This document shows, in pieces, positions 1-64,000 of a stretch of DNA of 64,000 nucleotides (positions within the stretch are counted from its first letter, which is position 1; every line of letters starts with the position of its first letter). A program made the translations under genes and the position numbers. The notes beneath the pieces were generated by a model. That model was not told where the DNA came from and made no database searches. It worked only from the letters and a program-made list of their open reading frames with translations. Location: the IMG/VR virus record IMGVR_UViG_3300034120_003123; one strand, given 5' to 3'. Source of the DNA: an uncultured virus (IMG/VR IMGVR_UViG_3300034120_003123) (Duplodnaviria; Heunggongvirae; Uroviricota; Caudoviricetes).

Positions 1-255
1 CATGACTTTAGCTATAGCTGTAGCCACTACATGATTATCTACAGTTCTATTACCGTTTACATGACCGTTGAAAGAAGATATTTCTACGTCTACGTAACCA
101 TGGGGTAGAGCACTGCTATGATAAGCCATGCACTCAGCCATTGATGAACAAATACAGCGAGCCGCAGGACACCTATTCTCAGCAGGCCTGTACACTCCAC
201 ATTTTGCTCTCAATTCTGAAAGCTTTTTGTTATATACACTTTCTATTTCGGTCAT
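1..255 (-). CDS. 5' part of a gene running off the left edge; possible DnaC/IstB-like helicase loader (Zn-binding N-terminus)
   Basis: Not in the ORF track. ATG at 255-253 overlaps the IF3 stop (ATGA) and the frame is open to base 1: MTEIESVYNKKLSELRAKCGVYRPAENRCPAARCICSSMAECMAYHSSALPHGYVDVEISSF... The Cys cluster followed by 'LPxxY-x5-F' resembles phage DnaC N-termini. No Walker A motif is visible within the window. Confidence 0.5.
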   Translation of the reverse strand, partial: MTEIESVYNKKLSELRAKCGVYRPAENRCPAARCICSSMAECMAYHSSALPHGYVDVEISSFNGHVNGNRTVDNHVVATAIAKVM

Positions 256-746
256 TTTATAAACACAGTAATTTTATCGGGAGAATACTGAAACTCAATA
301 TTTTCAGTGACAATACCAGCTTCGCTCAAGCAATTTACTATCATCTGCTTGAGTGGCTCAACATTAAACTTTTCTTTTTTTGTCTTAAACTTCACTCCAA
401 AAAGAACAGAATATTTTTTGGAAACAAACTCTTTTAGCTTATTTACCTTAGTTTCAAGGTCATGCTTGCCAATATGGGCAGTTATAAAAAGCTCTTTCGT
501 TTTGTGCGTGGAGGACTGTTTCTGCTTTGAAAGTTCATATTTGAACTTTCCAAAATCCATAATCTTGCAAGTTGGACGGTTTGAGTCAACAGAAACCTGA
601 ACAAGGTCCAGCCCTGCATCTCGCGCCCTCCTAAGGGCATCATCAATATGTACAGAACCACAAGACCTTCCTGACTCATCAATCAGGTGCACAAAAGAAG
701 CACGAATGTTGAAATTAACCGGGTATTTTTGAGCTAAGGAACTCAT
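252..746 (-). CDS. infC: Translation initiation factor IF3 (phage-encoded homolog)
   Basis: IF3 N-domain motifs NxxIRA..V.LID..G, DALRRA..AGLDLVQV, PTCKIMDFGKFKYE; C-domain KEL..T.HIG.HDLETK. Confidence 0.93.
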   Translation of the reverse strand: MSSLAQKYPVNFNIRASFVHLIDESGRSCGSVHIDDALRRARDAGLDLVQVSVDSNRPTCKIMDFGKFKYELSKQKQSSTHKTKELFITAHIGKHDLETKVNKLKEFVSKKYSVLFGVKFKTKKEKFNVEPLKQMIVNCLSEAGIVTENIEFQYSPDKITVFIK

Positions 747-1594
747 TATCTTATCTTTACTCCTATAAAGTTTACGCCAGTTTTGTCTGTCAACGCAACA
801 AACAAACGCTCAGGCGCTATTTTGTCAAAACGCTCACTATAAGGACCGTATTGCTCAGTTGTTTTCCTCAATACGCTATCCTTAATATTTCTTGTAGTTA
901 CTAAATCTGCAACTGCTGCAGCAACATATTCCAAAGCATCTTCCCACGAAAACTTTTTAGAATAAAATAAGAATGCAAATGGAATTACAACTCCATAGCA
1001 TTTGACAAATTCTGCAGCGTCTCCCCTAAAATATAAGTCAAGTAAAGACTCATTTACTGGAAGTCTACTATCTTTATTTTTTACCTCAAGATTTTCAGAA
1101 GATGAAGAAGAAAAATGCATGATAAAAGATGCAACAACTTTTGGATGCACCATTTTTTTAATATTCCAACTTCTAGATCTAACAGTATCTTTTAACACTT
1201 GATTTTCAAAATACCAAGATATATATCGAGCCTTTAGCATCTTGACTTGGCATTCTGGAAAGTTGTTGACGCAGATTTCTTCAATAACATTCAAATACAT
1301 ATATCCATGAGCTGGAGGTATGTGCACGGAAGAAACAAATTTTTGAAAATAAAGATGCTTAACAAAATCTAAAAAGTCTTTCTTGTTCCATTCAATGATG
1401 TTTTTTGATCTAAATTCACCAGCAATACGCTCGTCAAGCCAATCTGAATTTGCTATTTTGAAAGTTTCTGAAGGAAAGAGGTCGGAATTTTCTTGAAAAG
1501 AAATTTGTTTTTTAATTTCAATAGATACCCCATCGACTTCTTCTTTTGCCTTCTTAACGGCGTCTTTAATGGCTAGCTTATTCATCCTACCCAT
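746..1594 (-). CDS. Hypothetical protein (282 aa) in replication module
   Basis: Long ORF overlapping both neighbours; no recognisable motif. Confidence 0.7.
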   Translation of the reverse strand: MGRMNKLAIKDAVKKAKEEVDGVSIEIKKQISFQENSDLFPSETFKIANSDWLDERIAGEFRSKNIIEWNKKDFLDFVKHLYFQKFVSSVHIPPAHGYMYLNVIEEICVNNFPECQVKMLKARYISWYFENQVLKDTVRSRSWNIKKMVHPKVVASFIMHFSSSSSENLEVKNKDSRLPVNESLLDLYFRGDAAEFVKCYGVVIPFAFLFYSKKFSWEDALEYVAAAVADLVTTRNIKDSVLRKTTEQYGPYSERFDKIAPERLFVALTDKTGVNFIGVKIR

Positions 1595-3104
1595 TACTAT
1601 CCATCTCTATGTCTGAGATTTCAAATTTTGGCTCAGTTTTGTACATTTTTCTTCTAGCCTGACTGTGCTTTCTCATGTATTTTATATCATCAAAAAAATC
1701 AATGATAATGGCATCTTTTTTACCCTCATAAGATCTGATTACCCTTCCTATTCTTTGTAAAGCTCTGGTTTGACTTTTTCCAGAACCAGCAAGAATTAAT
1801 GCACTAAGCGGTCTTACGTCTACGCCCTCATCAAATATTGAAGAGGCAATAATACACCTATGCTTTCCCTTCTTCATCATGCTAATTGCGTTTTGCCTAC
1901 TCTTACTGGCAATTGACCCATGTAAAAATATAGAATTAGGTATCATATCTTGAAGAATTTCGCCATGAGCGACATGTCTAACTAATATTAAAGTTTGGCG
2001 ACCATCAGCGACCATTTGCTCTGCAAGATTTTTAATAATTGTGTTCCGATATGTATTCTCTACGATGCCTCTTTTGTATACTTCTGCATATGTACCGCCA
2101 AGCCTATTTTTAATGTGAACAAAATATATCTTAGGCGGAACAAGAACGTTTTTTTCTATTAACTTACTGGCACTAATTTCAGAAATAATTTTACCAAAAC
2201 AAGCATCAATAAGCAAATCATCATCCATGTCGCGCCATGGAGTAGCTGACACTCCATATCTATAACGAGCAGATTTGCAATGATCGCTTATTATTTGACA
2301 TGTAGATGCGGCCCAGTGCTGCACTTCATCACAGATAATCATTTTAGACTTGTTGATAAGATCTTTAATTGCTTGCCTTTTTGAATCATCTTTATCAATA
2401 AACTCAGAACTATCTTCATCGTCTTCTTCATCAAATTGTTGATATTTTATGCCAAAAGCTCTTATAGCTGTTTGTACTGTAACCACATTTATATCTTTAA
2501 TGTCGCACCTGCCAGCTCCAACCACGCCAACCTCTACAGGCTTACCATTAGACATAATAAGTTTTTCCAACTCTTCCTTAGCCTGATGTAGCAAATCCTT
2601 GGTTGTTACAAAGAAGCATACAGGAAAGGCCCCTACCTTAGCGATAATAGAACCTGCGATAACGGTCTTGCCAGCTCCAGTAGCAGCCTTTATGATGCCA
2701 CGTTGCTTCTTAACAGCATTAGACACCGCCTCTTCTTGATAGTCTCTTAAGCTGTATACGTCACTTAAATCTAATGGGCAAAGATCATCGATTTTCTCTC
2801 TACAATCAACAATTTCATAGCTTATGCCTTTAGAATCAAAGAATTCTCTTGCATGAGACAATAAGCCTGTAGGAAAATGCATTTCTGACTTTTTATTTGG
2901 ACATCTGCATTTTCCAGAGCCATAACAAACGGTTGTTATCCAGCCGTCCCAATGAGGATTTGCGTTTGACATCCAAACAGCATCTTGTGGCTTGTATCCA
3001 AGTTTCTTTTTAAACTCGGCGTAAATTTGCCCAGACAAAGGCGGATTGATGTAAGTTACGACATTATCTACTTTCAGCTTCATCATCTTTGCATTCATCG
3101 TCAT
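1587..3104 (-). CDS. Superfamily 2 DNA helicase, UvsW/Rad25-like
   Basis: LRDYQ (Q motif), AATGAGKT (Walker A), ICDEVQH (motif II), VSATP (III), DEGVDV (V), QRIGRVIR (VI). The true start may be at MMKLK (~3086). Confidence 0.92.
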   Translation of the reverse strand: MTMNAKMMKLKVDNVVTYINPPLSGQIYAEFKKKLGYKPQDAVWMSNANPHWDGWITTVCYGSGKCRCPNKKSEMHFPTGLLSHAREFFDSKGISYEIVDCREKIDDLCPLDLSDVYSLRDYQEEAVSNAVKKQRGIIKAATGAGKTVIAGSIIAKVGAFPVCFFVTTKDLLHQAKEELEKLIMSNGKPVEVGVVGAGRCDIKDINVVTVQTAIRAFGIKYQQFDEEDDEDSSEFIDKDDSKRQAIKDLINKSKMIICDEVQHWAASTCQIISDHCKSARYRYGVSATPWRDMDDDLLIDACFGKIISEISASKLIEKNVLVPPKIYFVHIKNRLGGTYAEVYKRGIVENTYRNTIIKNLAEQMVADGRQTLILVRHVAHGEILQDMIPNSIFLHGSIASKSRQNAISMMKKGKHRCIIASSIFDEGVDVRPLSALILAGSGKSQTRALQRIGRVIRSYEGKKDAIIIDFFDDIKYMRKHSQARRKMYKTEPKFEISDIEMDSNG

Positions 3105-3288
3105 TTTCTTGGCACGGCATAATTAAGCCAAGTTGATATATTCTTCTTTTTTTCATCCGGTTATTTTTATTTATCTTAACATCCATTCCACTCAACTCAA
3201 GGGATGGATAAGAAACATTTTTATTAAAATGTGGCAATCCAGAATCGCCAAAACCATCTACTGGACCAGACGTTCTTCCCTTACCCAT
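3064..3288 (-). CDS. Small hypothetical protein (74 aa)
   Basis: Fills the gap between co-oriented genes with short overlaps at both ends. Confidence 0.45.
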   Translation of the reverse strand: MGKGRTSGPVDGFGDSGLPHFNKNVSYPSLELSGMDVKINKNNRMKKRRIYQLGLIMPCQENDDECKDDEAESR

Positions 3289-3469
3289 TTGATTTTTCCA
3301 AATTATCTTTTAATCTAAGTGTGCTGTTAAGCACCATTTGCCTAACACCAATTATTTTTTCATGTGATAAAATAAATTTACCAGAAAGGTTGAAACTTAT
3401 TATTGTGTCAATCTTTTGCAATATTTTTTTTAAATTTTCTAATTCTAATTCTATTTCTTCTTTTTTCAT
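3281..3469 (-). CDS. Small hypothetical coiled-coil protein (62 aa)
   Basis: ATGA overlap with the upstream gene; heptad-like Leu/Ile pattern. Confidence 0.6.
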   Translation of the reverse strand: MKKEEIELELENLKKILQKIDTIISFNLSGKFILSHEKIIGVRQMVLNSTLRLKDNLEKSNG

Positions 3470-4473
3470 GAACGCATCTCCTCAATTAGCTTTTGTATAA
3501 CCATAGTATCATCTGAAGATCCGTGGTCCTTTACTCTTAACATAAACTCCAAGCTTGCTCCAGAAAGTCCCGATTCTTTACGAGCACTTTCAATATTTTC
3601 CCAAATAGCATTTGTGATTGGAGCCCATTTTTTTGTAATATTAAAATCTGGGCCTCTAGCTGGAGCTAGCATTTTTTCTATCAAACCATATATCCAGAAA
3701 TTTCCATCATTAAGATTCATTCTTGCTGTTTTAATTGAAGATGTCGTAGAGTTAAGCCAGTGTTTGCCAGCGATAGTATCAGAATACATTTGCAATAAGC
3801 CTATAAAAGCATCTGCCTTAACCATATCATCATTAAAATAAGAAACAGCAAATGGATAAAGCATCCTCATAATTTCTGGACTATTTAATGAGTCTTTGAT
3901 AAATCCAGAAGAGTTTTTCTTTTGAGATTTTTGCATATAATCAGCTAAAATTAATATAAAAGCATCTCTAAACTCAGATTTTAAATTTCTTATACCTATA
4001 CTATAACCTTTTTCATTGACAGAAAAATCGTAACATCCGTAAGAATGACACTGCACATTTAAATCTATTTTATCAATATTAAAGTATGGGTATATAACGT
4101 TCTTTGTTGCTATAACGTAAAATGGAAAGTTTTGACCATCAGTATTTGCATTAGGAATATGATATTCGCTATTGTTAAAATATAGATCACTTAAAACAGA
4201 GCAAGAGCTTAATCCGTTTTCCATTACAGACTGATCTATTTCTATGCCGTGTAGCGTTTTAAAATTACTAAAATATTTATTTACTATGGTAAGATTAATT
4301 TGTTTGCGGGAAAATTTTTTGTAAATACAAAATTCCAATGGATTACTATCGCCCACCTGACTGTCAGTCATATTTATAGATATATCAAATGGATAAACAC
4401 CATAGTCCCTACATGCTGACTTAATTATGAAATAAGGCAATACAAAATTATTTAGAGATATCTGTGTCTTCAT
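3466..4473 (-). CDS. Hypothetical protein (335 aa)
   Basis: Long co-oriented ORF overlapping its neighbours; no motif recognised. Confidence 0.7.
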   Translation of the reverse strand: MKTQISLNNFVLPYFIIKSACRDYGVYPFDISINMTDSQVGDSNPLEFCIYKKFSRKQINLTIVNKYFSNFKTLHGIEIDQSVMENGLSSCSVLSDLYFNNSEYHIPNANTDGQNFPFYVIATKNVIYPYFNIDKIDLNVQCHSYGCYDFSVNEKGYSIGIRNLKSEFRDAFILILADYMQKSQKKNSSGFIKDSLNSPEIMRMLYPFAVSYFNDDMVKADAFIGLLQMYSDTIAGKHWLNSTTSSIKTARMNLNDGNFWIYGLIEKMLAPARGPDFNITKKWAPITNAIWENIESARKESGLSGASLEFMLRVKDHGSSDDTMVIQKLIEEMRS

Positions 4474-4909
4474 TTTCTAAATTGTCCCATTTTGCGTACA
4501 TTTCAATTTCAGCATCTGTCAATCCCAAGTATTTTAAAAACTCCAAATAATTATCATTATGTTTCATAAAATTTTTTAACTTTAAAAAATCTTTTTCGAA
4601 ACTTACCATTTTACTTTTCTTTTTCTTTGAAGCTCCAACCTTAGAGTGTTCTACAACAATCGGCTCTTCGTCAAAACTATTCAATATTTCGGCTGCTAAT
4701 TGGTATGCAGAAAGATTTGCATCAGTGTATATTGTGGTATGAGAAACTTTATTACAAAATTTGCATCTACTTTCGTAAAATAAACATGGCTTTTTATCCT
4801 GTAGTTTTATGCCCACTTGCACTATAGCAGCATCCCTCATGGAACCAGAACAATGAGGGCATTCTCGCTTTTTCATAAAATTATGAGCCCAATCAGGTAT
4901 ATTTAGCAT
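4448..4909 (-). CDS. Zinc-ribbon protein (153 aa)
   Basis: CPHC...CKFC pair; Lys-rich central patch; TAATG coupling to the upstream gene. Confidence 0.7.
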   Translation of the reverse strand: MLNIPDWAHNFMKKRECPHCSGSMRDAAIVQVGIKLQDKKPCLFYESRCKFCNKVSHTTIYTDANLSAYQLAAEILNSFDEEPIVVEHSKVGASKKKKSKMVSFEKDFLKLKNFMKHNDNYLEFLKYLGLTDAEIEMYAKWDNLENEDTDISK

Positions 4910-6129
4910 TACATGTTCCCCAAGTCAAGGTCGTACCGCCATGTCACTCCATGACTATTATTAATACCAAAAATCTTCTGCTCGGGCCTGCTATACTTAT
5001 GTAAGTTTTTTATGGCATAAACATCGGCTCCCACAAATGACCCATTAATAATCATTTTGCCAAAATTAGATGTTAATTCTGTAGATTCATGAAAGTGTCC
5101 ACATATTGTATAGTCTGGCCTTGCTTTCAGCATACCCGACATGCTTGCAGAAAATCTTTCTAAGTTTTTAATGGCATTACCACTACCTCTTACGTCGTCA
5201 CCATGGACTAGTAAAAAATTATGGTCTTTAATGTTTTCCATAATCCACCAGGTCTTTGGAATATTAAACTCTATACGGGGATTTTCTGAAAATTTTACTC
5301 TTAGCATATGGTAAATAACATTATCCCAGTTGGCGTAATCTTTTTCTACTCCATTAGGAGCTATGCGACCATGATTGCCACGCACTCCATAAAATTTAAT
5401 GTTCTTGAATATAGTCAAAAGATATTGAATGCTTTGAGACAAGTGCTCAAAACCAAGCATTAATTGGTCATATACTGGAGTGTCAATATATACTGGAGAC
5501 CATGCTCCTGCAGCATTACTCCCATCCACAATATCACCTAAACAAAATATATGCAAAGTAGGCAACTCGTAAAGGTAGCTATGCAATTCATATATATCAG
5601 AAACACTTTTTTGCAAACAATGCAACCTTTTAATAAAAATGTCTAAATTGTATTGCGACAATCCACCAGTTTCCTCCATACTATGAGAGTGACCTATGTG
5701 TAAATCACTAAGTATTAAACCGACATGCTCTTCACCCCTGTGATTCTTTCGTCTTGGTGGGTTCCAATTGCAACGTTTAATTTCTGGCAATTTTTTAACG
5801 GCTTTTTCCATGCGATCAGCAACAATGTCATATCTCATTCTGTACATGCTAAGCCTGTCTTCTACTGACTTCATTTGCTTCTGTTCAAAAGCAGCCTTCT
5901 TAGCTTTCGCATTTCTTTCTAAAACTATGTCTGCTATACCAGAAGAAACCCAGTCATGTTTAAGCCACTTGCTTTTGCACGCTTCTACAGACCTCTTTAA
6001 CTCCTCTGCTATGACAGCATAAGGAACACCTTGCATTTTAGCCAAGTAAAGATACTCTAAATCTTCGACTCCCCATGCATTATTCTCGATACTGCCGTCA
6101 GCCATAGGCTTATTATTTGCTTTTGCCAT
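4909..6129 (-). CDS. Calcineurin-like metallophosphoesterase/nuclease with N-terminal Myb/HTH-like domain
   Basis: SDLHIG, LGDIVDG, GNHGR, VHGD and GHFH metal-binding motifs; N-terminal W..ED...L...IAEELKRS..ACKSKW. Confidence 0.88.
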   Translation of the reverse strand: MAKANNKPMADGSIENNAWGVEDLEYLYLAKMQGVPYAVIAEELKRSVEACKSKWLKHDWVSSGIADIVLERNAKAKKAAFEQKQMKSVEDRLSMYRMRYDIVADRMEKAVKKLPEIKRCNWNPPRRKNHRGEEHVGLILSDLHIGHSHSMEETGGLSQYNLDIFIKRLHCLQKSVSDIYELHSYLYELPTLHIFCLGDIVDGSNAAGAWSPVYIDTPVYDQLMLGFEHLSQSIQYLLTIFKNIKFYGVRGNHGRIAPNGVEKDYANWDNVIYHMLRVKFSENPRIEFNIPKTWWIMENIKDHNFLLVHGDDVRGSGNAIKNLERFSASMSGMLKARPDYTICGHFHESTELTSNFGKMIINGSFVGADVYAIKNLHKYSRPEQKIFGINNSHGVTWRYDLDLGNM

Positions 6130-6904
6130 TTATGCTCCTAATTTGTTCTAAAAAAGATTTGTGAATAGATTGAACGTATACATGAGCTTTTATCATGTCA
6201 TTTTTTTTACTAACAGTCAATCCAGAATCTGAGACTCTATAAATTGTGAGAGGACCTTGAATATTTGCTAGTCTCATACCACTTTTACACATTCTAATCC
6301 ATAAATCAAAATCTTGCGCCAGTCTTAAATTTTCATTTTCAGAATAACCATTCATTTTTTGAAAAGAATGTAATCTCATCATTACGGTGGGATCAATCAT
6401 CGGATTAACCCTTCCTGGCAACATATTGAGTATATCGGCATTATCTCTTGGGGGATAAGACATTGTGTCTATAAAGTTGCCTTGACTATCTATTTTATAC
6501 GCATGACCGCCAACAGCATGAACATCTGAAAATTGTTTTAAAAAATTAATTTGAAAAAATAATCTAAATGGCATCATGATATCATCTATGTCGTGTATGG
6601 CAATAAATTGACAATCACAATGAGATATAAGAATATTTCTGGCAGAGGGAACTCCTAGATTATTTTTGACATGATATATTTCATAATCCACTTCACTACT
6701 AGACAAAATTTGAGAACACACATCTAAAGTAGAATCTTCAGATGCATCATCCAGTAGCATCAATTTAAAAGCACAAGACTTTTGTAAGATAACAGATTCA
6801 AGTGACTCTTTTGCATATACAGATCCATTACGAGCACAGCATATAACACATACATCGTGATTACTGCGAGTGATTCTTGATTTAATCTTGTATAATTTTT
6901 GCAT
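6113..6904 (-). CDS. Glycosyltransferase family 2 (GT-A)
   Basis: ESLESVILQ, LLDDASEDST, NLG...ARN, HDIDD (DxD), AQDFDLWIR. Confidence 0.92.
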   Translation of the reverse strand: MQKLYKIKSRITRSNHDVCVICCARNGSVYAKESLESVILQKSCAFKLMLLDDASEDSTLDVCSQILSSSEVDYEIYHVKNNLGVPSARNILISHCDCQFIAIHDIDDIMMPFRLFFQINFLKQFSDVHAVGGHAYKIDSQGNFIDTMSYPPRDNADILNMLPGRVNPMIDPTVMMRLHSFQKMNGYSENENLRLAQDFDLWIRMCKSGMRLANIQGPLTIYRVSDSGLTVSKKNDMIKAHVYVQSIHKSFLEQIRSINGKSK

Positions 6905-7958
6905 ACTGTTTAGCTATATTGCTCCAAGTTATTTTTTTAGCAAAATCTACACCTTCTTCAGATAACTGTGAGTACTTTTTATCATCATTTAATAATTCTA
7001 AAATAACTTTTACATGATTATGTAACAAATTTTGTTCTGGAATAACGTAACCTGCATGGTCATAAGAGCAATCCTTATTAACAATGCCACCGGAAATACT
7101 ACTAACGTTGCCAACATTAAATGACACCCAAGGAAGACCTGAAGCAGCACTCTCTATAATGCACAAAGGAGCAACTTCCTTAAGAGAACAGAATAAAAAC
7201 AAATCGCTAGACTCTAGCCCTTTTATAAGCTCAGAACGATCTTTATCTATATGAAAATATACTGGATACTTTTTTGTTTTACTAAATTGACAAAGCTGAT
7301 TTTGCAATCGCTTACCAACATCCCATGACGGGGTATGACAAAAAATGTGTAAGTTAAATTTTAATTTTTCTAATAAAATATCGCAAACTTGTAAAAGCTC
7401 AACATGTCCTTTTTTAGGAAAAGTATTTGCCACACAAATGATATTTTTTATATCTCCATTAGATATATTTTTAGGTGTAAATTTAAACTCTTTTTCACTT
7501 ACGCCATTTGGGATAATCGAATATGGGATGTTATTTTCCCTAAGGAAAATTGCATCAACGTAATTTTCATCATGACATACAAAATTAATATGCGTTAAAT
7601 TTTTTAACATTGTTTCTTTTAGCGCAGAACTCGACCTCATTCCCGTAAATCCAACAGGAAAAATAATTATACGTTTTTTGAATTCTACATTTAACTTCAA
7701 AACTTGCATAAGATTTATAAAAGCATCACTATATATAATTATAACATCATAATGAAAAAGAATATATTTAATCTTTTCAATATTCATTTTATAAATATTT
7801 ACTCCGTTGTGTACAGTATCTTTTGAAACATCCCAACCGAATACGTCAACACATATGTTTTTGTCTAATAAATGTTCTGTTACATTTTTAATAACCATTT
7901 CAGATCCACCAACGTGAAATGGATAAATATGGTTAGATAAAATACATGCTTTTTTCAT
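6882..7958 (-). CDS. Glycosyltransferase family 4 (GT-B)
   Basis: YP..VGGSE, IIPNGV, KKGH, S.KEVAPLCIIESAASGLPWVS (E-x7-E). Confidence 0.92.
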   Translation of the reverse strand: MKKACILSNHIYPFHVGGSEMVIKNVTEHLLDKNICVDVFGWDVSKDTVHNGVNIYKMNIEKIKYILFHYDVIIIYSDAFINLMQVLKLNVEFKKRIIIFPVGFTGMRSSSALKETMLKNLTHINFVCHDENYVDAIFLRENNIPYSIIPNGVSEKEFKFTPKNISNGDIKNIICVANTFPKKGHVELLQVCDILLEKLKFNLHIFCHTPSWDVGKRLQNQLCQFSKTKKYPVYFHIDKDRSELIKGLESSDLFLFCSLKEVAPLCIIESAASGLPWVSFNVGNVSSISGGIVNKDCSYDHAGYVIPEQNLLHNHVKVILELLNDDKKYSQLSEEGVDFAKKITWSNIAKQYAKIIQD

Positions 7959-8680
7959 GCTTCATTCCTAAAAAGTATACCACCACCAAATCTACCTCTC
8001 CATTTGTTTCTAAAATTATTAAGAGATTTTCGAAATGACATAGAGGCATTCAATGATCTTTGACCAAGAGTTTGATGAGGCATGTGATCTATCTTTGAAT
8101 TTTTATTCCATAATACAGGAATTTTTTTGTCATACGCTCTTAAACAATAATCTGGATCTTCAAAGTATGCGGGATTAAAACTATCGTCAAAACTTCCTAT
8201 TTCGTCAAAAGCTTCTCGCGAAATCATCATTCCTCCACATCCTACGTAAGAAAACCCACTATCTTTTAAAGAACATTTTCTTAATGGTGTAAAATTACTA
8301 GATAAAATCCAAGCCTCAATGCCACACAAAGACTTCTTATGAAGATTAAATAAATCTACATATCCTTCTGCCCATTTTTCTTTCACAAACTGATCATTGT
8401 CTATAAACATAATATGACTAAATTGATTTTGTTGTTTAAAAAAATTAAATATCATATTTCTTCCGCCTATCACTCCAGTATTGGTTTCGCTTTTTTCAAT
8501 TGTAATATTTTTTTTATCTTTACAAAAATTAACAATTTCTTGAAATGACCCATCGCTGGAATTATTATCTAAAAGATATATTGAATAATTTATATCATGT
8601 GTATAATTTTCTATACAGGTTATACACTTGGCGGTAACAGCCGACTTGTTGTATTGCAATATGCCAATCAAGAGATTCAT
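7955..8680 (-). CDS. Glycosyltransferase family 2 (GT-A)
   Basis: LLDNNSSDGS, NTG..GGRN, FIDND, IG.FD..F.PAYFEDPDYCLRA. Confidence 0.92.
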   Translation of the reverse strand: MNLLIGILQYNKSAVTAKCITCIENYTHDINYSIYLLDNNSSDGSFQEIVNFCKDKKNITIEKSETNTGVIGGRNMIFNFFKQQNQFSHIMFIDNDQFVKEKWAEGYVDLFNLHKKSLCGIEAWILSSNFTPLRKCSLKDSGFSYVGCGGMMISREAFDEIGSFDDSFNPAYFEDPDYCLRAYDKKIPVLWNKNSKIDHMPHQTLGQRSLNASMSFRKSLNNFRNKWRGRFGGGILFRNEA

Positions 8681-8684
8681 GCTA

Positions 8685-8698
8685 ATTTATCGTAATTT
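8685..8698 (-). promoter_or_regulatory. Candidate promoter motif AAATTACGATAAAT
   Basis: Lies in the 22-nt spacer just upstream of the GT cluster. Related motifs occur in the two other larger spacers (29876, 46769). Confidence 0.35.
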
Positions 8699-8702
8699 AA
8701 AG

Positions 8703-11700
8703 CTACAGCGGAGGACCACTTGGCCTGGTCCAAGTCGCTATTTCACTTTTTACAGAAGCGCCATATGCAACATTGTCAAATGGTATTACTTCTAAATAGA
8801 TCTGCGTACCCTCATCGTAATAATCACTTGGTATAAAGAAGTTAAGTGGATCTGTAATTCTTGTCTCTAAGGTAAATACATCTTCTGCTGGAGTTTTCTT
8901 ATAAAGCCTTATGGTGCTGTTATCCGATTGTCCTGGCTCATTTTGATAAACATCTTCATCTTCAAACATGTAAGTAAATCTCCAATAAGATATAACAGTA
9001 CCAGCATCTACTATTTTTTCCAATACAACGCTTGATGCTCTTGGAACAAGATTGGTGATTGTTACTGTATTACTTCTGATAGTTATGTCATTTAAAATAC
9101 CAGGAGCTGCATTTCTTGGGATAAACAAATCTGCATAAATCTGATGTCCAATTTTAACAGCTTCAAAATTAAAAATATTTATATCAGATGGGCCTATTGA
9201 ATACATGCCAGATTGGACATCCGATATTTTACCTGATTTAAATGTAATGATATTACCAGCATTGTCCACCACATACCACGTGACCACCGCAAGATTAAAT
9301 GCTGCTGGAGAAAAAAGATCAAAGTCTAAAAACAATCTTGTTCTATTAGTGAATTCATTAGCAAGTTGACCAAAATTAGCAGGATCAGCAGCATTTCCTC
9401 CACCCCCCAAAACTCCTCCCGTAGTAAGTTTAATATCTGCAGCACTTGCGTATCTAGATCTAATTGTTATAGAAGATGGAGAAACTGGATAATCTGAAAC
9501 CGTTACAGTAGGACTTCTGAAAGCGTTACTTAATTGCACTCCATCATGCACCTGAACTGTAAAATAAATCTGATCTCCTGGCTCAAATATTCTTTCATTA
9601 GCAAAACTTGCAAGCAATTCTGCAGTTACCCCAGGAGACATTGCTTCTATTTCTGCATAATTAGAAGTATAATAGAATGAGTATGTTACATCCTCGCTAT
9701 CATGCAAGTCATTATATGATAAAATATTCATTAACTCTGGAATCTCTACGCCATTTTTATACCATTTTATCACTCTTTTATCTACATCTTCAACATCACC
9801 ATCTTGATCCAGATATCTATAAGAAACATATACATTAGTGTACGGGTACACTATCAGTGGATTAATTCGCACATTAACGGCGATTGGTGGCTGATTGACA
9901 TTAACTGGAGTAAGATTTTCGTTTACTGTTAGCATGTAACCTATACTACTTATAGATATATTACCAGGTTTTGTACCAAAAGATGCTTTTACTCCAATTT
10001 TTAAGCTTTTTTCTTCATCTACAGTAACGTAAAGCTTTTCTCCGTACATAGAATATTGCATTCTAATTAAACCCAAATCTCTATCTACAGCATATTCTGA
10101 CTCATTTAGTAAATCTCCATTGTCTTTATAGATGGCAATCACTGCATTTTTATGCACAGAACCGTGAGGCAATTCAAAAACAAACGGACTAATTTGAGCT
10201 AGCTCTTCACGTATAACATTAAATTTATCTTTATACCTTATTGGTATAATTACTTTGCCAGAACCCATGGCTACATTTTGAGCATCACGAGAGTAATCTT
10301 TCCAGTCACCACTATCAGAAGTAGAAACACCAGCAGATATCTCAGAATCAGATGGACCCTCCCAATTAACAAATATAATAATTTGTTGTGGAGCGGATGA
10401 TAGACTGATTTTATCCAAATATATGTAATTATCATCTGCTGCAGAAATATTTAAATTAATACCTCTTATTTTTGATAAATCATATTTACTAATTTTTATA
10501 GATTCACTATATGGATCATATGGGTCTGCTGAGAAATATTCATCTATCTTATCAAAATCTATTATGCCTTCAAAGTCTATTTTTAAATATTTAGATTTTA
10601 CATTAACCTGACATGCGGTACCAGCGTCAAATTCTTCTGGAATATAAGTATAATTTTCACCATCATTTGAATAAGCAATTTTATAAGATATAAAATCTGC
10701 TTTTCCAATTTCTATATTTGGATTTACAGAATTTATAATTATTTGTTCTTCAAAATCAAGAGTTAAAGACAATTTGCCTGCACCAGCTGAGCCAGCTGAG
10801 CCAGTAAATGCAAATTCAGAAGCCTCATCAAGTAAACTAGATGACAATAGGGCAAAATTAGAACCACCTGTCTGTTTCACAACTTCACCAACTCCAGACA
10901 TGTTTGCCCTTGAAGCTTGAGCACTAACAGTAACTGGATAGAAAGTACTGATATTAAATGAATTTATTTTTACTTTTCTTGAACCGTCAATAGCATTAAC
11001 ATTTTCAATAACTTGCAGTGGAGAAATTCCACTAGTATTCTCATCATTGTCACTTAGAATGAGAATATTTTTTATTATTTGATCTGAGTCAAAAGTTGAC
11101 TTTATTAATCTTGCCGCATCATTTATGCCATCAAAAATAGGAGAAGAGCCAAATGGAATACTTTGTTTAATTTTTCTGACTTTCATTTTAAGATCATAAG
11201 AAGCAGTTAACCCAGTAAATAAATCAGTGTTTATTTCTGGAATCCAATCAATATCAGAATAGTATTGAACTATTGGACTATCTCCCTCTCTTAGAGATGA
11301 AGCATTTTCTCCTGAAAAAATTGAACTAGCAGGAATTGATAGAGTCTCAAATGGAATGTCTTCTATTATTAATTCATTTGAGCCAGCAGGAGGTAGCTCA
11401 AAAGGAGGGATATCTGGATTGTATGGCTCTACAAAATTACTTCCATCAGAGTATTCAGAATAAGGATCGTAAACATTATTTGATGAACTGCTAGAAGAAT
11501 TAAAATTACTTGAACTCGAAGAACTAGAAGTACTTGGCAATAATATATTTCCTAAACCAATTATGGTAACGCAAGTTGTATTGTCAGATCCTGTGCATTC
11601 AAAATTTGCTGCAGAGCATGCATCATTTCCGCCTGTAGATTCAACACAAGATGGGCACTTAAAAGGACAAGAAGATATTGAGTTTACAGTATCTATGGCG

Positions 11701-14700
11701 ACCTGTAAAGCCTGACTATTATAGCCGCCATTTGCTAGTAAAAATCTAAAATAAGTATTATAGAAATCTCTTAGCACAGAAGACCACGGAGTACTAAGAT
11801 TTGCGATAGTATTTTCCGTAACATATTCAAATATATTAAAAGATACAACTTCTCCAGAATTTTGATTACTACTTGAACTGCTACTTGAATTATTTCCAGA
11901 GCTACTACTGCTACTGCTGCTTGTGCCTTGATTTTGTATTATTGCAATTGGTATAGTAAATCTTATCCTATAAGCACCAACTTTATTGACTTCTGCACTA
12001 TCTGCTCCCGCATATGAAGAAATTTGGAAATAATAAGTTACATCCTTTAGTAATTCTATGTTTGCGGTTCTCCCATCACTAGAATAGCCAAAATTATCAA
12101 ATCTAATTTCGTTAGATGCCGTACCGTTAATTGGATAAGGAAATTGAGACTCGTTGAATACAGACACCATTGGCAAAAGTTGAGAAAAACCTCTTTGCTC
12201 TATTGTTATAGTATACACCCCAGATTTTGGTGGAATAAAAGCAAACAAATCTACGTCACCTACTGGACCTATAACGCCTATTGCACTGCATGTTAAAACA
12301 GGGCCATAGTCTGCTATTGGTAAAGGAGAAGAGGAACTAGCATAAGCTGGCAGCATTGGAGGCATTACTGTTGCGCTACCAAAGTCTCCGGCATCAGCGA
12401 TTACATCAGTGACCTCATTTTCTGGTAAGAAAACTTCTTGTTGTACTTCCTGATCTTCAGTAGATACATAAGAAGTCTTTCCAAAATAGAAATCATCAAT
12501 CACTCTACCAACTATACTAATTCTATAAGGAAATCTAACGCTTCCTTGCCTAAGCTGTAATTCGGAAGCAGTACCTAAAACTGCTTGGTCAGCAGACAAA
12601 TCTGCGTTTAATATTTCCTGTATTTCTGTGAGACTCTTTAGCACATCTTCGCTTCTTCCCTCAAGTCGCGAATATCCAATCCCATTAGAAAGATTTACCC
12701 TGTATGGATTTAAGACTATTGGATATACTCTAGTACCTTTTCTTTTTCTTCTTCTGTTTAATGTTGGAGCTCTCTGCATCCCACCTATTGATGCTCCACC
12801 TTCTAATTCGTCATCTCCAGTTCCATAAGCTAATAAACCAGAAATTTCTACTTCTAAATTTCCTACTACATAATCTCCCTCGTCATCATATGCACTAATT
12901 TTTAAATCTACTCCAGAAAAACCATCAAGCCTCACAGTAGCATTTGCTGGCTCTATGCTACTAAATCTTTCTGTATTAATTTGCTCGGTTTGTTCTCCAT
13001 AAGCCTCGATCTCTAATCTTACAAATCCTGGAGATTGATTTGTAGTAGTTCCGCCTGTAATATATATCAACCGACTGCCGTCATTAGTACATCCAGTATT
13101 GCTAAATCCAAAAGGTGATTTTACTAAATTTTCTACTATATAAGCTTCGTCTACTTCCGATATTCTTTCTGCAGTTCTAGTGGCATTAGTTCCAAGACTT
13201 TCATTTTGAGCAAATACTCTGCCGCCAAACAGGTATACGCCCTCTCCATAAATATGAGCAAAAGAAACTTGGTCTCTTGCTTTTGGCAAGTTACCAAAAA
13301 GATAATCAGATCTATATATATTTTCTATAGATATGGCTCCATATACTATATCTTCTAAAGGAATTCCAAAAGAATTTTGCAAAGCAAAACTTCTATTTTT
13401 TTCTATTATAAATTCTTCATCTCCAACTTCTGCATTTACGTTTTCAATAATAGAAGAAGACCCGCCATATATGTGAACAGAGTCATTCTCTTCCCACACA
13501 ATTGGATATAATCTACAGAATTCAGATGCAAGGCTAGATGGAATATTTGCACTTACACTCCAAGTGTTTGTGCCTATGTCGTATACCATTATTTTATCAT
13601 TATATTTTTCTACATTTAATTTATCATCAACTTTTCTTGCACCATTAATAATAATAATTTTATTGTTTTTAATAAATGCTTTTCCAAGAGCACAGCCATA
13701 TTGCTCAAAATTGACATCATCATTACCTATCCTGTCAGTCAATGTATTTTCAGCAGCGATATCTAATTGATTGCCATTTAAGTCAAATACTGGCATCGGA
13801 GCCATAGAAAGCCATGTATTAGTTATTGTATCGTACCTTTCAAATCTTCTGCTTACATAAGGAACTCTCGACTGAACCGCTTGACCACTTGGAGAAATCG
13901 ATCCTTTCAATTTTGTTTCAAAACCACCTATTAAATAAATAAATCTATCGTCTGCACATGAAAGACACCCGAATCGCTTGGACAGACACTTTCTTGCAGT
14001 GGTCCACCTGTTTTCTGAAGGATTCCATCTTTCGCATGTGTCTGTTACTAAAACAGTAGCATCTGCGTTTGTGTCGCTACTTGTAAATCCGACTAGCCCT
14101 CCGATAGAATAAAGATTTCCAGACACAAATTCAGAGACATGCATAGCTCGCCTAAGGTTCATATTGGCAATTTTACGCCACTTGTAGCTTGCATCAGAAA
14201 CTAATAAATCATATATATAACACTCATTACTAAAAGCAGTATTTATCAAAAGTCTAGAAGTAGCATTTTCTAATTCTGCAAATATTTCAGGAAATGGCAA
14301 CAAAGATGTAGCGGGATTTGATCCAGGAGGACTGCCAGAAGTTCCGCCCCCAATAGAACCAAAGTTATTAGACTGGCCATTTCCACCCGCAGACCCACCT
14401 CCAGAAGGCAATCCAGAGCCAAATTGTCCATTTCCAGGATCATTTCCAGTGTTTACTGCGCCAGAGCCTGTGTTTGGCAAATTGCTAGAAGTAACTGCCA
14501 AACTATTAGCCCCAGTGTAAACAAAATCTATCCCAGCCACCCTTTGCCTAAATACTTGTCCATTTTTATCATAATTTATTTCAGCAAACAATGATCCGAA
14601 GATTGGGTTAACTGGAGATATAGGAGATATTTTCATAGATACCATGCTTATGGATGAAGTTTCCAACTCTCCATTCGGACCATAGCTCCATGGACCTATC

Positions 14701-17700
14701 TCTTCTTTAGTAAAAGTATAACCAACATTTGAATTTAATACTAGCTCATTACTGCCACACTTATAAAACTTTACTTCTGTGCCATCTGGTACTGGAAGTC
14801 CTGCAAATTTGATAGCAAATATAAATTCATAGACACTATTTCCATCAACCTCTATCACTTCGCCATTAACTTTCTGTCCATTTTTAAGTATGTATGCAAA
14901 TTGCAAATAAAGAGGTTCAATAAATTTAAGCATTTTAGGTGGGTTGCCGGAGGCAATTCCGCCATCACTAAATATTGATTTTTCCATTCCGTTTATGATT
15001 ACAGAGGTAGAGGCAGAGATTGTAACATTATGATATACTGAACTTGCAAAACCAGAATTTATAAAATTACAAAAAACTGGTGTTAACGGACCTGGATCTG
15101 CCTCTAGCTTAGTGTAATACTTCCACTTTAATGGGATAAAAGTATTTGCCCTGACTACTATATCTGCACGATTAGACTCTCTAACTTCGGTTAGAGTAGA
15201 ATCAAGACCTATTTCATTTGATGATGCCAATAGTTTTCCGTTACTACCAACATAATAATTTAAACTTGATCCATGAAGTATTTCTATCTTCCCACGTATA
15301 TAAGAAGACAATCCAGAACCCTGACAATCCGGTAATTTATTTGCCTTAATCTCAATAATCTGATTGGTTGGCAAGGTTGTTAAGTAAGCATTTTCTACAC
15401 CGCCATTAGTGCCATCAGCATTGTAACATTTACAAAATGCTTTTATGTCTTCTATTCTTATGTCTGAATCGCTTCCAAGAAGAAGTCTTGGATCTTTGAT
15501 TATTTCTAAAACTGCAAAATCTTCTCCGTCTGCATACACTGATTGAACATAACTTACATTTTTGCCAAATGATTTGCCAGCAAAGTAAAAAGAAGTTTGA
15601 CTAATAGCTGGTAAAACTTGATCTGCATTTACAGTAACAGGGTATATACAAGCTGCTTGAGATGCAGAGGCTGTAGCTCCTCCATATGAAACTGTAGCTG
15701 TAATAACATATTCTTCTGGAATAAGCAACACATTACCGCTGTCTACTTCAATGATACTAGAATTTATATTTGCCGCTGGACCAAAAACAACATTTTGAGA
15801 TATACCATCTATAGTTTTGTCAACAGCATTTCCAGAAACACTTCTTTGAGAAGTTGAATAAAAAGGTCTATCTATTGCATTTCTCATTTTTGTTAAACGC
15901 CACAAAACTTGAGTGCCATCTGGAACAGGTTTTGCAAAATTTTCTATGGATATATTTCCATTAAAATTTTCATTCATAGAAATCCTAAATTTATTTGGAT
16001 CAACTATATATGCGTAAGCGTATTGAGTTGCAACGTCCTCTCCATCAGGATTAGGAGCAGATGCATTTATTTTTACATATAAAGTAGGAATAAATGCCAC
16101 ATAAAAACCAAGAGTTCTATAGAACAATCCGACTCTTACAGTCGCAAAAACTCTGCCAAATGATCTTGATCCTGGAACTCTTATTTCACCAATTCCAAAT
16201 GACTCTTTACCAGATGGGGTATCTTCAAATAAAATCTGTCCTGATATGGGACTTATGGTTGTACTAAACGGATAGGAATTTCTTACAATAAGACCTTCAT
16301 TACTTAATCCTGCCTGAGAAGCAGGAGTTCCTAATTCTGGATTGGCGCCAACAATTCCAGAAAAACCGCCACGCAAAAGCAAAGCAGGACCATCAATAGT
16401 ATTTGCAAAAGAAGGCTCGGAATCCTCAAATATATCTATATTTGCCGTAGAACCAACTGGCAATGGTGAATTTTTATATGATGCATTAACAGCAAAAGTA
16501 TACGGTAAAGATCTGCCATTGTAAGCACCATAAACCAAAGATTCTCCACCTATGTCAGTGTTTCCACCATTATATACATAATCGCATATAGCTGGACCAG
16601 ATGCGTTGGGACCAGAGATAGAGTATGATTGTGGACTATAGAAAACTGCGTCGTTAACTATTAAATCAAATTTTAAAGGATGCTTTAAATATATCCTAAT
16701 AGGTTGAGTAGAAAATGAAAATATAGGATCTTGACCAACATTATTATTTCTTACAAACACCATTGAAACTTCGGTATAGACTGCATCAGCCCAATTCCTA
16801 TCAGAAAGAGAAGCATTATTTGTGTTAACAGTTATTCTTGTCCAGCCATTACTTAAATTGCTCACATTATAGGAAACAAGTTCAGAAAAACTGATATTTT
16901 CTACTACAGGAGATCCATTTTCTGTATCAAATAAACCAACAATTGATGCTGGCTTTATGTCATCTCCACCAGATATACTGGTAAAAACTATTCCATTTAA
17001 AAAATCATTAAATCTAAATTTGATTTGAAAATCACCTTGCTCATCTATTCTTCTTCCATAAATATCTGTCACCCTAAAATAAAGAACAACATTATCATCT
17101 AGCCATCCATTAATATCAAAAAACCTTGAAGCAGATACTGGATTAATCCATCTTAAAGATATAGTGTTGTAATCAACTCCATAAGCACGATGTGCAATTA
17201 TATTTTCTGGAGGTATCCCGGAGTCATTGTTTTCCTCATTCGGAGTTCCGTTGACAAAAACAGGACTTGACATCCTTCCATATTGATCTCTTGATACTAT
17301 TGCATAATAAGCTGTTTTGCCATTATCTAAATCATCCTCAGATTCCGCTATTGCTGCAGTCAAAGTGCTTTGGAATGAGCCTGGTGCTGCACTTTTTCTT
17401 TGAGAGTCTCTTACTCTTCCATAGAAATGAGTAAAACTATTTTGCTCTTTAATACCAGCAAACACTGGATATTTTTGAGGATAATTATCACTGCGATCTA
17501 AGAAATCTTCTTCAATAGGCTCGTCAGAATAATATATTATTACAGACTCTATATTGCTATTTTGCGGAACATCCCATTTCAATCTTATTTTTCTATTGCC
17601 AGTAATGACAGAGATATTTTCTACTGCACCCACTCCATTATTTGGCAAAGAAGAGTCTTCGTAAGATGCTGGAGTATATTCTAATAAGCCACTGTCGTCT

Positions 17701-20600
17701 GGATAGCTCTGCTCTCCATTTTCGTTAATCCTAAATATTCTAAAGAAATTCCTAAATCCAGGTATGTCAACTGAAAATCTATTTTTCTTTGTTATTGATG
17801 AATTAAATTGGTATGCAAATGCACACTCATTGACATCACCATCTACGTAAGAATCAAAAACACTTATTCCATCATCTGCAGAAACTGGACCGATGTCGTC
17901 CCCGTAGCAAATTCTTGCTCTCAAGTCGGACTGAATGATTCTACCAGGAGGAGTATTTGGAGGGTTACCAAAAGTAGAATCACCTTGATACCTACCATAA
18001 TTAGCTGGGCCTGCAATATCCTCATCTAAAAGTCTAAGAGGACCAGATTCTTGTTTATATTTTATAACAATTCTGTGTCCAGTGTTGTCAAGATTAGTAA
18101 ACCAAGAAAGCAGTAAAAGTCTGTCGCCATTATCTTTAGGCACAAAAGAGCTTTCATATTCTATTTCTGCACTAGATACACTTTCTTTTCTGCATGAAAC
18201 TTCTGAAATTTTTCCCTTAAAGCCATTGTCGCTAATATCTCCTAACTCTATAGCATTAATGTAATTAGAATAAAACAAGGATATTAGCTCTTTGTAATAA
18301 CCAAGCAAAAAAGAATCAACCGGCACACCGTTTACATAAAGAGTACACGTATTCCAATCTTCAGATATATTTACAGATACATGGTTCCATGACTCAACTT
18401 CAAAACTAAATGATAAAACACCAACAGTAGTTCCGTTTAGTCTGACAGATATTTTTTCGCTTCCCAACTTTATTTCAAACAGTTTTTCTCCAGAACGTAT
18501 AGAAATAAAGTTTTTTTCTATAGTACCTATATTTTGAAACAAATAACACCAAAATGAAATATTAAGACCATTAAAAACCGATTGAAGACTTCCAGTCCAA
18601 GAACATAGGCTATTTCTTCCAGTCAGTCTAAGCCCAGATCCCTTTCCTACATTAGAATCTGCGTCTACAGGAGGAGACTCTGACTCGTCAAGCCAAATAA
18701 TTGAGTTTCTAGCAGCACTAGGAATAAAAAGGTGTAAGTTATTTCCAGAAAAATCATATACTTTACTGCCAGAGCCTTCGTTCATATGGTATATAAAAAA
18801 TGATCTCTCATCTCTACGAATACCAGTACCTATTAACTCTTTGCCTGATAAGCTTTTTATACCCTTTACGATTTCGTTTGACCGTGTTTTTGCTTTTATT
18901 ATAGAAGGAGAGCCTAGTCTATTATTACTGTCTAGTGGATAAATACTATAGTAATAATCAACTGATTCTTCTAGACCAGTATCATAAAATACTTTATCAA
19001 AACCATTGAATAAAATTTCTCCATCAGTAGGACTAGACGGAGCAACACCTTTCTTTCTTACTATGTGGCATCCTCTAAAGTTTGTATATTTACCTTGAAG
19101 AAATCCTGTTCTCACAGAATCTGGATCATTGCTGTCTTCTACATTATTTTCAATTGCACCAAACCACTCCACTATCACTGGAGTGCCTTTGAATGTTGTC
19201 AAAGAATAGCTGACACTGCCAGGATATATTTGCTCAAACTTGTCAACTATGTCATTAATCAATCCAAATCTTTCACCGCTTACATCTGACCAAGACATAC
19301 TTCCGCTATGATCTAAAACAAATGATTGGTGTCTATCTGGTAAATTCAGAGCATAATATTCACCACGATCATCTGACAACAAGGCAAAATTGTCTTTTAA
19401 ATTTTCTGAAATAGAATTATCTGTAATTTTACTTATTTCTAGTGGAACCCCAACAGGCGGCTGTATAACAACTTTGTTTTTTGTAAAATTATCACCTGAA
19501 TCTTCACTACTATATTTATTATCTGATGAAAAAATATCTAAAGAAATAGTTTTTTGCTGTATTCCTAAATCTTCACCCATTAACTTAAAAGTCTTACCAG
19601 ATACTCCAGATGAATCTGCAGAATAAGAAAAATGCCACAAACTATTATTATAGTGCTCACTAAAAATAACACATAATTTATTTAATAATGTTTCATCTGC
19701 TGATATACCGCCAGGTATAATCGAAATAACAGATCTAGGATTTTCTGAAAAATCAGAAAGTTTAAAAGAAACACTTTTCTCTAAAGAATAAAATTTGCTG
19801 TCTTCATAAAGACCAAACAAACCAATTATTCTTGCTTCACCCTGTTTAATGGTATTCAAAAATGAATTAAATGATAATGGATGAGATTCTGCTAATGAAT
19901 TTACCCTATAAGAACTAAAAGTAGAGGAGTTGACACTTGCGGTATTTCTCAAAGACAAACCGCTAGTATCAAAATGTGTCTTTTTAAAAATAGTAAAACC
20001 TTCAACTATAAAATTTGAAGTATCTAAATCAATAAAATCAAATGACTCATTACTTGCAACACTCATATTAAATATATAACGACCAGCTACAAGAGCAGAA
20101 AATTCAATAGTAATCCACACTGAGTCTTGTCCAATTTGTGACATATTATGCTGAAAATCAAAAATTTTATTATCTTGATTTACAGGCACTTCACTAAAGA
20201 CCCCATATCTATCAGGGTAAAAAAGGTAAGAAGTAGTGTTGGTCCCAGGAAGCAAAGAATGAGAAATAGTTAAAGATGAGCATATAGAAATCCCATTTTC
20301 TTTTGAAACTTTAAACGCAGCTACATAATCTCCCTCATCTTTAATATCTACTGAGAATGAAATGCTTCCAGAAGAATATTCAGAGGTATCGGCTACAGAA
20401 GCATCTAAAGACACTTTGCCCAATTTCATAGAAATATCTGACAAAGATGGATAATTAGTTTTGTAAGGAACCCAATAAGAATCAGAATTAAAAAAATTAA
20501 CTGCCAAATAAGATATCTGATCTTCTAAAATTGAAGACTGCTGATCGTATAAAAGCTTAAAGCTGCATCCATTCAGTGAACATTTACTAAAATTAATCAT
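8703..20600 (-). CDS. Giant 3965-aa multidomain virion/adhesin protein: split vWA, FN3, LamG, invasin-type Ig repeats, Kelch propeller, PPC-like domain, Ser/Gly linkers, C-terminal Ig-like repeats
   Basis: vWA: FVLDHSGSMS (~19300) and GSSPIFDGI/ILILSD/QTGG (~11150-10860). LamG: YHMNEGSG..VYDFSGN, WNHV, LYVNG, FKG.I.EV. FN3: IRLKWDVP, YYAIVSRD. Ig: PVPDGT twice. Kelch: LYSIGG/IYLIGG/VYLFGG. PPC: GDVDLFAF...TYYFQIS...GAYRI. No signal peptide. Confidence 0.85.
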   Translation of the reverse strand: MINFSKCSLNGCSFKLLYDQQSSILEDQISYLAVNFFNSDSYWVPYKTNYPSLSDISMKLGKVSLDASVADTSEYSSGSISFSVDIKDEGDYVAAFKVSKENGISICSSLTISHSLLPGTNTTSYLFYPDRYGVFSEVPVNQDNKIFDFQHNMSQIGQDSVWITIEFSALVAGRYIFNMSVASNESFDFIDLDTSNFIVEGFTIFKKTHFDTSGLSLRNTASVNSSTFSSYRVNSLAESHPLSFNSFLNTIKQGEARIIGLFGLYEDSKFYSLEKSVSFKLSDFSENPRSVISIIPGGISADETLLNKLCVIFSEHYNNSLWHFSYSADSSGVSGKTFKLMGEDLGIQQKTISLDIFSSDNKYSSEDSGDNFTKNKVVIQPPVGVPLEISKITDNSISENLKDNFALLSDDRGEYYALNLPDRHQSFVLDHSGSMSWSDVSGERFGLINDIVDKFEQIYPGSVSYSLTTFKGTPVIVEWFGAIENNVEDSNDPDSVRTGFLQGKYTNFRGCHIVRKKGVAPSSPTDGEILFNGFDKVFYDTGLEESVDYYYSIYPLDSNNRLGSPSIIKAKTRSNEIVKGIKSLSGKELIGTGIRRDERSFFIYHMNEGSGSKVYDFSGNNLHLFIPSAARNSIIWLDESESPPVDADSNVGKGSGLRLTGRNSLCSWTGSLQSVFNGLNISFWCYLFQNIGTIEKNFISIRSGEKLFEIKLGSEKISVRLNGTTVGVLSFSFEVESWNHVSVNISEDWNTCTLYVNGVPVDSFLLGYYKELISLFYSNYINAIELGDISDNGFKGKISEVSCRKESVSSAEIEYESSFVPKDNGDRLLLLSWFTNLDNTGHRIVIKYKQESGPLRLLDEDIAGPANYGRYQGDSTFGNPPNTPPGRIIQSDLRARICYGDDIGPVSADDGISVFDSYVDGDVNECAFAYQFNSSITKKNRFSVDIPGFRNFFRIFRINENGEQSYPDDSGLLEYTPASYEDSSLPNNGVGAVENISVITGNRKIRLKWDVPQNSNIESVIIYYSDEPIEEDFLDRSDNYPQKYPVFAGIKEQNSFTHFYGRVRDSQRKSAAPGSFQSTLTAAIAESEDDLDNGKTAYYAIVSRDQYGRMSSPVFVNGTPNEENNDSGIPPENIIAHRAYGVDYNTISLRWINPVSASRFFDINGWLDDNVVLYFRVTDIYGRRIDEQGDFQIKFRFNDFLNGIVFTSISGGDDIKPASIVGLFDTENGSPVVENISFSELVSYNVSNLSNGWTRITVNTNNASLSDRNWADAVYTEVSMVFVRNNNVGQDPIFSFSTQPIRIYLKHPLKFDLIVNDAVFYSPQSYSISGPNASGPAICDYVYNGGNTDIGGESLVYGAYNGRSLPYTFAVNASYKNSPLPVGSTANIDIFEDSEPSFANTIDGPALLLRGGFSGIVGANPELGTPASQAGLSNEGLIVRNSYPFSTTISPISGQILFEDTPSGKESFGIGEIRVPGSRSFGRVFATVRVGLFYRTLGFYVAFIPTLYVKINASAPNPDGEDVATQYAYAYIVDPNKFRISMNENFNGNISIENFAKPVPDGTQVLWRLTKMRNAIDRPFYSTSQRSVSGNAVDKTIDGISQNVVFGPAANINSSIIEVDSGNVLLIPEEYVITATVSYGGATASASQAACIYPVTVNADQVLPAISQTSFYFAGKSFGKNVSYVQSVYADGEDFAVLEIIKDPRLLLGSDSDIRIEDIKAFCKCYNADGTNGGVENAYLTTLPTNQIIEIKANKLPDCQGSGLSSYIRGKIEILHGSSLNYYVGSNGKLLASSNEIGLDSTLTEVRESNRADIVVRANTFIPLKWKYYTKLEADPGPLTPVFCNFINSGFASSVYHNVTISASTSVIINGMEKSIFSDGGIASGNPPKMLKFIEPLYLQFAYILKNGQKVNGEVIEVDGNSVYEFIFAIKFAGLPVPDGTEVKFYKCGSNELVLNSNVGYTFTKEEIGPWSYGPNGELETSSISMVSMKISPISPVNPIFGSLFAEINYDKNGQVFRQRVAGIDFVYTGANSLAVTSSNLPNTGSGAVNTGNDPGNGQFGSGLPSGGGSAGGNGQSNNFGSIGGGTSGSPPGSNPATSLLPFPEIFAELENATSRLLINTAFSNECYIYDLLVSDASYKWRKIANMNLRRAMHVSEFVSGNLYSIGGLVGFTSSDTNADATVLVTDTCERWNPSENRWTTARKCLSKRFGCLSCADDRFIYLIGGFETKLKGSISPSGQAVQSRVPYVSRRFERYDTITNTWLSMAPMPVFDLNGNQLDIAAENTLTDRIGNDDVNFEQYGCALGKAFIKNNKIIIINGARKVDDKLNVEKYNDKIMVYDIGTNTWSVSANIPSSLASEFCRLYPIVWEENDSVHIYGGSSSIIENVNAEVGDEEFIIEKNRSFALQNSFGIPLEDIVYGAISIENIYRSDYLFGNLPKARDQVSFAHIYGEGVYLFGGRVFAQNESLGTNATRTAERISEVDEAYIVENLVKSPFGFSNTGCTNDGSRLIYITGGTTTNQSPGFVRLEIEAYGEQTEQINTERFSSIEPANATVRLDGFSGVDLKISAYDDEGDYVVGNLEVEISGLLAYGTGDDELEGGASIGGMQRAPTLNRRRKRKGTRVYPIVLNPYRVNLSNGIGYSRLEGRSEDVLKSLTEIQEILNADLSADQAVLGTASELQLRQGSVRFPYRISIVGRVIDDFYFGKTSYVSTEDQEVQQEVFLPENEVTDVIADAGDFGSATVMPPMLPAYASSSSPLPIADYGPVLTCSAIGVIGPVGDVDLFAFIPPKSGVYTITIEQRGFSQLLPMVSVFNESQFPYPINGTASNEIRFDNFGYSSDGRTANIELLKDVTYYFQISSYAGADSAEVNKVGAYRIRFTIPIAIIQNQGTSSSSSSSSGNNSSSSSSSNQNSGEVVSFNIFEYVTENTIANLSTPWSSVLRDFYNTYFRFLLANGGYNSQALQVAIDTVNSISSCPFKCPSCVESTGGNDACSAANFECTGSDNTTCVTIIGLGNILLPSTSSSSSSSNFNSSSSSSNNVYDPYSEYSDGSNFVEPYNPDIPPFELPPAGSNELIIEDIPFETLSIPASSIFSGENASSLREGDSPIVQYYSDIDWIPEINTDLFTGLTASYDLKMKVRKIKQSIPFGSSPIFDGINDAARLIKSTFDSDQIIKNILILSDNDENTSGISPLQVIENVNAIDGSRKVKINSFNISTFYPVTVSAQASRANMSGVGEVVKQTGGSNFALLSSSLLDEASEFAFTGSAGSAGAGKLSLTLDFEEQIIINSVNPNIEIGKADFISYKIAYSNDGENYTYIPEEFDAGTACQVNVKSKYLKIDFEGIIDFDKIDEYFSADPYDPYSESIKISKYDLSKIRGINLNISAADDNYIYLDKISLSSAPQQIIIFVNWEGPSDSEISAGVSTSDSGDWKDYSRDAQNVAMGSGKVIIPIRYKDKFNVIREELAQISPFVFELPHGSVHKNAVIAIYKDNGDLLNESEYAVDRDLGLIRMQYSMYGEKLYVTVDEEKSLKIGVKASFGTKPGNISISSIGYMLTVNENLTPVNVNQPPIAVNVRINPLIVYPYTNVYVSYRYLDQDGDVEDVDKRVIKWYKNGVEIPELMNILSYNDLHDSEDVTYSFYYTSNYAEIEAMSPGVTAELLASFANERIFEPGDQIYFTVQVHDGVQLSNAFRSPTVTVSDYPVSPSSITIRSRYASAADIKLTTGGVLGGGGNAADPANFGQLANEFTNRTRLFLDFDLFSPAAFNLAVVTWYVVDNAGNIITFKSGKISDVQSGMYSIGPSDINIFNFEAVKIGHQIYADLFIPRNAAPGILNDITIRSNTVTITNLVPRASSVVLEKIVDAGTVISYWRFTYMFEDEDVYQNEPGQSDNSTIRLYKKTPAEDVFTLETRITDPLNFFIPSDYYDEGTQIYLEVIPFDNVAYGASVKSEIATWTRPSGPPL

Positions 20601-22090
20601 GATATAAATTTAATTTTTCTATCTATTAGGTTATCGTTAGATAGATTTAAATAAGAATTAGACTCTGTAATATTTATATCATTAGTAATTTTTATCCTTG
20701 CAGGCACATATGATGGATCTATTGGTTCACCCCAAATATCAGGAGATGTGAATATGTAATTTAAAGCTCTATTTCCTACTTTAGCCCAAAAAGAAAGGGA
20801 AGTACCATATAGTTGATTTTGAAAATATCTATTTTCAACACTAGAAGATAAAGTCCCATTTCTGTCAGGATAATGAAAGAAAGACAAATCTATTTTGCCA
20901 TATCCAATTTCTTGATTTATAAATGTTCCATTCAGTCCATGTAGCGTATTTGATACTGTTACTATAGAACCCATATATATTAAACGATTACCAATACAAG
21001 TAAAAAACATTGTACTAGAATCTCCAACTCCAAGAGTATCTAAACATGCATTTTGATATGCTAATGCATCTATAAATTGACTAGATTTTATATTTAATAT
21101 ATTAATAAAAGAGTCATTTTTAAAAAAACCAGATATCGCATTACAACACATTCCACGTCCAGACAAGTCTATTGCTACAAGTGGAATTTTTCTTGTTTTA
21201 GTAGCTTCGTCAGGATATTTCTTATAAGCTATATCTGGAACATTAGCTAATAAAACACCTGGAGGAAGCGGACTGTCAAGCAACCCTATTCCCTGATCAT
21301 TTTGAAAAAATGGAATATTATCATTATCTTCATTCTTTAAAATATAACTAGGTAGGTTAAAATTAAATTTTTTTACTATTCTTCTATTGATAATAGTTTT
21401 TTCAATGGTGTCATAAAATAATAAATCATATCCCATATATGGCCAAACGTGCTCAGAAAAACATACATGCATAGGAGTTACAGCCACAGCCTGCCTAAAG
21501 CCGTGCTTATTTGCACTGTAAGGAACAGGTAGTGGAATTCTATCAAATAATGCTACACAAGAAAATTTTTGATCTAAATTATTAAAAATAGTATTATTAT
21601 AAAAATTTCTATTTAATGGAAAAATTCTATTAAAAATTGCGCCATCTGAATGAGTAGAAAAATCAAACAAATCATGATATGTAGGGTTGTACCCTATTTC
21701 TTTAATTCCTGATTTTTCTATAGAAGATCCATCTGCAGTGTAAACTTTCCAATCACGCGCAGCATATCTGACAGCTCCACTTTTTGCGCCAACAACTATA
21801 TCGTCCTTACAGATACCTCTATTTCTAAAAACTGGAGGATTATAGCCATTTGATACAAGACGCAAATTATTAGTGCTAGCGTCAAAGCCAGACACAATAG
21901 CAAATGGTGCTTCGTAAATTTTAAAATAACCTGGAAAACCAAGATACTCGGCAGAAGAATTAGAAACTTCTATTTTTCCCAAAAAGTATACATTTTCTCT
22001 ATAAATAAAAGACTTGTCACCCATTGGCCCTGGAAATCCGCCACATTCTAACATATATTCATTAGATAAAGAAGCCATATATGCCATCAT
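20597..22090 (-). CDS. 497-aa protein with trypsin-like (PA clan) protease-fold domain
   Basis: AVTPMHVCFSEH (His), DQGIGLLDSPLP (Asp), GVGDSST (Ser); parallels the N-terminal domain of the 5595-aa protein. ATGA coupling at both ends. Confidence 0.65.
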   Translation of the reverse strand: MMAYMASLSNEYMLECGGFPGPMGDKSFIYRENVYFLGKIEVSNSSAEYLGFPGYFKIYEAPFAIVSGFDASTNNLRLVSNGYNPPVFRNRGICKDDIVVGAKSGAVRYAARDWKVYTADGSSIEKSGIKEIGYNPTYHDLFDFSTHSDGAIFNRIFPLNRNFYNNTIFNNLDQKFSCVALFDRIPLPVPYSANKHGFRQAVAVTPMHVCFSEHVWPYMGYDLLFYDTIEKTIINRRIVKKFNFNLPSYILKNEDNDNIPFFQNDQGIGLLDSPLPPGVLLANVPDIAYKKYPDEATKTRKIPLVAIDLSGRGMCCNAISGFFKNDSFINILNIKSSQFIDALAYQNACLDTLGVGDSSTMFFTCIGNRLIYMGSIVTVSNTLHGLNGTFINQEIGYGKIDLSFFHYPDRNGTLSSSVENRYFQNQLYGTSLSFWAKVGNRALNYIFTSPDIWGEPIDPSYVPARIKITNDINITESNSYLNLSNDNLIDRKIKFIS

Positions 22091-25000
22091 ATACTCCTGT
22101 TTAAAGTTTTAACAATGTTTTTATTCTTAGAATACACATTGTTATTAGAGAATACAAGTACATCAGATCCGCTTGTAACCAGTATAATTGGTTTAGCAAT
22201 AGGAGTTTGTATAATATCAAAATAATTAGCAGGATCTTCAGAGACGAAAAGTGCCCCATCAGACCTTAATGCGTACACAGTAGCACCAACAAGATTTGAA
22301 CCAACTTGATTTTCCTCTACAACTATATCAACAAAAGAAGTAGAACTATTTGCAATAACAGATTCTGTAGCAAGAGTCGCTTGCAGACTGCTAGACCCAA
22401 GCATATTAAGTGCAGAGATGAACACTCCCTTATCGGTTGCAACTACATATCTATTAAAGAATTTTGCTACAGATCTTACATGATACGAAGCAGTTTCTGT
22501 AGATATTTTTGAGAACGATTGATTGTTGCTTGTCCAGTATATATTTTTTCCTAAACCAATATTAGAACTACTAGTAGGTGTGAATTTATATATTCCATCT
22601 GGCATATTTGATCCAGTAATCGAAGGAATATAAACTTTAATAAAATTTGGTGCATCATAAAATTTATAGAATATTCCAGAACTTGTACTTAATACAAATT
22701 CAGAATCATTGCCATATCCGCATATAGGAGAGCCAATCCCTCCTGGATAGCCAACTGAATATCTTAATTCCATTTCAAAGGTGAAAACCGCAAGCCTACT
22801 CGAAGTACAAACAGTTATTCCATCATCGAATACGTTAGCACTCAGCAAATTCTCTCCATCTTCAAAGTTAAAGTTTATAAAATCAAAATCTAAATTGTTG
22901 TTTAATTTGCCAAGGTTTTTACTACCAACTATAAGCATGAATTCATTATTAACTGCTACAACTTGCTGTAAAACGCCAAGTTCCTTAACTGCTTGAGAAC
23001 TAGAAACAATCTTTTTATGCAAAATGTCTGAAGAAAGATTATCTATGTTTCTAGAAGTAATTTCTTCAAAATTAGTTACAAACGAACCGCTTGATTCGAC
23101 CGCTTCTTTTTGAGAAGTAAATGATTTATAGTAACCAAGATAATTAGTTTCATATCTGATGCTATCAACATACATATCTAGCATCTTGCTTCTTTGAGAT
23201 ATTACATTGATATTTTCTACTTGACCTAAACCTGCAGTTAGCCCGGTATTAACACCTTCAAAAGAATCCTCCAGAACTGCATGAGGAACAGAACCTGCAT
23301 ATTTAATCGACTCATTTTTGACTTCTAAAGATATAACATCATATTTGCCAACCTTTGAGCCGTTAAAGAACGTAATAATTCCACTATATGAATCTCCTTT
23401 TGCTATAACAACAGGACTCAATTGACTAAAATTAATATTTAGACTGTCTGCTACAGATCCACCAAATCCTGTATTATAATATTGTATGCCAAATTCTTCA
23501 CCTATAGACAAAGATCTTTGACCAGATACATTTGCAAAATTTGCAGCTTGATTAAATTCGTTAGAACTTGATGAGCTTGGTTCTTCTGAAGATGAACTTG
23601 AAGATGAACTTGAAGATGAACCGATAGGACGTGAACTACTTGATGAAGATGCAAAATCAATATACTCATCTTCAAAAGATGATGAACTGCTCGAAGCAAA
23701 ACTACTAGAGCTACTGGAAACTGGCCAAACAAAATTAGGACATTCGCAGCAACCATACCCAAAATTGAGCAATAATATTTGGTCAGCTACATTTATATTG
23801 CCGTCTCCATTTAAATCAGCAGCAACGGATTGTCTGGAATTGTAATTTACCCGACCGGACAGCGCAATAAGTGCATCTAAATCTCTAAAGTCAATAACGC
23901 CATCTCCATTTATGTCGGGGCACCCATAAGGGCCACTCCATACTCTTGTGCATATTGAAGAACTAGAAGAACTAGAAGAACTAGAAGAACTAGAAGAACT
24001 AGAAGAACTAGAAGAACTAGAAGAGCTAGAAGAACTGCTACTGCTCGAAGATAAAGATGTTTTTTGAATCTCCATTACCACAAATGCATGCATTCCTATT
24101 TTGTCAACATTTACATTCCACATAGAAGATTCTTCATCGTAATATAAAGATATCTCATTGTCATCTACTACAGAATAAGAATCGGAGTAATCAAAATAAC
24201 TTATTTTAAAAGTTATATCCTGAGCACTAGCAAGAGAATTTACTATCCATGAAAAAGATTTATTAGAGTAATCATTAATTGGATAATTTAATCCAAAATA
24301 ATCAAAGCCATCAATTTTTTTGTTTACTGTAGCGTTCAAGCTTTCTGGAAAAAATGCAGAAGACAAATTATTTTCATTGTATATTTGCAACCCATTTAAG
24401 CCAATTGAGCTTCCAACACTAAACTCTATGCTTTTGACGATGCCATCTGCTAATTCAAAATTTCTAGATTCTGTGATAATATTTTCATTTTTTAGCAATA
24501 TGACATTATGATAATGTCCAGCTGAAATTTTAACAACTTTTTTACCATTTAATTCTGGATAATCAAATTGTCCAAAATTATTACTAAATCCAGGTATACC
24601 AGTTTCATAATTTGCCTTACCCCATAATGCCACAGTGCCGTCAGACTTTAAAGCTAAAGTATGAAACACTCCGGTAGAAACATCTACATAATTTCCACTT
24701 CCAGCATAATCTCCACGAGAGTTTGGAACTTCAGATGGAAATGGATTACCATTAAAAAGAGAAAGTGCATCGTAATGACCTCCACTACCCCAATAAACCA
24801 GATTGCCACCTATTGTTAAAGCAACATTGTGACTCATGCACGATGATACTTTTTTTATGCCTTCAGAGAAAGCAGGAGGAGAGCACTGTCCTTTATTATT
24901 TCTACCCCAACACACGACAGAGCCATTTGATTTAATTGCTACCGTATGAAATCTGCCAACAGCAATATCTATAACGTCAACAGCATCTTCTGGAACATCA

Positions 25001-28000
25001 CATTGCCCAAACTTGTTATAACCCCAACACATTACTTTATTGTCCATAGTAATTGCTGCAGTATGAAAATCTCCAGAAGCAATTTTTTTTGCATGCGTTA
25101 GCTGTGTTGGAGTATTTAGTTGGAATGTATATGGTAAAAAAAGTGGCATTTCCAAATCTGGGTCCCAAGGATAGGACCATGCAAACAAGTTATTTACTGT
25201 TGCCATTCCAGGGTCTGCACCAATCCCAAAGACAGAGTTGTCTTCTCTTATAAAATAAGTGTAACCAAATCCACTAGAAACACTTTTAATATTTTTATTA
25301 AAACGTGACGGAATATCAGATTGAGCAAAAGAATTTGCTGCTGGATACCATAAAAGAAAATCTATATAATTATCAACTTTATCAGAAGCCCAATCTGTTA
25401 GGTAAACAGTTTTATCATTCATTATAAATGCAGTATGAAATCTACCAGCAGAAATATCAATAATACTACCACGTAATGGTGGGTCATTATGATAATTATA
25501 ACCTTCTCTTACAACGCCACTACAAAAAACTTCTGGAATTCCATCTCCATCTAAATCATCATTACTGCTTGAACATAATCTAAAGCTATCCCAGCCCCAA
25601 GATCGCACTCTTTTATTTTCAGTAATTACAGAATATACTCCAAAATATGACGTATTCAATGTGCGTACTTTTCCAATATTACCTGGTGGGACAGGACTTA
25701 AATAAAGACCTTCAGTAAATGGATCTGGAGTAGACGAATCTCCACCTGCAGCTTCATAACCCCAGTAAATTAAATCACCAGTTGATTTTAATAACATACC
25801 ACCAAGCCTAGAAGAGGCTATATCTATAATGTCTGTTGAATTTTTAGGAAATTCATATTCAGAATTAATTATTTCATTTTCTCCATGCAAAGTTGCAGTG
25901 CCATTTGCGTGAAGAACAGTTACATACCAAGAACTAGCAGATATTTTGACCGCATCTTCTATGAGAAGAAGATCTGAATAGCCATCCAAGAAAACCCAAT
26001 TACCCCAAATTTTTATTCTTCCATCTCTTAAGAGAACTATATATCCCTTGCCACGCAAAGATACTAAACTACCATCGTCAAATCCATCGTCATCAAAAAA
26101 AGCTTTTGACCAATATGAAGAAACATAATGCACGCTTAATGCATTGGATACTTCTGGACAATTTGTCTCATTTTGCCTGTTAGTGCCCCATGAGAATAAA
26201 GATCCGTTGGATAAAATTATAGTTGCATTGTCTTCACCCATCGCAATTGCAGTTGGAATGCTTTCTCCTATATAGTCAAAAACATCTATATGCAAATTAG
26301 ATTTATCTTTAATAATAAAATTTGTTGATACTAAACTAAAATCTTCAAGTCTTGGAGTAATTGAAACTGAATATTTATTGTCCCAACTCCAAAATACACA
26401 TTTACTACCATTTGGAGAAAACGAAAATTTTCTAACACCACCTAGGGCGCTGAGCCAAAAAGGAAATTTTTCTATGTTACTTTCTTCTGTAGGAACAAGG
26501 CTAATTATAGATTCCCAACCAGCAATGCACCATGCGCCACTTGATCTTGTGCAAACTATAATATCGTTGTTTTGTACACCCATAGCCAAATCGTCAATAA
26601 ATGAATCAAATTTTAAATATTCGGTATCTTGAGTATCAATTTCTAAAATTGAACCAACACTATTAATAATTCTAACAACTTTTCCAAAACCTACAACAAT
26701 ATAGTTATTATCTTGTGAAAATTTCACATAACGAGCAACGTAATCATCATAATTTTCATCGTCAAACTTTAAAGTCCATAAAGAATCGCCACTATCAACA
26801 CTAATTGTTCTCACAAAAGTCCATTTTCCAGTATAAGAATATGAGGCAATCGCAATTTTACTTTCATCATTGCTAATATCAACCTGCTTATGCACATTAG
26901 GATACATCAAAGATGGTATTTCGTCATCAGACAAGTCCTCTATGTAATGTAGGACATTAAAATTAGAGTCTAAAATAGCACCAAGTCTTCCATTTGCATC
27001 AGGCAAATTATAAGTATCTAAAAGCATGACCAACCATTTAGAGCTATTTGGCAAGTATCTTGCATAAGCTATAGGAACAGGATCATCTACATTTAATCCT
27101 GGCGTAAAAATATCCCATATTTTTTTCTTACTTACTATTTCTTGAGATGCAATATTTATTTTGTAGATATACCACAATCCAAATACAAATACATGATTAC
27201 TGTCATCACTTACAGAATGACACAAAATGCTATCATTTATTATATCAGTTTCATTGCCTAGCCAATCAGTCCAAGTCCATGCTGGCATCCATGCGTTTTC
27301 TGGATCTAATCTATTTAAAACTATTGTTGAGGGATTTATGTATGCATTATTTTTTTGAGCAATATTGTATATTTGAGCTATGTTATATGCGTTAAACTCC
27401 CAACTATATGAACATCCAAATATTGCATGCAAGTTATCATTGGTAAATTGTATACTGTTACATGGAAGTATATATAATGGATTTTCTTCAACCCAAACAT
27501 TGTCCGAGCCAAAAATTATATTATCTTCTTCTTCTTGGGTATTAACATTCACTCTTCCTATTTTACCATTTCCATTAATATAATATACACTATCTCCGTC
27601 TTTACTAAACTTTACATCTCTACATATATTATATTGTTTTTTACCATGCACTACTACATCTAAATTACCAGATACTGAATCTACTAGTATAACTCCTAAT
27701 TGAAATAAAGAAGAAGAAAAATTGATTACTGTATTATCTGAAATAAATGCTGGAAGCGGTCTCATTCCAAATTTAGTGCTTCCAGTAGAATACAAATGAC
27801 CGCTATCGTTTAGTACAAATGTATTACCTTCTTGCACTTCTACTTTTTTTGGATTGTCTGAATAACGTATATAAGATTGATCTTTGTTTACATAAAATCT
27901 AGGCAATGTTGTGTACAAATCGTTCCAAGCATTTGCTCTATCATATTCTGCAGGATTTGATCCAGCACCCCAAGCAACAACCTCAAAAGATTCATTTTCA

Positions 28001-29850
28001 TCATCAGGTGGAACTGGAGGGTTTATGGGAACACTAACTACTTCAGATTTTACTCCATTAAATATTCTATTTTCTATTCTCAATATACCGTTATGATTAG
28101 CAACATTAAATTTTAATGGCTGTTGAATCAAATATACATTATTTGTGGTGTAATGGCTATTTAAACCAAGATCTGTAATAAAAGTTAAATTTTGATTATT
28201 TACATAAATATCTGAAAGTGAAAAATTAACAACCTCTTTTATGTAAGCAAATGATGAAGAATCAGAACATTCATTCATCCATAAATTGAACCCTTCAAAA
28301 TTTCTTGACTTAAAAGCATTAACTAAACCACTAAAACAATTATTTGCATAAATATTACGAAAAATAATATCGTAACAATAACTTGTTTTTAAACAAATAA
28401 GTTCATCAGCTGCCCCACCTCCATTGCCTGTATTGCTGAATATGCATCTTTCTATTTTAATCCCTGAGCAAGCATTTGCTCTTATAGACCTAAAGTAAGT
28501 ATGTGAAATATTAACATTTCTTATGCGTACATCAATAGCGTTAACTAAATTAAAACTATAATACGATGATGAGTCGTCATAATTTGTAATGTTCAAGCCT
28601 TCTACAATCACTTCAGATGGAGAAGAAGCATACACTTCAATTTTATGCAATAGTTTATCAGAGGAGAATGGAGCTCCAACATCAAAAGTAATCAAATTAT
28701 TGTTTATTGATTCTATAGTTACACCATAAACGCATTCAAATATAGTTGAAGATATAGATTCATAACCTATTCTAAAAATAAGACGCTGACCCACACTAAG
28801 ACCAAAAGTATTTGAAAACTCAAATGTTTTTTGATTTAAAAACACTTGTCCCTGATAAGTGTATGTTACGGGAGATCCATCGGGGGAAATATTAAATAAA
28901 GCCTGGCCATTTTTAATGTCGCAAAGCAGCGTAGTTAATCCTATATCCCCAAAGATACTTATATTATTAGTAATTTTTAATGAAGAAGTAATTTTATAAT
29001 TTCCAGATGGAACATAGATAGCTATAGGTCCAGCATTAATTGCATTTACGAATGCCTGCGTATCGTCATTAAGTCCATCCCCAATAGCTCCATAATTTTT
29101 TATATTAACAACATTAGGATTCGTTGCAGAATTGATACTAGGCATACTAGGCACATTAGCCATAGACATTATGGATGAGCCGCTCGCAGACCTATAGTTA
29201 AAAGCCTTCTTCGTTATACCAATATCATTAGGATCGTTTTCTTGATTAACATAAAATTTATAAACTTTATTGATTTTAAAATCAGAGGGGAGACGTAAAT
29301 TTAACTTTGCGCTCCAATATTTTCCATAACCAACCATTGGCTCTCCCCACATGTTAGAAGCATGTGGATCATAAAAATATTGTTTTATTTCTAAATCTGG
29401 ATTTGGGTCAGGAATTGGATATGGCAAAATACCAGCATGAGGAGGAGCAGTAGAGCTAAAATTTTCATTATACCAACTTCTCCAGTCTTCTCCCCAACCA
29501 AAAAGATCTTGATCCATTAAACCCTTAACGGGCAAACTGATTGGATTAAGTACGTTATATCTTGGGTCAATACCACTAAGAATGCTAGAATTTTTTCTCA
29601 TGTCCATCCAAGACATATCGTTGAGTAAATGAACGCCTATCAAAAATTTACCATTTTGATCTGGATCAGACAATCTAAACCAACCGGCCTGTTTATTCCT
29701 ATAGGTTCCATCTGTATATTCATAACTGGTAACAGTACCGCTAAAGTCTGGTTCTCCAGCGGAAGACTTAACAGCGTTTATAAATTTTTCAGACTCTGAA
29801 ATCTGATCTTCATAAGAGTACCATCTTCCCTTGTTTCTTGGATCGTTCAT
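22087..29850 (-). CDS. Giant 2587-aa tailspike-like protein: pectate-lyase-like beta-helix, RCC1 repeats with inserted WD40-like propeller, poly-Ser, dockerin, C-terminal propeller
   Basis: VNIKNYGAIGDGLNDDTQAF..AI..IYVPSGNYKIT; RCC1 units such as IAVGRFHTVAIKSNGSVVCWGRNNKGQC; DVKFSKDG/KFSFSPNG; DINGDGVID...DLNGDGNINVAD. Confidence 0.87.
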   Translation of the reverse strand: MNDPRNKGRWYSYEDQISESEKFINAVKSSAGEPDFSGTVTSYEYTDGTYRNKQAGWFRLSDPDQNGKFLIGVHLLNDMSWMDMRKNSSILSGIDPRYNVLNPISLPVKGLMDQDLFGWGEDWRSWYNENFSSTAPPHAGILPYPIPDPNPDLEIKQYFYDPHASNMWGEPMVGYGKYWSAKLNLRLPSDFKINKVYKFYVNQENDPNDIGITKKAFNYRSASGSSIMSMANVPSMPSINSATNPNVVNIKNYGAIGDGLNDDTQAFVNAINAGPIAIYVPSGNYKITSSLKITNNISIFGDIGLTTLLCDIKNGQALFNISPDGSPVTYTYQGQVFLNQKTFEFSNTFGLSVGQRLIFRIGYESISSTIFECVYGVTIESINNNLITFDVGAPFSSDKLLHKIEVYASSPSEVIVEGLNITNYDDSSSYYSFNLVNAIDVRIRNVNISHTYFRSIRANACSGIKIERCIFSNTGNGGGAADELICLKTSYCYDIIFRNIYANNCFSGLVNAFKSRNFEGFNLWMNECSDSSSFAYIKEVVNFSLSDIYVNNQNLTFITDLGLNSHYTTNNVYLIQQPLKFNVANHNGILRIENRIFNGVKSEVVSVPINPPVPPDDENESFEVVAWGAGSNPAEYDRANAWNDLYTTLPRFYVNKDQSYIRYSDNPKKVEVQEGNTFVLNDSGHLYSTGSTKFGMRPLPAFISDNTVINFSSSLFQLGVILVDSVSGNLDVVVHGKKQYNICRDVKFSKDGDSVYYINGNGKIGRVNVNTQEEEDNIIFGSDNVWVEENPLYILPCNSIQFTNDNLHAIFGCSYSWEFNAYNIAQIYNIAQKNNAYINPSTIVLNRLDPENAWMPAWTWTDWLGNETDIINDSILCHSVSDDSNHVFVFGLWYIYKINIASQEIVSKKKIWDIFTPGLNVDDPVPIAYARYLPNSSKWLVMLLDTYNLPDANGRLGAILDSNFNVLHYIEDLSDDEIPSLMYPNVHKQVDISNDESKIAIASYSYTGKWTFVRTISVDSGDSLWTLKFDDENYDDYVARYVKFSQDNNYIVVGFGKVVRIINSVGSILEIDTQDTEYLKFDSFIDDLAMGVQNNDIIVCTRSSGAWCIAGWESIISLVPTEESNIEKFPFWLSALGGVRKFSFSPNGSKCVFWSWDNKYSVSITPRLEDFSLVSTNFIIKDKSNLHIDVFDYIGESIPTAIAMGEDNATIILSNGSLFSWGTNRQNETNCPEVSNALSVHYVSSYWSKAFFDDDGFDDGSLVSLRGKGYIVLLRDGRIKIWGNWVFLDGYSDLLLIEDAVKISASSWYVTVLHANGTATLHGENEIINSEYEFPKNSTDIIDIASSRLGGMLLKSTGDLIYWGYEAAGGDSSTPDPFTEGLYLSPVPPGNIGKVRTLNTSYFGVYSVITENKRVRSWGWDSFRLCSSSNDDLDGDGIPEVFCSGVVREGYNYHNDPPLRGSIIDISAGRFHTAFIMNDKTVYLTDWASDKVDNYIDFLLWYPAANSFAQSDIPSRFNKNIKSVSSGFGYTYFIREDNSVFGIGADPGMATVNNLFAWSYPWDPDLEMPLFLPYTFQLNTPTQLTHAKKIASGDFHTAAITMDNKVMCWGYNKFGQCDVPEDAVDVIDIAVGRFHTVAIKSNGSVVCWGRNNKGQCSPPAFSEGIKKVSSCMSHNVALTIGGNLVYWGSGGHYDALSLFNGNPFPSEVPNSRGDYAGSGNYVDVSTGVFHTLALKSDGTVALWGKANYETGIPGFSNNFGQFDYPELNGKKVVKISAGHYHNVILLKNENIITESRNFELADGIVKSIEFSVGSSIGLNGLQIYNENNLSSAFFPESLNATVNKKIDGFDYFGLNYPINDYSNKSFSWIVNSLASAQDITFKISYFDYSDSYSVVDDNEISLYYDEESSMWNVNVDKIGMHAFVVMEIQKTSLSSSSSSSSSSSSSSSSSSSSSSSSSSSSSSSSICTRVWSGPYGCPDINGDGVIDFRDLDALIALSGRVNYNSRQSVAADLNGDGNINVADQILLLNFGYGCCECPNFVWPVSSSSSSFASSSSSSFEDEYIDFASSSSSSRPIGSSSSSSSSSSSEEPSSSSSNEFNQAANFANVSGQRSLSIGEEFGIQYYNTGFGGSVADSLNINFSQLSPVVIAKGDSYSGIITFFNGSKVGKYDVISLEVKNESIKYAGSVPHAVLEDSFEGVNTGLTAGLGQVENINVISQRSKMLDMYVDSIRYETNYLGYYKSFTSQKEAVESSGSFVTNFEEITSRNIDNLSSDILHKKIVSSSQAVKELGVLQQVVAVNNEFMLIVGSKNLGKLNNNLDFDFINFNFEDGENLLSANVFDDGITVCTSSRLAVFTFEMELRYSVGYPGGIGSPICGYGNDSEFVLSTSSGIFYKFYDAPNFIKVYIPSITGSNMPDGIYKFTPTSSSNIGLGKNIYWTSNNQSFSKISTETASYHVRSVAKFFNRYVVATDKGVFISALNMLGSSSLQATLATESVIANSSTSFVDIVVEENQVGSNLVGATVYALRSDGALFVSEDPANYFDIIQTPIAKPIILVTSGSDVLVFSNNNVYSKNKNIVKTLNRSI
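23730..23953 (-). other. Dockerin-like (double EF-hand) domain
   Basis: CPDINGDGVIDFRDL...AADLNGDGNINVADQILLL. Confidence 0.85.
23957..24037. repeat. 9-bp tandem repeat (GAAGAACTA), 7 perfect + 2 variant copies, encoding poly-Ser
   Basis: Read directly from the sequence. Confidence 0.95.
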
Positions 29851-29875
29851 GATATTTATTACTGTCCTTATATGA

Positions 29876-29888
29876 TATTTCGTAAATT
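29876..29888 (-). promoter_or_regulatory. Candidate promoter motif AATTTACGAAATA upstream of the 2587-aa gene
   Basis: In the 63-nt spacer, followed by an AAGGA SD-like sequence and TAAATA before the ATG. Confidence 0.4.
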
Positions 29889-29913
29889 AATTTAAAATAC
29901 TACTACAAGAGAT

Positions 29914-32900
29914 TCAAGTTACATTAAATATTTCATCCATATAAACCACTTTTCCACCTCTGCTTACAAATTCTACAAGACGCAATTCTTGAGCAAGAGA
30001 AAGCCATTCACGATGAGGTACTACTATTACCTTAATCCCATTTAATTCCCCATTTTTAAGCTGATCGTCAAGAACTAAGCTGTAAGGAATCATCTTATTT
30101 TCAAAAGATTGCATCGCGCCGAGTATGGGCCACCAGAATTCTCCCCAATTTTGTCCTAAAGAATTTGTGTTATTTGTTAAGTTTATAAGCTTATTAGATC
30201 CAGTCACATAGCCTGAGCCCCAAGCAACTGGAGCGTTGATCCCTATTCTGCCAGCGGTTGAAACATGTATTGCAGCCCAAGAATAAGCTTCCCTTATGCT
30301 TAATATTAGTCCTTCTTTAATAATTTCTTCTTTCATTTTTCTTGCATGATAAAGTGCTTTACGCCAAAATGAATAAGTATTTCCAGGAGATACTCCCTTA
30401 TTAGGATTATTATAATAACCGTCATTATTAATCAAAGTTGCGTCTTGTATAAATTCATCTTGATCTCCAGTCCATCCAGTCCCGTACCATGTATTAAAAT
30501 CAAAGATATTACCATTTTTAATCATAATTTGATATACTGCTCTTAAATATCCATGAATGCTATCTTCTCTTCCCAATCCTCTTTCAAAAAATAGCGGATA
30601 GCCAGTTGGATATAGATAAAATCTATCACTATTAAAAGTTGTCAAAGTATTTGCTGCTCCAGATGTGCCTAAAGGCAAATCAGATATCCAAACCCTTTGA
30701 GGATTCCACTGAATAGCAGTTTTATTTCCAGAGGCAAAATCAAGTTTCTGGTTCAAAGTCATAGAGAGATACATTGACGGCCTTTGTATGTCGCAATACA
30801 ATCTTTCATTATTAAGAACAGAATCAGTGAGCTCTGATTTCTTTCTAAGTCCACTATAGCCTCTTGGCTCTACTGCAAATTCAGTTTTTACAGCATGAGT
30901 ATGTCTGGCTATTTCTACGGAAACAGCACCATGTGGCTGGTCTGGCCAAGATGGAAGCTCGCCTGGGAAAAATACTGCATTCCCATTACTGGCGACAGAA
31001 ACAGCGTCAGATATCTCTCTAAGTATTTCGTGGTACTTATTTTTAATTATACTAACATATGATTTTAAATTTGCAATTTCATTTGCATCTAAATCATTGA
31101 TATTGTTCACAAGATTCCAATAACCAAGACCTTCAAATGTATTGTCTGGATATGCATCCCTGTAGGATGGTCTATCGCCACCTCCAACATATCCATTTTC
31201 TGTTGAAACTTCCCAGCCTGAAGTTTTTGGGAATGGAAAATTAACACTAGCCCAAGAAATATAATCAGGATCATCAAAACCTTCGTATCCTAAATATTTG
31301 GCAAAAACATCTATTGCGTCATTACTAAAATCTAAAAACTCCTCAAGTAAACTTGAATCCCAATAAATGCCATCGCAATTTAATCCACCACCAGATTCTG
31401 GAGTTACTATTTCTATCATGCAATTCTTCAAAAAATTCTTAAAGTTAGTATTGAATATACTTCTTTGCACGCTACACGATTGAGTGAGATTGATTTCTAC
31501 TCTAATTTTTTGGCCATTAGCAGTTAATGCTGGCGGGAATATATCTTCTTTCAAGAAAGCAAAATGAGGTTTAAAATAAGCTGTACATTTCATTCCTAAC
31601 TCATGAGACTTTCTTATAAAAGGCCTTACCATGTCATACTCGGGCAAGCCATATTCTTCAGATATCATTAAAGAACTCTGAGCTTGAGGAACCGCAGACT
31701 TATATATAAATGGCTCATCTCCATTATGCAAATCTATCATAACAATATCTGGCCTATATCTGTGAGCTACTATCGCTCGTTGCTCAGGATTAAACCATCG
31801 ATTAAGCCCATTATTAAATCTTTCCTTAAAATTACTTCCTTCAACTCGAATCCAATTATATTCTGACCTATAAACAAATTCATAACCAGGCGGATATCCG
31901 TTTGGACTTGAACTATAATATGGCCTTACGGAACAACCAGAAGATGGATTGTCGTATGCTAGCAATAATGATGGCTCAATTAAAGCCGAAGCAGATTCCT
32001 CCATATTGCCTTCATAAATCTGCTTGATCGTTGCATATGGATTAAAGGATTGAAAATGCACATTTGCAGTAGACCACCATGAAGGCTGATTTGGCCCAAC
32101 AGCAGACCTTGTATTTAAAACCCCAAACAAATTAATAGAACTAGAAGAAGAACTAGAAGAAGAACTAGAAGAAGAACTAGAAGAAGAACTAGAAGAAGAA
32201 CTAGAAGAAGAACTAGAAGAACTAGAAGAAGAACTAGAAGAAGAACTAGAAGAACTAGGAGGCCAATTAGGGCATATAACACAATTATCCCAAAAAGAAA
32301 GTAAAACACCTATGTCATTACCATTTACGAAACCATCACCGTTAAGATCTGCAATAGGATTATACTCTTCTTGAGAAGCCAAGAATATGTCGAAATCAAA
32401 CTGATTTACTACTCCATCCTGATTTGCATCCGGGCAGCCAGGACCATTCCACACAATGCACCCAGAACTTGAACTACTGCTTGAACTACTGCTTGAACTA
32501 CTGCTGCTTGAACTACTGCTGCTTGAACTACTGCTTGAACTACTGCTTGAACTACTGCTTGAACTACTGCTTGAACTACTGCTACCGTTCCAATTAGGAC
32601 ATTCGACGCACGAACCCCAATATGATTGAAGAATACCAAGATCCGCTCCGTTAACAACGCCATCTCCATTTAAGTCAGCAATCGGGTTATAATCTGTAAA
32701 AGCACTGAAATATACTCCAAGGTCTGCACCACCAACAAACCCGTCACCATCCATGTCCGGGCAGCCAGGACCAGTCCAAACAACACACCCAGAACTTGAA
32801 CTACTGCTGCTAGAACTACTGCTGCTTGAACTACTGCTGCTTGAACTACTGCTGCTTGAACTACTGCTACTGCTTGAACTACTGCTGCTTGAACTAGAAG

Positions 32901-35900
32901 GCGGCGTTTCGTACTTAAATTCTATTTCAAACCAAGAAAAATCAGATATAAAATTAGAAGATATTGACTGACCGCTTGAGCCGTTAGACCAAGAAACAAC
33001 TTTACTATCTACAGTATTATCAGCAAAATTTAAAGATATCTGTTTAGCAGACACCAAAGATATATAATTGTTGAAAGTTATAAATACAGAGAAACTTTTG
33101 CCAAATCCAGCTGGAGGATCTCCTGCATAATATGCAAACTGACCCAAAACTGGATAAGAGCCATCTGCATAGAATGAGTCATTACTATAAATACTAGAGA
33201 AAATTTGATTAGCAGATTGAGTATTTAACAAATCATTGTTTCTTGATGTCAATCCAAAAATGCCATTTTCATTTGTATTATTTCTAACATCAGCCCAATT
33301 TCTATCATTAGAAACACACACGACGATTCTATGCACATCGCTATTTAAGCCTGCGTCAAAAACACTTGATGGTTTCAAAAAGTACTTACCAGAATCAGTC
33401 ACTATAGAATTGTCAACATTTAATTTTACTTTTATTGGAGAACTGCCAACTAAGTTCTTGATCCGCAAAGAAAGCAAATTATATAAAGTAACGTAATCGG
33501 GCGTGGATTCAGATAAATCGCTTGCCGTACTATACCAGCGATTTCCTGTTTGACTCAACAAATCTTCTAAATAAATTACAGAACCCTCAAATTGATTGAG
33601 CTTATCTTTTTGCAAACTATTAAGAAGTTTTCTATGCGGAATAATTATTAATTTTAGACTAGAAAAATCACCATTTTCTAAACTAGAATCATTAATAACT
33701 GCAGAAGAAATTCCACTGTATATGCAAGTTTCGTATGCTCCTATTATTGGCCACGCAAATTCTCCTATTGTCATATTTCCAGAATAGCCATAGCGAGAAA
33801 GGTCAAGATTAATGTCACTGTAAAACTCTTGACCATTTGAAGAGACTGCATCTGATACATGAATATACTTTCTTGCTCTGTTTGCATAATGTATACCAAT
33901 CCAAGCATGCTTGTTTTGTCTATATAAACTAGATACGTTTTGCTTCAACTGATTATTGAGATCTATGACATTTAATATAAATGGCATATCATTTCTGGGA
34001 GGGTCGCTATTTATATAAGAATTTGATAAAGTATCTCCATCATCCTTATATGTACTCCAGCTTGGCATATCTAACATAACAATATGACCGGCGCGCATGT
34101 AGTCAAATACACAGGAAGCCAAATGGCCCTTAATGCCATCCTCTCTCACGATGCCATCTTCTACTATATTAGTAGAATTAACATTGTCAAATTCATTCCA
34201 CAAGCTACTAAAATCAGTGTCTCTGTATCTAAGTATATTTGGAATTTTCTTGACAATAATTTTCTTACCATCTGCAGATGAAAGTAAGTCAAGTCCAAAA
34301 TTTTCTACGGTCGCAGCGCCAGGTCTTTGTATATCTACTGTATTACTAGCTGCGCTGGGATTTTGGATTCTCCTTGAACGAGCTTGTTTTTCAATTCCTG
34401 AATTTGTACTAACAATACTAGAGTAATTTGAAATCTCAGCGCTTAAACAAGACTTCCAATTATAAAATATATCATTTTCAACGTGAGGAATTATGGCCTT
34501 TACTCTAGATCCATAGTATTCGTTAATTTTACTTTGCAAATACAGTATATTTGTATTAGCTAAATTGTGACAAAAAGCATGATATTCTATAACGGTATTT
34601 TTTATGTCTTGAGTGAATATGGTGCCAAATGTTGGGATTTTAAATGCAATGTCTTCAACACTTATATTTGCAGAAGAATCGCAACTTCCAGTAAAGCCAG
34701 CAGCATTATATAAGTAATTTCCTAAAATAGATCCACAAGCAACTGGGAATGGAAACTTTTCTTTAAATTCTGAGTCATCAATATTTTCATAACCTAAATA
34801 TCTAGCAAACTTTTCAATTACATTTGTAGAAAAATCTCCAAATTTTGAAACTACTTCTCTACTCCACATTATCCCGTCTATACCTTTATCAAATATTTCA
34901 TTATGATAATCAAAAGTTAAATCTACATAATCTTGGTTCAAAAAACTTCTTATAGATATATTGATTCCGCCATCAAAGTTTTCTTTTATAATCCCGCCAA
35001 AACAATTAAGACTATATGGATACTTGGCGGCAGGCAAGGTAACAAATGAACATGGATTTATTTCCACGATACACCTAGCATTTATAAAATTTGCAGCTAC
35101 AGAGTAAGAAAGCAGAATATCAACACCAAATCCTAGACCATACCGTGGATCATTTGTCAAAATATTCCATTGTCCAATTGCTGTATCAGTTGCATACCAC
35201 AATGGCTCATCATATTGATGAGCATTAAATACAAGTATATCTGGGGAATAACTTTGCGCATAATCTACGAAATCTTGAATTTTTAATCCATTTAAGAAAG
35301 AAGATCTTGCAGTATTTATATTTCTTGTAGTACTGCAAGGCAAAGAAGTTTGAATATCATATAGACTACTTGTAGAAATATACTGTGTATTTATAAAAGA
35401 ACATACAATGACATCATCTACTGGAACTGAAGAAGATGCTGGCATATGCGGAACCGCTAAAGCTGCACAAGATTTTATATCCTCTGCAGTTAAATTAAAT
35501 TTCATAGCCAGACTAGAATTGGATAACCATTCAGGATAATCAGGACCTCTTGAAGGTCTAAAACCTATAGTGTTAACGTTGTCATTAGTAGAGTTATATG
35601 ATCTGCAATTTCTAGAAATTTCAGATTTTAACTCAGCAAGATTATTTAATCCATAAGCAGCAATTGCGTTATAACTAGTACTGTCTGCACCGCTTATTTC
35701 AAAACCAATGACATTTGAAATTGCAGACAAAGCCCCATTATCATTAGAAGAATCTGAGTCAAACAATTCCAGCCATCTAAGAATAACGTCTGAACTATCT
35801 ATAAAACCATGAACATAATCTGCTGTAATCGCTACTGACTGTCTATACTGATAACCAGGTAAGGCATTAAAGTCTACATAACTTTCTTTTGAAACAATAC

Positions 35901-38900
35901 CAAAAATTGTTTTAACTAGATTTTTGGATGCCAACCAATCATTAAAGCCCTTACTAACAGATCTAATGTAGGCCAGGTATTCAGCGTATTCTTCAGTATT
36001 TTTTACTGAAATTTCCTGACGAAGATCTAAGCATATAAAATCAGATTCTGAAATTACGTCTTCTATAATTGAAGCACATTTATCTATATAGTTGAACTTT
36101 ACAGAATCACTAGCAGAAGACCAAGTTATATTAGGTGCAATAAAAGGAACAACAGGACAATTTAATAAGCCTACTTTTGCTTTAGGAGAAGAATTCTTTA
36201 TTGCCTGAATATTTTCAAACATTTGAGATATGCCAGATTGCAGAGAATCTCCCATTACTGCTAGCCCAGAAGCATTAGAAAGGTACTCAACAAACAACTG
36301 CTTTATCTTTGAAAATTCTGCACCAATATAACCTGTGTAGTCGATCAGATTAACATCACTATTTTTTAGCACAACTTCATTAATATAGTTAATCGCGCCA
36401 TTGTAATTATAACGTAAATTGTCGTTTTCATAAAATGCATATCTTTGGCAAGCATTTATTCTGAATACACCTGCGCCACACGAGTCTGCCTCATCGTAAG
36501 AATTCCTAGTGAGATATTTATCACTAATTTGTATCATCTTACTTACATTTTGAGGAAGAGAACTACTGTCTACACTAATCTCGTCAGCAGTAAATGCTGG
36601 AGCGACCCTATAGGTCAAGCACTGCTTGCACAAAGGTCCCTCAGCAACTGAAGAAATAAGTATAATTGACTTAGTCGCCGCATTATATGATAAAATATCT
36701 ATAGAACCAACATTAATTTCTGTTTCATACCAAATAGCAGGAGAGTTAGAATCAACCGCAAAAACATTACCATCAATAATTACTTCGTTCACATTAATAA
36801 CATCAGCTGTTATTCTCCACAAATGCTTATTCTTAATAGTTTTGCATCCAGTTATAAGTACTTTAGAATCTAGATCTATTCTTTGCACAGAACTTTCTAC
36901 AAGAGATATAATCTTGTTTCCAGTTCGCTGATTAACTTCTTTAAGTATTGAGTTGAGTAGCTGATAAGAGACTAAACCATTTTCAGGATACCAAGCAGTA
37001 TCTCCAGCTCCATCTGAATTTCTTGGATAGAACATGTATATAGCATTAGGATTATGTAGAGCTAAATGATACACGCCTTCAGCCCATAGAGAATTATGGT
37101 TAACATCATTTTTACCACCAAAGGCATTATTAAGAGTTAAGTTTCTACTACCTATCCATGGTATAAACTTCTGGTTCTCCCCATGCCTCCTAATAGCTTT
37201 AATTTCTTGCTGTTGAAGCAAAAGAGCATTCCATGCTCTTGAGCCAAAAGGAGTGCCTCCGGGATTGTATTGAGAAAGAAATCTTGTGCGAGTTTTATTA
37301 TTTGGATCTATTTCACTGTTTACGCTAATGCCACCAGCTTCTGCAAAAAGTAAAGGATTGGCAGTATCTCCACAAAGCATGTCTCGATATGTGATATGCC
37401 CATTCATATCATTAAAATGGTCCTCTTTTGGCACATAAAAAGTCCATACATGGGTTGAATTATGGCCTGGGAAATATTCGCTAATAACATCATACCAATG
37501 TTTTTGCGCATACCAAATAGCATGCCTATACATCACGTAATCCCAATGCAAATATCCGCCCCTAAACTGAGGGTCGTCTACAGTCTTTGTGTCAACCACA
37601 TCAAAATCATTAATATTGTAGAAATCATTTAACCTTAACTGTTGAACTAAAGTTTGATTTATTTCTGAGGCATATCCAGCACTGGAATCAGTTAAAGATG
37701 CTCTTGGATCATTTATTATTTTTGTAAAGTGTGGTATTCTAGAGGTGTTGTTATTATCATATCTTAAAGAGCTTTCAGCCCAAAATCCAGTTGGATTTAA
37801 AGACTCATTATCTGATATAAAACCGTATATCTTTCCATTCAAGTTTTTATATTCTGCAACCCACTGTCTGGTAAATTGCTCTAATCTTGTGTTAGCTCCA
37901 AGCGTCCATGGTGATATAAAAGGAAGATTTCCTCTAAAAGTTGGATTTGATCCTTCTCTGGGATCTAAAGTGTCTTGTTTTACTATTTCCCCATTTACAT
38001 TTATGCAACTATCTGCAGGATTGTATAATTTATCATAAGTTTGATTGTAAATTGGATCGGCAAATACGCCGTCAAAAGTAGATGATCCAATATTAAAATA
38101 AAATACAAATCTTTTTACTGCTGGTATTCCTCTGGCATTAAAGAAGCCAATAGCATCAGATGGATTACCAATATGGCTTGGAGTAGGGCCTGTACCTGGC
38201 TCATCTAAAGTAGGACCTCCAGAAAGCCTTCCTCTCACCGTGAATACTGGATATACGAACTCAAGTACTGGGTCAGGTTCTTCATTATAAGGGACAGCAG
38301 CCACAATTGGTCTGTAATCAGAATAATCTGGCTGCAAAGGCGGGTTATCTAGACTAACGACATAATTTCCGCCTTCTCCTATCGTATTTGCAGAGAGCTT
38401 AGACATTCTGCTGGAGATAAGCTTCATTCCATAGTAATCCCAGTGATATATGTCGTTGAATCTTAAATGAGCGTCATCTGACTTAACCCAATATACTAGC
38501 TGTTGATCAACACATATTTCTAATATAGCATTATTAAAATCAGATATGCTATCAGTTAAATCTCCAGTTTTTGCTACATCGGGCAGCAAAGTAATAAATA
38601 CTGGAGAATTTACTCCCGTCACTGATCTAATATTATTAATTTTTTGTACTAATTTATTTTTCCACTGATCAACGTTAACATTTGATATGCAATCATTAAT
38701 TCCTATTTCGTACCATATATATGTCTGAGGAGAATACCCGTCAACATTGAGTTCCGAAATTGCTGCAGAGTATCTTTGCAAGAACAAGTTCCAGTAAATT
38801 CCTGAAGTGTCCCAATCTCCAGGTATACTGTCATCTCCTATTTTAGACCCACCGTGACCAGCCTTGATGAGATATGCAACATCCCTAGAGAACATTTTAT

Positions 38901-41900
38901 CTCTAACTGCATTGGCAAGACCCAGCTCCCAGCCATGAGGAGAACCTCCATTGCTATTCCATACAGAATCTGTTACATCTGGTATGCCATTCGGACCACG
39001 ATGATCTAATATATTGTTTCCACTTGACGAAATATTAAGATTTTCAAAATTTAAAGTATAATTATTTAGTATCTTTACTTCTGGTCTAATACCAAGTTCT
39101 TCAGGCAATGCTTGAGAATTTCTAGCCAAACCACCAGAATTAGATTCTCCAATCATGATAATTAATGGAACATAAAGATTACTGCTAGTATTATTAATAT
39201 AAGAATTAATAAATGATATATTATTATATATTGAAGTCTCAAAAACATCAATCAATGTGGACTGATCTGAGCAGCCATCTATAGACAAGTCCCAACAGCT
39301 ATTTACTGCACCATATACTTCAGGATTAGAAATAGAAATGGGACAATTTTCAAAAATTAATTTTTCTATGTTTTCTTGCTCTGAATAATATACAAACCCA
39401 TCTATGTTTTTGTTGGTAAAAGGATCAATAGATTCTTTAATAATTTCTGCATTAGAAACTTTACAATAATCATTCTGACCTAAACCGTCAGAAGATAAAT
39501 GAACTCCATTAATTTCAACAAATATAGATGGACAATCTGCTTGTCTATATTCAAAATGTTTAACCAAACATGAAAGTCTTAGCTTTGATGCAGAGACCGA
39601 ATCAAGAGCTGAAGAAAGATCAGGCTCTGCACTTTCATTCCCGTTCCACAAGTAAATAAAGTCACATGCTTCCAACAAAGGTCCATAAAATTCAGATACT
39701 CTTTTACTCAATTCTTTTCTAGCATTAGGGGTGCAATTAATGGCAGAATAAGGAGTTTTAGATGTCATGCTTTCTTCAAAATCACTGTCATTAATTCTTC
39801 CAAGACCTCTAATAGATACAGAAATGTTTTGATTAATAAATTTAATTGCATTAATCAGTGCTATCAAATTACCATTCACATAAGCTATTGCTCTTCTAAC
39901 ATTATCATAAGAATCTGAACCCTGCGAATTTATTGTAAATGGGTACGAGCAAGCGTAGGCGTGTAGGGAGCTCTGATTATCGTTTATGTTAAATAAGTGA
40001 TTAAAATCTATTACAACACCCGCATAGTAATCTGTGATGTCTTTCTCGCCTAAAGTGTAATTAAATATTGCGTCATTTATATCAGAAATATATTTTACTA
40101 CACCATCTATGATTGGCATGCCATTAGAGTCAATATTGTAGTAAATACTTGAATTATCACTTACCGGTTTAATAAAAAGCATCAAACCATTTGATATGTC
40201 TGAGACAGAAGATATTTCATTTTCTACAAAACTTGCCCAAGAAGAGCCATCATCAGGATTTAAAGATCTGTCTATTTTTGCTTTTGAAGCATAAATCTTG
40301 TAAGTTGAAGAGCTTTCGCACTCGCATGCGCTATTAGCATTAACTTCCTGATAAAGAGAAGATAGCGATGGCAGGTTAGAAGCTATAGTACAAATCCCCT
40401 CATTTTGAATGACAATTCCACCTATAGAAAAATCGCCATTACCACAAGGGTTAACTTCAGTAGACTCTAAAAATCCCAACAAAGTGTGAGAAGTCGGATA
40501 TCCAATTTCTCCAATACAGTTTCGCAACCAGTCATATGCGTCAGGATTAGATCGAGCATGACTCTCTAGCTCTGAAAATATTGTATTTGCAACTACTTCG
40601 CTTTCCACTAAGGAATTGCCGCACACCAATCTAATCTTAATCACGTTAAATGAAGTCGGCTGAGATTGTAAATCATTAAGTAAATTAGCAAATTCATTAT
40701 TGTTAGAAATTTTAAGAGAATCTTGATTAACGCAAATTCCAACATGTGGGATAATCTGTTCGTTTTTCATTTGAACCTGAACAACTGAACCTATTTCAAA
40801 AGGTACAACATCTATCATATCCCCATTAACAAACATATCAACTGGTCCAAATATTCCACTTTCTTTATCAAGTAGTAATTGACGTAATCTATAAGGAGAC
40901 TGAGATGCATTGAAAGTTATTCTAGCACCTCTATTGCTGTTCCAAACTGGAGGATATCCTGCATAGTAGTTTAACTTTCCTCTTGCTGGTAATACATCTA
41001 CTGGAATAGCTCCTGCAGCAGCGTGCTCAACATAATAACAATCTCTTCCAGCAAGGGTGTTGATAGTCGTAAAAGTATCAGAATAAGTGCAACTGCAAAC
41101 ATCTAAAATCTTCCTTAAACCCAACGAACTTACCAGATCATTCTCTGGATCATTTGGAGAAGCTAGTAGCAGATTTTGCCTACCACATGTTCCATTAATA
41201 GGATAATTATTTGTCGTAAGCCCAAAGAAGCCAAACTTTCTTGCATCATGCCATGCAGCATCTGCAATAAGCGTAACAAGCAATGATTCATTCCCATATG
41301 AGTCTAATCCTATTTCATATCCTGCTATAGGAACTGGTTTTTCAGGCAAACTATCTGGATAAGAAAATTCTGTCTGTAATACGATATTTCTTGAACCTTG
41401 CTGAATTAACGTCCATAGCTGGTCTCTTGCAACTTGCCCTCTAGTCTTATTCCCAACTAATTCCGTATTATGGAAATTGTCATCAACTTGACCATTTGCA
41501 ATTTCATCTTGCAAGTATATTACATGTCCATTAAAACTGTCTAATTCTTGTCTTGCAGAAATGGGTAATAAATTTTTATCAAATGGTACTATAACAACGC
41601 CAGAATTAGTAAAATTATTAACCGTAAATGCATCATCTTGCGCGATTACATATGGGATGCCGTGCTCGACACACGTTTGTACTGCGCCAAAAATAGGCCA
41701 ATAATATGAGAAATTAGCATAAGACTCATTTATCCCAGTGTTTATAAAAGCATAACTTCCCCATCCTACTTCTGGCCTGTGCAATATTACGCACCATGCA
41801 ACATTAGTTCTATTAAACAACCTAACATTTGCGTCACCTATTGAACCTAATATGGACGAGATTCTTCTCATGAAGGGTAAGTGTTGAATAGCAAATGCGT

Positions 41901-44900
41901 CAGCACTATTTTCAAAACCAGAAAGATCTTCTATTTGGTCATATTTGTACCAATCATAAAACGCATACATAAATTCTGGAGTTGTATGTGAAACTAGAGC
42001 AAGAAGAGATTGATTTTCCAGCCAACCACGAACAGCTATGTCTCTTGGAAGAACATTATTTTTAAACTCTACCTTACCAGAATACCCACTATCAAAAGAT
42101 GTCAAACAAGACTTGAAGGTATCATCGCAAGTACCCCCAGATATCCAGTTTGGTATAAACCACTGGCCAATCTGCCATCCATAAGCCCTCTTGCCTGTGC
42201 GAGCTTGAGAAAGGAGCAAGTCGGTATGCATCGCAAGCCAAAGATCTGGCACTGATTTAGCGCCAGTTTTATTCGTAACTCCAGGTGCTTGTCTTCTGCG
42301 AACATACCCTTCTGCACCGATTTCAGTTTTTACTCCAGACGCATACAAAACAACGTCTTCAGAATTCCCAGGCCATTCAAAAGAAGGCTGAGAGTTTCCT
42401 ACTGCATGCAGTATAGCAAATTCCGAGTAGCCAGCCTGATCAACTGCCTCTCTTATAGTTCTGACTATATCTGGCTGTTTATTATTTAAAGCATATACAT
42501 AAGCTTGAAGCTTATCTTTTACTGCCTGAGTCCATCCAAAAGAAGGATTGGGATCTCTTAGTAGCAAAGTTCCAGGGTTGGCATTGGCAGTTACACTACT
42601 AACAAAGTCAGTCAAAGCAGTGGTGTCAGAGCCGTCTGCTGGATTATTCAATGGCCATGGAAAGTTTGTAGTTGAATCGATACCAGATGCGGATATTGCA
42701 TCTGGACTAAAATCTAGTGTATAAAACAATGGAGCTGCATCCCACATGCAACCATTAAACCCATATCCAGTTTCTAGATCATAGCATTTTTGAGCCATCT
42801 CAACGTGTATTTTAGCAAGTAATTCAACAAATGCACTATTGAAACAAGATCTATAACTAATATTAGGTCCGTGACGACCTTCAATAACATGATTTCCAAA
42901 AATGTCTAAAGCATATGGATAAACAGAAGAATCAAGCTCAATCCAAGCAAATGGGAAAAAATAAGCCATTAATTTTTGTTTATACTTATTAGATGCGTCC
43001 TTATATGCCTGAACAACGTCTAATCCCAATCCCATGGAAGTAGATTCTTCCCCATCATCTGCTAACAAGGCCCACTGCTGCATCCCTGGGATTTGAGTGT
43101 CCCACCATAAAGGCTCAGAGCCGCCATGTAAAAATACTAAAGCCCAATCTGGACTGTATCTTGACATTCCCCTGATCATTCCATCAACATCAAAATATTC
43201 TTTAAATGCTGCTCTTGTGCCAGCTATTTTTGAAGTATTTCCGCTACCACATGCAGGCAAAGTTGAAAGTTCGTAAGTCAAACTTGATGGTAAGCTCCAT
43301 CGCTTAAACCAATTTATGCCACCGTCAACAGTGCTGGTGCAAAGTCCAGAACCTAACGTGCAAATCTGGCAAGTTTCATATGAGCCGCCCGGATAATATT
43401 CAGACCCGACTTCTGAGGCAGATACTGGAAAATTTCTTACGTTTTGATCATACCACAAAACCATATCAAACGCACTAAACTGATATTGTAAAGCAAATGT
43501 GGAAGACTGAAAAAATTCTACTTGATTAGATCCAAGAACTGGAAAACCAGAAATAGGAACTGTCTGAAAATCTGCAACTTCTATAATATCTGGCGAAACT
43601 TCTTCTGTGCAATCCTGTCTTGCGCCACAGTCGGACTTTGAACCTTCATAAGAGTTTCCTAAAATATCAGTATTTAACAATGTAGCTGTTTCTATTCCTT
43701 TAGCTGGATTAGACACTCCATTTAAACTAACACATAAAAGCGAAAGATTACCCTCACTATAGTTTTTTACAATTTTATGAACACTTTGATTAACTTGCTT
43801 ATTTTTATCATTAACAATTAATGATAAAAATAACGGATTATTTGACTGAGTTGGTAATAAAAATATATTGGAAGATATTTCTGAATTAGAATTTAAAAAT
43901 CCCTGATTTAATGCGACAGAGCCTGCTCCAAGGGACGCAGACGAACCAGAAGTAGAGTCTACAATAATCCCATTGAGCAGATTACTTTTACAATACACGT
44001 CTGAGACTAAGACATCACCGCCCCAAACTCCACCACTAGCATCATGTATAGACAAATAGTCTAACATACTATTGTGTGACATGAAAATCTGCTTTATACC
44101 ATTATATATGTATGATTTACCTGGACCTCCAGTAGCTCTAGAAAAATAATTTGATACAATTGCAAAACCTTCAAAGTAAATTTCTGAATCAAAAACGTTA
44201 CGATGTGGATTAATCCTAAAATGAGATATAGCAGATTTATTAATCTGATTCTTTGCAACTATAATGTTACTTTTTGCCAATGAAGTATGGCTAAAATTAA
44301 TGACAGCTGAATCTGCGACAGCACCAACATTGCCGACATTAGATATATTGCAAGAGAAAATTGAAGCACAATTTTTAATTGCAAACTCTACAGTATTACC
44401 AATTCCACATTGCTTTAACATTACAAAACCGTCAAATCCTCTATAAAGACTATTTACATTGCAATTAGTGGCAAAACCAACTACATTTTGAGCAATACCC
44501 GGATATGCTTTAAAAAAAATATTAACTTGATTGTTCAAAGTAGATACTAGAGTATCAACAGAGACGCCTGAGCGTCCTCTAATAGAGCAGTTGTTTAACC
44601 ACACACCTCTAGAATCAAATCCATAAGAACCGTCAGTAGAAATAATGTAATCTTTTTCTCCCGAAACATTTGTACTACTGTCATAGAAATTTTCCAATGT
44701 TATATTTTCAAAGACAGTAAACCTAGAGACTAAAGTATTTGATTTTACAGCATAGCTCGTCGGATTGGCAACACTGCCAAAATTAGTTGAACGATTTGTA
44801 ATTACGACATCTTTTTTACTTAAACCATCCAGCGCTTTTATTTTTAACCAACCTATTCTTCCAGCACCCAAAGCAAGTGCAGATGGAGTTCCAGAAGAAT

Positions 44901-46701
44901 AATCACCATTTAACAATGGACTTAGCCTGTACTCTCCAGCTTTGCATATAATCACATCTTCTTTAATAGAATTTTCTAAATGAAATGCGTGTGCTGCGGG
45001 AATCGCATTCCATAAATTTTTAAATGGGCTATTAAAAGAACCATTATTCGAATCATCTCCATTAACCGCATCTACATATACCGTATTGCCATCATAAGAG
45101 CCACGATTAACAATAAAAGTAAAATCGACTTCTCCATTATTAAAATAATTATAAGGATCAGATATACTACTATATTTAGGCAACCAAGAACCTTGAAGTA
45201 CTCTCTTTGTCCCATTATTTGCATAAACAATAGCTCTTATTGTGTGTATTCCCTCGGACCAAGAATCATTTATATCTATACTGCAAGCATACTCATCTTG
45301 CTTAGAACTAGAGTCAGCAACCGGATTTATAACACCTATAATATGAGCTCCAGATTCGTACTCTCCTCCATCGCATATAAAATCTACACGCTTTATTCCT
45401 GTAGAGTGATAGGCGACAACGGAGGCCTTTACCGACTCACCATCATGGATCCACTGCAATGGAACACTGGACCAACGAGCTATAGGAGGAGAGTCAGTAT
45501 CGGAAGTCATATCGATATTCCTTGCAAACGGATTATCAGAAGATATGGGCATCCACAAACCTGAGTCAACATTACTTGAACTACTGCTTGAACTACTGCT
45601 TGAACTACCTATGGAGCTACTGCTTGACGAATTGCCGCCTCCGGTAGTAGAGTAATTGACTAAGCCAATATTGTACCCGATTCTATCAAAAATATATTGT
45701 TTTAAAGCATCAAACCATTTTTTTGTAGCCGTTGGATTTGCAGTATTGCCGTTGTCTGATATCGTCATTCCACCCCAAGCAGAGTATAAAAAACATGTTT
45801 CATCAATACCAGGAACATAAGCAAACACTGGAGTCCCGCTGTCGCCAACCCAAACACTAAATGTAGATTGCGTTGGAACGCCGGAAACTAAACTGCCTCT
45901 ATATGCAGCATCAGGATACAAATTTATATTAAAATAATCATTTCCTAAAGAATTCAGTACAGATACAACGCTTTGAGGAGAAACATAAAAAAGTGGAACA
46001 CTTGTTGGCAAATTAAATGCATTTAAAAATTTATAAACTTTAATTTGTTGCATTTCCTGCTCTGTAAGAGCAGTGTCTAATTCAAATAAAGTATAATCAA
46101 AAGATGAATTTGGCCAATTATATCCAGGTGGAAAATTAGATGAATTACTAAAGTCTATAAGCTTTGTTGCATTTCTAGTAACTACTTGATTATTTTTTCC
46201 AAGCAAGCGTATTGAAGTGTTGTTGTTGCCAGAACCAACATAGTGTGCTGTTGCAAGAAAATGTTTTGGGCTAATCAAGACTTTTGCCCATGCTCCATTA
46301 TTCCAATGATTATAATTAGAAGCTATTTCAAAATTACCAACAGGACAGCCTAAATGGTAGCAGTCTGCATTGTTGCCAAACGACCTAAACTGGCCAGCTA
46401 TGCTAGGCAGAGTAACAGATCCACTGCCAGAATTTACCAAAACACCGGATGGTAGATACCCAGACTGACCTTCGTATTGATTAAATCCGTAACCAGGAGC
46501 ACCCCTACCTTCACGATCCATTCCGCTAAAATCAACATTAAAATTTAAATTATAAAATGGATCTTTAATAAATAAATTTTGATTATAACCAGTTGGATAT
46601 ACTCTTCTATTATTTTGCCAATTACTAGGATCTATAATCGGCTGAGACCCATAGGTGTACAGGTCATGTAAATTAGGTTTATAGTTAATTATGTAAGCCA
46701 T
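29914..46701 (-). CDS. Giant 5595-aa multi-enzyme protein: trypsin-like protease, DUF1565/beta-helix, 3x GH42/GH151/GHL6-like modules, SASA/CE6-like esterase, further TIM-like domains, 2 dockerins, poly-Ser linkers
   Basis: Protease: LISPKHFLATAH/DYTLFELD/GDSGTP. DUF1565-like: TVYVDAVNGDDSNNGS..PFK. GH modules: three copies of Y[SR]PD...EP...[ND]G..W[DS]...WPI.GA...[VI][IV]Y. Esterase: GESNSGG/GHGGS/GINDC/DIYH. Dockerin: DLNGDGVVNGADLG. No signal peptide. Confidence 0.88.
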   Translation of the reverse strand: MAYIINYKPNLHDLYTYGSQPIIDPSNWQNNRRVYPTGYNQNLFIKDPFYNLNFNVDFSGMDREGRGAPGYGFNQYEGQSGYLPSGVLVNSGSGSVTLPSIAGQFRSFGNNADCYHLGCPVGNFEIASNYNHWNNGAWAKVLISPKHFLATAHYVGSGNNNTSIRLLGKNNQVVTRNATKLIDFSNSSNFPPGYNWPNSSFDYTLFELDTALTEQEMQQIKVYKFLNAFNLPTSVPLFYVSPQSVVSVLNSLGNDYFNINLYPDAAYRGSLVSGVPTQSTFSVWVGDSGTPVFAYVPGIDETCFLYSAWGGMTISDNGNTANPTATKKWFDALKQYIFDRIGYNIGLVNYSTTGGGNSSSSSSIGSSSSSSSSSSSNVDSGLWMPISSDNPFARNIDMTSDTDSPPIARWSSVPLQWIHDGESVKASVVAYHSTGIKRVDFICDGGEYESGAHIIGVINPVADSSSKQDEYACSIDINDSWSEGIHTIRAIVYANNGTKRVLQGSWLPKYSSISDPYNYFNNGEVDFTFIVNRGSYDGNTVYVDAVNGDDSNNGSFNSPFKNLWNAIPAAHAFHLENSIKEDVIICKAGEYRLSPLLNGDYSSGTPSALALGAGRIGWLKIKALDGLSKKDVVITNRSTNFGSVANPTSYAVKSNTLVSRFTVFENITLENFYDSSTNVSGEKDYIISTDGSYGFDSRGVWLNNCSIRGRSGVSVDTLVSTLNNQVNIFFKAYPGIAQNVVGFATNCNVNSLYRGFDGFVMLKQCGIGNTVEFAIKNCASIFSCNISNVGNVGAVADSAVINFSHTSLAKSNIIVAKNQINKSAISHFRINPHRNVFDSEIYFEGFAIVSNYFSRATGGPGKSYIYNGIKQIFMSHNSMLDYLSIHDASGGVWGGDVLVSDVYCKSNLLNGIIVDSTSGSSASLGAGSVALNQGFLNSNSEISSNIFLLPTQSNNPLFLSLIVNDKNKQVNQSVHKIVKNYSEGNLSLLCVSLNGVSNPAKGIETATLLNTDILGNSYEGSKSDCGARQDCTEEVSPDIIEVADFQTVPISGFPVLGSNQVEFFQSSTFALQYQFSAFDMVLWYDQNVRNFPVSASEVGSEYYPGGSYETCQICTLGSGLCTSTVDGGINWFKRWSLPSSLTYELSTLPACGSGNTSKIAGTRAAFKEYFDVDGMIRGMSRYSPDWALVFLHGGSEPLWWDTQIPGMQQWALLADDGEESTSMGLGLDVVQAYKDASNKYKQKLMAYFFPFAWIELDSSVYPYALDIFGNHVIEGRHGPNISYRSCFNSAFVELLAKIHVEMAQKCYDLETGYGFNGCMWDAAPLFYTLDFSPDAISASGIDSTTNFPWPLNNPADGSDTTALTDFVSSVTANANPGTLLLRDPNPSFGWTQAVKDKLQAYVYALNNKQPDIVRTIREAVDQAGYSEFAILHAVGNSQPSFEWPGNSEDVVLYASGVKTEIGAEGYVRRRQAPGVTNKTGAKSVPDLWLAMHTDLLLSQARTGKRAYGWQIGQWFIPNWISGGTCDDTFKSCLTSFDSGYSGKVEFKNNVLPRDIAVRGWLENQSLLALVSHTTPEFMYAFYDWYKYDQIEDLSGFENSADAFAIQHLPFMRRISSILGSIGDANVRLFNRTNVAWCVILHRPEVGWGSYAFINTGINESYANFSYYWPIFGAVQTCVEHGIPYVIAQDDAFTVNNFTNSGVVIVPFDKNLLPISARQELDSFNGHVIYLQDEIANGQVDDNFHNTELVGNKTRGQVARDQLWTLIQQGSRNIVLQTEFSYPDSLPEKPVPIAGYEIGLDSYGNESLLVTLIADAAWHDARKFGFFGLTTNNYPINGTCGRQNLLLASPNDPENDLVSSLGLRKILDVCSCTYSDTFTTINTLAGRDCYYVEHAAAGAIPVDVLPARGKLNYYAGYPPVWNSNRGARITFNASQSPYRLRQLLLDKESGIFGPVDMFVNGDMIDVVPFEIGSVVQVQMKNEQIIPHVGICVNQDSLKISNNNEFANLLNDLQSQPTSFNVIKIRLVCGNSLVESEVVANTIFSELESHARSNPDAYDWLRNCIGEIGYPTSHTLLGFLESTEVNPCGNGDFSIGGIVIQNEGICTIASNLPSLSSLYQEVNANSACECESSSTYKIYASKAKIDRSLNPDDGSSWASFVENEISSVSDISNGLMLFIKPVSDNSSIYYNIDSNGMPIIDGVVKYISDINDAIFNYTLGEKDITDYYAGVVIDFNHLFNINDNQSSLHAYACSYPFTINSQGSDSYDNVRRAIAYVNGNLIALINAIKFINQNISVSIRGLGRINDSDFEESMTSKTPYSAINCTPNARKELSKRVSEFYGPLLEACDFIYLWNGNESAEPDLSSALDSVSASKLRLSCLVKHFEYRQADCPSIFVEINGVHLSSDGLGQNDYCKVSNAEIIKESIDPFTNKNIDGFVYYSEQENIEKLIFENCPISISNPEVYGAVNSCWDLSIDGCSDQSTLIDVFETSIYNNISFINSYINNTSSNLYVPLIIMIGESNSGGLARNSQALPEELGIRPEVKILNNYTLNFENLNISSSGNNILDHRGPNGIPDVTDSVWNSNGGSPHGWELGLANAVRDKMFSRDVAYLIKAGHGGSKIGDDSIPGDWDTSGIYWNLFLQRYSAAISELNVDGYSPQTYIWYEIGINDCISNVNVDQWKNKLVQKINNIRSVTGVNSPVFITLLPDVAKTGDLTDSISDFNNAILEICVDQQLVYWVKSDDAHLRFNDIYHWDYYGMKLISSRMSKLSANTIGEGGNYVVSLDNPPLQPDYSDYRPIVAAVPYNEEPDPVLEFVYPVFTVRGRLSGGPTLDEPGTGPTPSHIGNPSDAIGFFNARGIPAVKRFVFYFNIGSSTFDGVFADPIYNQTYDKLYNPADSCINVNGEIVKQDTLDPREGSNPTFRGNLPFISPWTLGANTRLEQFTRQWVAEYKNLNGKIYGFISDNESLNPTGFWAESSLRYDNNNTSRIPHFTKIINDPRASLTDSSAGYASEINQTLVQQLRLNDFYNINDFDVVDTKTVDDPQFRGGYLHWDYVMYRHAIWYAQKHWYDVISEYFPGHNSTHVWTFYVPKEDHFNDMNGHITYRDMLCGDTANPLLFAEAGGISVNSEIDPNNKTRTRFLSQYNPGGTPFGSRAWNALLLQQQEIKAIRRHGENQKFIPWIGSRNLTLNNAFGGKNDVNHNSLWAEGVYHLALHNPNAIYMFYPRNSDGAGDTAWYPENGLVSYQLLNSILKEVNQRTGNKIISLVESSVQRIDLDSKVLITGCKTIKNKHLWRITADVINVNEVIIDGNVFAVDSNSPAIWYETEINVGSIDILSYNAATKSIILISSVAEGPLCKQCLTYRVAPAFTADEISVDSSSLPQNVSKMIQISDKYLTRNSYDEADSCGAGVFRINACQRYAFYENDNLRYNYNGAINYINEVVLKNSDVNLIDYTGYIGAEFSKIKQLFVEYLSNASGLAVMGDSLQSGISQMFENIQAIKNSSPKAKVGLLNCPVVPFIAPNITWSSASDSVKFNYIDKCASIIEDVISESDFICLDLRQEISVKNTEEYAEYLAYIRSVSKGFNDWLASKNLVKTIFGIVSKESYVDFNALPGYQYRQSVAITADYVHGFIDSSDVILRWLELFDSDSSNDNGALSAISNVIGFEISGADSTSYNAIAAYGLNNLAELKSEISRNCRSYNSTNDNVNTIGFRPSRGPDYPEWLSNSSLAMKFNLTAEDIKSCAALAVPHMPASSSVPVDDVIVCSFINTQYISTSSLYDIQTSLPCSTTRNINTARSSFLNGLKIQDFVDYAQSYSPDILVFNAHQYDEPLWYATDTAIGQWNILTNDPRYGLGFGVDILLSYSVAANFINARCIVEINPCSFVTLPAAKYPYSLNCFGGIIKENFDGGINISIRSFLNQDYVDLTFDYHNEIFDKGIDGIMWSREVVSKFGDFSTNVIEKFARYLGYENIDDSEFKEKFPFPVACGSILGNYLYNAAGFTGSCDSSANISVEDIAFKIPTFGTIFTQDIKNTVIEYHAFCHNLANTNILYLQSKINEYYGSRVKAIIPHVENDIFYNWKSCLSAEISNYSSIVSTNSGIEKQARSRRIQNPSAASNTVDIQRPGAATVENFGLDLLSSADGKKIIVKKIPNILRYRDTDFSSLWNEFDNVNSTNIVEDGIVREDGIKGHLASCVFDYMRAGHIVMLDMPSWSTYKDDGDTLSNSYINSDPPRNDMPFILNVIDLNNQLKQNVSSLYRQNKHAWIGIHYANRARKYIHVSDAVSSNGQEFYSDINLDLSRYGYSGNMTIGEFAWPIIGAYETCIYSGISSAVINDSSLENGDFSSLKLIIIPHRKLLNSLQKDKLNQFEGSVIYLEDLLSQTGNRWYSTASDLSESTPDYVTLYNLLSLRIKNLVGSSPIKVKLNVDNSIVTDSGKYFLKPSSVFDAGLNSDVHRIVVCVSNDRNWADVRNNTNENGIFGLTSRNNDLLNTQSANQIFSSIYSNDSFYADGSYPVLGQFAYYAGDPPAGFGKSFSVFITFNNYISLVSAKQISLNFADNTVDSKVVSWSNGSSGQSISSNFISDFSWFEIEFKYETPPSSSSSSSSSSSSSSSSSSSSSSSSSSSSSSSSSSSSGCVVWTGPGCPDMDGDGFVGGADLGVYFSAFTDYNPIADLNGDGVVNGADLGILQSYWGSCVECPNWNGSSSSSSSSSSSSSSSSSSSSSSSSSSSSSSSSSSSSSSSSGCIVWNGPGCPDANQDGVVNQFDFDIFLASQEEYNPIADLNGDGFVNGNDIGVLLSFWDNCVICPNWPPSSSSSSSSSSSSSSSSSSSSSSSSSSSSSSSSSSSSSSSSINLFGVLNTRSAVGPNQPSWWSTANVHFQSFNPYATIKQIYEGNMEESASALIEPSLLLAYDNPSSGCSVRPYYSSSPNGYPPGYEFVYRSEYNWIRVEGSNFKERFNNGLNRWFNPEQRAIVAHRYRPDIVMIDLHNGDEPFIYKSAVPQAQSSLMISEEYGLPEYDMVRPFIRKSHELGMKCTAYFKPHFAFLKEDIFPPALTANGQKIRVEINLTQSCSVQRSIFNTNFKNFLKNCMIEIVTPESGGGLNCDGIYWDSSLLEEFLDFSNDAIDVFAKYLGYEGFDDPDYISWASVNFPFPKTSGWEVSTENGYVGGGDRPSYRDAYPDNTFEGLGYWNLVNNINDLDANEIANLKSYVSIIKNKYHEILREISDAVSVASNGNAVFFPGELPSWPDQPHGAVSVEIARHTHAVKTEFAVEPRGYSGLRKKSELTDSVLNNERLYCDIQRPSMYLSMTLNQKLDFASGNKTAIQWNPQRVWISDLPLGTSGAANTLTTFNSDRFYLYPTGYPLFFERGLGREDSIHGYLRAVYQIMIKNGNIFDFNTWYGTGWTGDQDEFIQDATLINNDGYYNNPNKGVSPGNTYSFWRKALYHARKMKEEIIKEGLILSIREAYSWAAIHVSTAGRIGINAPVAWGSGYVTGSNKLINLTNNTNSLGQNWGEFWWPILGAMQSFENKMIPYSLVLDDQLKNGELNGIKVIVVPHREWLSLAQELRLVEFVSRGGKVVYMDEIFNVT
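32138..32257. repeat. 12-bp tandem repeat (GAACTAGAAGAA)n with occasional 9-bp units; poly-Ser
   Basis: Read directly from the sequence. Confidence 0.95.
32262..32463 (-). other. Dockerin-like domain (second in the 5595-aa protein)
   Basis: GCPDANQDGVVNQFDF...IADLNGDGFVNGNDIGVLLSFW. Confidence 0.85.
32465..32584. repeat. 12/15-bp tandem repeat (GAACTACTGCTT / GAACTACTGCTGCTT); poly-Ser
   Basis: Read directly from the sequence. Confidence 0.95.
32590..32790 (-). other. Dockerin-like domain (first in the 5595-aa protein)
   Basis: GCPDMDGDGFVGGADLG...IADLNGDGVVNGADLGILQSYWG. Confidence 0.9.
32791..32899. repeat. 15-bp tandem repeat (GAACTACTGCTGCTT)n, imperfect; poly-Ser
   Basis: Read directly from the sequence. 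Confidence 0.95.
38390..39175 (-). other. SASA/CE6-like SGNH acetylesterase domain within the 5595-aa protein
   Basis: IMIGESNSGG (catalytic Ser), IKAGHGGS, WYEIGINDC, DIYHW (DxxH). Confidence 0.85.
45574..45630. repeat. Short poly-Ser repeat using the GAACTACTGCTT unit
   Basis: Same unit as the tract at 32465; separates the protease domain from the rest of the protein. Confidence 0.85.
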
Positions 46702-46768
46702 ATATTATTAACGGGTGAGCATATATTTAAAATAAACTGATGATACCATTTATATGAATATACATATA

Positions 46769-46783
46769 TATTTCGTATAAATT
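46769..46783 (-). promoter_or_regulatory. Candidate promoter motif AATTTATACGAAATA upstream of the 5595-aa gene
   Basis: In the 90-nt AT-rich spacer; shares TACGAAATA with 29876. Confidence 0.4.
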
Positions 46784-46791
46784 TTATTATT

Positions 46792-48498
46792 TTAAGGAAT
46801 ATACGGCTTAATACTCGGATATTTGATAATATCCTTATTTTTTTGCTTCTGCCTTGCGTCGTCTGCCAGAGATACATTTCCATGAGAAATCATATAATTA
46901 CCACCAAAAAAATTACCATGAGCCGAAGTTTTTTCAATTCTTATTGGATCTCCAGATCCGTCGTCTATATAATTTCTCATAACAATATTTCCAGAAAAAG
47001 ATCCGCTGTTATTTGAATCTCCTACAACATTTACAAAAGGACAACTACCTATTTCTACGTCTCCAGCCTGACTGCAATTATTCATCATAATAAAATTATT
47101 ACGATTTGCATTAACTCCATTAACAAATACAAATGGCTTATCTGTATCTTTGAATATAACATCAGAAATCATATTTCCATAAGATCCATTGAATATTAAA
47201 AAACCATCACGAACTGAACTATTATTAACATTACAATTTTTAATAGCAATATTTTGTCCATTCAAGTAAAATTTACAGTTAAAAAATGAACATTGAAAAA
47301 ATAACGAACCATCTAAAATTAATTGTGAATTTCCTGGAGATCCAAATATAACATTTTTAAAAATACAATTATAAAATCTAGAATTCCTCATATCTATTTT
47401 TTGAGCACAGTCTAAAGAACCGGGAGTTGAAGCAATATGTTGAACAAAATCTCCTGGTCCTAAAAAATTAGCTGTATCAAAAGTTCTATTTCTAAGATTT
47501 TTAACCACTTCTCCTGATTGCACCCCCATGGCTTTGTCAAATTGATTAATAACACTTGATGCAACACCCGTAGAAGATACATCTATTAAAAAATTATCAG
47601 AAGCACAATACTGTCTAGCCAAAACTGATCCATTAGCAGATGGTAATAAATATGACTTTGACTTAATATTAAGACCTACTTTTTTACAAATATTATCAGC
47701 AGTTAAGGCTACAAAACTCTCAATATTAGAAGAAGATATAGACACATTGTTATTAACATAAGTGCTATTAGAAACTACATCAAAATTACTTTTACACTTA
47801 ATAATTATAGATCTTACTAATGAGTCTCCATGTTCGTATAAAGAAGAATCAGAAGGGGTCCAAGGTACAGATCCATTATATTTAAATGTATTGTAGTCTT
47901 GAGTATCCGGGTTTACTATAGGAAAATTTGAACTTGTCTGTCTGTACAAAGCCGATCTAGACTCATCGTACTCAAATTTGTAATAACCCTCTACGTAAAA
48001 CCTAAACCCTCTTCCAAAATTAGTATACGAAACTTTTGCGTGAGTGTCGTCTTGCACTCTATATATCCAAGATAAAGAATATCCAACAGTTTTAAATGGG
48101 CTGTCATGCTCTCTACAGTAAGTAATTCCACTTATTTGAAATCCATTTGCGTATAAAGGATCATTTAATTCGTAGTTATCAGCTAAACTTGGAAAGCCAG
48201 AAAACGTATAAGATGCATCTGTAGGATTGTGCCCGCCAGAAATAGCTATAGAAGTTTGAACTAAATAGTTTTTTAAAACTTGCCACGATGCTGATGGGCT
48301 TGATTTATAGCTAATTTTTACACAATCAGACTGCAAGGGCATTAATTCGCAACCCCATAAAGTAATAAGCTCATCTTTTCTGACGCAAAAAGCTTCTTCG
48401 CCTAAATCTGAATCAATATAGCGAACAGCAGGCGCTACTGACCTCATGCCAGCAAGCTTGCGTAAACCTAAATGAAAACTGTGATCGGTGTACCCCAT
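46792..48498 (-). CDS. Beta-helix tailspike-like protein, paralog C (568 aa)
   Basis: Shared N-terminus LAGMRSVAPAVRY..LWGCEL..DCVKI, EGYYKFEYDE, IDMRNSRFYNCIFKNV repeats. Confidence 0.75.
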   Translation of the reverse strand: MGYTDHSFHLGLRKLAGMRSVAPAVRYIDSDLGEEAFCVRKDELITLWGCELMPLQSDCVKISYKSSPSASWQVLKNYLVQTSIAISGGHNPTDASYTFSGFPSLADNYELNDPLYANGFQISGITYCREHDSPFKTVGYSLSWIYRVQDDTHAKVSYTNFGRGFRFYVEGYYKFEYDESRSALYRQTSSNFPIVNPDTQDYNTFKYNGSVPWTPSDSSLYEHGDSLVRSIIIKCKSNFDVVSNSTYVNNNVSISSSNIESFVALTADNICKKVGLNIKSKSYLLPSANGSVLARQYCASDNFLIDVSSTGVASSVINQFDKAMGVQSGEVVKNLRNRTFDTANFLGPGDFVQHIASTPGSLDCAQKIDMRNSRFYNCIFKNVIFGSPGNSQLILDGSLFFQCSFFNCKFYLNGQNIAIKNCNVNNSSVRDGFLIFNGSYGNMISDVIFKDTDKPFVFVNGVNANRNNFIMMNNCSQAGDVEIGSCPFVNVVGDSNNSGSFSGNIVMRNYIDDGSGDPIRIEKTSAHGNFFGGNYMISHGNVSLADDARQKQKNKDIIKYPSIKPYIP

Positions 48499-48501
48499 AT
48501 T

Positions 48502-50853
48502 TTAAGATGGCCCAGGAACGCTTTCTCCAAATGGATATTTTCTGCTCATACTATTTTCTATAATTCTTCTTAAATTATAAATTACATTTTTACCTGCTAA
48601 TAATTCTGAATTGTCAATTTTAGGATCTTTATTGCTAAAAAACCAATTATTATCGCTAGCATAACTGGCACCAAAAGTGTAACTATCGTCTTGATAATCA
48701 ATCATAGAGCAATTAATAAGCAAATTGCTTTGTGGAGCATTAGTTGTAGTGCCGCTAATATTTAAAAATTTGTAAGAACTATACATGCAGCACCCACTTT
48801 GCTCATCTTGCGCAACCCAATTATACCCTCCCCATGGATTTCCAGTATTTTGTGCTTTTCTAAAAGTACAATTGATCAACCTATTGTTTTTACACCAATT
48901 TTGAAAATCCACATATCCACCTAATATATCATTGTACAGCCAAACATTACACTCCATGTCAAATGCCCTACCAGGATCATTGACTATGATCATACCAGCA
49001 CCACCAGAAGGTGACTCAAAAGAATTAAATGCCATTAAGTTAAGTTTAGAGTTAGTTCTATATGGACCGATTGAAGCAGGCCCCTTAGACGCCCTGTTCA
49101 TGATGTACATGTTATTGTCAAATCTATTTGAAATTTCACAATCTCCACAGCAACATGACTCGCACACCCAGTGCTCATTTGCAATTTGGAATCTATCAAT
49201 GCCATGAAGTGAATTTCTTATCCAAACACTGTCATTAAAACCACCCTTATGGAATGAAAAAAGTGTACCACGTTCAGTATATTTTTGGGTACAACCCATT
49301 ACACAACATGAACCTCCAGCGTCCCAAGATAAGCTTAAATCTGAATTTGAACTTATTTCTTCAAAATGACAATTTTTTATTAACACTCCACCGTAATGCA
49401 AATAGCCTAAACCAGCTCCTATAAAAGTGCAATTTTCAAATACGGCGCCATCAAGCATAGTGTCTTTTCTAAAAGACCAGCCAATATTATACTTATCAAA
49501 CGTGCAATTTTTAAAGACACAGCCTCTCATATCCAACAAGACATTATTATTATACTGGTCTGGAACGCTCAAAGGATTTGTAGATGACGAAGGTGTTGAA
49601 GTTCCATTATTTAAATAGGCAACAACATTATCAATGCTATCTATAGTAACAACATTATCAATGTTATTTATAGTAACAACATACGATGTAGTTGAAAGAT
49701 ATTGACTAGCTTCACTTGCAGATACTGTAAGATAGTCATTGTAATAGCTAGACGGAACAATCATAAATTGATGAACAATCGTATAGTCTGATCCATAAAA
49801 ATTGATATTTTCCATTATACCGTTACGCATATTAACATAACGGCATCCTTGCCTGAAGTAGTCTGAATATGGCCTATAAGTGTTTTCTAAAAATTGGTTC
49901 ATAAAAGAAGACATAGTATAACGTGGGGCTATAACTGCATGTCTTCCCTGCCATCCATGTGTAGTGTCAATAGTAGGCGCGCCACTTGTAGTTGTATTAC
50001 TGTTATGGTATGTATCTATATTGTAATATGAATTATTTCCAAGTAAATGCCACGGACCAACTAAATCAAGACGAACTGGATTGCCGTTTGTGTCTAGATT
50101 TGTAGAAGGAGTAAATGGTGGCAGATTTTCATACTTCACCATGCCAGGCGAAAGATTAAACACATTTCTAGTAAATGAACTTCCGTCAACTATGTCTTTA
50201 GTACGAGAAATTGCTCTAACATAAATTTCTCTTTTCAAAAAACTATTAGATCTTGCATATGACTCATTTACAGTATTGCTTTTAGATTTCTTTACCTGCC
50301 ATGTTGCAGCTCTTCTTACACTCCTATCCCCGCTACCAGGACTATAAATTTCATCGGAGCTATAATCAATTGGCAAAAAATTTGGATCCATGTATTTTGG
50401 ATTAAAAGACTCATCAATCTCTATTTTGTAGTAGCCTTCTTCCAAAAAAATAAAACATCTAAAAAAATTACTTTTAATAATTTGCTCATCATTTTTATTA
50501 ACTAGATAAGGCTCTTGCCAAAAATCATCAAATGGAACTTCTTCTTTTATGCTTATTTCATTTTTGACATAAGTTATTGTTTTTTGATTTTTAAAATTTG
50601 ATATATGAGATCCGCCATCTTTTATTAAAAATGGAGGACTATTTTCTGGGTAATGCGTTATCTTTATGCAATCATGCCCTGCGCTAAAAAGCTCTACCCC
50701 CCAAACGTACACGCTTTCATTCGCAGGTACATGTAATACTTCCTTTGAGGAAGAAACTCCAGGAACTGATTCATTAAATCTTATAGAAGGTGCAGCTCCT
50801 CTTATGCCAACCATTTCTCTTAAAGCAGAATTAGAATCGTAAGCTTGAAACAT
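48502..50853 (-). CDS. Beta-helix tailspike-like protein, paralog B (783 aa)
   Basis: MVGIRGAAPSIRF..VWGVEL..DCIKI, EGYYKIEIDE, LDMRGCVFKNCTF; SD AAGGA upstream. Confidence 0.75.
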   Translation of the reverse strand: MFQAYDSNSALREMVGIRGAAPSIRFNESVPGVSSSKEVLHVPANESVYVWGVELFSAGHDCIKITHYPENSPPFLIKDGGSHISNFKNQKTITYVKNEISIKEEVPFDDFWQEPYLVNKNDEQIIKSNFFRCFIFLEEGYYKIEIDESFNPKYMDPNFLPIDYSSDEIYSPGSGDRSVRRAATWQVKKSKSNTVNESYARSNSFLKREIYVRAISRTKDIVDGSSFTRNVFNLSPGMVKYENLPPFTPSTNLDTNGNPVRLDLVGPWHLLGNNSYYNIDTYHNSNTTTSGAPTIDTTHGWQGRHAVIAPRYTMSSFMNQFLENTYRPYSDYFRQGCRYVNMRNGIMENINFYGSDYTIVHQFMIVPSSYYNDYLTVSASEASQYLSTTSYVVTINNIDNVVTIDSIDNVVAYLNNGTSTPSSSTNPLSVPDQYNNNVLLDMRGCVFKNCTFDKYNIGWSFRKDTMLDGAVFENCTFIGAGLGYLHYGGVLIKNCHFEEISSNSDLSLSWDAGGSCCVMGCTQKYTERGTLFSFHKGGFNDSVWIRNSLHGIDRFQIANEHWVCESCCCGDCEISNRFDNNMYIMNRASKGPASIGPYRTNSKLNLMAFNSFESPSGGAGMIIVNDPGRAFDMECNVWLYNDILGGYVDFQNWCKNNRLINCTFRKAQNTGNPWGGYNWVAQDEQSGCCMYSSYKFLNISGTTTNAPQSNLLINCSMIDYQDDSYTFGASYASDNNWFFSNKDPKIDNSELLAGKNVIYNLRRIIENSMSRKYPFGESVPGPS

Positions 50854-50864
50854 AGTTTTCCTTT

Positions 50865-53800
50865 TTAATAAACAAATCTGCCTTTTGTGGCTGTATAATT
50901 ATTTGATATTTCATTAGCAGTCAAAGCTCTATTGTAAAAATAAAACTCTCCAATCCATCCGTTAAAAGAAAAAGCTGATGTGCTGTTTCTATACCCTTGA
51001 GCAATTGTTAATGGATTTGCAGTGTCATCATAAGATGACTCTGCGCCATGAGAAGAATTAATGACCCTGTTATTATTGACGTAACCCTGCACATCCCCAG
51101 AAGAAGACCCAATTTTTATGACAGCAGTTATTAAATACCATTTATCTAAAGATAGAGAAGACGCAGTAGCTATAGAGCTATGAGTTGTATAAGCAGACCC
51201 TCCATTTGTCACTATAAGCAACTTGCTTGCCCCATCAGTTTGAATAGAATATCCATCCCATCCGGTGGCAAGGGCGTTTGTTCCTTTTCCCAAAATGCCT
51301 TGATTGGGAAGTGTCCTGAACCTTGCCCATATTTGCAGGGTAATAAAATTAGTAGTGCTAGCACTGAAAGTATTTGCAACACTCACGCCAGATGAGTTTA
51401 TATTAGAGACAATGACAGAATCATTAGTGTCAGTGCAATTAAATTTTATGCTGCCACCACTTCCATCATTTATAGTCTGACCGGCCAAAGATCCACTTAA
51501 ATAAGTATTAGAACAAGAGGCATGAGGAGATGCTCCGTTAATCCCCGCAAATCTTGGAACATTTTTTACTGTACCATGAAACCCGTTAGATACAATATTT
51601 TTCCAAAGAGTTCCATCTGGAATGTCAAAAGAAGCACCACTCCCATAAGCAATTGACTGACTACGACTAGCATCTAAAAAAAGTACAAGTCCATTTGTGA
51701 TCAAATCACTTTTAAATATTTGCTGACTCCATCCGGTTCTATCATTAAGATTTGCTTCATTACTGTACAAAACTCCAGTATTTTTCTTTTCCCAAACACC
51801 AGTGCTTACATTTTTCACATATATAGATCTGCATTCATTTCTTGCAGAAATATCGGACGCAGTTTGAGAACATTGGAAGCCATTAGGTGGTCCGCCTGCA
51901 CTTTCGCCATGAACCCCGGCGTCTCCTTTTATTTGCCATTCTAATGGCATAGGAGACCAGAGCCTAGATCCAGTATTATTATGTCTACTCGGGTTCCAAG
52001 ACGTGCCATCAGCATTTTTTCTTCCTATCTCACCATCATGCCATCCATAATTTTTAAATGGACTAGGCATAAAAAACCTATTTCTAGTAGCCACATTAAC
52101 ATATTTCCATCGATTATTTTGACCCCAATATGAATCACCACTTATGTTAATATCAAAATCTGGATCATACACATGATGAAAGCCATTAAAGATAGAACAT
52201 GGACCTAATGCATTGTTCATAAAATAATCGCCCCAATTAGTTATTTGATTTCCTATTATTTTATTGCCCATTCCCGTTGTGTTAACACAATACCATTCAC
52301 CCGTAGGAGCAGAGGCGTCTGCCTCAACACCCTGAGCGACGATCCATGCATTATTCCCAAATGGATACCTTGTCCAATGATTATCTATGGACTTAGATGA
52401 ATTAAAATGTGGCTCTGATATTGCATTACATATAAATCTAAAATGATGAGATTTTCCATCTAAAGCAATTGATAACTTATGAATAAAATTGTGAGCCCAA
52501 GATTCGTAAAGACATTTATCTTCTGCATGATAAGATGGAGTATGCCCGTATATCTTTATGGGATCATTAAATGTATTAGAGTAGAAAAAATTTGCACGAC
52601 TAAAAGTTTCGTAAGAAGACACTATTCCACCTAAGCCGCTGTGAAATCTATTGAATATAAACATATTTCTAGCGTATTCATGCTGCTGCTGAATATAATC
52701 CGTATTTCCTCCAGTACCAGAAGTCTCAAATGCGTACTGATGAGCACCAGATCTCATAAAACCAGGGAATTCAGTACATAGCAGTTCTGAACCTCCGCCG
52801 TTCATATTTACATAATTATCAAATTCATTTCTCCACCATAAATTGTCACTAACAGGACCTCTTGACGAAGTAAATATAAAAAATCTATCATTATTTAAAA
52901 ATTGGCAACTAATAAAAGCACTTGAATGAAAATTTGGTGGAGTAAATATTGGCCCCTGCTTGCATCCACCTATAAAAGAACATTCGCTAAAAAGAATAGA
53001 ATCACCATTGGTATTAATTGCACAATTAATAAACTTGCAATTTAAAAAAGATGCACCAGAAAAACAAGTTTCATTGAAGCCTCCTATGCCAACATTTTTA
53101 AAAGTACAATTTTTAAAAACACAGCCACGAAAATCTATAAACCATCCTTTTACTTGCCCATCTCCAGATGGAAACAAACTACCAGGAGAGCTGGGAGCCC
53201 CCTGCCTTACCCATATCGGATCAGTTTCATACATTGAAATCTGACTTCCGTAATAACCTGAAGTGAATTTATCACCACCGTTAATGGTGACACCGTCTAA
53301 AATTAAATGTCTTCTATTAATAGTTCGTTTTTTAAAGTTAGGAGTAAATCTCCATGCGGTATTACTAAATCTTTCATTAGCAGTTATTTCTGAAATATGA
53401 GGGAAGCCTGTTGTCCCGTCTTGTCCAGAAGAATTCCTAGTTTTTATAAATCTAGACCACTCTGTACTTCTGTCTACATTTAAAGAACTACCCCACTCTC
53501 CTCCATAGCCAACAACCTTTGTGTAGGGCGCGTCAACTTGAGTGTCAGTGGTCAATACGCCAGGAGTCATAGTTTTTGTCACACGAGTAAAGCGAACGCC
53601 AGTAACTAAATCTTTTTCTGGGAAAAAAGCTCTTACATTAAGAGAGCGAGTAAATCTGGATCTATACCTTACTCCGGTTGAAGATACTTGTAAATTTTTA
53701 CTACTGTCCACATGTCCTGGCAAAGACTCGTGTAAAGTTGGATTTTGAGAATAATCTACCGGACTCATTCTGCCCTTATTGTAGAACCAATCGTTATCAA

Positions 53801-54551
53801 GTCCTCCATCCCAATTTGTAGACGGCTTATTAAGATTTGCATTATACCAAGGCGATGCAGTTTCATCTAATACAAATTTCCAATACCCTTCTTTCATCAA
53901 AAGAAAAGTTCTTAAAAAATTGGATGTTAAAGTAGTGTAAGCCTTTCCGCTATCATAGGCTGGAGATGGACCTGCCATAGTATAAATAGCTCCACTATGT
54001 TTCATCTCCAGCAGCCATTGATTATAAAAATAAGTTGTAAGGGTCGTTGATCCATCCGGCAACGGGTTACTTTGAGGGAAATGAAGCCCCGTGCCAGTCC
54101 CTCCAAGAGTAGACTCTGACACACCCCTGTTTCCAGCAGGACTTGGACCCGGCTGTATATTAGTTACGTTGCTTGGATTTGTCTGACCAGGACCATACCC
54201 TTCTCCAGAGTTACTTGCAGCACCAGCACCTTTAATTAAAGTCCATCCACTATCTAAGTTCCATTGAGTATCTGGCGGATTACTAGGACTTCTCCAATAT
54301 ATTTTTAAGGTATCATATCCACCTGCGCACATTTCAACACCCCAAACATATATTTTCTGGTGCGTGTGGGTATGAAAAATACGGTCATCTGGCGCTGACT
54401 GAGACGCATCTGAATCGTTAGCCGTATTTCTAAAATGAATAGCTGGAGCCAATCCACGAAGGCCAGCAAGTTCTCTGCACATCTTTCTCCAAGTAGATGC
54501 ATCCCAAAATTCGCTATCAGATATTAAAGATGTGTTTATGTATTGAGCCAT
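50865..54551 (-). CDS. Beta-helix tailspike-like protein, paralog A, with C-terminal phage-type LamG domain (1228 aa)
   Basis: LAGLRGLAPAIHF..VWGVEM..DTLKI, EGYWKFVLDE, IDFRGCVFKNCTFKNV; C-terminal ITNGLVLFLDA...FYNRALTANEISNNYTATKGRF. Confidence 0.82.
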   Translation of the reverse strand: MAQYINTSLISDSEFWDASTWRKMCRELAGLRGLAPAIHFRNTANDSDASQSAPDDRIFHTHTHQKIYVWGVEMCAGGYDTLKIYWRSPSNPPDTQWNLDSGWTLIKGAGAASNSGEGYGPGQTNPSNVTNIQPGPSPAGNRGVSESTLGGTGTGLHFPQSNPLPDGSTTLTTYFYNQWLLEMKHSGAIYTMAGPSPAYDSGKAYTTLTSNFLRTFLLMKEGYWKFVLDETASPWYNANLNKPSTNWDGGLDNDWFYNKGRMSPVDYSQNPTLHESLPGHVDSSKNLQVSSTGVRYRSRFTRSLNVRAFFPEKDLVTGVRFTRVTKTMTPGVLTTDTQVDAPYTKVVGYGGEWGSSLNVDRSTEWSRFIKTRNSSGQDGTTGFPHISEITANERFSNTAWRFTPNFKKRTINRRHLILDGVTINGGDKFTSGYYGSQISMYETDPIWVRQGAPSSPGSLFPSGDGQVKGWFIDFRGCVFKNCTFKNVGIGGFNETCFSGASFLNCKFINCAINTNGDSILFSECSFIGGCKQGPIFTPPNFHSSAFISCQFLNNDRFFIFTSSRGPVSDNLWWRNEFDNYVNMNGGGSELLCTEFPGFMRSGAHQYAFETSGTGGNTDYIQQQHEYARNMFIFNRFHSGLGGIVSSYETFSRANFFYSNTFNDPIKIYGHTPSYHAEDKCLYESWAHNFIHKLSIALDGKSHHFRFICNAISEPHFNSSKSIDNHWTRYPFGNNAWIVAQGVEADASAPTGEWYCVNTTGMGNKIIGNQITNWGDYFMNNALGPCSIFNGFHHVYDPDFDINISGDSYWGQNNRWKYVNVATRNRFFMPSPFKNYGWHDGEIGRKNADGTSWNPSRHNNTGSRLWSPMPLEWQIKGDAGVHGESAGGPPNGFQCSQTASDISARNECRSIYVKNVSTGVWEKKNTGVLYSNEANLNDRTGWSQQIFKSDLITNGLVLFLDASRSQSIAYGSGASFDIPDGTLWKNIVSNGFHGTVKNVPRFAGINGASPHASCSNTYLSGSLAGQTINDGSGGSIKFNCTDTNDSVIVSNINSSGVSVANTFSASTTNFITLQIWARFRTLPNQGILGKGTNALATGWDGYSIQTDGASKLLIVTNGGSAYTTHSSIATASSLSLDKWYLITAVIKIGSSSGDVQGYVNNNRVINSSHGAESSYDDTANPLTIAQGYRNSTSAFSFNGWIGEFYFYNRALTANEISNNYTATKGRFVY

Positions 54552-57500
54552 TATATAATTCCATTAATAGAATAATTCTTGATATTTGGCAAATTCGATG
54601 TGCTTAATCTAAATATTATATCGTCATCACGATTATTAGAGCCTTCTCCCTTAGTCATATTTATTCCATCAGACGTGACAAATTCATTTGGAGGAATTGG
54701 ATAAACATTTTTTAACTTACCCCAATCTCCTACAATGCAACTTTCAATATAAGAATCTTTAATGTTACTACTCCTATGAAAAATCTTCTTTAATACAAAA
54801 TTGTCGTCATGAGTAAATGCATGAATTTGATTTGTTTTTAAACCTGCGTATGGAGAAGAAAATAAATTTCTTGTAAAATGAGTGTTTTGTACTTCTTCAC
54901 CCATTTTTACCATAACAAAGTTAAAGAAATTATGAGCAAATATATTATGAGTAATTCTTTTTGGAGCCTGAACAGCAGCAGATCTATATCCGTACATCAG
55001 TAAAGATTTTTGAGTATTCTGAGTTATTTCATAGTCATTTATGCTAGATACAACAGTAGATATTTGCTCAGCAATCAAATTTTGAGCCACATACAAAACT
55101 GATTTTCTTTCACAAAATCTTTCTAAATCTATATTGCTGTCTGAAAGTTCTGCACCAGCTGGAGAGTATGCGCTTTTAAACGCACTATAAGATGAAAAAT
55201 AGTAAGAACCTTGATAATTCAGATAATTAATAAAAGCGTTTTGCTCGATTGTGTTAAATTTTATACCATCAAATACGGCAGACTCATTGCCGTCTAAATC
55301 TAATAAAAAAGACTTATTGGGATAATCAGGATTATAAACATTTTCAAAAAAACACAAAGCATTTTCAGCTTCTTTACTGCGATTACCGATAATTGCTGCA
55401 TCAATAAAGTTAAAGTAGCTTAATATATACATGTCTATATTTTGATCTTGAACTACTATTCTTGCTCCAGCGTCTAAAGATGGCTTTATTATATTTGCGA
55501 ATATTCTTGAAGCATTTATGATATAGCCACTATTGAGATAGCCAGTTGTTCTAGTTGGAAAATCTACATCACTTATGCAAGAGAACGAAATGCCAATCTT
55601 AAAATTACTATTTAGTAGCACATTCGTTTTGTTCTTCAGAGACTCTATAAGCACATAATTTCTTGAACGCATTTCATTATCATCAACTATACTAATATGG
55701 TCTTTTGATTCGACAATATATCCGTCAAAATGCTCAGATAGTTGCGATACAGAATCAAGCCACCTATTAATCATCACCTCAACTGTATTGCGCACATCAA
55801 TAGGTGCGGCATTTTTGCCATCATTTGGAGGATAAGGGCTTCTAATAGAACCAGAAAAAATTTCAATTCCAGACCAAATAGGTGAAGTTTGTCCATAAGC
55901 CATGGATTTATAAGATGAATATAAAGAAATTGATTTGCTAACATTATTTGATTTATACTTTCTTAGTCCTTTATCATTTAATGAAAGACTAGATATGCTT
56001 TCTAAGTCCACAATTCCAGTAGCGTCTTCTGCCATGCCAAATACATCAACTTGAGGTTCTCCAAGACCTTTGATATAAAAATTAAGCTTTGTCAATAGAT
56101 GAGCAGTGTCTATAATTTTTTCTTTTAATACATTTATGGTAGATGATGGATATTTCAATCCGTAATCATTTATCAATCCTATAAGATCTTGATAAACAGC
56201 ACTAGATGGACCGCCATAAAAACCTCTTAAACTTTTAACCATTCTCTGCATCTCATGAATTGCTATGTCTCTATCCAATTTAGATACATAATATGTATCA
56301 TTATAATCGCTATATTGATAGATACTTTTATTTATTGAATTAAGAACAAAAGAAAGTTTAACAGATTTACTTCTACCATCTTGTCCAAAGTCAAAAATAA
56401 CATTAGACATAAGCGACATCTTTTCAGAATATTCACCTTCGTTTAAAAAAGACAAAAATTGTAAAGAAAGACACAATAAAATTGCCGCATCGTCATGTCT
56501 TATTACATTGCTAATACTCCCATCTTTTCTTAAATATTTTAACACACCATCTGATCCAGATAATACCTGATCATTTTCTACACATGATATTCCTGAAATA
56601 TACAAATTTTTTAATTGTTTTTTAGATATTCGATCTTTTATAGCAAGACCTAAGTCGCATTTTTCTACAAATACAAAATTATGATCTACATAAAGATCTT
56701 TTATAGTATTTTTAAATGGCATAAATAAGTCAGCTTCACCGAACATTGGAATCGCAAGCGACTTGTATTGACCTTGCATATATGCATATTGTGGACTAAA
56801 ATGCATGCCAACACTTTTTTCTGCCAAACCTTTTGTATTAACATTTTTTGTTATTGGCCTTACGTCTCTTGGAAGATAAGCACTACCTGGAACATAATTT
56901 TCACAACCATCATCAAAACGATATTTGCCGTCTATATACGAACATATACTATCTCCAATAACATATTGATGAAAACATTGTATTGGATCATAGTTTTGAT
57001 AATTTCTGTTGACAACATTTCCATCAATCACTTTATTAATGATGCCTATTTCCTCATATGACACTGTCATATGTTCATAAAGATTAGTAATAGCGTTAAT
57101 AACATTAATAAAAGATCTATCAAAAAACAGTTTTATTTTATTAATGGTGCAATAGTTGCCGCTGTCTATCAAAGATTTAGAAAATTCTCCAAATGAATTT
57201 CTTCCATCTGCAACATATCTGCCATTAATAAAATTGCATCCAGAAAAATACGTTGTGTCTCTGTAATTGACATGGCCTACACAATATGTTTTGTTGTCAT
57301 ATTTTAAAAAAACCATAGACTCGTCATCTATAGGAGAAAACTCATTAACATAATCTCCATCAAAACACCCTTCAGACAGAACTTTTTGTATTGAATTGTA
57401 ATTCTTCATTTCTCCAAATCCAGTATATCCTGGAGAAACATTCAATCTAATAAGACCAGCATGTAAAGAACTATTAATTACTAGCAAATCATGAAAATTA

Positions 57501-58288
57501 TATGATGATTCAAAAGAATTAATATTATTTGCAAAATTAACAAAATTTGTTTGTGCATTTAAATAATCGTTATCTGCAAAAACACATATAGAGTACTCGT
57601 CAAGCGCTTCAGTGTAGTTTTCGCGTAAATTATTTTTAGCAAAATCTCCCATATTGATAAAATCAATAGTATTTATTTTCACTATACTATTTAAGCTTTT
57701 ATCTAAAAACAATACAGGATGAGATCTATAGTGTGCAACGTCTTTATGTAGCACTAAACCAAACTTGCTATTAATAGCTATTACAGGATTTGGTTTGTTT
57801 TTTGATATGCCACTAATAAATTCTTCTTCATATGGAAGTGTAAAACTTAAAAAATCCAAATTACATTCTGAATAAGAATATAAAGACCCATCCATAAAAG
57901 ATTCATTCCACGTCACACCTCTAGAATCACTGTTAATTAAGCTATGACGAGTGACTAATGATGAATTTTGAACATCAGTTACAGAATAAAGTTTATGAAT
58001 TATTGAACCATCATTAAGCTTTACAGAATTATTAGCAATTTTAATATAAAAACTTTCATCTAACGCATATAAATAAGAACTAGGAATAAGGCCTGGAAAA
58101 ACTTTGCCAAAACCAGAAACAGGCTTAATTCCAATCGACTTAATACCGGCAGAATAGAAAGTAATGACGAAATGATGTTCTACGCTGTTTTGGTCTATAT
58201 ATTTAACAACAGAGCCAGGGGTAGGCATCCCTCCAACCTCATTAAACTGAAAATAGACTGAATATGTAGAAATACCTTTTATAGACAT
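54551..58288 (-). CDS. 1245-aa hypothetical structural protein with possible degenerate protease-fold and TIM-barrel domains
   Basis: Long coupled ORF with weak echoes of domains in neighbouring giants (VIAINSKFGLVLH, DEYSICVF, HFDGYIVE). Confidence 0.65.
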   Translation of the reverse strand: MSIKGISTYSVYFQFNEVGGMPTPGSVVKYIDQNSVEHHFVITFYSAGIKSIGIKPVSGFGKVFPGLIPSSYLYALDESFYIKIANNSVKLNDGSIIHKLYSVTDVQNSSLVTRHSLINSDSRGVTWNESFMDGSLYSYSECNLDFLSFTLPYEEEFISGISKNKPNPVIAINSKFGLVLHKDVAHYRSHPVLFLDKSLNSIVKINTIDFINMGDFAKNNLRENYTEALDEYSICVFADNDYLNAQTNFVNFANNINSFESSYNFHDLLVINSSLHAGLIRLNVSPGYTGFGEMKNYNSIQKVLSEGCFDGDYVNEFSPIDDESMVFLKYDNKTYCVGHVNYRDTTYFSGCNFINGRYVADGRNSFGEFSKSLIDSGNYCTINKIKLFFDRSFINVINAITNLYEHMTVSYEEIGIINKVIDGNVVNRNYQNYDPIQCFHQYVIGDSICSYIDGKYRFDDGCENYVPGSAYLPRDVRPITKNVNTKGLAEKSVGMHFSPQYAYMQGQYKSLAIPMFGEADLFMPFKNTIKDLYVDHNFVFVEKCDLGLAIKDRISKKQLKNLYISGISCVENDQVLSGSDGVLKYLRKDGSISNVIRHDDAAILLCLSLQFLSFLNEGEYSEKMSLMSNVIFDFGQDGRSKSVKLSFVLNSINKSIYQYSDYNDTYYVSKLDRDIAIHEMQRMVKSLRGFYGGPSSAVYQDLIGLINDYGLKYPSSTINVLKEKIIDTAHLLTKLNFYIKGLGEPQVDVFGMAEDATGIVDLESISSLSLNDKGLRKYKSNNVSKSISLYSSYKSMAYGQTSPIWSGIEIFSGSIRSPYPPNDGKNAAPIDVRNTVEVMINRWLDSVSQLSEHFDGYIVESKDHISIVDDNEMRSRNYVLIESLKNKTNVLLNSNFKIGISFSCISDVDFPTRTTGYLNSGYIINASRIFANIIKPSLDAGARIVVQDQNIDMYILSYFNFIDAAIIGNRSKEAENALCFFENVYNPDYPNKSFLLDLDGNESAVFDGIKFNTIEQNAFINYLNYQGSYYFSSYSAFKSAYSPAGAELSDSNIDLERFCERKSVLYVAQNLIAEQISTVVSSINDYEITQNTQKSLLMYGYRSAAVQAPKRITHNIFAHNFFNFVMVKMGEEVQNTHFTRNLFSSPYAGLKTNQIHAFTHDDNFVLKKIFHRSSNIKDSYIESCIVGDWGKLKNVYPIPPNEFVTSDGINMTKGEGSNNRDDDIIFRLSTSNLPNIKNYSINGII

Positions 58289-58295
58289 GACAAAA

Positions 58296-59207
58296 TCATT
58301 TTAACAAAATAAAATTGATATTATTTTTATTATAAATATCTACGCCGTTTTTAAAACTACTAACATATTTTACATCAGATATCCATTTAAACCTGTCTGT
58401 ATCAAAAGTGACGGTCCCACTCTTATCGACTGGCACACCATACAAGTATACGTTTACATATCTTTCCAAATTTGATATAGCATAATATTCTTCTAAACTT
58501 AGACTAGACTTATTGATATTATTGCTAAATACAATCATTACGCTCAATATGTTCATTGAATTAAAGTATTGTCTCAGCAAAGGCGCTATATCATTTATTT
58601 CTTCATATGAAGAAACAGATATGGGCCATATCGTGTCTACTCCGTATTTAGATACTAAAAGACCAGCATATGAAGATATAAAGCTTAAGTCCATCCCATT
58701 CATGTTTTTTAATAAATTAAAATCCATGCGCTCCAATGATACTGGATTATTTGGAAATAATATAACTTTTTTTACTGAATTAGGAAATCGATTTACATAT
58801 TTAGAAACTGTGAATGAAAAGCTTTTATTAAGCAAATTACTATCCCAAATAATCTTATTTCCGTTTTGACTGACCCATTCAGGAACAAAAATAGTTCTGT
58901 CTACATCAAGAGATGTCACATTTAAAGCTGAGTCTTCTTTTGATAAAAATGATTGCATCACGGCAATATCGTCAGCAGATGTGCCCAAAATAGAAAATTG
59001 TAAAACTACAGATTTTTGCAATCGCTTTAATATTTTATAATTAGATGCGATATAATTTTTGTTCCAGTTTTTAATAATAATTTTTTTAACATACATGTTT
59101 TCTGATAGCTTGACTAAATCATATATGCTAATAGCATTTGACTTAACATCAAAATAAACGTAATCAAAGTTTTTTGCTATGCCCAGTATGTTCACTTTAA
59201 TTGTCAC
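58296..59207 (-). CDS. Hypothetical protein (303 aa), GTG start
   Basis: GTGA overlap with the upstream stop; alternating beta/alpha pattern. Confidence 0.7.
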   Translation of the reverse strand: MTIKVNILGIAKNFDYVYFDVKSNAISIYDLVKLSENMYVKKIIIKNWNKNYIASNYKILKRLQKSVVLQFSILGTSADDIAVMQSFLSKEDSALNVTSLDVDRTIFVPEWVSQNGNKIIWDSNLLNKSFSFTVSKYVNRFPNSVKKVILFPNNPVSLERMDFNLLKNMNGMDLSFISSYAGLLVSKYGVDTIWPISVSSYEEINDIAPLLRQYFNSMNILSVMIVFSNNINKSSLSLEEYYAISNLERYVNVYLYGVPVDKSGTVTFDTDRFKWISDVKYVSSFKNGVDIYNKNNINFILLK

Positions 59208-60829
59208 CTATTAGTTAATGAAGTATTTTCAAATTCAACATTTACTTCAAATATTCTATAAGATTTTAACTTATGTATAATTTGTTTAATGTATCCGTCT
59301 ACATCTAACATCATCTTTTCATAAAAATGTCTATCATCTATAACTGAATCGTTTTTTATATATTTTTTATAATGATAAGCAAATAGTGAAGAATTGTTTT
59401 TATCATTATAAAAATACGCTGTATTTATTTTTATTACTATACTACCATTTGTTGGTAAGTTAGATGGTAGACTACCAGATGTCAAATAGCCAGCGAATTC
59501 TTCTACATTTTTAAACAAATCTCCTATTAAGGACATATATACGGTCCCAGACTTTTGATCTACAAACTTTAGCTCATTGCTAGAAAAAGAAATAGAAGAT
59601 ATATCGTCTTGTGAATTTATTGTTTTTAACGCGTAATCGATCACTTCCACATTCATAATTTTTCCACACACATGATCAAAATAATCATATATCAGGTAAG
59701 AACCTGGGTTGTCAAAAATAATCTTCTTAGATTCTGGAGCAAACATACCATACATGCCAGCAATGCTGGATATATTTTTTTTACCTATATGAATCTTATT
59801 TCCAAAATATCTTTTATTTGAACAAGCATAAAAAATATTGTCAGGATCATAAGAAATTGCTCGATCAAAATCAGTTTCTATATATGGATCTATTTCAGTG
59901 TTTTCGTAAGATCTTTTAAATACATCCCCATAACCCTTAAATAGAAAATACAAGTTTAATCGATCAGTGTTTATATCATTATCAAAATCACTGTATGGCT
60001 TTTTATACATGCCTTCTGGGTAAAAGTCAAAATAAAATGGACTATCTGATTTATTTTTATTTTCAATAACATAATTTTTATCATAATCAAATATCAAAAT
60101 AGGAGAATTATATCCATTTATATTAAAACACTCTCGGTCGCCACTTGATTTAAAATAAGAGTATTTATTTTTTTCATTTTTTTCTACCGTCATCTTAGCT
60201 GGTGCGTCAAGTAACCATCTATCATTTTGCAATGTAAAATTATAAAAATTTAAGTAATGCTTCAAAGTTATTACTTCAGAATCAATACGAGAAGGTTTAA
60301 AAATATTGAATTTGACAGAAGCTAGTGGTAAATTTTCAAATAGTATATTAAACACAAAATGCTTATTAGATCTTGGATGTATATGGGTTTCATAATAGCT
60401 TCCCATGTCTACAAGATCATCGAGATAAAACTGGTCATTACGTTTTTCAAAAACAATTTTCCCAAAATTTTTGGGATATCTCAAGCAATAAGAATTGCCA
60501 GACACTAAATATCCTACGCTAGATTTCACCCCATTAATAGCAAAATCAGAACTAACTACTTCTGAGTAGGAACTTTTTCGATTTTGCAAATCCAAAAATA
60601 TAGGAATAAAATCTTCAAAATTAACATAGTGAACGCCACAATCTGATCTATAGTTGGAAAAAAGAATCGAAACACTTCCGCCTTTTCCAATTTGGTAAAA
60701 AGCATCACTATTTTTTCTTCCAGAAACCTGAAAACCATTTTTATCTAGCGAAGCAACAGCATGATATACCCTATTGGTCTGTATTTTTGTACTTCCATAT
60801 ATTGGTTTTTGATTAAATGCATTATCCAT
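59204..60829 (-). CDS. Hypothetical protein (541 aa)
   Basis: Coupled at both ends (TAATG, GTGA). Confidence 0.72.
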   Translation of the reverse strand: MDNAFNQKPIYGSTKIQTNRVYHAVASLDKNGFQVSGRKNSDAFYQIGKGGSVSILFSNYRSDCGVHYVNFEDFIPIFLDLQNRKSSYSEVVSSDFAINGVKSSVGYLVSGNSYCLRYPKNFGKIVFEKRNDQFYLDDLVDMGSYYETHIHPRSNKHFVFNILFENLPLASVKFNIFKPSRIDSEVITLKHYLNFYNFTLQNDRWLLDAPAKMTVEKNEKNKYSYFKSSGDRECFNINGYNSPILIFDYDKNYVIENKNKSDSPFYFDFYPEGMYKKPYSDFDNDINTDRLNLYFLFKGYGDVFKRSYENTEIDPYIETDFDRAISYDPDNIFYACSNKRYFGNKIHIGKKNISSIAGMYGMFAPESKKIIFDNPGSYLIYDYFDHVCGKIMNVEVIDYALKTINSQDDISSISFSSNELKFVDQKSGTVYMSLIGDLFKNVEEFAGYLTSGSLPSNLPTNGSIVIKINTAYFYNDKNNSSLFAYHYKKYIKNDSVIDDRHFYEKMMLDVDGYIKQIIHKLKSYRIFEVNVEFENTSLTNR

Positions 60830-61467
60830 TAATCTTCTCTCCTTTTTCTCGGCACCCCATTAAGATAAAGATCGTCTAAAGATTTTTGAGATATATTATT
60901 TAATGAATTGTTAGTAAACTTAGAAGATAACCATGCAAAAAACTGGTCTGTTGCTTCGTCAGAAAAAGAATCACAAGTTGCGACTTCTTGCCATGTCGCA
61001 ATTACTTTTTTGCAAATTGCTGGAGCAGACGCTTGATCGCATATGTCCTTGTTAGCCCCTGGCTTATATCTAACACATATACTTTTGCCTTGATATGTTA
61101 CTATTTTTTCGCATTCAACATATGGCCTATTGTATTTCCTAGTACAACCTCTTCCTCCAACTCTGAAAGATAGCACAAATTGCAATATAGATATTCTCTG
61201 CTTTTCTGTTAATGCAGACCACTGCTGAAGTATGGACTCTTCTGAAGAAGTACTACTTGATGGAAGCTGTGGAGCACCAGCGGCCAAGTCAGATCCAGAT
61301 GTCCATGCCCTATATTTGCCCTGATATTTGGAAAGAAAAATTCTTGTTAATTTTGGAGTCCAATTTACAACAGCATCCACTAACTGCTGGTAGCTAGTAA
61401 AGCCACCAAAGCCTAAATCCTGGCCTCCGCCACCACCAGAATTGGAACCTCCTCCAGCGCCTGGCAT
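60829..61467 (-). CDS. 212-aa protein with Gly-rich N-terminus and six-Cys cluster
   Basis: TAATG coupling at both ends; MPGAGGGSNSGGGGG; six Cys within ~60 aa. Confidence 0.7.
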   Translation of the reverse strand: MPGAGGGSNSGGGGGQDLGFGGFTSYQQLVDAVVNWTPKLTRIFLSKYQGKYRAWTSGSDLAAGAPQLPSSSTSSEESILQQWSALTEKQRISILQFVLSFRVGGRGCTRKYNRPYVECEKIVTYQGKSICVRYKPGANKDICDQASAPAICKKVIATWQEVATCDSFSDEATDQFFAWLSSKFTNNSLNNISQKSLDDLYLNGVPRKRRED

Positions 61468-64000
61468 TATCCTAAACCTCCACCAGGACCGCCCGTATTG
61501 CCACCAGTATCTTCGTCACAGTTATAGCGACAACCAAAATCTCCACCTTCTGGCGGTTCAAAAGATCCAGAAGGTCTGTTTCTACCACCAACCCATAAAA
61601 AGCCTTGAACTCCTGCGTTATTCTGACCATAATAGCCACTATAGGGAATTTCTAAATTATCAGCAAATGCATCTTCATCATTTAATTCATAATTAGGCTC
61701 AGAAGTGCCGTCTATTGGCGCAGAAAGTGGAATGGTTGGCAATAAATAATTTGGGTCTTCTGGATCGTAAGTCCCAAGAGTTCCAGTATAAGCTGGTTCT
61801 ACATATGATTCTGAAATAATTCCCAAATTACTTAAATCTTCTAAAGAAATTCCATACGGGCTAGGCAAAACATTAGATATAAAATCAACCTGCAAATTTA
61901 AATAAGGCAATCTTAATGAGCTTAAAATGCCCATATTAGCAGCATCATTGTCGTCGTATATGCTTGCATTAACTTGATCTATTTTGTCTATAAGCATTCT
62001 TATATTATTTCGAGTAAAACGATGCACGCCTAATTCGGTCGTATTGCCATCATTATCAACTGCATTTGTGAGCATGTATAGAGAATGAGACTTGATTGAC
62101 TCTATACCAGCATTAACTAGCTCTAAATTTGCAACTTTGTCATTTAAAGAATGAGATATATCAGCATAATACGCTATTTGATTAAATGGCTTATGAGCCC
62201 TACTGCCTTCATTAAGATCAGAATTATTTTTATATAATATACAAGTAGATGCAAAGTCTCTTCTTGCCCAGCCACCTGATGGTAATTTAAATGAAGAATA
62301 CTGTCTAATTACTTTTACTTCTGCATCCTGATCTATATATTTATCAAAAAATATACAATCATTTTTTAAACCATCTGAAGCATACTGGAAATATACGTGA
62401 ATGTTCTCTAATTTACCGTTTACCTGTACAGTGGGAAAATCATCATGACCAAAAATAGTAATTGTTGAAGAAAAATCTACATGATCAGAATATCTGTCTA
62501 GATTATATATAATTTTTGTTTTACCCTCAAGACATGCGACTAAGTATGGACCAAAGTTAGAAAGTGAATATATCAATTTTCTAGTTCCACTTTCTGCAGT
62601 TTCTATGTCAATAGGTTTTATATTAATACTGTCATTATATTTACAGTTGACTATACTATCAGTAACATAAACTCCATCGTTGGTAGTAATTAAGAGTCTA
62701 CCATATTTTGCAGTCACACGCTTAAAAGACATACTTGTACTATAAAAAATTCTTTTAAATTCTTTTTCATTAGATCTTTTTCTATAAATACCATTTTCTC
62801 CAACTGCAAACAATACATTCTGATGGCTTATAATGTGATAAAAGACAGGGGTCTTCCTCAAGTCTTGATCTCTAATAAAAGAATCTCCGCTATCTAATGA
62901 ATAAAATATACCAAATTCAGTACTTACATAAAATATACTTTGATCATCGTTTGTCCACATCCCGTAAACCTCAGTGCTAGATCCAGAGAAAAATCCTATC
63001 TGATCTATCTTGATATTTGAAACGTCACCAAAAAAAGATTCATTATTATTTTGATAGTTAGCAGCACTTGCAGTTTTTACTCTAAAAATCCCAATATCTG
63101 AACTGATCATTACGGTCCCATCTTTCAGTTCAACTGCATCTCTGAAAACATGAGCATTAAAGTTTAAAGCCTGCTGAGCGTATGCAAGTCCGATTCCGCC
63201 ATTAGAAGATACTTTTAGTATATCAAAACTTCTAAAGTTTAAACAATATATTGATTTAGATATGGGCATATATACAATTTTATGACAAGGACCAGAGTCC
63301 TGTGGTGGCTCAGAAGCAATCAACAAGCTCATAGAAAAAGAATCGCCGTTTTGCCAATAATAATACACTCCACGACTAGTAGAAAATATAAAGTTTTCTG
63401 TTCCAGGTATGTTAAAAGAATCATAAACTAAATAATGCCTTGTTTTGTTAAGAGGGAATCCAACTTTAGACAAAAAACCATCAGATAATTCTAGATCATT
63501 AAATTCAAAATCAGACATTTCTGATAAAGTATTGTTTTGCTGGTTATATAATAAATAGTTTCTTTTTTCATTTCTAGTGACTAAAAATTTGAACCCGTCT
63601 ACGGATTCAGCAATACAATCAAGAGCAGACATTTTCTCTCCATATATCCCAGAATGTCCTAGATCAGGTATACTATCTATCTTGATTTTACCAGAACCTA
63701 ATTGCTGTGCAAATACAGAACTTAGTCTTTCTTTAGGCAAATTATTATCAAATTCTCCATCACAATATATAACTAATTTTATTTCTGGTAATGAATCATA
63801 TATCTGCGTGGTTTTTTCTTGGCCAGACAAGGGGGCAAGCTGTGACGAAAATTTAATTAGCTTTCTTTCTGGTAAAAATTCATAATTAATAGGAGAAACT
63901 TCTCCATTTAACAATATAACAACTTCGAAATTTGAAGGAAGCTTCGGGATACGATCAACAACAAAAAATCGCTGATAGTTGTCAGAATTAAATGATGTGA
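61467..64000 (-). CDS. 3' part of a large beta-propeller (BNR/Asp-box) virion protein; starts beyond the right edge
   Basis: The frame stays open upstream of the listed TTG (63914) to the window end (TSFNSDNYQRFFVVDRIPKLPSNFEVVIL...). Repeated ST..G[IV][FY] blades; Asp-box YSLDSGDSF. Confidence 0.78.
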   Translation of the reverse strand, partial: TSFNSDNYQRFFVVDRIPKLPSNFEVVILLNGEVSPINYEFLPERKLIKFSSQLAPLSGQEKTTQIYDSLPEIKLVIYCDGEFDNNLPKERLSSVFAQQLGSGKIKIDSIPDLGHSGIYGEKMSALDCIAESVDGFKFLVTRNEKRNYLLYNQQNNTLSEMSDFEFNDLELSDGFLSKVGFPLNKTRHYLVYDSFNIPGTENFIFSTSRGVYYYWQNGDSFSMSLLIASEPPQDSGPCHKIVYMPISKSIYCLNFRSFDILKVSSNGGIGLAYAQQALNFNAHVFRDAVELKDGTVMISSDIGIFRVKTASAANYQNNNESFFGDVSNIKIDQIGFFSGSSTEVYGMWTNDDQSIFYVSTEFGIFYSLDSGDSFIRDQDLRKTPVFYHIISHQNVLFAVGENGIYRKRSNEKEFKRIFYSTSMSFKRVTAKYGRLLITTNDGVYVTDSIVNCKYNDSINIKPIDIETAESGTRKLIYSLSNFGPYLVACLEGKTKIIYNLDRYSDHVDFSSTITIFGHDDFPTVQVNGKLENIHVYFQYASDGLKNDCIFFDKYIDQDAEVKVIRQYSSFKLPSGGWARRDFASTCILYKNNSDLNEGSRAHKPFNQIAYYADISHSLNDKVANLELVNAGIESIKSHSLYMLTNAVDNDGNTTELGVHRFTRNNIRMLIDKIDQVNASIYDDNDAANMGILSSLRLPYLNLQVDFISNVLPSPYGISLEDLSNLGIISESYVEPAYTGTLGTYDPEDPNYLLPTIPLSAPIDGTSEPNYELNDEDAFADNLEIPYSGYYGQNNAGVQGFLWVGGRNRPSGSFEPPEGGDFGCRYNCDEDTGGNTGGPGGGLG

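Follow-up and report, generated by a model that had tools for sequence, protein, structure and literature searches.

We analyzed a window of 64,000 nucleotides, which is a fragment of a huge phage. Record-wide counts were taken from the nearest virus record, which spans 224 kb and is ~55% complete, with ~45% of the genome absent. The genes of the window form a dense array on one strand, and every feature given below lies on the minus strand. Two adjacent, intact ORFs encode the giant proteins P0001 (2587 aa, 22087–29850), defined by its translation together with Pfam and PDB sequence matches, and P0002 (5595 aa, 29914–46701), defined by its translation. Next to P0002 lie three smaller fiber-like genes (568, 783, and 1228 aa; 46792–54551) with a common N-terminal region (residues ~10–150), the 1228-aa product ending in a Laminin_G_3 domain (47.6 bits). 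The window closes on the C-terminal part of a gpJ-like tail protein (61467–64000; 1849 aa in full, its start being beyond the window) that matches phrog_31, “central tail fiber J”, at E 5.6e-8. On the other side of P0001 are a 3965-aa giant with a Kelch propeller (8703–20600; Kelch_6 and Kelch_1 above their cut-offs) and, at the end of the giant-gene block, three glycosyltransferase genes assigned via Pfam and PHROGs (6113–8680). An ORF at 20597–22090 (497 aa) was considered as a paralog of the P0002 N-terminal domain, but BLASTP returned only weak colinear pieces (best E 0.14), which do not establish such a relationship.

The DNA is of phage origin. PHROGs searches identified DnaB, primase, DNA polymerase, UvsX, clamp loader, and sigma factors, and 112 ORFs include HNH endonucleases, a PurZ-like gene, and a replication set resembling that of T4, with DnaB, primase, UvsX, a split polymerase, and both clamp and clamp loader. 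Relatives of the helicase with 43–55% identity are found on 17 viral contigs of 39–548 kb. These genes confirm the original prediction in that the contig is viral and not a cellular chromosome. Capsid and terminase genes, which it had named as a further check, were not recognized: PHROGs returned no capsid, portal, terminase, sheath, or tube gene among 142 proteins (20 + 112 + 10), nor among 21 ORFs around the gpJ-like gene of a complete relative, and Pfam Terminase_6N was found in none of five records. The structural genes of this lineage seem to be too diverged or to lie on the missing part. That the region is instead cellular, a chromosome or degraded prophage of a bacterium with dockerin-type giants misfiled as viral, would agree with these missing hallmarks, with the classification of one relative as a provirus, and with the occurrence of giant dockerin-type proteins in bacteria. 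We regard it as highly improbable in view of the dense one-strand gene array, the T4-like set with its HNH and PurZ-like genes, the lack of any ribosomal or other cellular core match among the 112 ORFs, two relatives judged 98–100% complete as viruses, and a window without any Rfam family; tRNAs were likewise not found in it. A megablast of 12 kb against deposited phages gave no match, and no close relatives of P0001 were found among viral contigs.

The giants occupy a variable slot between the conserved gpJ-like gene, kept in all five relatives, and a conserved helicase. In relative G006, four ORFs (533–2035 aa) separate the gpJ-like gene from a phrog_16 helicase downstream; the corresponding interval of the window holds eleven ORFs including the giants, and the slot is also syntenic with G004. 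The C-terminal domain of P0001 (residues 2089–2587, 22090–23586) is matched in three of the five relatives, where its first ~140 residues resemble the last third of the gene that adjoins gpJ; with residues 1043–1151 of a 1492-aa G004 protein it has 32% identity (E 8e-12). The giants lack the N-terminal region that the 568-, 783-, and 1228-aa neighbors share, and the first half of P0002 is matched in none of the five relatives, two observations that count against the explanation favored below. Since no capsid, terminase, portal, or tail-tube gene was recognized, the case that the giants may be carried on the particle consists of one PHROG match and gene order. Elsewhere in the record, the giant P0004 has a PHROG match to “virion structural protein”; a Hint/intein-like motif read by eye in the same protein was discarded, as Pfam gave no match at E ≤ 0.01.

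P0001 consists, in order, of an N-terminal β-helix, an RCC1 propeller, a poly-Ser run, a dockerin, a Ser-rich linker, and the C-terminal domain. The pectate-lyase-like, right-handed β-helix (~residues 240–600, 28051–29133) scores 45.5 bits with PF12708 (cut-off 27 bits), a match confined to the start of the helix (residues 248–308), and PDB sequence searches return a β-1,3-glucanase (5m5z, E 1.3e-5) and a polygalacturonase (7b8b, E 5.3e-5). The RCC1/BLIP-II-like β-propeller (~residues 1408–1797, 24460–25629) is matched by WD40_RLD (179.5 bits), RCC1_2 (152 bits), and BLIP-II (1jtd_B, E 1e-24).

P0002 combines a larger set of modules. Its N-terminal residues 1–357 (45631–46701) are a candidate trypsin-like domain, a lead from a language model (Atlas clusters “serine protease family”, 0.98) with GDSGTP at 286 and candidate His/Asp at 153/203; Pfam gives no match in this region. 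Residues 520–1010 (43672–45144) form a putative right-handed β-helix, again a lead (Atlas clusters Beta_helix/DUF1565/NosD/Pel9A, 0.91–0.93) with no Pfam match at E ≤ 0.01. A SASA/SGNH carbohydrate esterase (residues 2514–2766, 38404–39162) reaches 28.1 bits when a 433-aa segment is searched alone and 23.0 bits inside a 2800-aa piece (SASA cut-off 24.8); it carries GESNSGG at 2518, GIND at 2667, and DIYH at 2750, which we take to be the Ser, Gly-Asn, and Asp-x-x-His blocks of SGNH-type enzymes. Three GHL6/GH42-like modules are predicted: copy 1 (~residues 1100–1745, 41467–43404) and copy 2 (~residues 3740–4395, 33517–35484), both recognized by internal paralogy and hhalign, and the C-terminal copy 3 (residues 4856–5595, 29917–32136), identified via hhalign and fold ranking, which has 17 matches among 1.84 billion representatives. 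Pfam gives no direct match to this module; alignment A5, of which copy 1 is a member, has an hhalign probability of 99.4% to proteins with Pfam GHL6, and in a low-confidence model of copy 3 (pLDDT 54) GH42 enzymes rank first (6y2k, E 4.4e-9). The three barrels are thus supported at the fold level; the low confidence of the barrel model is a further observation that counts against the favored explanation. Of the glycanase, esterase, protease, and β-helix modules originally proposed, the β-helix and the esterase stand, the glycanase stands at the level of fold and profile, and the protease is reduced to a lead.

A crude hydropathy scan of the four dockerin proteins of the record revealed no clear membrane segment or hydrophobic N-terminal signal, with maxima over the first 60 residues of −0.06 to 1.64; export with the released virion rather than via Sec would fit these sequences. 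The giants might also not be virion parts but late-made, soluble enzyme complexes that are freed at lysis, or act on the envelope of the infected cell, and clear capsule or biofilm for the progeny. Nearby structural hallmark genes are indeed unrecognized, and the record is rich in sugar-nucleotide epimerases and glycosyltransferases, a heavy investment in glycan metabolism. Still, the giants are positioned between the gpJ-like gene and fiber-like paralogs, the P0001 C-terminal domain recurs in the gene next to gpJ in three of five relatives, and phage β-helix depolymerases are normally particle-bound, so that we consider soluble complexes quite unlikely.

Three type I dockerin modules are present in the window, within 11 nt of the places where dockerin-like domains had been predicted on the two adjacent giants. 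One lies in P0001 (residues 1966–2044, 23719–23955; Dockerin_1 24.5 bits, PDB chain 2y3n_B at E 0.0018, and alignments) and two lie in P0002 (dockerin 1, residues 4638–4706, 32584–32790; dockerin 2, residues 4747–4815, 32257–32463, also supported by alignments), the second half of P0002 scoring 28.9 bits; both scores exceed the Pfam cut-off for Dockerin_1 (PF00404) of 22.9 bits, as do those of two other giants of the record (87.1 and 36.1 bits). A census of the 224-kb record yields nine modules on four giants, falling into two sequence subtypes, with a dockerin of the 1776-aa giant P0003 placed at the very N-terminus. The modules of 69–79 residues possess two duplicated 12-residue Ca2+ loops (D-x-[DN]-x-[DN]-G ... 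D), each followed by a helix, by which we define a dockerin, and the D, G, and D of each loop are found without exception in all nine. In an alignment of the five framed modules, these Asp/Gly positions are joined by further invariant columns (C2, W5, P8, G9, C10, P11, D12, C61, C64, P65, and N66), which bear out the proposed cysteine frame C-x2/3-W-x-GP-(Y)-GCPD...C-x2-CPN.

Structure prediction agrees with this assignment. P0002 dockerin 1, the one module folded, was modeled by AF2 with a pLDDT of 92.4 and a pTM of 0.79, with helices at residues 21–32 and 48–56. All 19 rows listed within ranks 1–23 of a Foldseek search of the PDB are dockerins, the best being 2y3n_B (probability 1.00, TM 0.67/0.77, rmsd 1.5 Å, and 39% identity over 51 columns); the E-values, with a best of 2.7e-3, are weak, which reflects the small size of the domain. 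The modeled module thus folds as a dockerin, as anticipated. Modeled strands at residues 3–4 and 61–63 fall within the cysteine-frame segments at both module ends, and we infer that they pair in an N-to-C β-bridge and that the frame clamps the termini. Passages of Slutzki 2013 (PMC3821032) describe a non-covalent “intramolecular clasp” in dockerins; the clasp predicted here is probably covalent, with disulfides among the four conserved cysteines. With four cysteines and a short β-bridge tying both its ends, the module would hang as a knob on its tether.

The tethers are runs of serine. In P0002, the two dockerins sit between runs of 36 (32791–32898), 40 (32464–32583; differing by one Ser codon from the nearest public record), and 40 residues (32137–32256). 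The P0001 dockerin is preceded by a 32-residue run (residues 1934–1965, 23956–24051) encoded by mixed TCN/AGY codons with a 9-nt tandem repeat, and followed by four short runs of 6–11 Ser. The predicted placement between long Ser tracts consequently holds for P0002 and for the upstream side in P0001, but not for its downstream side. P0002 dockerin 1 is 91% identical to a module of the fourth giant, P0004, 89 kb away, the adjoining domains being unrelated, and six of the seven nucleotide differences change an amino acid. The cassette was recently copied between these two giants, with breakpoints inside the poly-Ser DNA; it is mobile, and the poly-Ser/dockerin/poly-Ser unit behaves as the modular cassette it had been taken for. 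The near-identity of the two copies beside unrelated domains suggests one common partner and argues against the neighboring C-terminal domains as that partner. A divergent relative fragment, P0023, retains the order of Cys-framed dockerin, poly-Ser, and C-terminal domain at 28% identity over 554 residues (E 7e-46), and suggests that this architecture may be old.

These data bear on the possibility that the modules have no partner at all and are folded, Ca2+-stabilized beads whose task is to make the poly-Ser tethers stiffer or shorter, to protect them, or to bind glycans or matrices rich in Ca2+. Searches found no socket, and the motif GCPD-x-DGDG ... C-x2-CPN resembles thrombospondin type 3 (TSP3) Ca2+-binding repeats, which the genome scan retrieved from Bacteroidota; the Bacteroidota loci proved to be such repeats. 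In giant proteins of Omnitrophota (bioRxiv 10.1101/2023.11.21.568195), the repetitive elements include both dockerin and TSP3 repeats. For the phage modules themselves, TSP3 identity, which would require tandem Cys-flanked Ca2+ loops free of helices, was rejected, given two helices, the Dockerin_1 scores, and no Pfam TSP_3 match at E ≤ 0.01. The core helices retain the surface typical of dockerins, with the model superposing on cohesin-bound dockerins at 1.5 Å, and the copies in two otherwise unrelated giants, with their mostly amino acid-changing differences, fit a selected binding surface better than an inert spacer, albeit in a small sample. We thus judge partner-less beads to be rather unlikely.

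The closest cores are found in cells. Taxon-named matches of the protein search are mostly Planctomycetota/Phycisphaerae, and the best-scoring loci of the genome scan are mostly Planctomycetota, with at most 62% identity over most of the module. Non-cellulosomal dockerins of this phylum (Phycisphaerae and Isosphaeraceae) have the core sequence closest to the phage modules, ADLNGDGVVNGADLGILL-x-WG, and RCC1-plus-dockerin architectures occur there too (P0088, P0096, and P0103), although in cellular proteins with a mostly C-terminal dockerin. Neither the full four-cysteine frame nor poly-Ser flanks were seen in any of ten cellular proteins read, and the same holds for six non-Bacteroidota loci (five Planctomycetota or unnamed, one Armatimonadota); a locus from Planctomycetia carries just one Cys at either end of the module. 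For a domain so short and repetitive, such core relatives would be weak evidence for a Planctomycetota host. The GC content of the phage is ~34%, and Planctomycetota are mostly GC-rich, which speaks against a host of this type.

No cohesin was found for these dockerins. Pfam Cohesin (PF00963) has no match at E ≤ 1 in three records, namely the 224-kb nearest record and the two relatives 98–100% complete; cohesin chains are missing from PDB sequence searches of P0001, both P0002 halves, the 3965-aa neighbor, and the gpJ-like protein; and BLAST detected tandem cohesin-sized repeats in none of 19 proteins of the giant-gene clusters. The remark that the window holds no obvious cohesin is thereby upheld. 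Its suggestion that Ig/FN3 domains of the 3965-aa protein are candidate dockerin partners found no support: at E ≤ 0.01 this protein matches Kelch families, with VWA and discoidin matches below cut-off, and neither Pfam (E ≤ 0.01) nor the PDB sequence search shows a dockerin, Ig, FN3, or cohesin in it. As to the hallmarks of a cellulosome, dockerin-bearing carbohydrate-active enzymes are present, the modules sharing chains with the β-helix, the SASA esterase, and the GHL6/GH42-like barrels; Sec signal peptides were not detected in the crude hydropathy test. With the scaffoldin/cohesin half found neither in the record (~55% complete) nor in two near-complete relatives, the designation “cellulosome-like” is unproven. 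Many non-cellulosomal organisms with dockerins reportedly lack cohesins, so that a dockerin need not imply a cohesin-type partner.

A virion-borne, cellulosome-like assembly could still exist if the phage encoded a non-canonical socket on the baseplate, a fiber, the head, or another giant, with dockerins fastening the giants to the particle or cross-linking them into an exchangeable enzyme arsenal. Nine modules on four giants in two subtypes within one phage record are in line with such an assembly, as is the N-terminal dockerin of P0003, fibers usually attaching to the particle by their N-terminus. Lacking the N-terminal region of the smaller fiber-like genes, the giants need some other attachment, and a socket gene could lie on the ~45% of the genome that is missing. 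On the other hand, the three cohesin searches described above were all negative, and a dockerin is present in only one of five relatives, so that the lineage is not expected to conserve a structural socket. On balance, such an assembly appears rather unlikely.

We tentatively favor a different role, plausible though short of probable, in which the giants of the tail-fiber slot carry dockerins as Ca2+-dependent plugs, most likely for sockets on the host surface. P0001 and P0002 would be oversized, multi-enzyme occupants of this slot, each built from a large N-terminal body, a flexible poly-Ser tether with one or two dockerins, and a C-terminal domain of 500–740 residues; the body would comprise the β-helix and RCC1 propeller in P0001, and the trypsin-like domain, β-helix, SASA esterase, and two GHL6/GH42-like barrels in P0002. 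Once the virion is released into an oxidizing medium that contains Ca2+, its dockerins would fold and become plugs for a protein socket. A socket on the host cell surface is the most likely one because Planctomycetota-like bacteria equip many proteins of their own with this type of module. The enzyme arms, once docked, would be kept at the envelope, whose glycans they may cut or de-acetylate. In this scheme we infer the Ca2+ dependence as well as the nature and place of the partner.

Compared with type I dockerins of cellulosomal bacteria (PF00404; nearest 2Y3N chain B, from Bacteroides (Pseudobacteroides) cellulosolvens), the phage modules likewise consist of duplicated segments of Ca2+ loop plus helix, and their termini would be tied together in the manner of the “intramolecular clasp”. 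The phage clasp differs in its four invariant cysteines and W/P residues. Moreover, the phage modules lie inside the chain, flanked by poly-Ser runs, rather than at its C-terminus; they are carried by phage proteins of 2.6–5.6 thousand residues without visible signal peptide or recorded cohesin/scaffoldin, and the enzymes are not cellulases. With tailspike and tail-fiber depolymerases of phages the giants have in common the right-handed β-helix and SGNH-type esterase modules, a location downstream of a tail-tip gene, and a hypervariable, mosaic evolution, yet they are 5–10 times the usual size and bear several catalytic modules per chain. To our knowledge, no characterized tailspike has poly-Ser tethers or dockerins, and literature searches turned up no paper reporting them.

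The Omnitrophota giants also combine dockerin/EF-hand repeats with discoidin-type and glycan-processing domains, and that preprint (bioRxiv 10.1101/2023.11.21.568195) proposes that they attach to prey surfaces and process the polymers of the cell to which they attach. They are bacterial proteins of at least 30,000 aa, membrane-anchored with SecA-like domains, and their many dockerins are interleaved with TSP3 or CBM35-like units, in contrast to the one to four modules per protein in the tail-gene slot of the phage. Excerpts of a study of alkane-oxidizing enrichments (ISME J 2026, PMC13452462) report a virus-assigned contig with dockerin domains beside a NosD-like β-helix protein, read as adhesion; that contig is linked to ANME-2 archaea and has an S-layer gene and a signal peptide, and, unlike for the phage giants here, those excerpts do not refer to a cysteine frame, a poly-Ser cassette, or genes of giant size. 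Our literature search found no paper describing dockerins in huge-phage or tail-fiber proteins.

Dockerins are among the strongest modular protein connectors, and those known to us have so far been tied to bacterial and archaeal surface complexes. Here, ~25 kb of phage DNA is spent on two giants that join such connectors to several glycan-processing domains. A full phage-borne plug-and-socket display of enzymes, with giants and perhaps other proteins fastened via the two dockerin subtypes to a socket not recognizable as a cohesin, on the virion or in a host surface array, strikes us as unlikely. In such a display, free recombination of the cassette at its serine DNA would let the phage shift the plug among different enzyme carriers and so re-tool its particle; if true, it would be the first viral assembly system of the cohesin–dockerin type. 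If the partner is found, the small, clasped module, which is predicted to fold with confidence, may be turned into an engineered connector that remains stable outside cells. The finding offers a concrete test of what non-cellulosomal dockerins bind, and nine modules on four giants point to a possible, so far unexplored strategy by which very large phages keep enzymes at the host envelope or build their particle.

The original prediction placed three dockerin-like domains in two adjacent giant proteins, P0001 (2587 aa; 22087-29850) and P0002 (5595 aa; 29914-46701), both intact open reading frames on the minus strand, and module coordinates agree within 11 nt. The P0001 module was mapped to 23719-23955 (residues 1966-2044), P0002 dockerin 1 to 32584-32790 (residues 4638-4706) and dockerin 2 to 32257-32463 (residues 4747-4815), all on the minus strand. 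Against the Pfam Dockerin_1 cut-off of 22.9 bits, P0001 scores 24.5 and the second half of P0002 scores 28.9 bits, and alignment revealed that every module retains the Asp/Gly/Asp positions of both Ca2+ loops. The proposed cysteine/GCPD...CPN frame was confirmed, with C2, W5, P8, G9, C10, P11, D12, C61, C64, P65 and N66 invariant in five framed copies. AlphaFold2 modeling of P0002 dockerin 1 from a nine-row alignment yielded a mean pLDDT of 92.4. All 19 rows listed in a Foldseek search of this model against the PDB (ranks 1-23) were dockerins, the best being 2y3n_B (probability 1.00, TM 0.67/0.77, rmsd 1.5 Å), with E-values that were weak, as expected for a module of only 69 residues. The predicted structure hence agrees with a dockerin fold, as originally supposed. 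Short strands were modeled at residues 3-4 and 61-63, both within the cysteine-frame segments; we infer strand pairing and disulfides, by which four cysteines would tie the two module ends. A non-covalent counterpart, termed “intramolecular clasp”, is described for solved dockerins in PMC3821032.

Long Ser tracts had been predicted on either side of each dockerin. This holds for P0002, where runs of 36, 40, and 40 residues flank the two modules, whereas in P0001 a 32-Ser run precedes the dockerin and only four short Ser runs follow it. Poly-Ser codons are mixed (TCN and AGY), and the underlying DNA consists of 9-15-nt tandem repeats. The only difference between the window and the nearest public record is a single Ser codon (3 nt) at 32503-32530, in the 12-nt-repeat linker between the two P0002 dockerins, which varies the tether length in frame. 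Two tRNA-Ser genes reside outside the window in the same record (loci L035:14953-15040 and L037:13032-13123), with anticodons GGA and ACT, the latter being unusual. They would read TCT/TCC and AGT, and the two commonest codons of the tracts are AGT and TCT (69 and 57 of 196); the pair may supply the phage's own serine-rich giants.

Across the nearest viral record (G001), 11 Dockerin_1 matches fall in four open frames and correspond by alignment to nine modules: three in the window (one in P0001, two in P0002), two framed ones in P0004 (2671 aa), and one N-terminal plus three tandem unframed modules in P0003 (1776 aa; Pfam 87.1 bits). The four giants follow a common plan of a large body, a Ser tether, at least one dockerin, a second Ser tether and, at the C-terminus, a domain of ~460-740 residues. 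The first dockerins of P0002 and P0004 share 91% protein identity and lie in a DNA block identical at 258 of 265 bases, both ends of which are located inside poly-Ser DNA, whereas the sequence beyond it is unrelated. The pattern resembles a recent copying of the cassette, or a gene conversion, that broke within the serine repeats, and it would mean that the same plug is presented by two different giants. The arrangement is old, because P0023, a database fragment from another contig, has framed dockerin, poly-Ser and C-terminal domain in the same order although only 28% of 554 aligned residues are identical. P0004 (L034:11884-19899, outside the window) contains 82 Cys and, by eye, a Hint/intein-like segment at residues ~1180-1340 between Cys-rich stretches; a Pfam match to a Hint domain is absent at E ≤ 0.01.

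A profile of the framed module matched 1500 proteins at E ≤ 0.001 among 7999 candidates scored, and taxon-named matches belong mostly to Planctomycetota/Phycisphaerae, with one from Acidobacteriota and one from Woesearchaeota. Among 10 sequences read, only P0023 combines the cysteine frame with poly-Ser. Scanning one genome per prokaryotic species left 79 loci, the best scorers again mostly Planctomycetota, and a pattern scan of viral contigs confirmed nine loci, with Dockerin_1 matches in all five of their records, including a 48-kb contig that carries a P0004 orthologue. Bacteroidota loci retrieved by the GCPD pattern (L098-L130, Flavobacteriia and Saprospiraceae) were rejected as dockerins, as GCPD-x-DGDG recurs there as the unit of long thrombospondin type 3 arrays. 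The motif is common to these arrays and the phage frame, which may be a borrowed TSP3-type boundary.

Glycanase, esterase, protease and beta-helix modules had also been assigned to the giants, and two of these, the beta-helix and the esterase, are supported. P0001 harbors a pectate-lyase-like beta-helix (PF12708, 45.5 bits; PDB matches 5m5z and 7b8b), together with a propeller that resembles RCC1 and BLIP-II (1jtd_B, E 1e-24, PDB sequence search). The SASA/SGNH esterase of P0002 reaches 28.1 bits as an isolated segment and 23.0 bits, under the cut-off, within a long piece, with Ser, Gly-Asn, and Asp-x-x-His blocks all found. Candidate glycanases emerge at profile and fold level: P0002 contains three mutually paralogous modules of ~620-740 residues, a rare family with 17 matches at E ≤ 0.001 among 1.84 billion representatives. 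Its weaker matches bear Pfam GHL6 and Glyco_hydro_42M, profile-profile comparison gave 99.4% probability over 433 columns, and GH42 enzymes topped a fold search (6y2k, E 4.4e-9) with a poor model (pLDDT 54). We call these modules putative GHL6/GH42-like barrels. In P0002, an N-terminal “protease” (language-model look-alike 0.98 and a GDSG motif) and a second beta-helix (look-alikes 0.91-0.93) are leads.

The window corresponds, in reverse complement, to positions 29581-93583 of G001, a 223,646-bp record (completeness ~55%, CheckV) containing all of its sampled 31-mers; GC content within the window is ~29-39%, and all 22 of its ORFs of at least 150 aa lie on the minus strand. PHROGs annotation of 112 ORFs beyond the window identified DnaB, primase, a split DNA polymerase, UvsX, clamp, clamp loader, sigma factors, a PurZ-like enzyme, HNH endonucleases, and numerous epimerases of sugar nucleotides as well as glycosyltransferases. 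Capsid, portal and terminase genes were not recognised among these 112 ORFs. Relatives of the window helicase, 43-55% identical to it, occur on 17 viral contigs that range from 39 to 548 kb. Judged from sequence, the source is a huge phage, and a cellular origin of the region is very improbable. The phage encodes a translation initiation factor IF3 (252-746; IF3_N 85.7 bits, phrog_9787). Outside the window, the PurZ-like gene (L037:11639-12649; phrog_1211, E 2.3e-71) hints that 2-aminoadenine may replace adenine in the phage DNA, and the two parts of the split polymerase (phrog_405) are overlapping ORFs (L032:4192-5544 and 5537-7489) that span profile positions 33-435 and 425-944.

Downstream of the two giants lie genes of 3965 and 497 aa; upstream follow genes of 568, 783, 1228, 1245, 303, 541, and 212 aa and the end of a gene leaving the window. 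The latter (1849 aa) matches phrog_31 “central tail fiber J” (E 5.6e-8) and is conserved in all five relatives. In G006, a complete relative, this gpJ-like gene and a phrog_16 helicase are separated by four ORFs (533-2035 aa), and in the window eleven ORFs, the giants among them, fill the corresponding interval. The domain that follows the dockerin at the C-terminus of P0001 has a match in the gene adjoining the gpJ-like gene in three of five relatives (32% identity, E 8e-12, pairwise); the first half of P0002 has matches in none of the five. P0004 matches phrog_38766 “virion structural protein” (E 3.3e-6). Placing the giants on the virion is a reasoned inference from gene order and sequence matches, not a demonstration; that these enzyme-bearing proteins are released at lysis appears improbable. 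Three consecutive neighbors (568, 783, and 1228 aa; 46792-54551) have the first ~150 residues in common and diverge afterwards, as families of tail fibres do, which suggests alternative fibres for one attachment site; the 1228-aa protein ends in a Laminin_G_3 lectin-type domain. The 497-aa ORF (20597-22090) displays weak colinear likeness to the trypsin-like N-terminus of P0002, with GDSS replacing GDSG, which BLASTP does not score as significant (E 0.14). The giant-gene block ends with three glycosyltransferases (6113-8680), and loci L033, L036, and L037 add further transferases together with sugar-nucleotide epimerase genes (phrog_540), of which there are at least six; the encoded glycosyltransferases may modify the poly-Ser runs.

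No obvious cohesin had been seen in the window, and the wider search agrees. Pfam Cohesin (E ≤ 1) matched none of three records, G001 and two relatives 98-100% complete, in a setting where almost half of this phage genome lies outside G001 and diverged sockets would evade sequence profiles. Cohesins are absent from the PDB sequence matches of P0001, P0002, the gpJ-like protein, and the 3965-aa neighbor, whose proposed role as dockerin partner finds no support, and no giant contains tandem cohesin-sized repeats. Only one of five relatives carries a dockerin of any kind. A socket encoded by the phage itself is unlikely, and we consider it similarly doubtful that the dockerins are Ca2+ knobs without a partner.

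PMC13452462 notes dockerin domains on one viral contig; the literature searches yielded no account of phage giants whose poly-Ser tethers carry cysteine-clasped dockerins. Our analysis adds a whole-record dockerin census, synteny placing the giants in the fibre slot, cassette exchange between giants, and the putative GHL6/GH42-like assignment of the P0002 barrels. As the most economical account, we tentatively favor particle-borne, glycan-processing giants in a tail-fibre slot, whose clasped dockerins would be suspended from flexible linkers close to the distal third of the protein and act as Ca2+-dependent plugs that engage a socket on the host surface. Such a socket is favored because modules of this type occur on many proteins of PVC-type bacteria, and because the fibres of phages often incorporate binding modules borrowed from the host. 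It is further favored because bioRxiv 10.1101/2023.11.21.568195 similarly interprets dockerin-type giants of bacteria as adhesins for the surface of prey.

Follow-up and report, generated by a model that had tools for sequence, protein, structure and literature searches.

The window analyzed here, a 64,000-nucleotide stretch of DNA from an uncultured virus, encodes on its minus strand a 5595-residue polypeptide that we take to come from one real gene of a tailed freshwater phage, and to be most likely a virion-borne, polyvalent fiber that binds and degrades host surface glycans (probability roughly 0.6). As such it is probably a very large and complex version of a known phage tool for the host sugar coat. 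The conserved N-terminal domain would anchor the chain at the neck or baseplate region, a placement suggested only by the gene neighborhoods of its homologues. A SASA-type esterase would take off O-acetyl groups, two of three glycosidase-like modules (M1 and M3) and possibly a beta-helix would cleave sugar linkages, and the third such module (M2) would, like the dockerins, bind rather than cut. The protease-fold head may cut a protein layer or process the fiber itself; an order of action running from de-acetylation through glycan cutting to protein cutting is purely conjectural. The chain and the 2587-residue product of the next gene could function together, some 8,200 residues in all, with modules joined and reshuffled at repeated Ser-linker DNA.

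The first-pass annotation had claimed one continuous open reading frame, and this is what we found: a single minus-strand ORF at exactly 29914..46701, with an ATG start, 5595 codons, a TGA stop, and zero internal stops, in a window that contains no N. When the window was shuffled (100 mononucleotide shuffles), the longest open frame averaged 126 codons and never exceeded 161, vs. 5595 in the real sequence. The N-terminus is not hydrophobic (10-residue Kyte-Doolittle means over residues 1–40 peak at 0.32), which agrees with the earlier call of no signal peptide, as far as a crude hydropathy check rather than a signal-peptide predictor can say; nor does the chain contain a TM-like stretch (maximum 19-residue hydropathy mean of 1.48). 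The module order given previously, N to C, agrees with our coordinates from the S1-like head to M3. A TATAAAT resembling a T4 late promoter lies 53 nt upstream of the start; the same motif occurs in 31 copies on this strand and 24 on the other, and therefore says nothing as a promoter signal.

A frame of this length could also arise by assembly, if separate genes had been misjoined at poly-Ser coding repeats and no real 5595-residue chain existed. Contigs of 8172, 12766, and 32397 bases from runs X3 and X4 show 0 differences to the window, and many shorter pieces in X5 and X13 cover the gene, also with 0 differences. In X3 and X4 the Logan contigs are interrupted nowhere except at poly-Ser repeats (45579–45604 and 32166–32839), and ends placed so precisely are in keeping with a misjoin, as are the 31-mers common to linkers 1 and 3 and the existence of relatives in which the N-terminal domain stands apart as a smaller protein. 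However, the five common 31-mers amount to only 35 bases and vanish at k=51, and read depth is equal on both sides of the break (20.7 vs. 20.8 in X3, 14.7 vs. 14.5 in X4). The three-contig layout is identical in X3 and X4, the two runs that gave long contigs, and the sole alternative path, a join of linker 1 to linker 3, leaves a separate 13-kb circle without start codon context. The reading frame also stays open across every Ser linker, and GC3 is even over all ten modules (0.22–0.30). We consider a misjoined chain highly improbable; the assembly chimera that the first-pass annotation had raised as a danger to its reading is unlikely, given identical independent lake contigs with breaks at Ser repeats only.

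The phage context described earlier is borne out by PHROG matches in the window to a helicase (E 9e-93; this ORF matches 2552 phage records), an exonuclease (2e-44), and IF3 (3e-23), and by the occurrence of the N-terminal domain at 14 viral loci. All 21 large window ORFs share a strand, the 24 sequencing runs listed all come from lake-water metagenomes, with no RNA run among them, and one relative, P0002, sits on contigs of 245–250 kb. No tRNA was found in the window, a DNA search with 46792–54551 matched no phage records, and no related loci were found for the upstream 568-aa ORF. The upstream neighbors (46792–63914) include no recognizable structural family, so the only structural context comes from distant homologues of the first 350 residues.

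Those residues (45652..46701, minus strand) make up a serine-protease domain of chymotrypsin fold (S1-like), as indicated by a structure model, Foldseek, and the catalytic triad. S1 proteases carry His, Asp, and Ser in that order, in TAxH, D, and GDSG-type motifs. The triad here, His153/Asp202/Ser288, is intact in 13 of the 14 sequences aligned, even where identity falls to 29%; the sole homologue without it, P0049, has lost all three residues. In a model of aa 1–540, pLDDT is about 80 over residues 1–350, and the best 50 Foldseek matches to the head in the PDB are all S1 proteases or Hap (top E 2e-4). Thrombin superposes with Z 11.9 and an rmsd of 4.1 over 189 aligned residues. The Atlas places the head with protease clusters (score 0.97), one of which carries Peptidase_S6 on 14% of its members. 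Neither curated families (Pfam at E<=5, NCBIfam at E<=1, PHROG at E<=1) nor a PDB sequence search gave a usable match, and in the absence of a Pfam, NCBIfam, or PHROG family the head is classed as S1-like on its fold and triad rather than placed in a named family. The S6 autotransporter Hap (3syj; Foldseek E 9e-4) is likewise an N-terminal chymotrypsin-fold protease followed by a long beta-helical stalk; unlike Hap, the phage chain has neither autotransporter barrel nor signal peptide, its beta-helix is only a lead, and sequence similarity in the head domain falls below Pfam detection.

The head is the best conserved part among homologues, and it occurs on varied bodies. Thirteen head homologues are 431–633 aa long, an 886-aa homologue carries RCC1 repeats, and head-bearing ORFs of 1035, 945, and 1030 aa are found in loci L009, L012, and L013, respectively, besides the 5595-aa chain itself. 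A PHROG scan of 11 loci put the head gene at most three genes from neck, baseplate, or tail genes in six of them (L001, L002, L006, L007, L012, and L013) and found no such neighbors in L003, L004, L005, L011, and L014. In T4-like viral contigs, then, the domain occurs alone or in a shorter protein next to genes for the neck, baseplate, or tail, in chains of 434 to 1035 residues, which was not part of the earlier reading. For the giant chain, aa 1–350 are a probable virion-attachment and protease head. Points against the fiber reading include that its placement on the virion is drawn from the neighborhoods of head homologues only, and that to our knowledge a protease fold is not a known fiber anchor. 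Residues 1–1050 had zero homologues among proteins of 3077–9792 aa, and matches between window ORFs and the 14 loci were limited to the N-terminal domain, RCC1, and part of a module termed F below.

Downstream of the head lies Ser-rich linker 1 (aa 352–385; 45547..45648, minus strand), built from a 12-nt tandem unit that recurs in linkers 2 and 3. It is followed by a weak Ig-like domain (aa 390–530; 45112..45534, minus strand) and by a probable right-handed beta-helix (aa 531–1045; 43567..45111, minus strand). The first-pass annotation had named both, and both stand as leads only. The Ig-like assignment comes from Big_7 at E 0.045, in a region that was modeled poorly (pLDDT <50). The helix comes from an Atlas language-model score of 0.95 to NosD/Beta_helix/DUF1565 clusters, with 146 common features; Pfam is silent on it at E<=5, and BLASTP against two Pfam-positive beta-helices returned nothing significant.

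The SGNH esterase proposed earlier is well founded. It spans aa 2514–2766 (38404..39162, minus strand) and reaches 29.8 bits against Pfam SASA (PF03629; cut-off 24.8, profile positions 5–220 of 226) when the domain is scanned alone, or 23.6 bits, under the cut-off, inside a 2001-aa tile; Lipase_GDSL_2 matches at E 3e-4. SGNH hydrolases are defined by four blocks bearing Ser, Gly, Asn, and Asp-x-x-His, and all four can be read here: GESN (S2520), GG (2617–2618), GIND (N2669), and DIYH (D2750/H2753). A PDB sequence search with the domain gave no usable match.

Two dockerin-like modules (aa 4633–4813; 32263..32805, minus strand), also called in the first reading, exceed the cut-offs of both libraries (Pfam Dockerin_1, 41.8 bits vs. 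22.9; NCBIfam dockerin_GC, 52.5 vs. 29). They are 58% identical and each has two Ca-loop motifs of the form D-x-[DN]-x-D-G, at aa 4649, 4676, 4758, and 4785. Poly-Ser linkers 2–4 surround them (32146–32973 in all, minus strand), and a third dockerin is encoded by the next gene. Whole-tile scans of the 5595-aa chain gave SASA and Dockerin_1 only with Pfam and PHROGs, and dockerin_GC only with NCBIfam. Cohesin families were absent from the 21 window ORFs at E<=0.01.

Cellulosomal multi-enzyme proteins are secreted via a signal peptide and usually have one terminal dockerin. The phage chain resembles them in carrying several catalytic modules on Ser-rich linkers with dockerins, and differs in that it has no signal peptide, its dockerins are internal and in tandem with a third in the next gene, and no cohesin was found in the 64-kb window. 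One could imagine the two genes as encoding a split appendage of about 8,200 residues, held together at a GH151-like module, whose three dockerins attach either the appendage itself or additional enzymes to a cohesin-like scaffold, borne by the virion or by the host surface: a virus-borne 'cellulosome' with a serine-protease head, reshuffled by Ser-linker recombination. We regard this picture as speculative and distinctly unlikely.

Dockerins and Ser-rich linkers typically belong to multi-enzyme proteins that are free or bound to a scaffold, and for this reason those of the phage chain bear on a further possibility, that the product is a soluble, non-virion enzyme chain, made late and either freed at lysis or acting inside the cell. 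It would degrade the extracellular matrix of the host, or debris, freeing progeny, or destroy receptors in the manner of a receptor-destroying enzyme; with no signal peptide, lysis would be its exit route. No PHROG tail-fiber or tailspike family matched any part of the chain, and three glycosyltransferase genes nearby suggest glycan-directed auxiliary functions, both of which suit a soluble enzyme. Set against these are the homologues of the head, which at six of the 11 scanned loci sit among genes for the neck, baseplate, or tail, and the position of the gene in a series of giant ORFs that share its strand and carry adhesin-type Kelch, RCC1, and laminin-G repeats. Many same-lake contigs also diverge from the window at points within the gene, and such strain-level mosaicism fits a host-recognition gene. 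On balance we judge a soluble product possible but rather unlikely.

The three glycosidase-like modules all lie on the minus strand. M1 (aa 1050–1950; 40852..43554) comprises a GHL6/GH151-like TIM barrel, a Rossmann-like domain, and a third domain; M2 (aa 3716–4576; 32974..35556) is its paralogue, as is M3 (aa 4856–5595; 29917..32136), which has the TIM barrel and Rossmann-like domain only, and M2 and M3 are likewise paralogous to each other. Alignments and a structure model suggest that all three are remote relatives of the GHL6/GH151 glycosidases. Pfam GHL6 did not match any module directly at E<=5, and the three-module profile alone matched no PDB chain. By contrast, hhalign of the modules vs. 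GHL6 proteins gave a probability of 99.9 (E 4e-36, 483 columns), and the combined profile reached 6tvk at E 2e-15. The M3 model (pLDDT 69.9, pTM 0.81) retrieved GH42 by Foldseek at E 5e-10, with about 650 columns aligned to GH42, GH164, and GH151 chains. Its highest structural Z was 21.7, to 6tvk (model residues 7–722), followed by Cwp19 (21.3), PgaB (20.8), and GH42 (19–20), values to be read with identities to solved structures of 7–14% and with many TIM-barrel families tied within 2–3 Z units. The family is sparsely populated, with 35 relatives of the modules among 1.84 billion representatives.

The candidate catalytic residues separate M2 from the other two. M1 retains Asp1321 and Glu1460 and M3 retains Asp5115 and Glu5274, whereas Ser3947 and Asn4100 replace the conserved Asp and Glu in M2. 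Of the 19 sequences covering each position, 18 keep the residue (the two sets differ by one sequence), and M2 is the only sequence, among those covering them, without either. The motif Asp aligns with SEQRES residue 183 of 6tvk, which is D154 if the 29-residue length difference (689 vs. 660) is an N-terminal tag; D154 of ALfuk2 (6tvk) is given as the nucleophile in the part of the source consulted (PMC10154630). The corresponding site at the end of beta4 is occupied by Asp in M1 (D1321) and M3 (D5115) and not in M2 (S3947). The Glu, within K-x-E, terminates the sixth strand when strands are counted in the model, which would place it level with E235, the acid/base Glu of ALfuk2 at the end of beta6; the HMMER alignment to 6tvk ends before that residue. 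The three GH modules of the first-pass annotation can accordingly be kept in part: M1 and M3 have the Asp and Glu and M2 has neither, and all are remotely GHL6/GH151-like rather than generic. M2 is more likely a non-catalytic module that binds, both conserved residues being lost.

Set beside the GH151/GHL6 proteins ALfuk2 (6tvk) and Mfuc3 (the latter a GHL6 protein found experimentally to be a fucosidase, in the excerpt consulted; PMC4723247), the modules share the succession of TIM barrel, Rossmann-like middle, and C-terminal domain, together with profile-level homology, the best Z, the aligned nucleophile Asp, and a Glu at a later strand end. They differ in their low identity (about 14% to 6tvk), in matching Pfam GHL6 only indirectly, in an Asp-Glu spacing of 139–159 residues vs. 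81, in lacking a Glu adjacent to the nucleophile, and in occurring three times in one phage chain.

That adjacent Glu, present after the nucleophile Asp in 8 of 11 GHL6 proteins and missing from all phage modules, could be taken to mean that the chain is mainly an adhesin, a very long fiber of lectin-type pseudo-enzymes that bind with little or no catalysis. M2, kept open and full-length despite the loss of both catalytic positions, would fit such a fiber, and so would P0049 with its lost triad. The remaining sequences speak otherwise: the triad persists in all other aligned protease-domain sequences, phage-type relatives of the modules keep the Asp in 7 of 8 and the Glu in 7 of 8 covering sequences, and the four SGNH blocks are all present. 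Conservation of this kind argues for selection on catalysis, and we think a purely adhesive role improbable.

For the enzyme-bearing fiber that we favor, the earlier count of six enzyme modules needs adjusting. The modules are enzyme-like and five have fold or family support, but the beta-helix is a lead and M2 is without its catalytic pair. The four classes hold, namely a serine-protease fold, an SGNH esterase, glycosidase-like TIM modules, and a probable beta-helix. The stretches D, F, and G, previously called TIM-like, did not acquire a fold from searches of Pfam, NCBIfam, and the PDB, and together they leave about 1,400 residues without explanation. Module D (aa 1951–2500; 39202..40851, minus strand) is collinear with M1 in the giant proteins P0002 and P0003 and matched neither the PDB, by profile, nor Pfam. 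Part of module F (aa ~2850–3340; 36682..38154, minus strand) is common to P0003, P0007, and the giant ORFs of L009 and L013, and its profile found no match in the PDB. Module G (aa 3341–3700; 35602..36681, minus strand) has GDSL-like (aa 3481–3490) and DxxH-like (aa 3626–3633) motifs; a kinship between D and G was considered, and hhalign showed no relation.

Virion-borne depolymerases, tailspikes and tail fibers in which a conserved N-terminal anchor bears a body that degrades glycans, are a close comparison; those of Klebsiella phage KP32 and the SGNH de-acetylase tailspike of coliphage G7C are reportedly examples. Like them, this protein is phage-encoded, has no signal peptide, bears a conserved N-terminal head on a variable body, combines a probable beta-helix with esterase and glycosidase-type modules, and varies as a mosaic among strains. 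Unlike them, it is longer by a factor of five to ten, carries five or six enzyme-like modules drawn from four fold classes where they have one or two, possesses a protease-fold head, internal dockerins, and a module split over two genes, and lacks a PHROG tail family match. Searches on GHL6, phage dockerins and tail fibers, multi-domain depolymerases, and giant phage proteins turned up no such protein in the portions of the literature consulted. If the fiber reading holds, the chain ranks among the largest phage proteins yet described and among the richest in enzymes, and uncultured freshwater phages would face complex acetylated envelopes with a one-chain enzyme set, not a single depolymerase. 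The glycosidase-like family is very rare, and with GH151 fucosidases as nearest characterized kin, its modules are a concrete enzyme-discovery target. Of wider relevance is a conserved protease-fold head linked to neck/baseplate gene blocks of T4-like phages.

The 5595-aa chain ends in an unusual way. Its TGA stop and a further 63 nt, with a second in-frame stop (TAA), form a spacer (29851..29916, minus strand) that the 8172-base contigs from X3 and X4 reproduce exactly, and the next ORF (22087–29850, 2587 aa) starts in the same frame. Residues 1–213 of that ORF (29212..29850, minus strand) correspond to the missing last domain of M3: they are 43% identical to residues 856–1089 of P0006 (E 7e-54) and 41% identical to residues 2179–2404 of P0007 (E 1e-45), and in both of these single chains the stretch comes straight after the M3-like part. 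Judging from these alignments, the last glycosidase-like module is divided between the two giant ORFs, the second of which opens with its final domain, and the 5595-aa chain is not the whole unit. The three-module profile aligned to the N-terminus of the next ORF with a probability of 2% by hhalign, where only N-D-x-x-W-x-D-x-R-K lined up, and a complex prediction for M3 with aa 1–215 of the next ORF gave a score of 0.23 (mark 0.32), which speaks neither for nor against the pairing. Together with the common Ser-linker repeats, the split module is a testable case for the building, breaking, and re-joining of giant modular genes. The first-pass annotation had listed M3 last and had not noted that the polypeptide stops within this module, with the last domain in the next ORF.

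The 5595-residue giant protein is best read as a virion-borne, polyvalent glycan-degrading fibre, a functional reading to which we assign a probability of roughly 0.6. It stands out for its size, its count of enzyme-like modules and its protease-fold head, and also for its rare GH151-like modules, dockerins and split last module. The module map of the first-pass annotation is largely right, and the giant ORF is real. The claimed single frame runs on the minus strand (29914–46701) from an ATG through 5595 codons to a TGA, in a window with zero N bases. Because 100 shuffled versions of the window had longest open frames of 126 codons on average and 161 at most, the ORF lies far beyond chance; GC3 is even over its ten modules (0.22–0.30). 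A simple hydropathy scan detected no hydrophobic stretch at the N-terminus, in agreement with the reported absence of a signal peptide, and no transmembrane-like segment along the whole chain.

A chimeric assembly had been named from the start as one of the results that would overturn the single ORF. All 24 sequencing runs listed are lake-water metagenomes; when a 10-kb piece of the gene was sampled in words, each run contained 86% of them or more. Contigs from four runs, none flagged as a possible source, were compared with the window. Contigs of 8172, 12766 and 32397 bases from two of these (X3 and X4) span 29800–32166, 32839–45604 and 45579–46800 with no differences. Their breaks are confined to poly-Ser coding repeats, and repeated 31-mers occur at only five places in the window, every one a Ser linker; linker 1 (45574–45608) has five 31-mers in common with linker 3. 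The two linkers have none in common at k = 51, sequencing depth is equal on either side of the breaks, and the sole alternative path through the Ser repeat would leave a separate 13-kb circle, so that a chimeric ORF is very improbable.

For residues 1–350, Pfam, NCBIfam and PHROGs gave no match, and a protein atlas assigned them to protease clusters (0.97), several of which are viral. Thirteen homologues of 431–633 aa span 94–95% of this domain at 26–50% identity, and His153 (…TAH), Asp202 and Ser288 (GDSG) are each present in 13 of the 14 aligned sequences, the single exception being without all three. The structure predicted from these aligned rows is confident across residues 1–350; the Foldseek matches listed from the PDB (ranks 1–50) are all trypsin-type proteases or Hap adhesin (best E = 2e-4), and VIA-align superposed the model on thrombin with Z = 11.9 (rmsd 4.1, 189 aligned). 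Among viruses, the best match is to an uncultured tailed phage, whose 452-aa protein is uncharacterised. The trypsin-like protease proposed for this end is thus upheld as an S1-like domain by predicted fold and aligned triad, and is filed on these grounds, not under any named sequence family.

Viral contigs contain 14 loci encoding this domain, which heads proteins of 434–467 aa, ~590 aa, 886 aa (with RCC1), 945 aa (L012), 1030 aa (L013) and 1035 aa (L009). A PHROG scan of 11 loci placed the head gene within three genes of structural genes in six. It lies directly before a head-closure gene in L001; after adaptor, head-closure and sheath-stabiliser genes and before the terminase gene in L006 and L007; directly before the same three structural genes in L012; directly before a baseplate wedge gene in L013; and before a tail-protein-like gene in L002. 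The scan showed nothing informative around it in L003, L004, L005, L011 and L014. In L009 and L013 the head gene follows a giant ORF of ~2,900 aa, and the one scanned, that of L009, has Beta_helix and RCC1 matches. Such a distribution fits a head that is conserved, attached to the virion and joined to variable bodies, where attachment is what we infer. The heads on 945–1035-aa ORFs stand directly after giants of 2141–2942 aa (L009, 1163–13108; L013, 1220–13093; L012, 29–12784), a run resembling the window's own. One viral contig (L003) encodes two tandem S1-like paralogues, at 8199–9665 (488 aa) and 10001–11365 (454 aa).

Self-comparison of the giant yielded three paralogues of 22–30% identity: M1 (residues 1050–1950), M2 (3716–4576) and M3 (4856–5595). 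Searched exhaustively with a profile, 1.84 billion representatives yielded no more than 35 proteins, of which 13 reached E ≤ 1e-10; the strong matches are pieces of other giants (P0002, 3146 aa; P0003, 4412 aa; P0007, 2456 aa) that carry the same modules in shuffled arrangement. Twelve weak matches of 515–811 aa were scanned for families; eight (610–680 aa) contain Pfam GHL6, one of these also with a GH42 middle domain, and four had no family match. Comparing the strong and the weak set profile to profile gave a probability of 99.9 (E = 4e-36) over 483 columns, covering barrel and second domain.

The M3 model (pLDDT 69.9, pTM 0.81) retrieved GH42, GH164, GH35-like, GH151 and Cwp19 chains with Foldseek (best E = 5e-10), and VIA-align ranked 6tvk first (Z = 21.7, 407 aligned), ahead of Cwp19 (21.3), PgaB (20.8) and GH42 (19–20; ~440–450 aligned). 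The combined profile matched the 6tvk sequence at E = 2e-15. According to the review PMC10154630, GH151 members include ALfuk2 (6tvk) and Mfuc3, a functionally screened fucosidase with GHL6 and an A4 beta-galactosidase middle domain (PMC4723247); the review describes the family as combining a TIM barrel with Rossmann-fold and C-terminal domains, with catalysis by D154 (beta4) and E235 (beta6). HMMER aligns the phage motif Asp with SEQRES 183 of 6tvk, a position that corresponds to D154 provided that the 29 extra residues (689 vs. 660) are an N-terminal tag. Because the alignment stops short of E235, we infer its equivalence to the K-x-E Glu, which our own count of strands in the M3 model puts at the end of strand six. 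Among the 19 sequences covering each position, Asp and Glu are absent in M2 only (Ser3947, Asn4100). GHL6 proteins have a Glu directly after the Asp in 8 of 11 cases, whereas the phage modules lack it. Of the three glycosidase modules annotated earlier, all are paralogues, and M1 and M3, which keep both residues, are plausible retaining glycosidases; M2, without either, is probably a binding module.

Pfam SASA matched residues 2514–2766, scanned alone, at 29.8 bits (cut-off 24.8), and Ser2520, Gly2617/2618, Asn2669 and Asp2750/His2753 occupy the four SGNH blocks, in accord with the annotated SGNH esterase. The two annotated dockerins were likewise recovered (residues 4638–4704 and 4747–4813, 58% identical), both above Pfam and NCBIfam cut-offs and with two Ca-loop motifs each; the window yielded no cohesin. 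A language-model score of 0.95 is the single lead to a beta-helix at residues 531–1045, and the Ig-like stretch matched Big_7 at E = 0.045. Modules D, F and G (~1,400 residues) had no family or PDB match; D accompanies M1 in P0002 and P0003, while P0003, P0007 and the giants of L009 and L013 share a portion of F. Within 35803–36261, module G has a GDSL-like motif (residues 3481–3490) and, ~145 residues on, a DxxH-like motif (3626–3633), a hint at a possible second SGNH-type domain in degenerate form. Within 37330–37821, module F contains D-N-E (2961–2967) and, further on, F-A-E-A-G-G (3118–3124), candidate motifs reminiscent of those that carry the acid/base and the nucleophile in clan GH-A barrels.

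The giant ends right after the second domain of M3. Its TGA is followed by 63 nt with a further in-frame stop (TAA), after which comes an ATG in the same frame; stop and spacer show no differences in X3 and X4. Residues 1–213 of this next, 2587-aa ORF (22087–29850, minus strand) match P0007 2179–2404 (41% identity, E = 1e-45) and P0006 856–1089 (43%, E = 7e-54), stretches that directly follow the M3-like part in these single chains; M3 is therefore divided here and continuous in both full-length relatives. The ORF opens with M3's missing last domain and continues with a pectate-lyase-like stretch and RCC1 repeats, and it also has a dockerin preceded by a separate poly-Ser linker (repeat 23957–24024). 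The dockerin is the only part in common with the giant (45–49% identity). The two proteins probably descend from one unit, and they may still act as one.

All 21 large ORFs in the window are on the minus strand. Further downstream of the giant lie a 497-aa ORF and a third giant ORF of 3965 aa (8703–20600) with Kelch/beta-propeller, weak VWA and F5/8 type C matches, which had nothing in common with the giant by BLASTP. A row of three glycosyltransferase genes (GT2, GT1 group, GT2; 6113–8680) separates the giant ORFs from the replication genes and is followed by an exonuclease (PHROG E = 2e-44) and a helicase (PHROG E = 9e-93) that matches 2552 phage records, the best being Bacillus phages at 37% identity. 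A phage-encoded translation initiation factor IF3 lies at 252–746 (Pfam IF3_N, E = 2e-24; PHROG 9787). Upstream ORFs (46792–63914) matched no family even at E ≤ 1, save for a C-terminal laminin-G-type domain on a 1228-aa ORF. Since P0002, a relative of the giant's central block, is encoded on contigs of 245–250 kb, a large phage is likely.

Dozens of same-lake contigs match the gene at ≥90% and then continue into unlike sequence, at many points between 34177 and 46594 and at module-scale intervals, which suggests mosaic alleles. The many contigs that depart from the window inside the gene indicate mosaic strains. Linkers 1–3 (45575–45627 and within 32137–32896) are coded by one common 12-nt tandem unit and linker 4, also within 32137–32896, by a different one; repeats of this kind could act as joints at which modules are shuffled. 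As minor variants, a 3-base deletion at 32203 occurs in three runs, and X5 and X13 each have a single low-depth contig with two bases, 'AA', inserted behind 43815. The insertion may mark a strain whose gene is interrupted or has its start elsewhere; contigs also depart from the window just upstream, at 43828.
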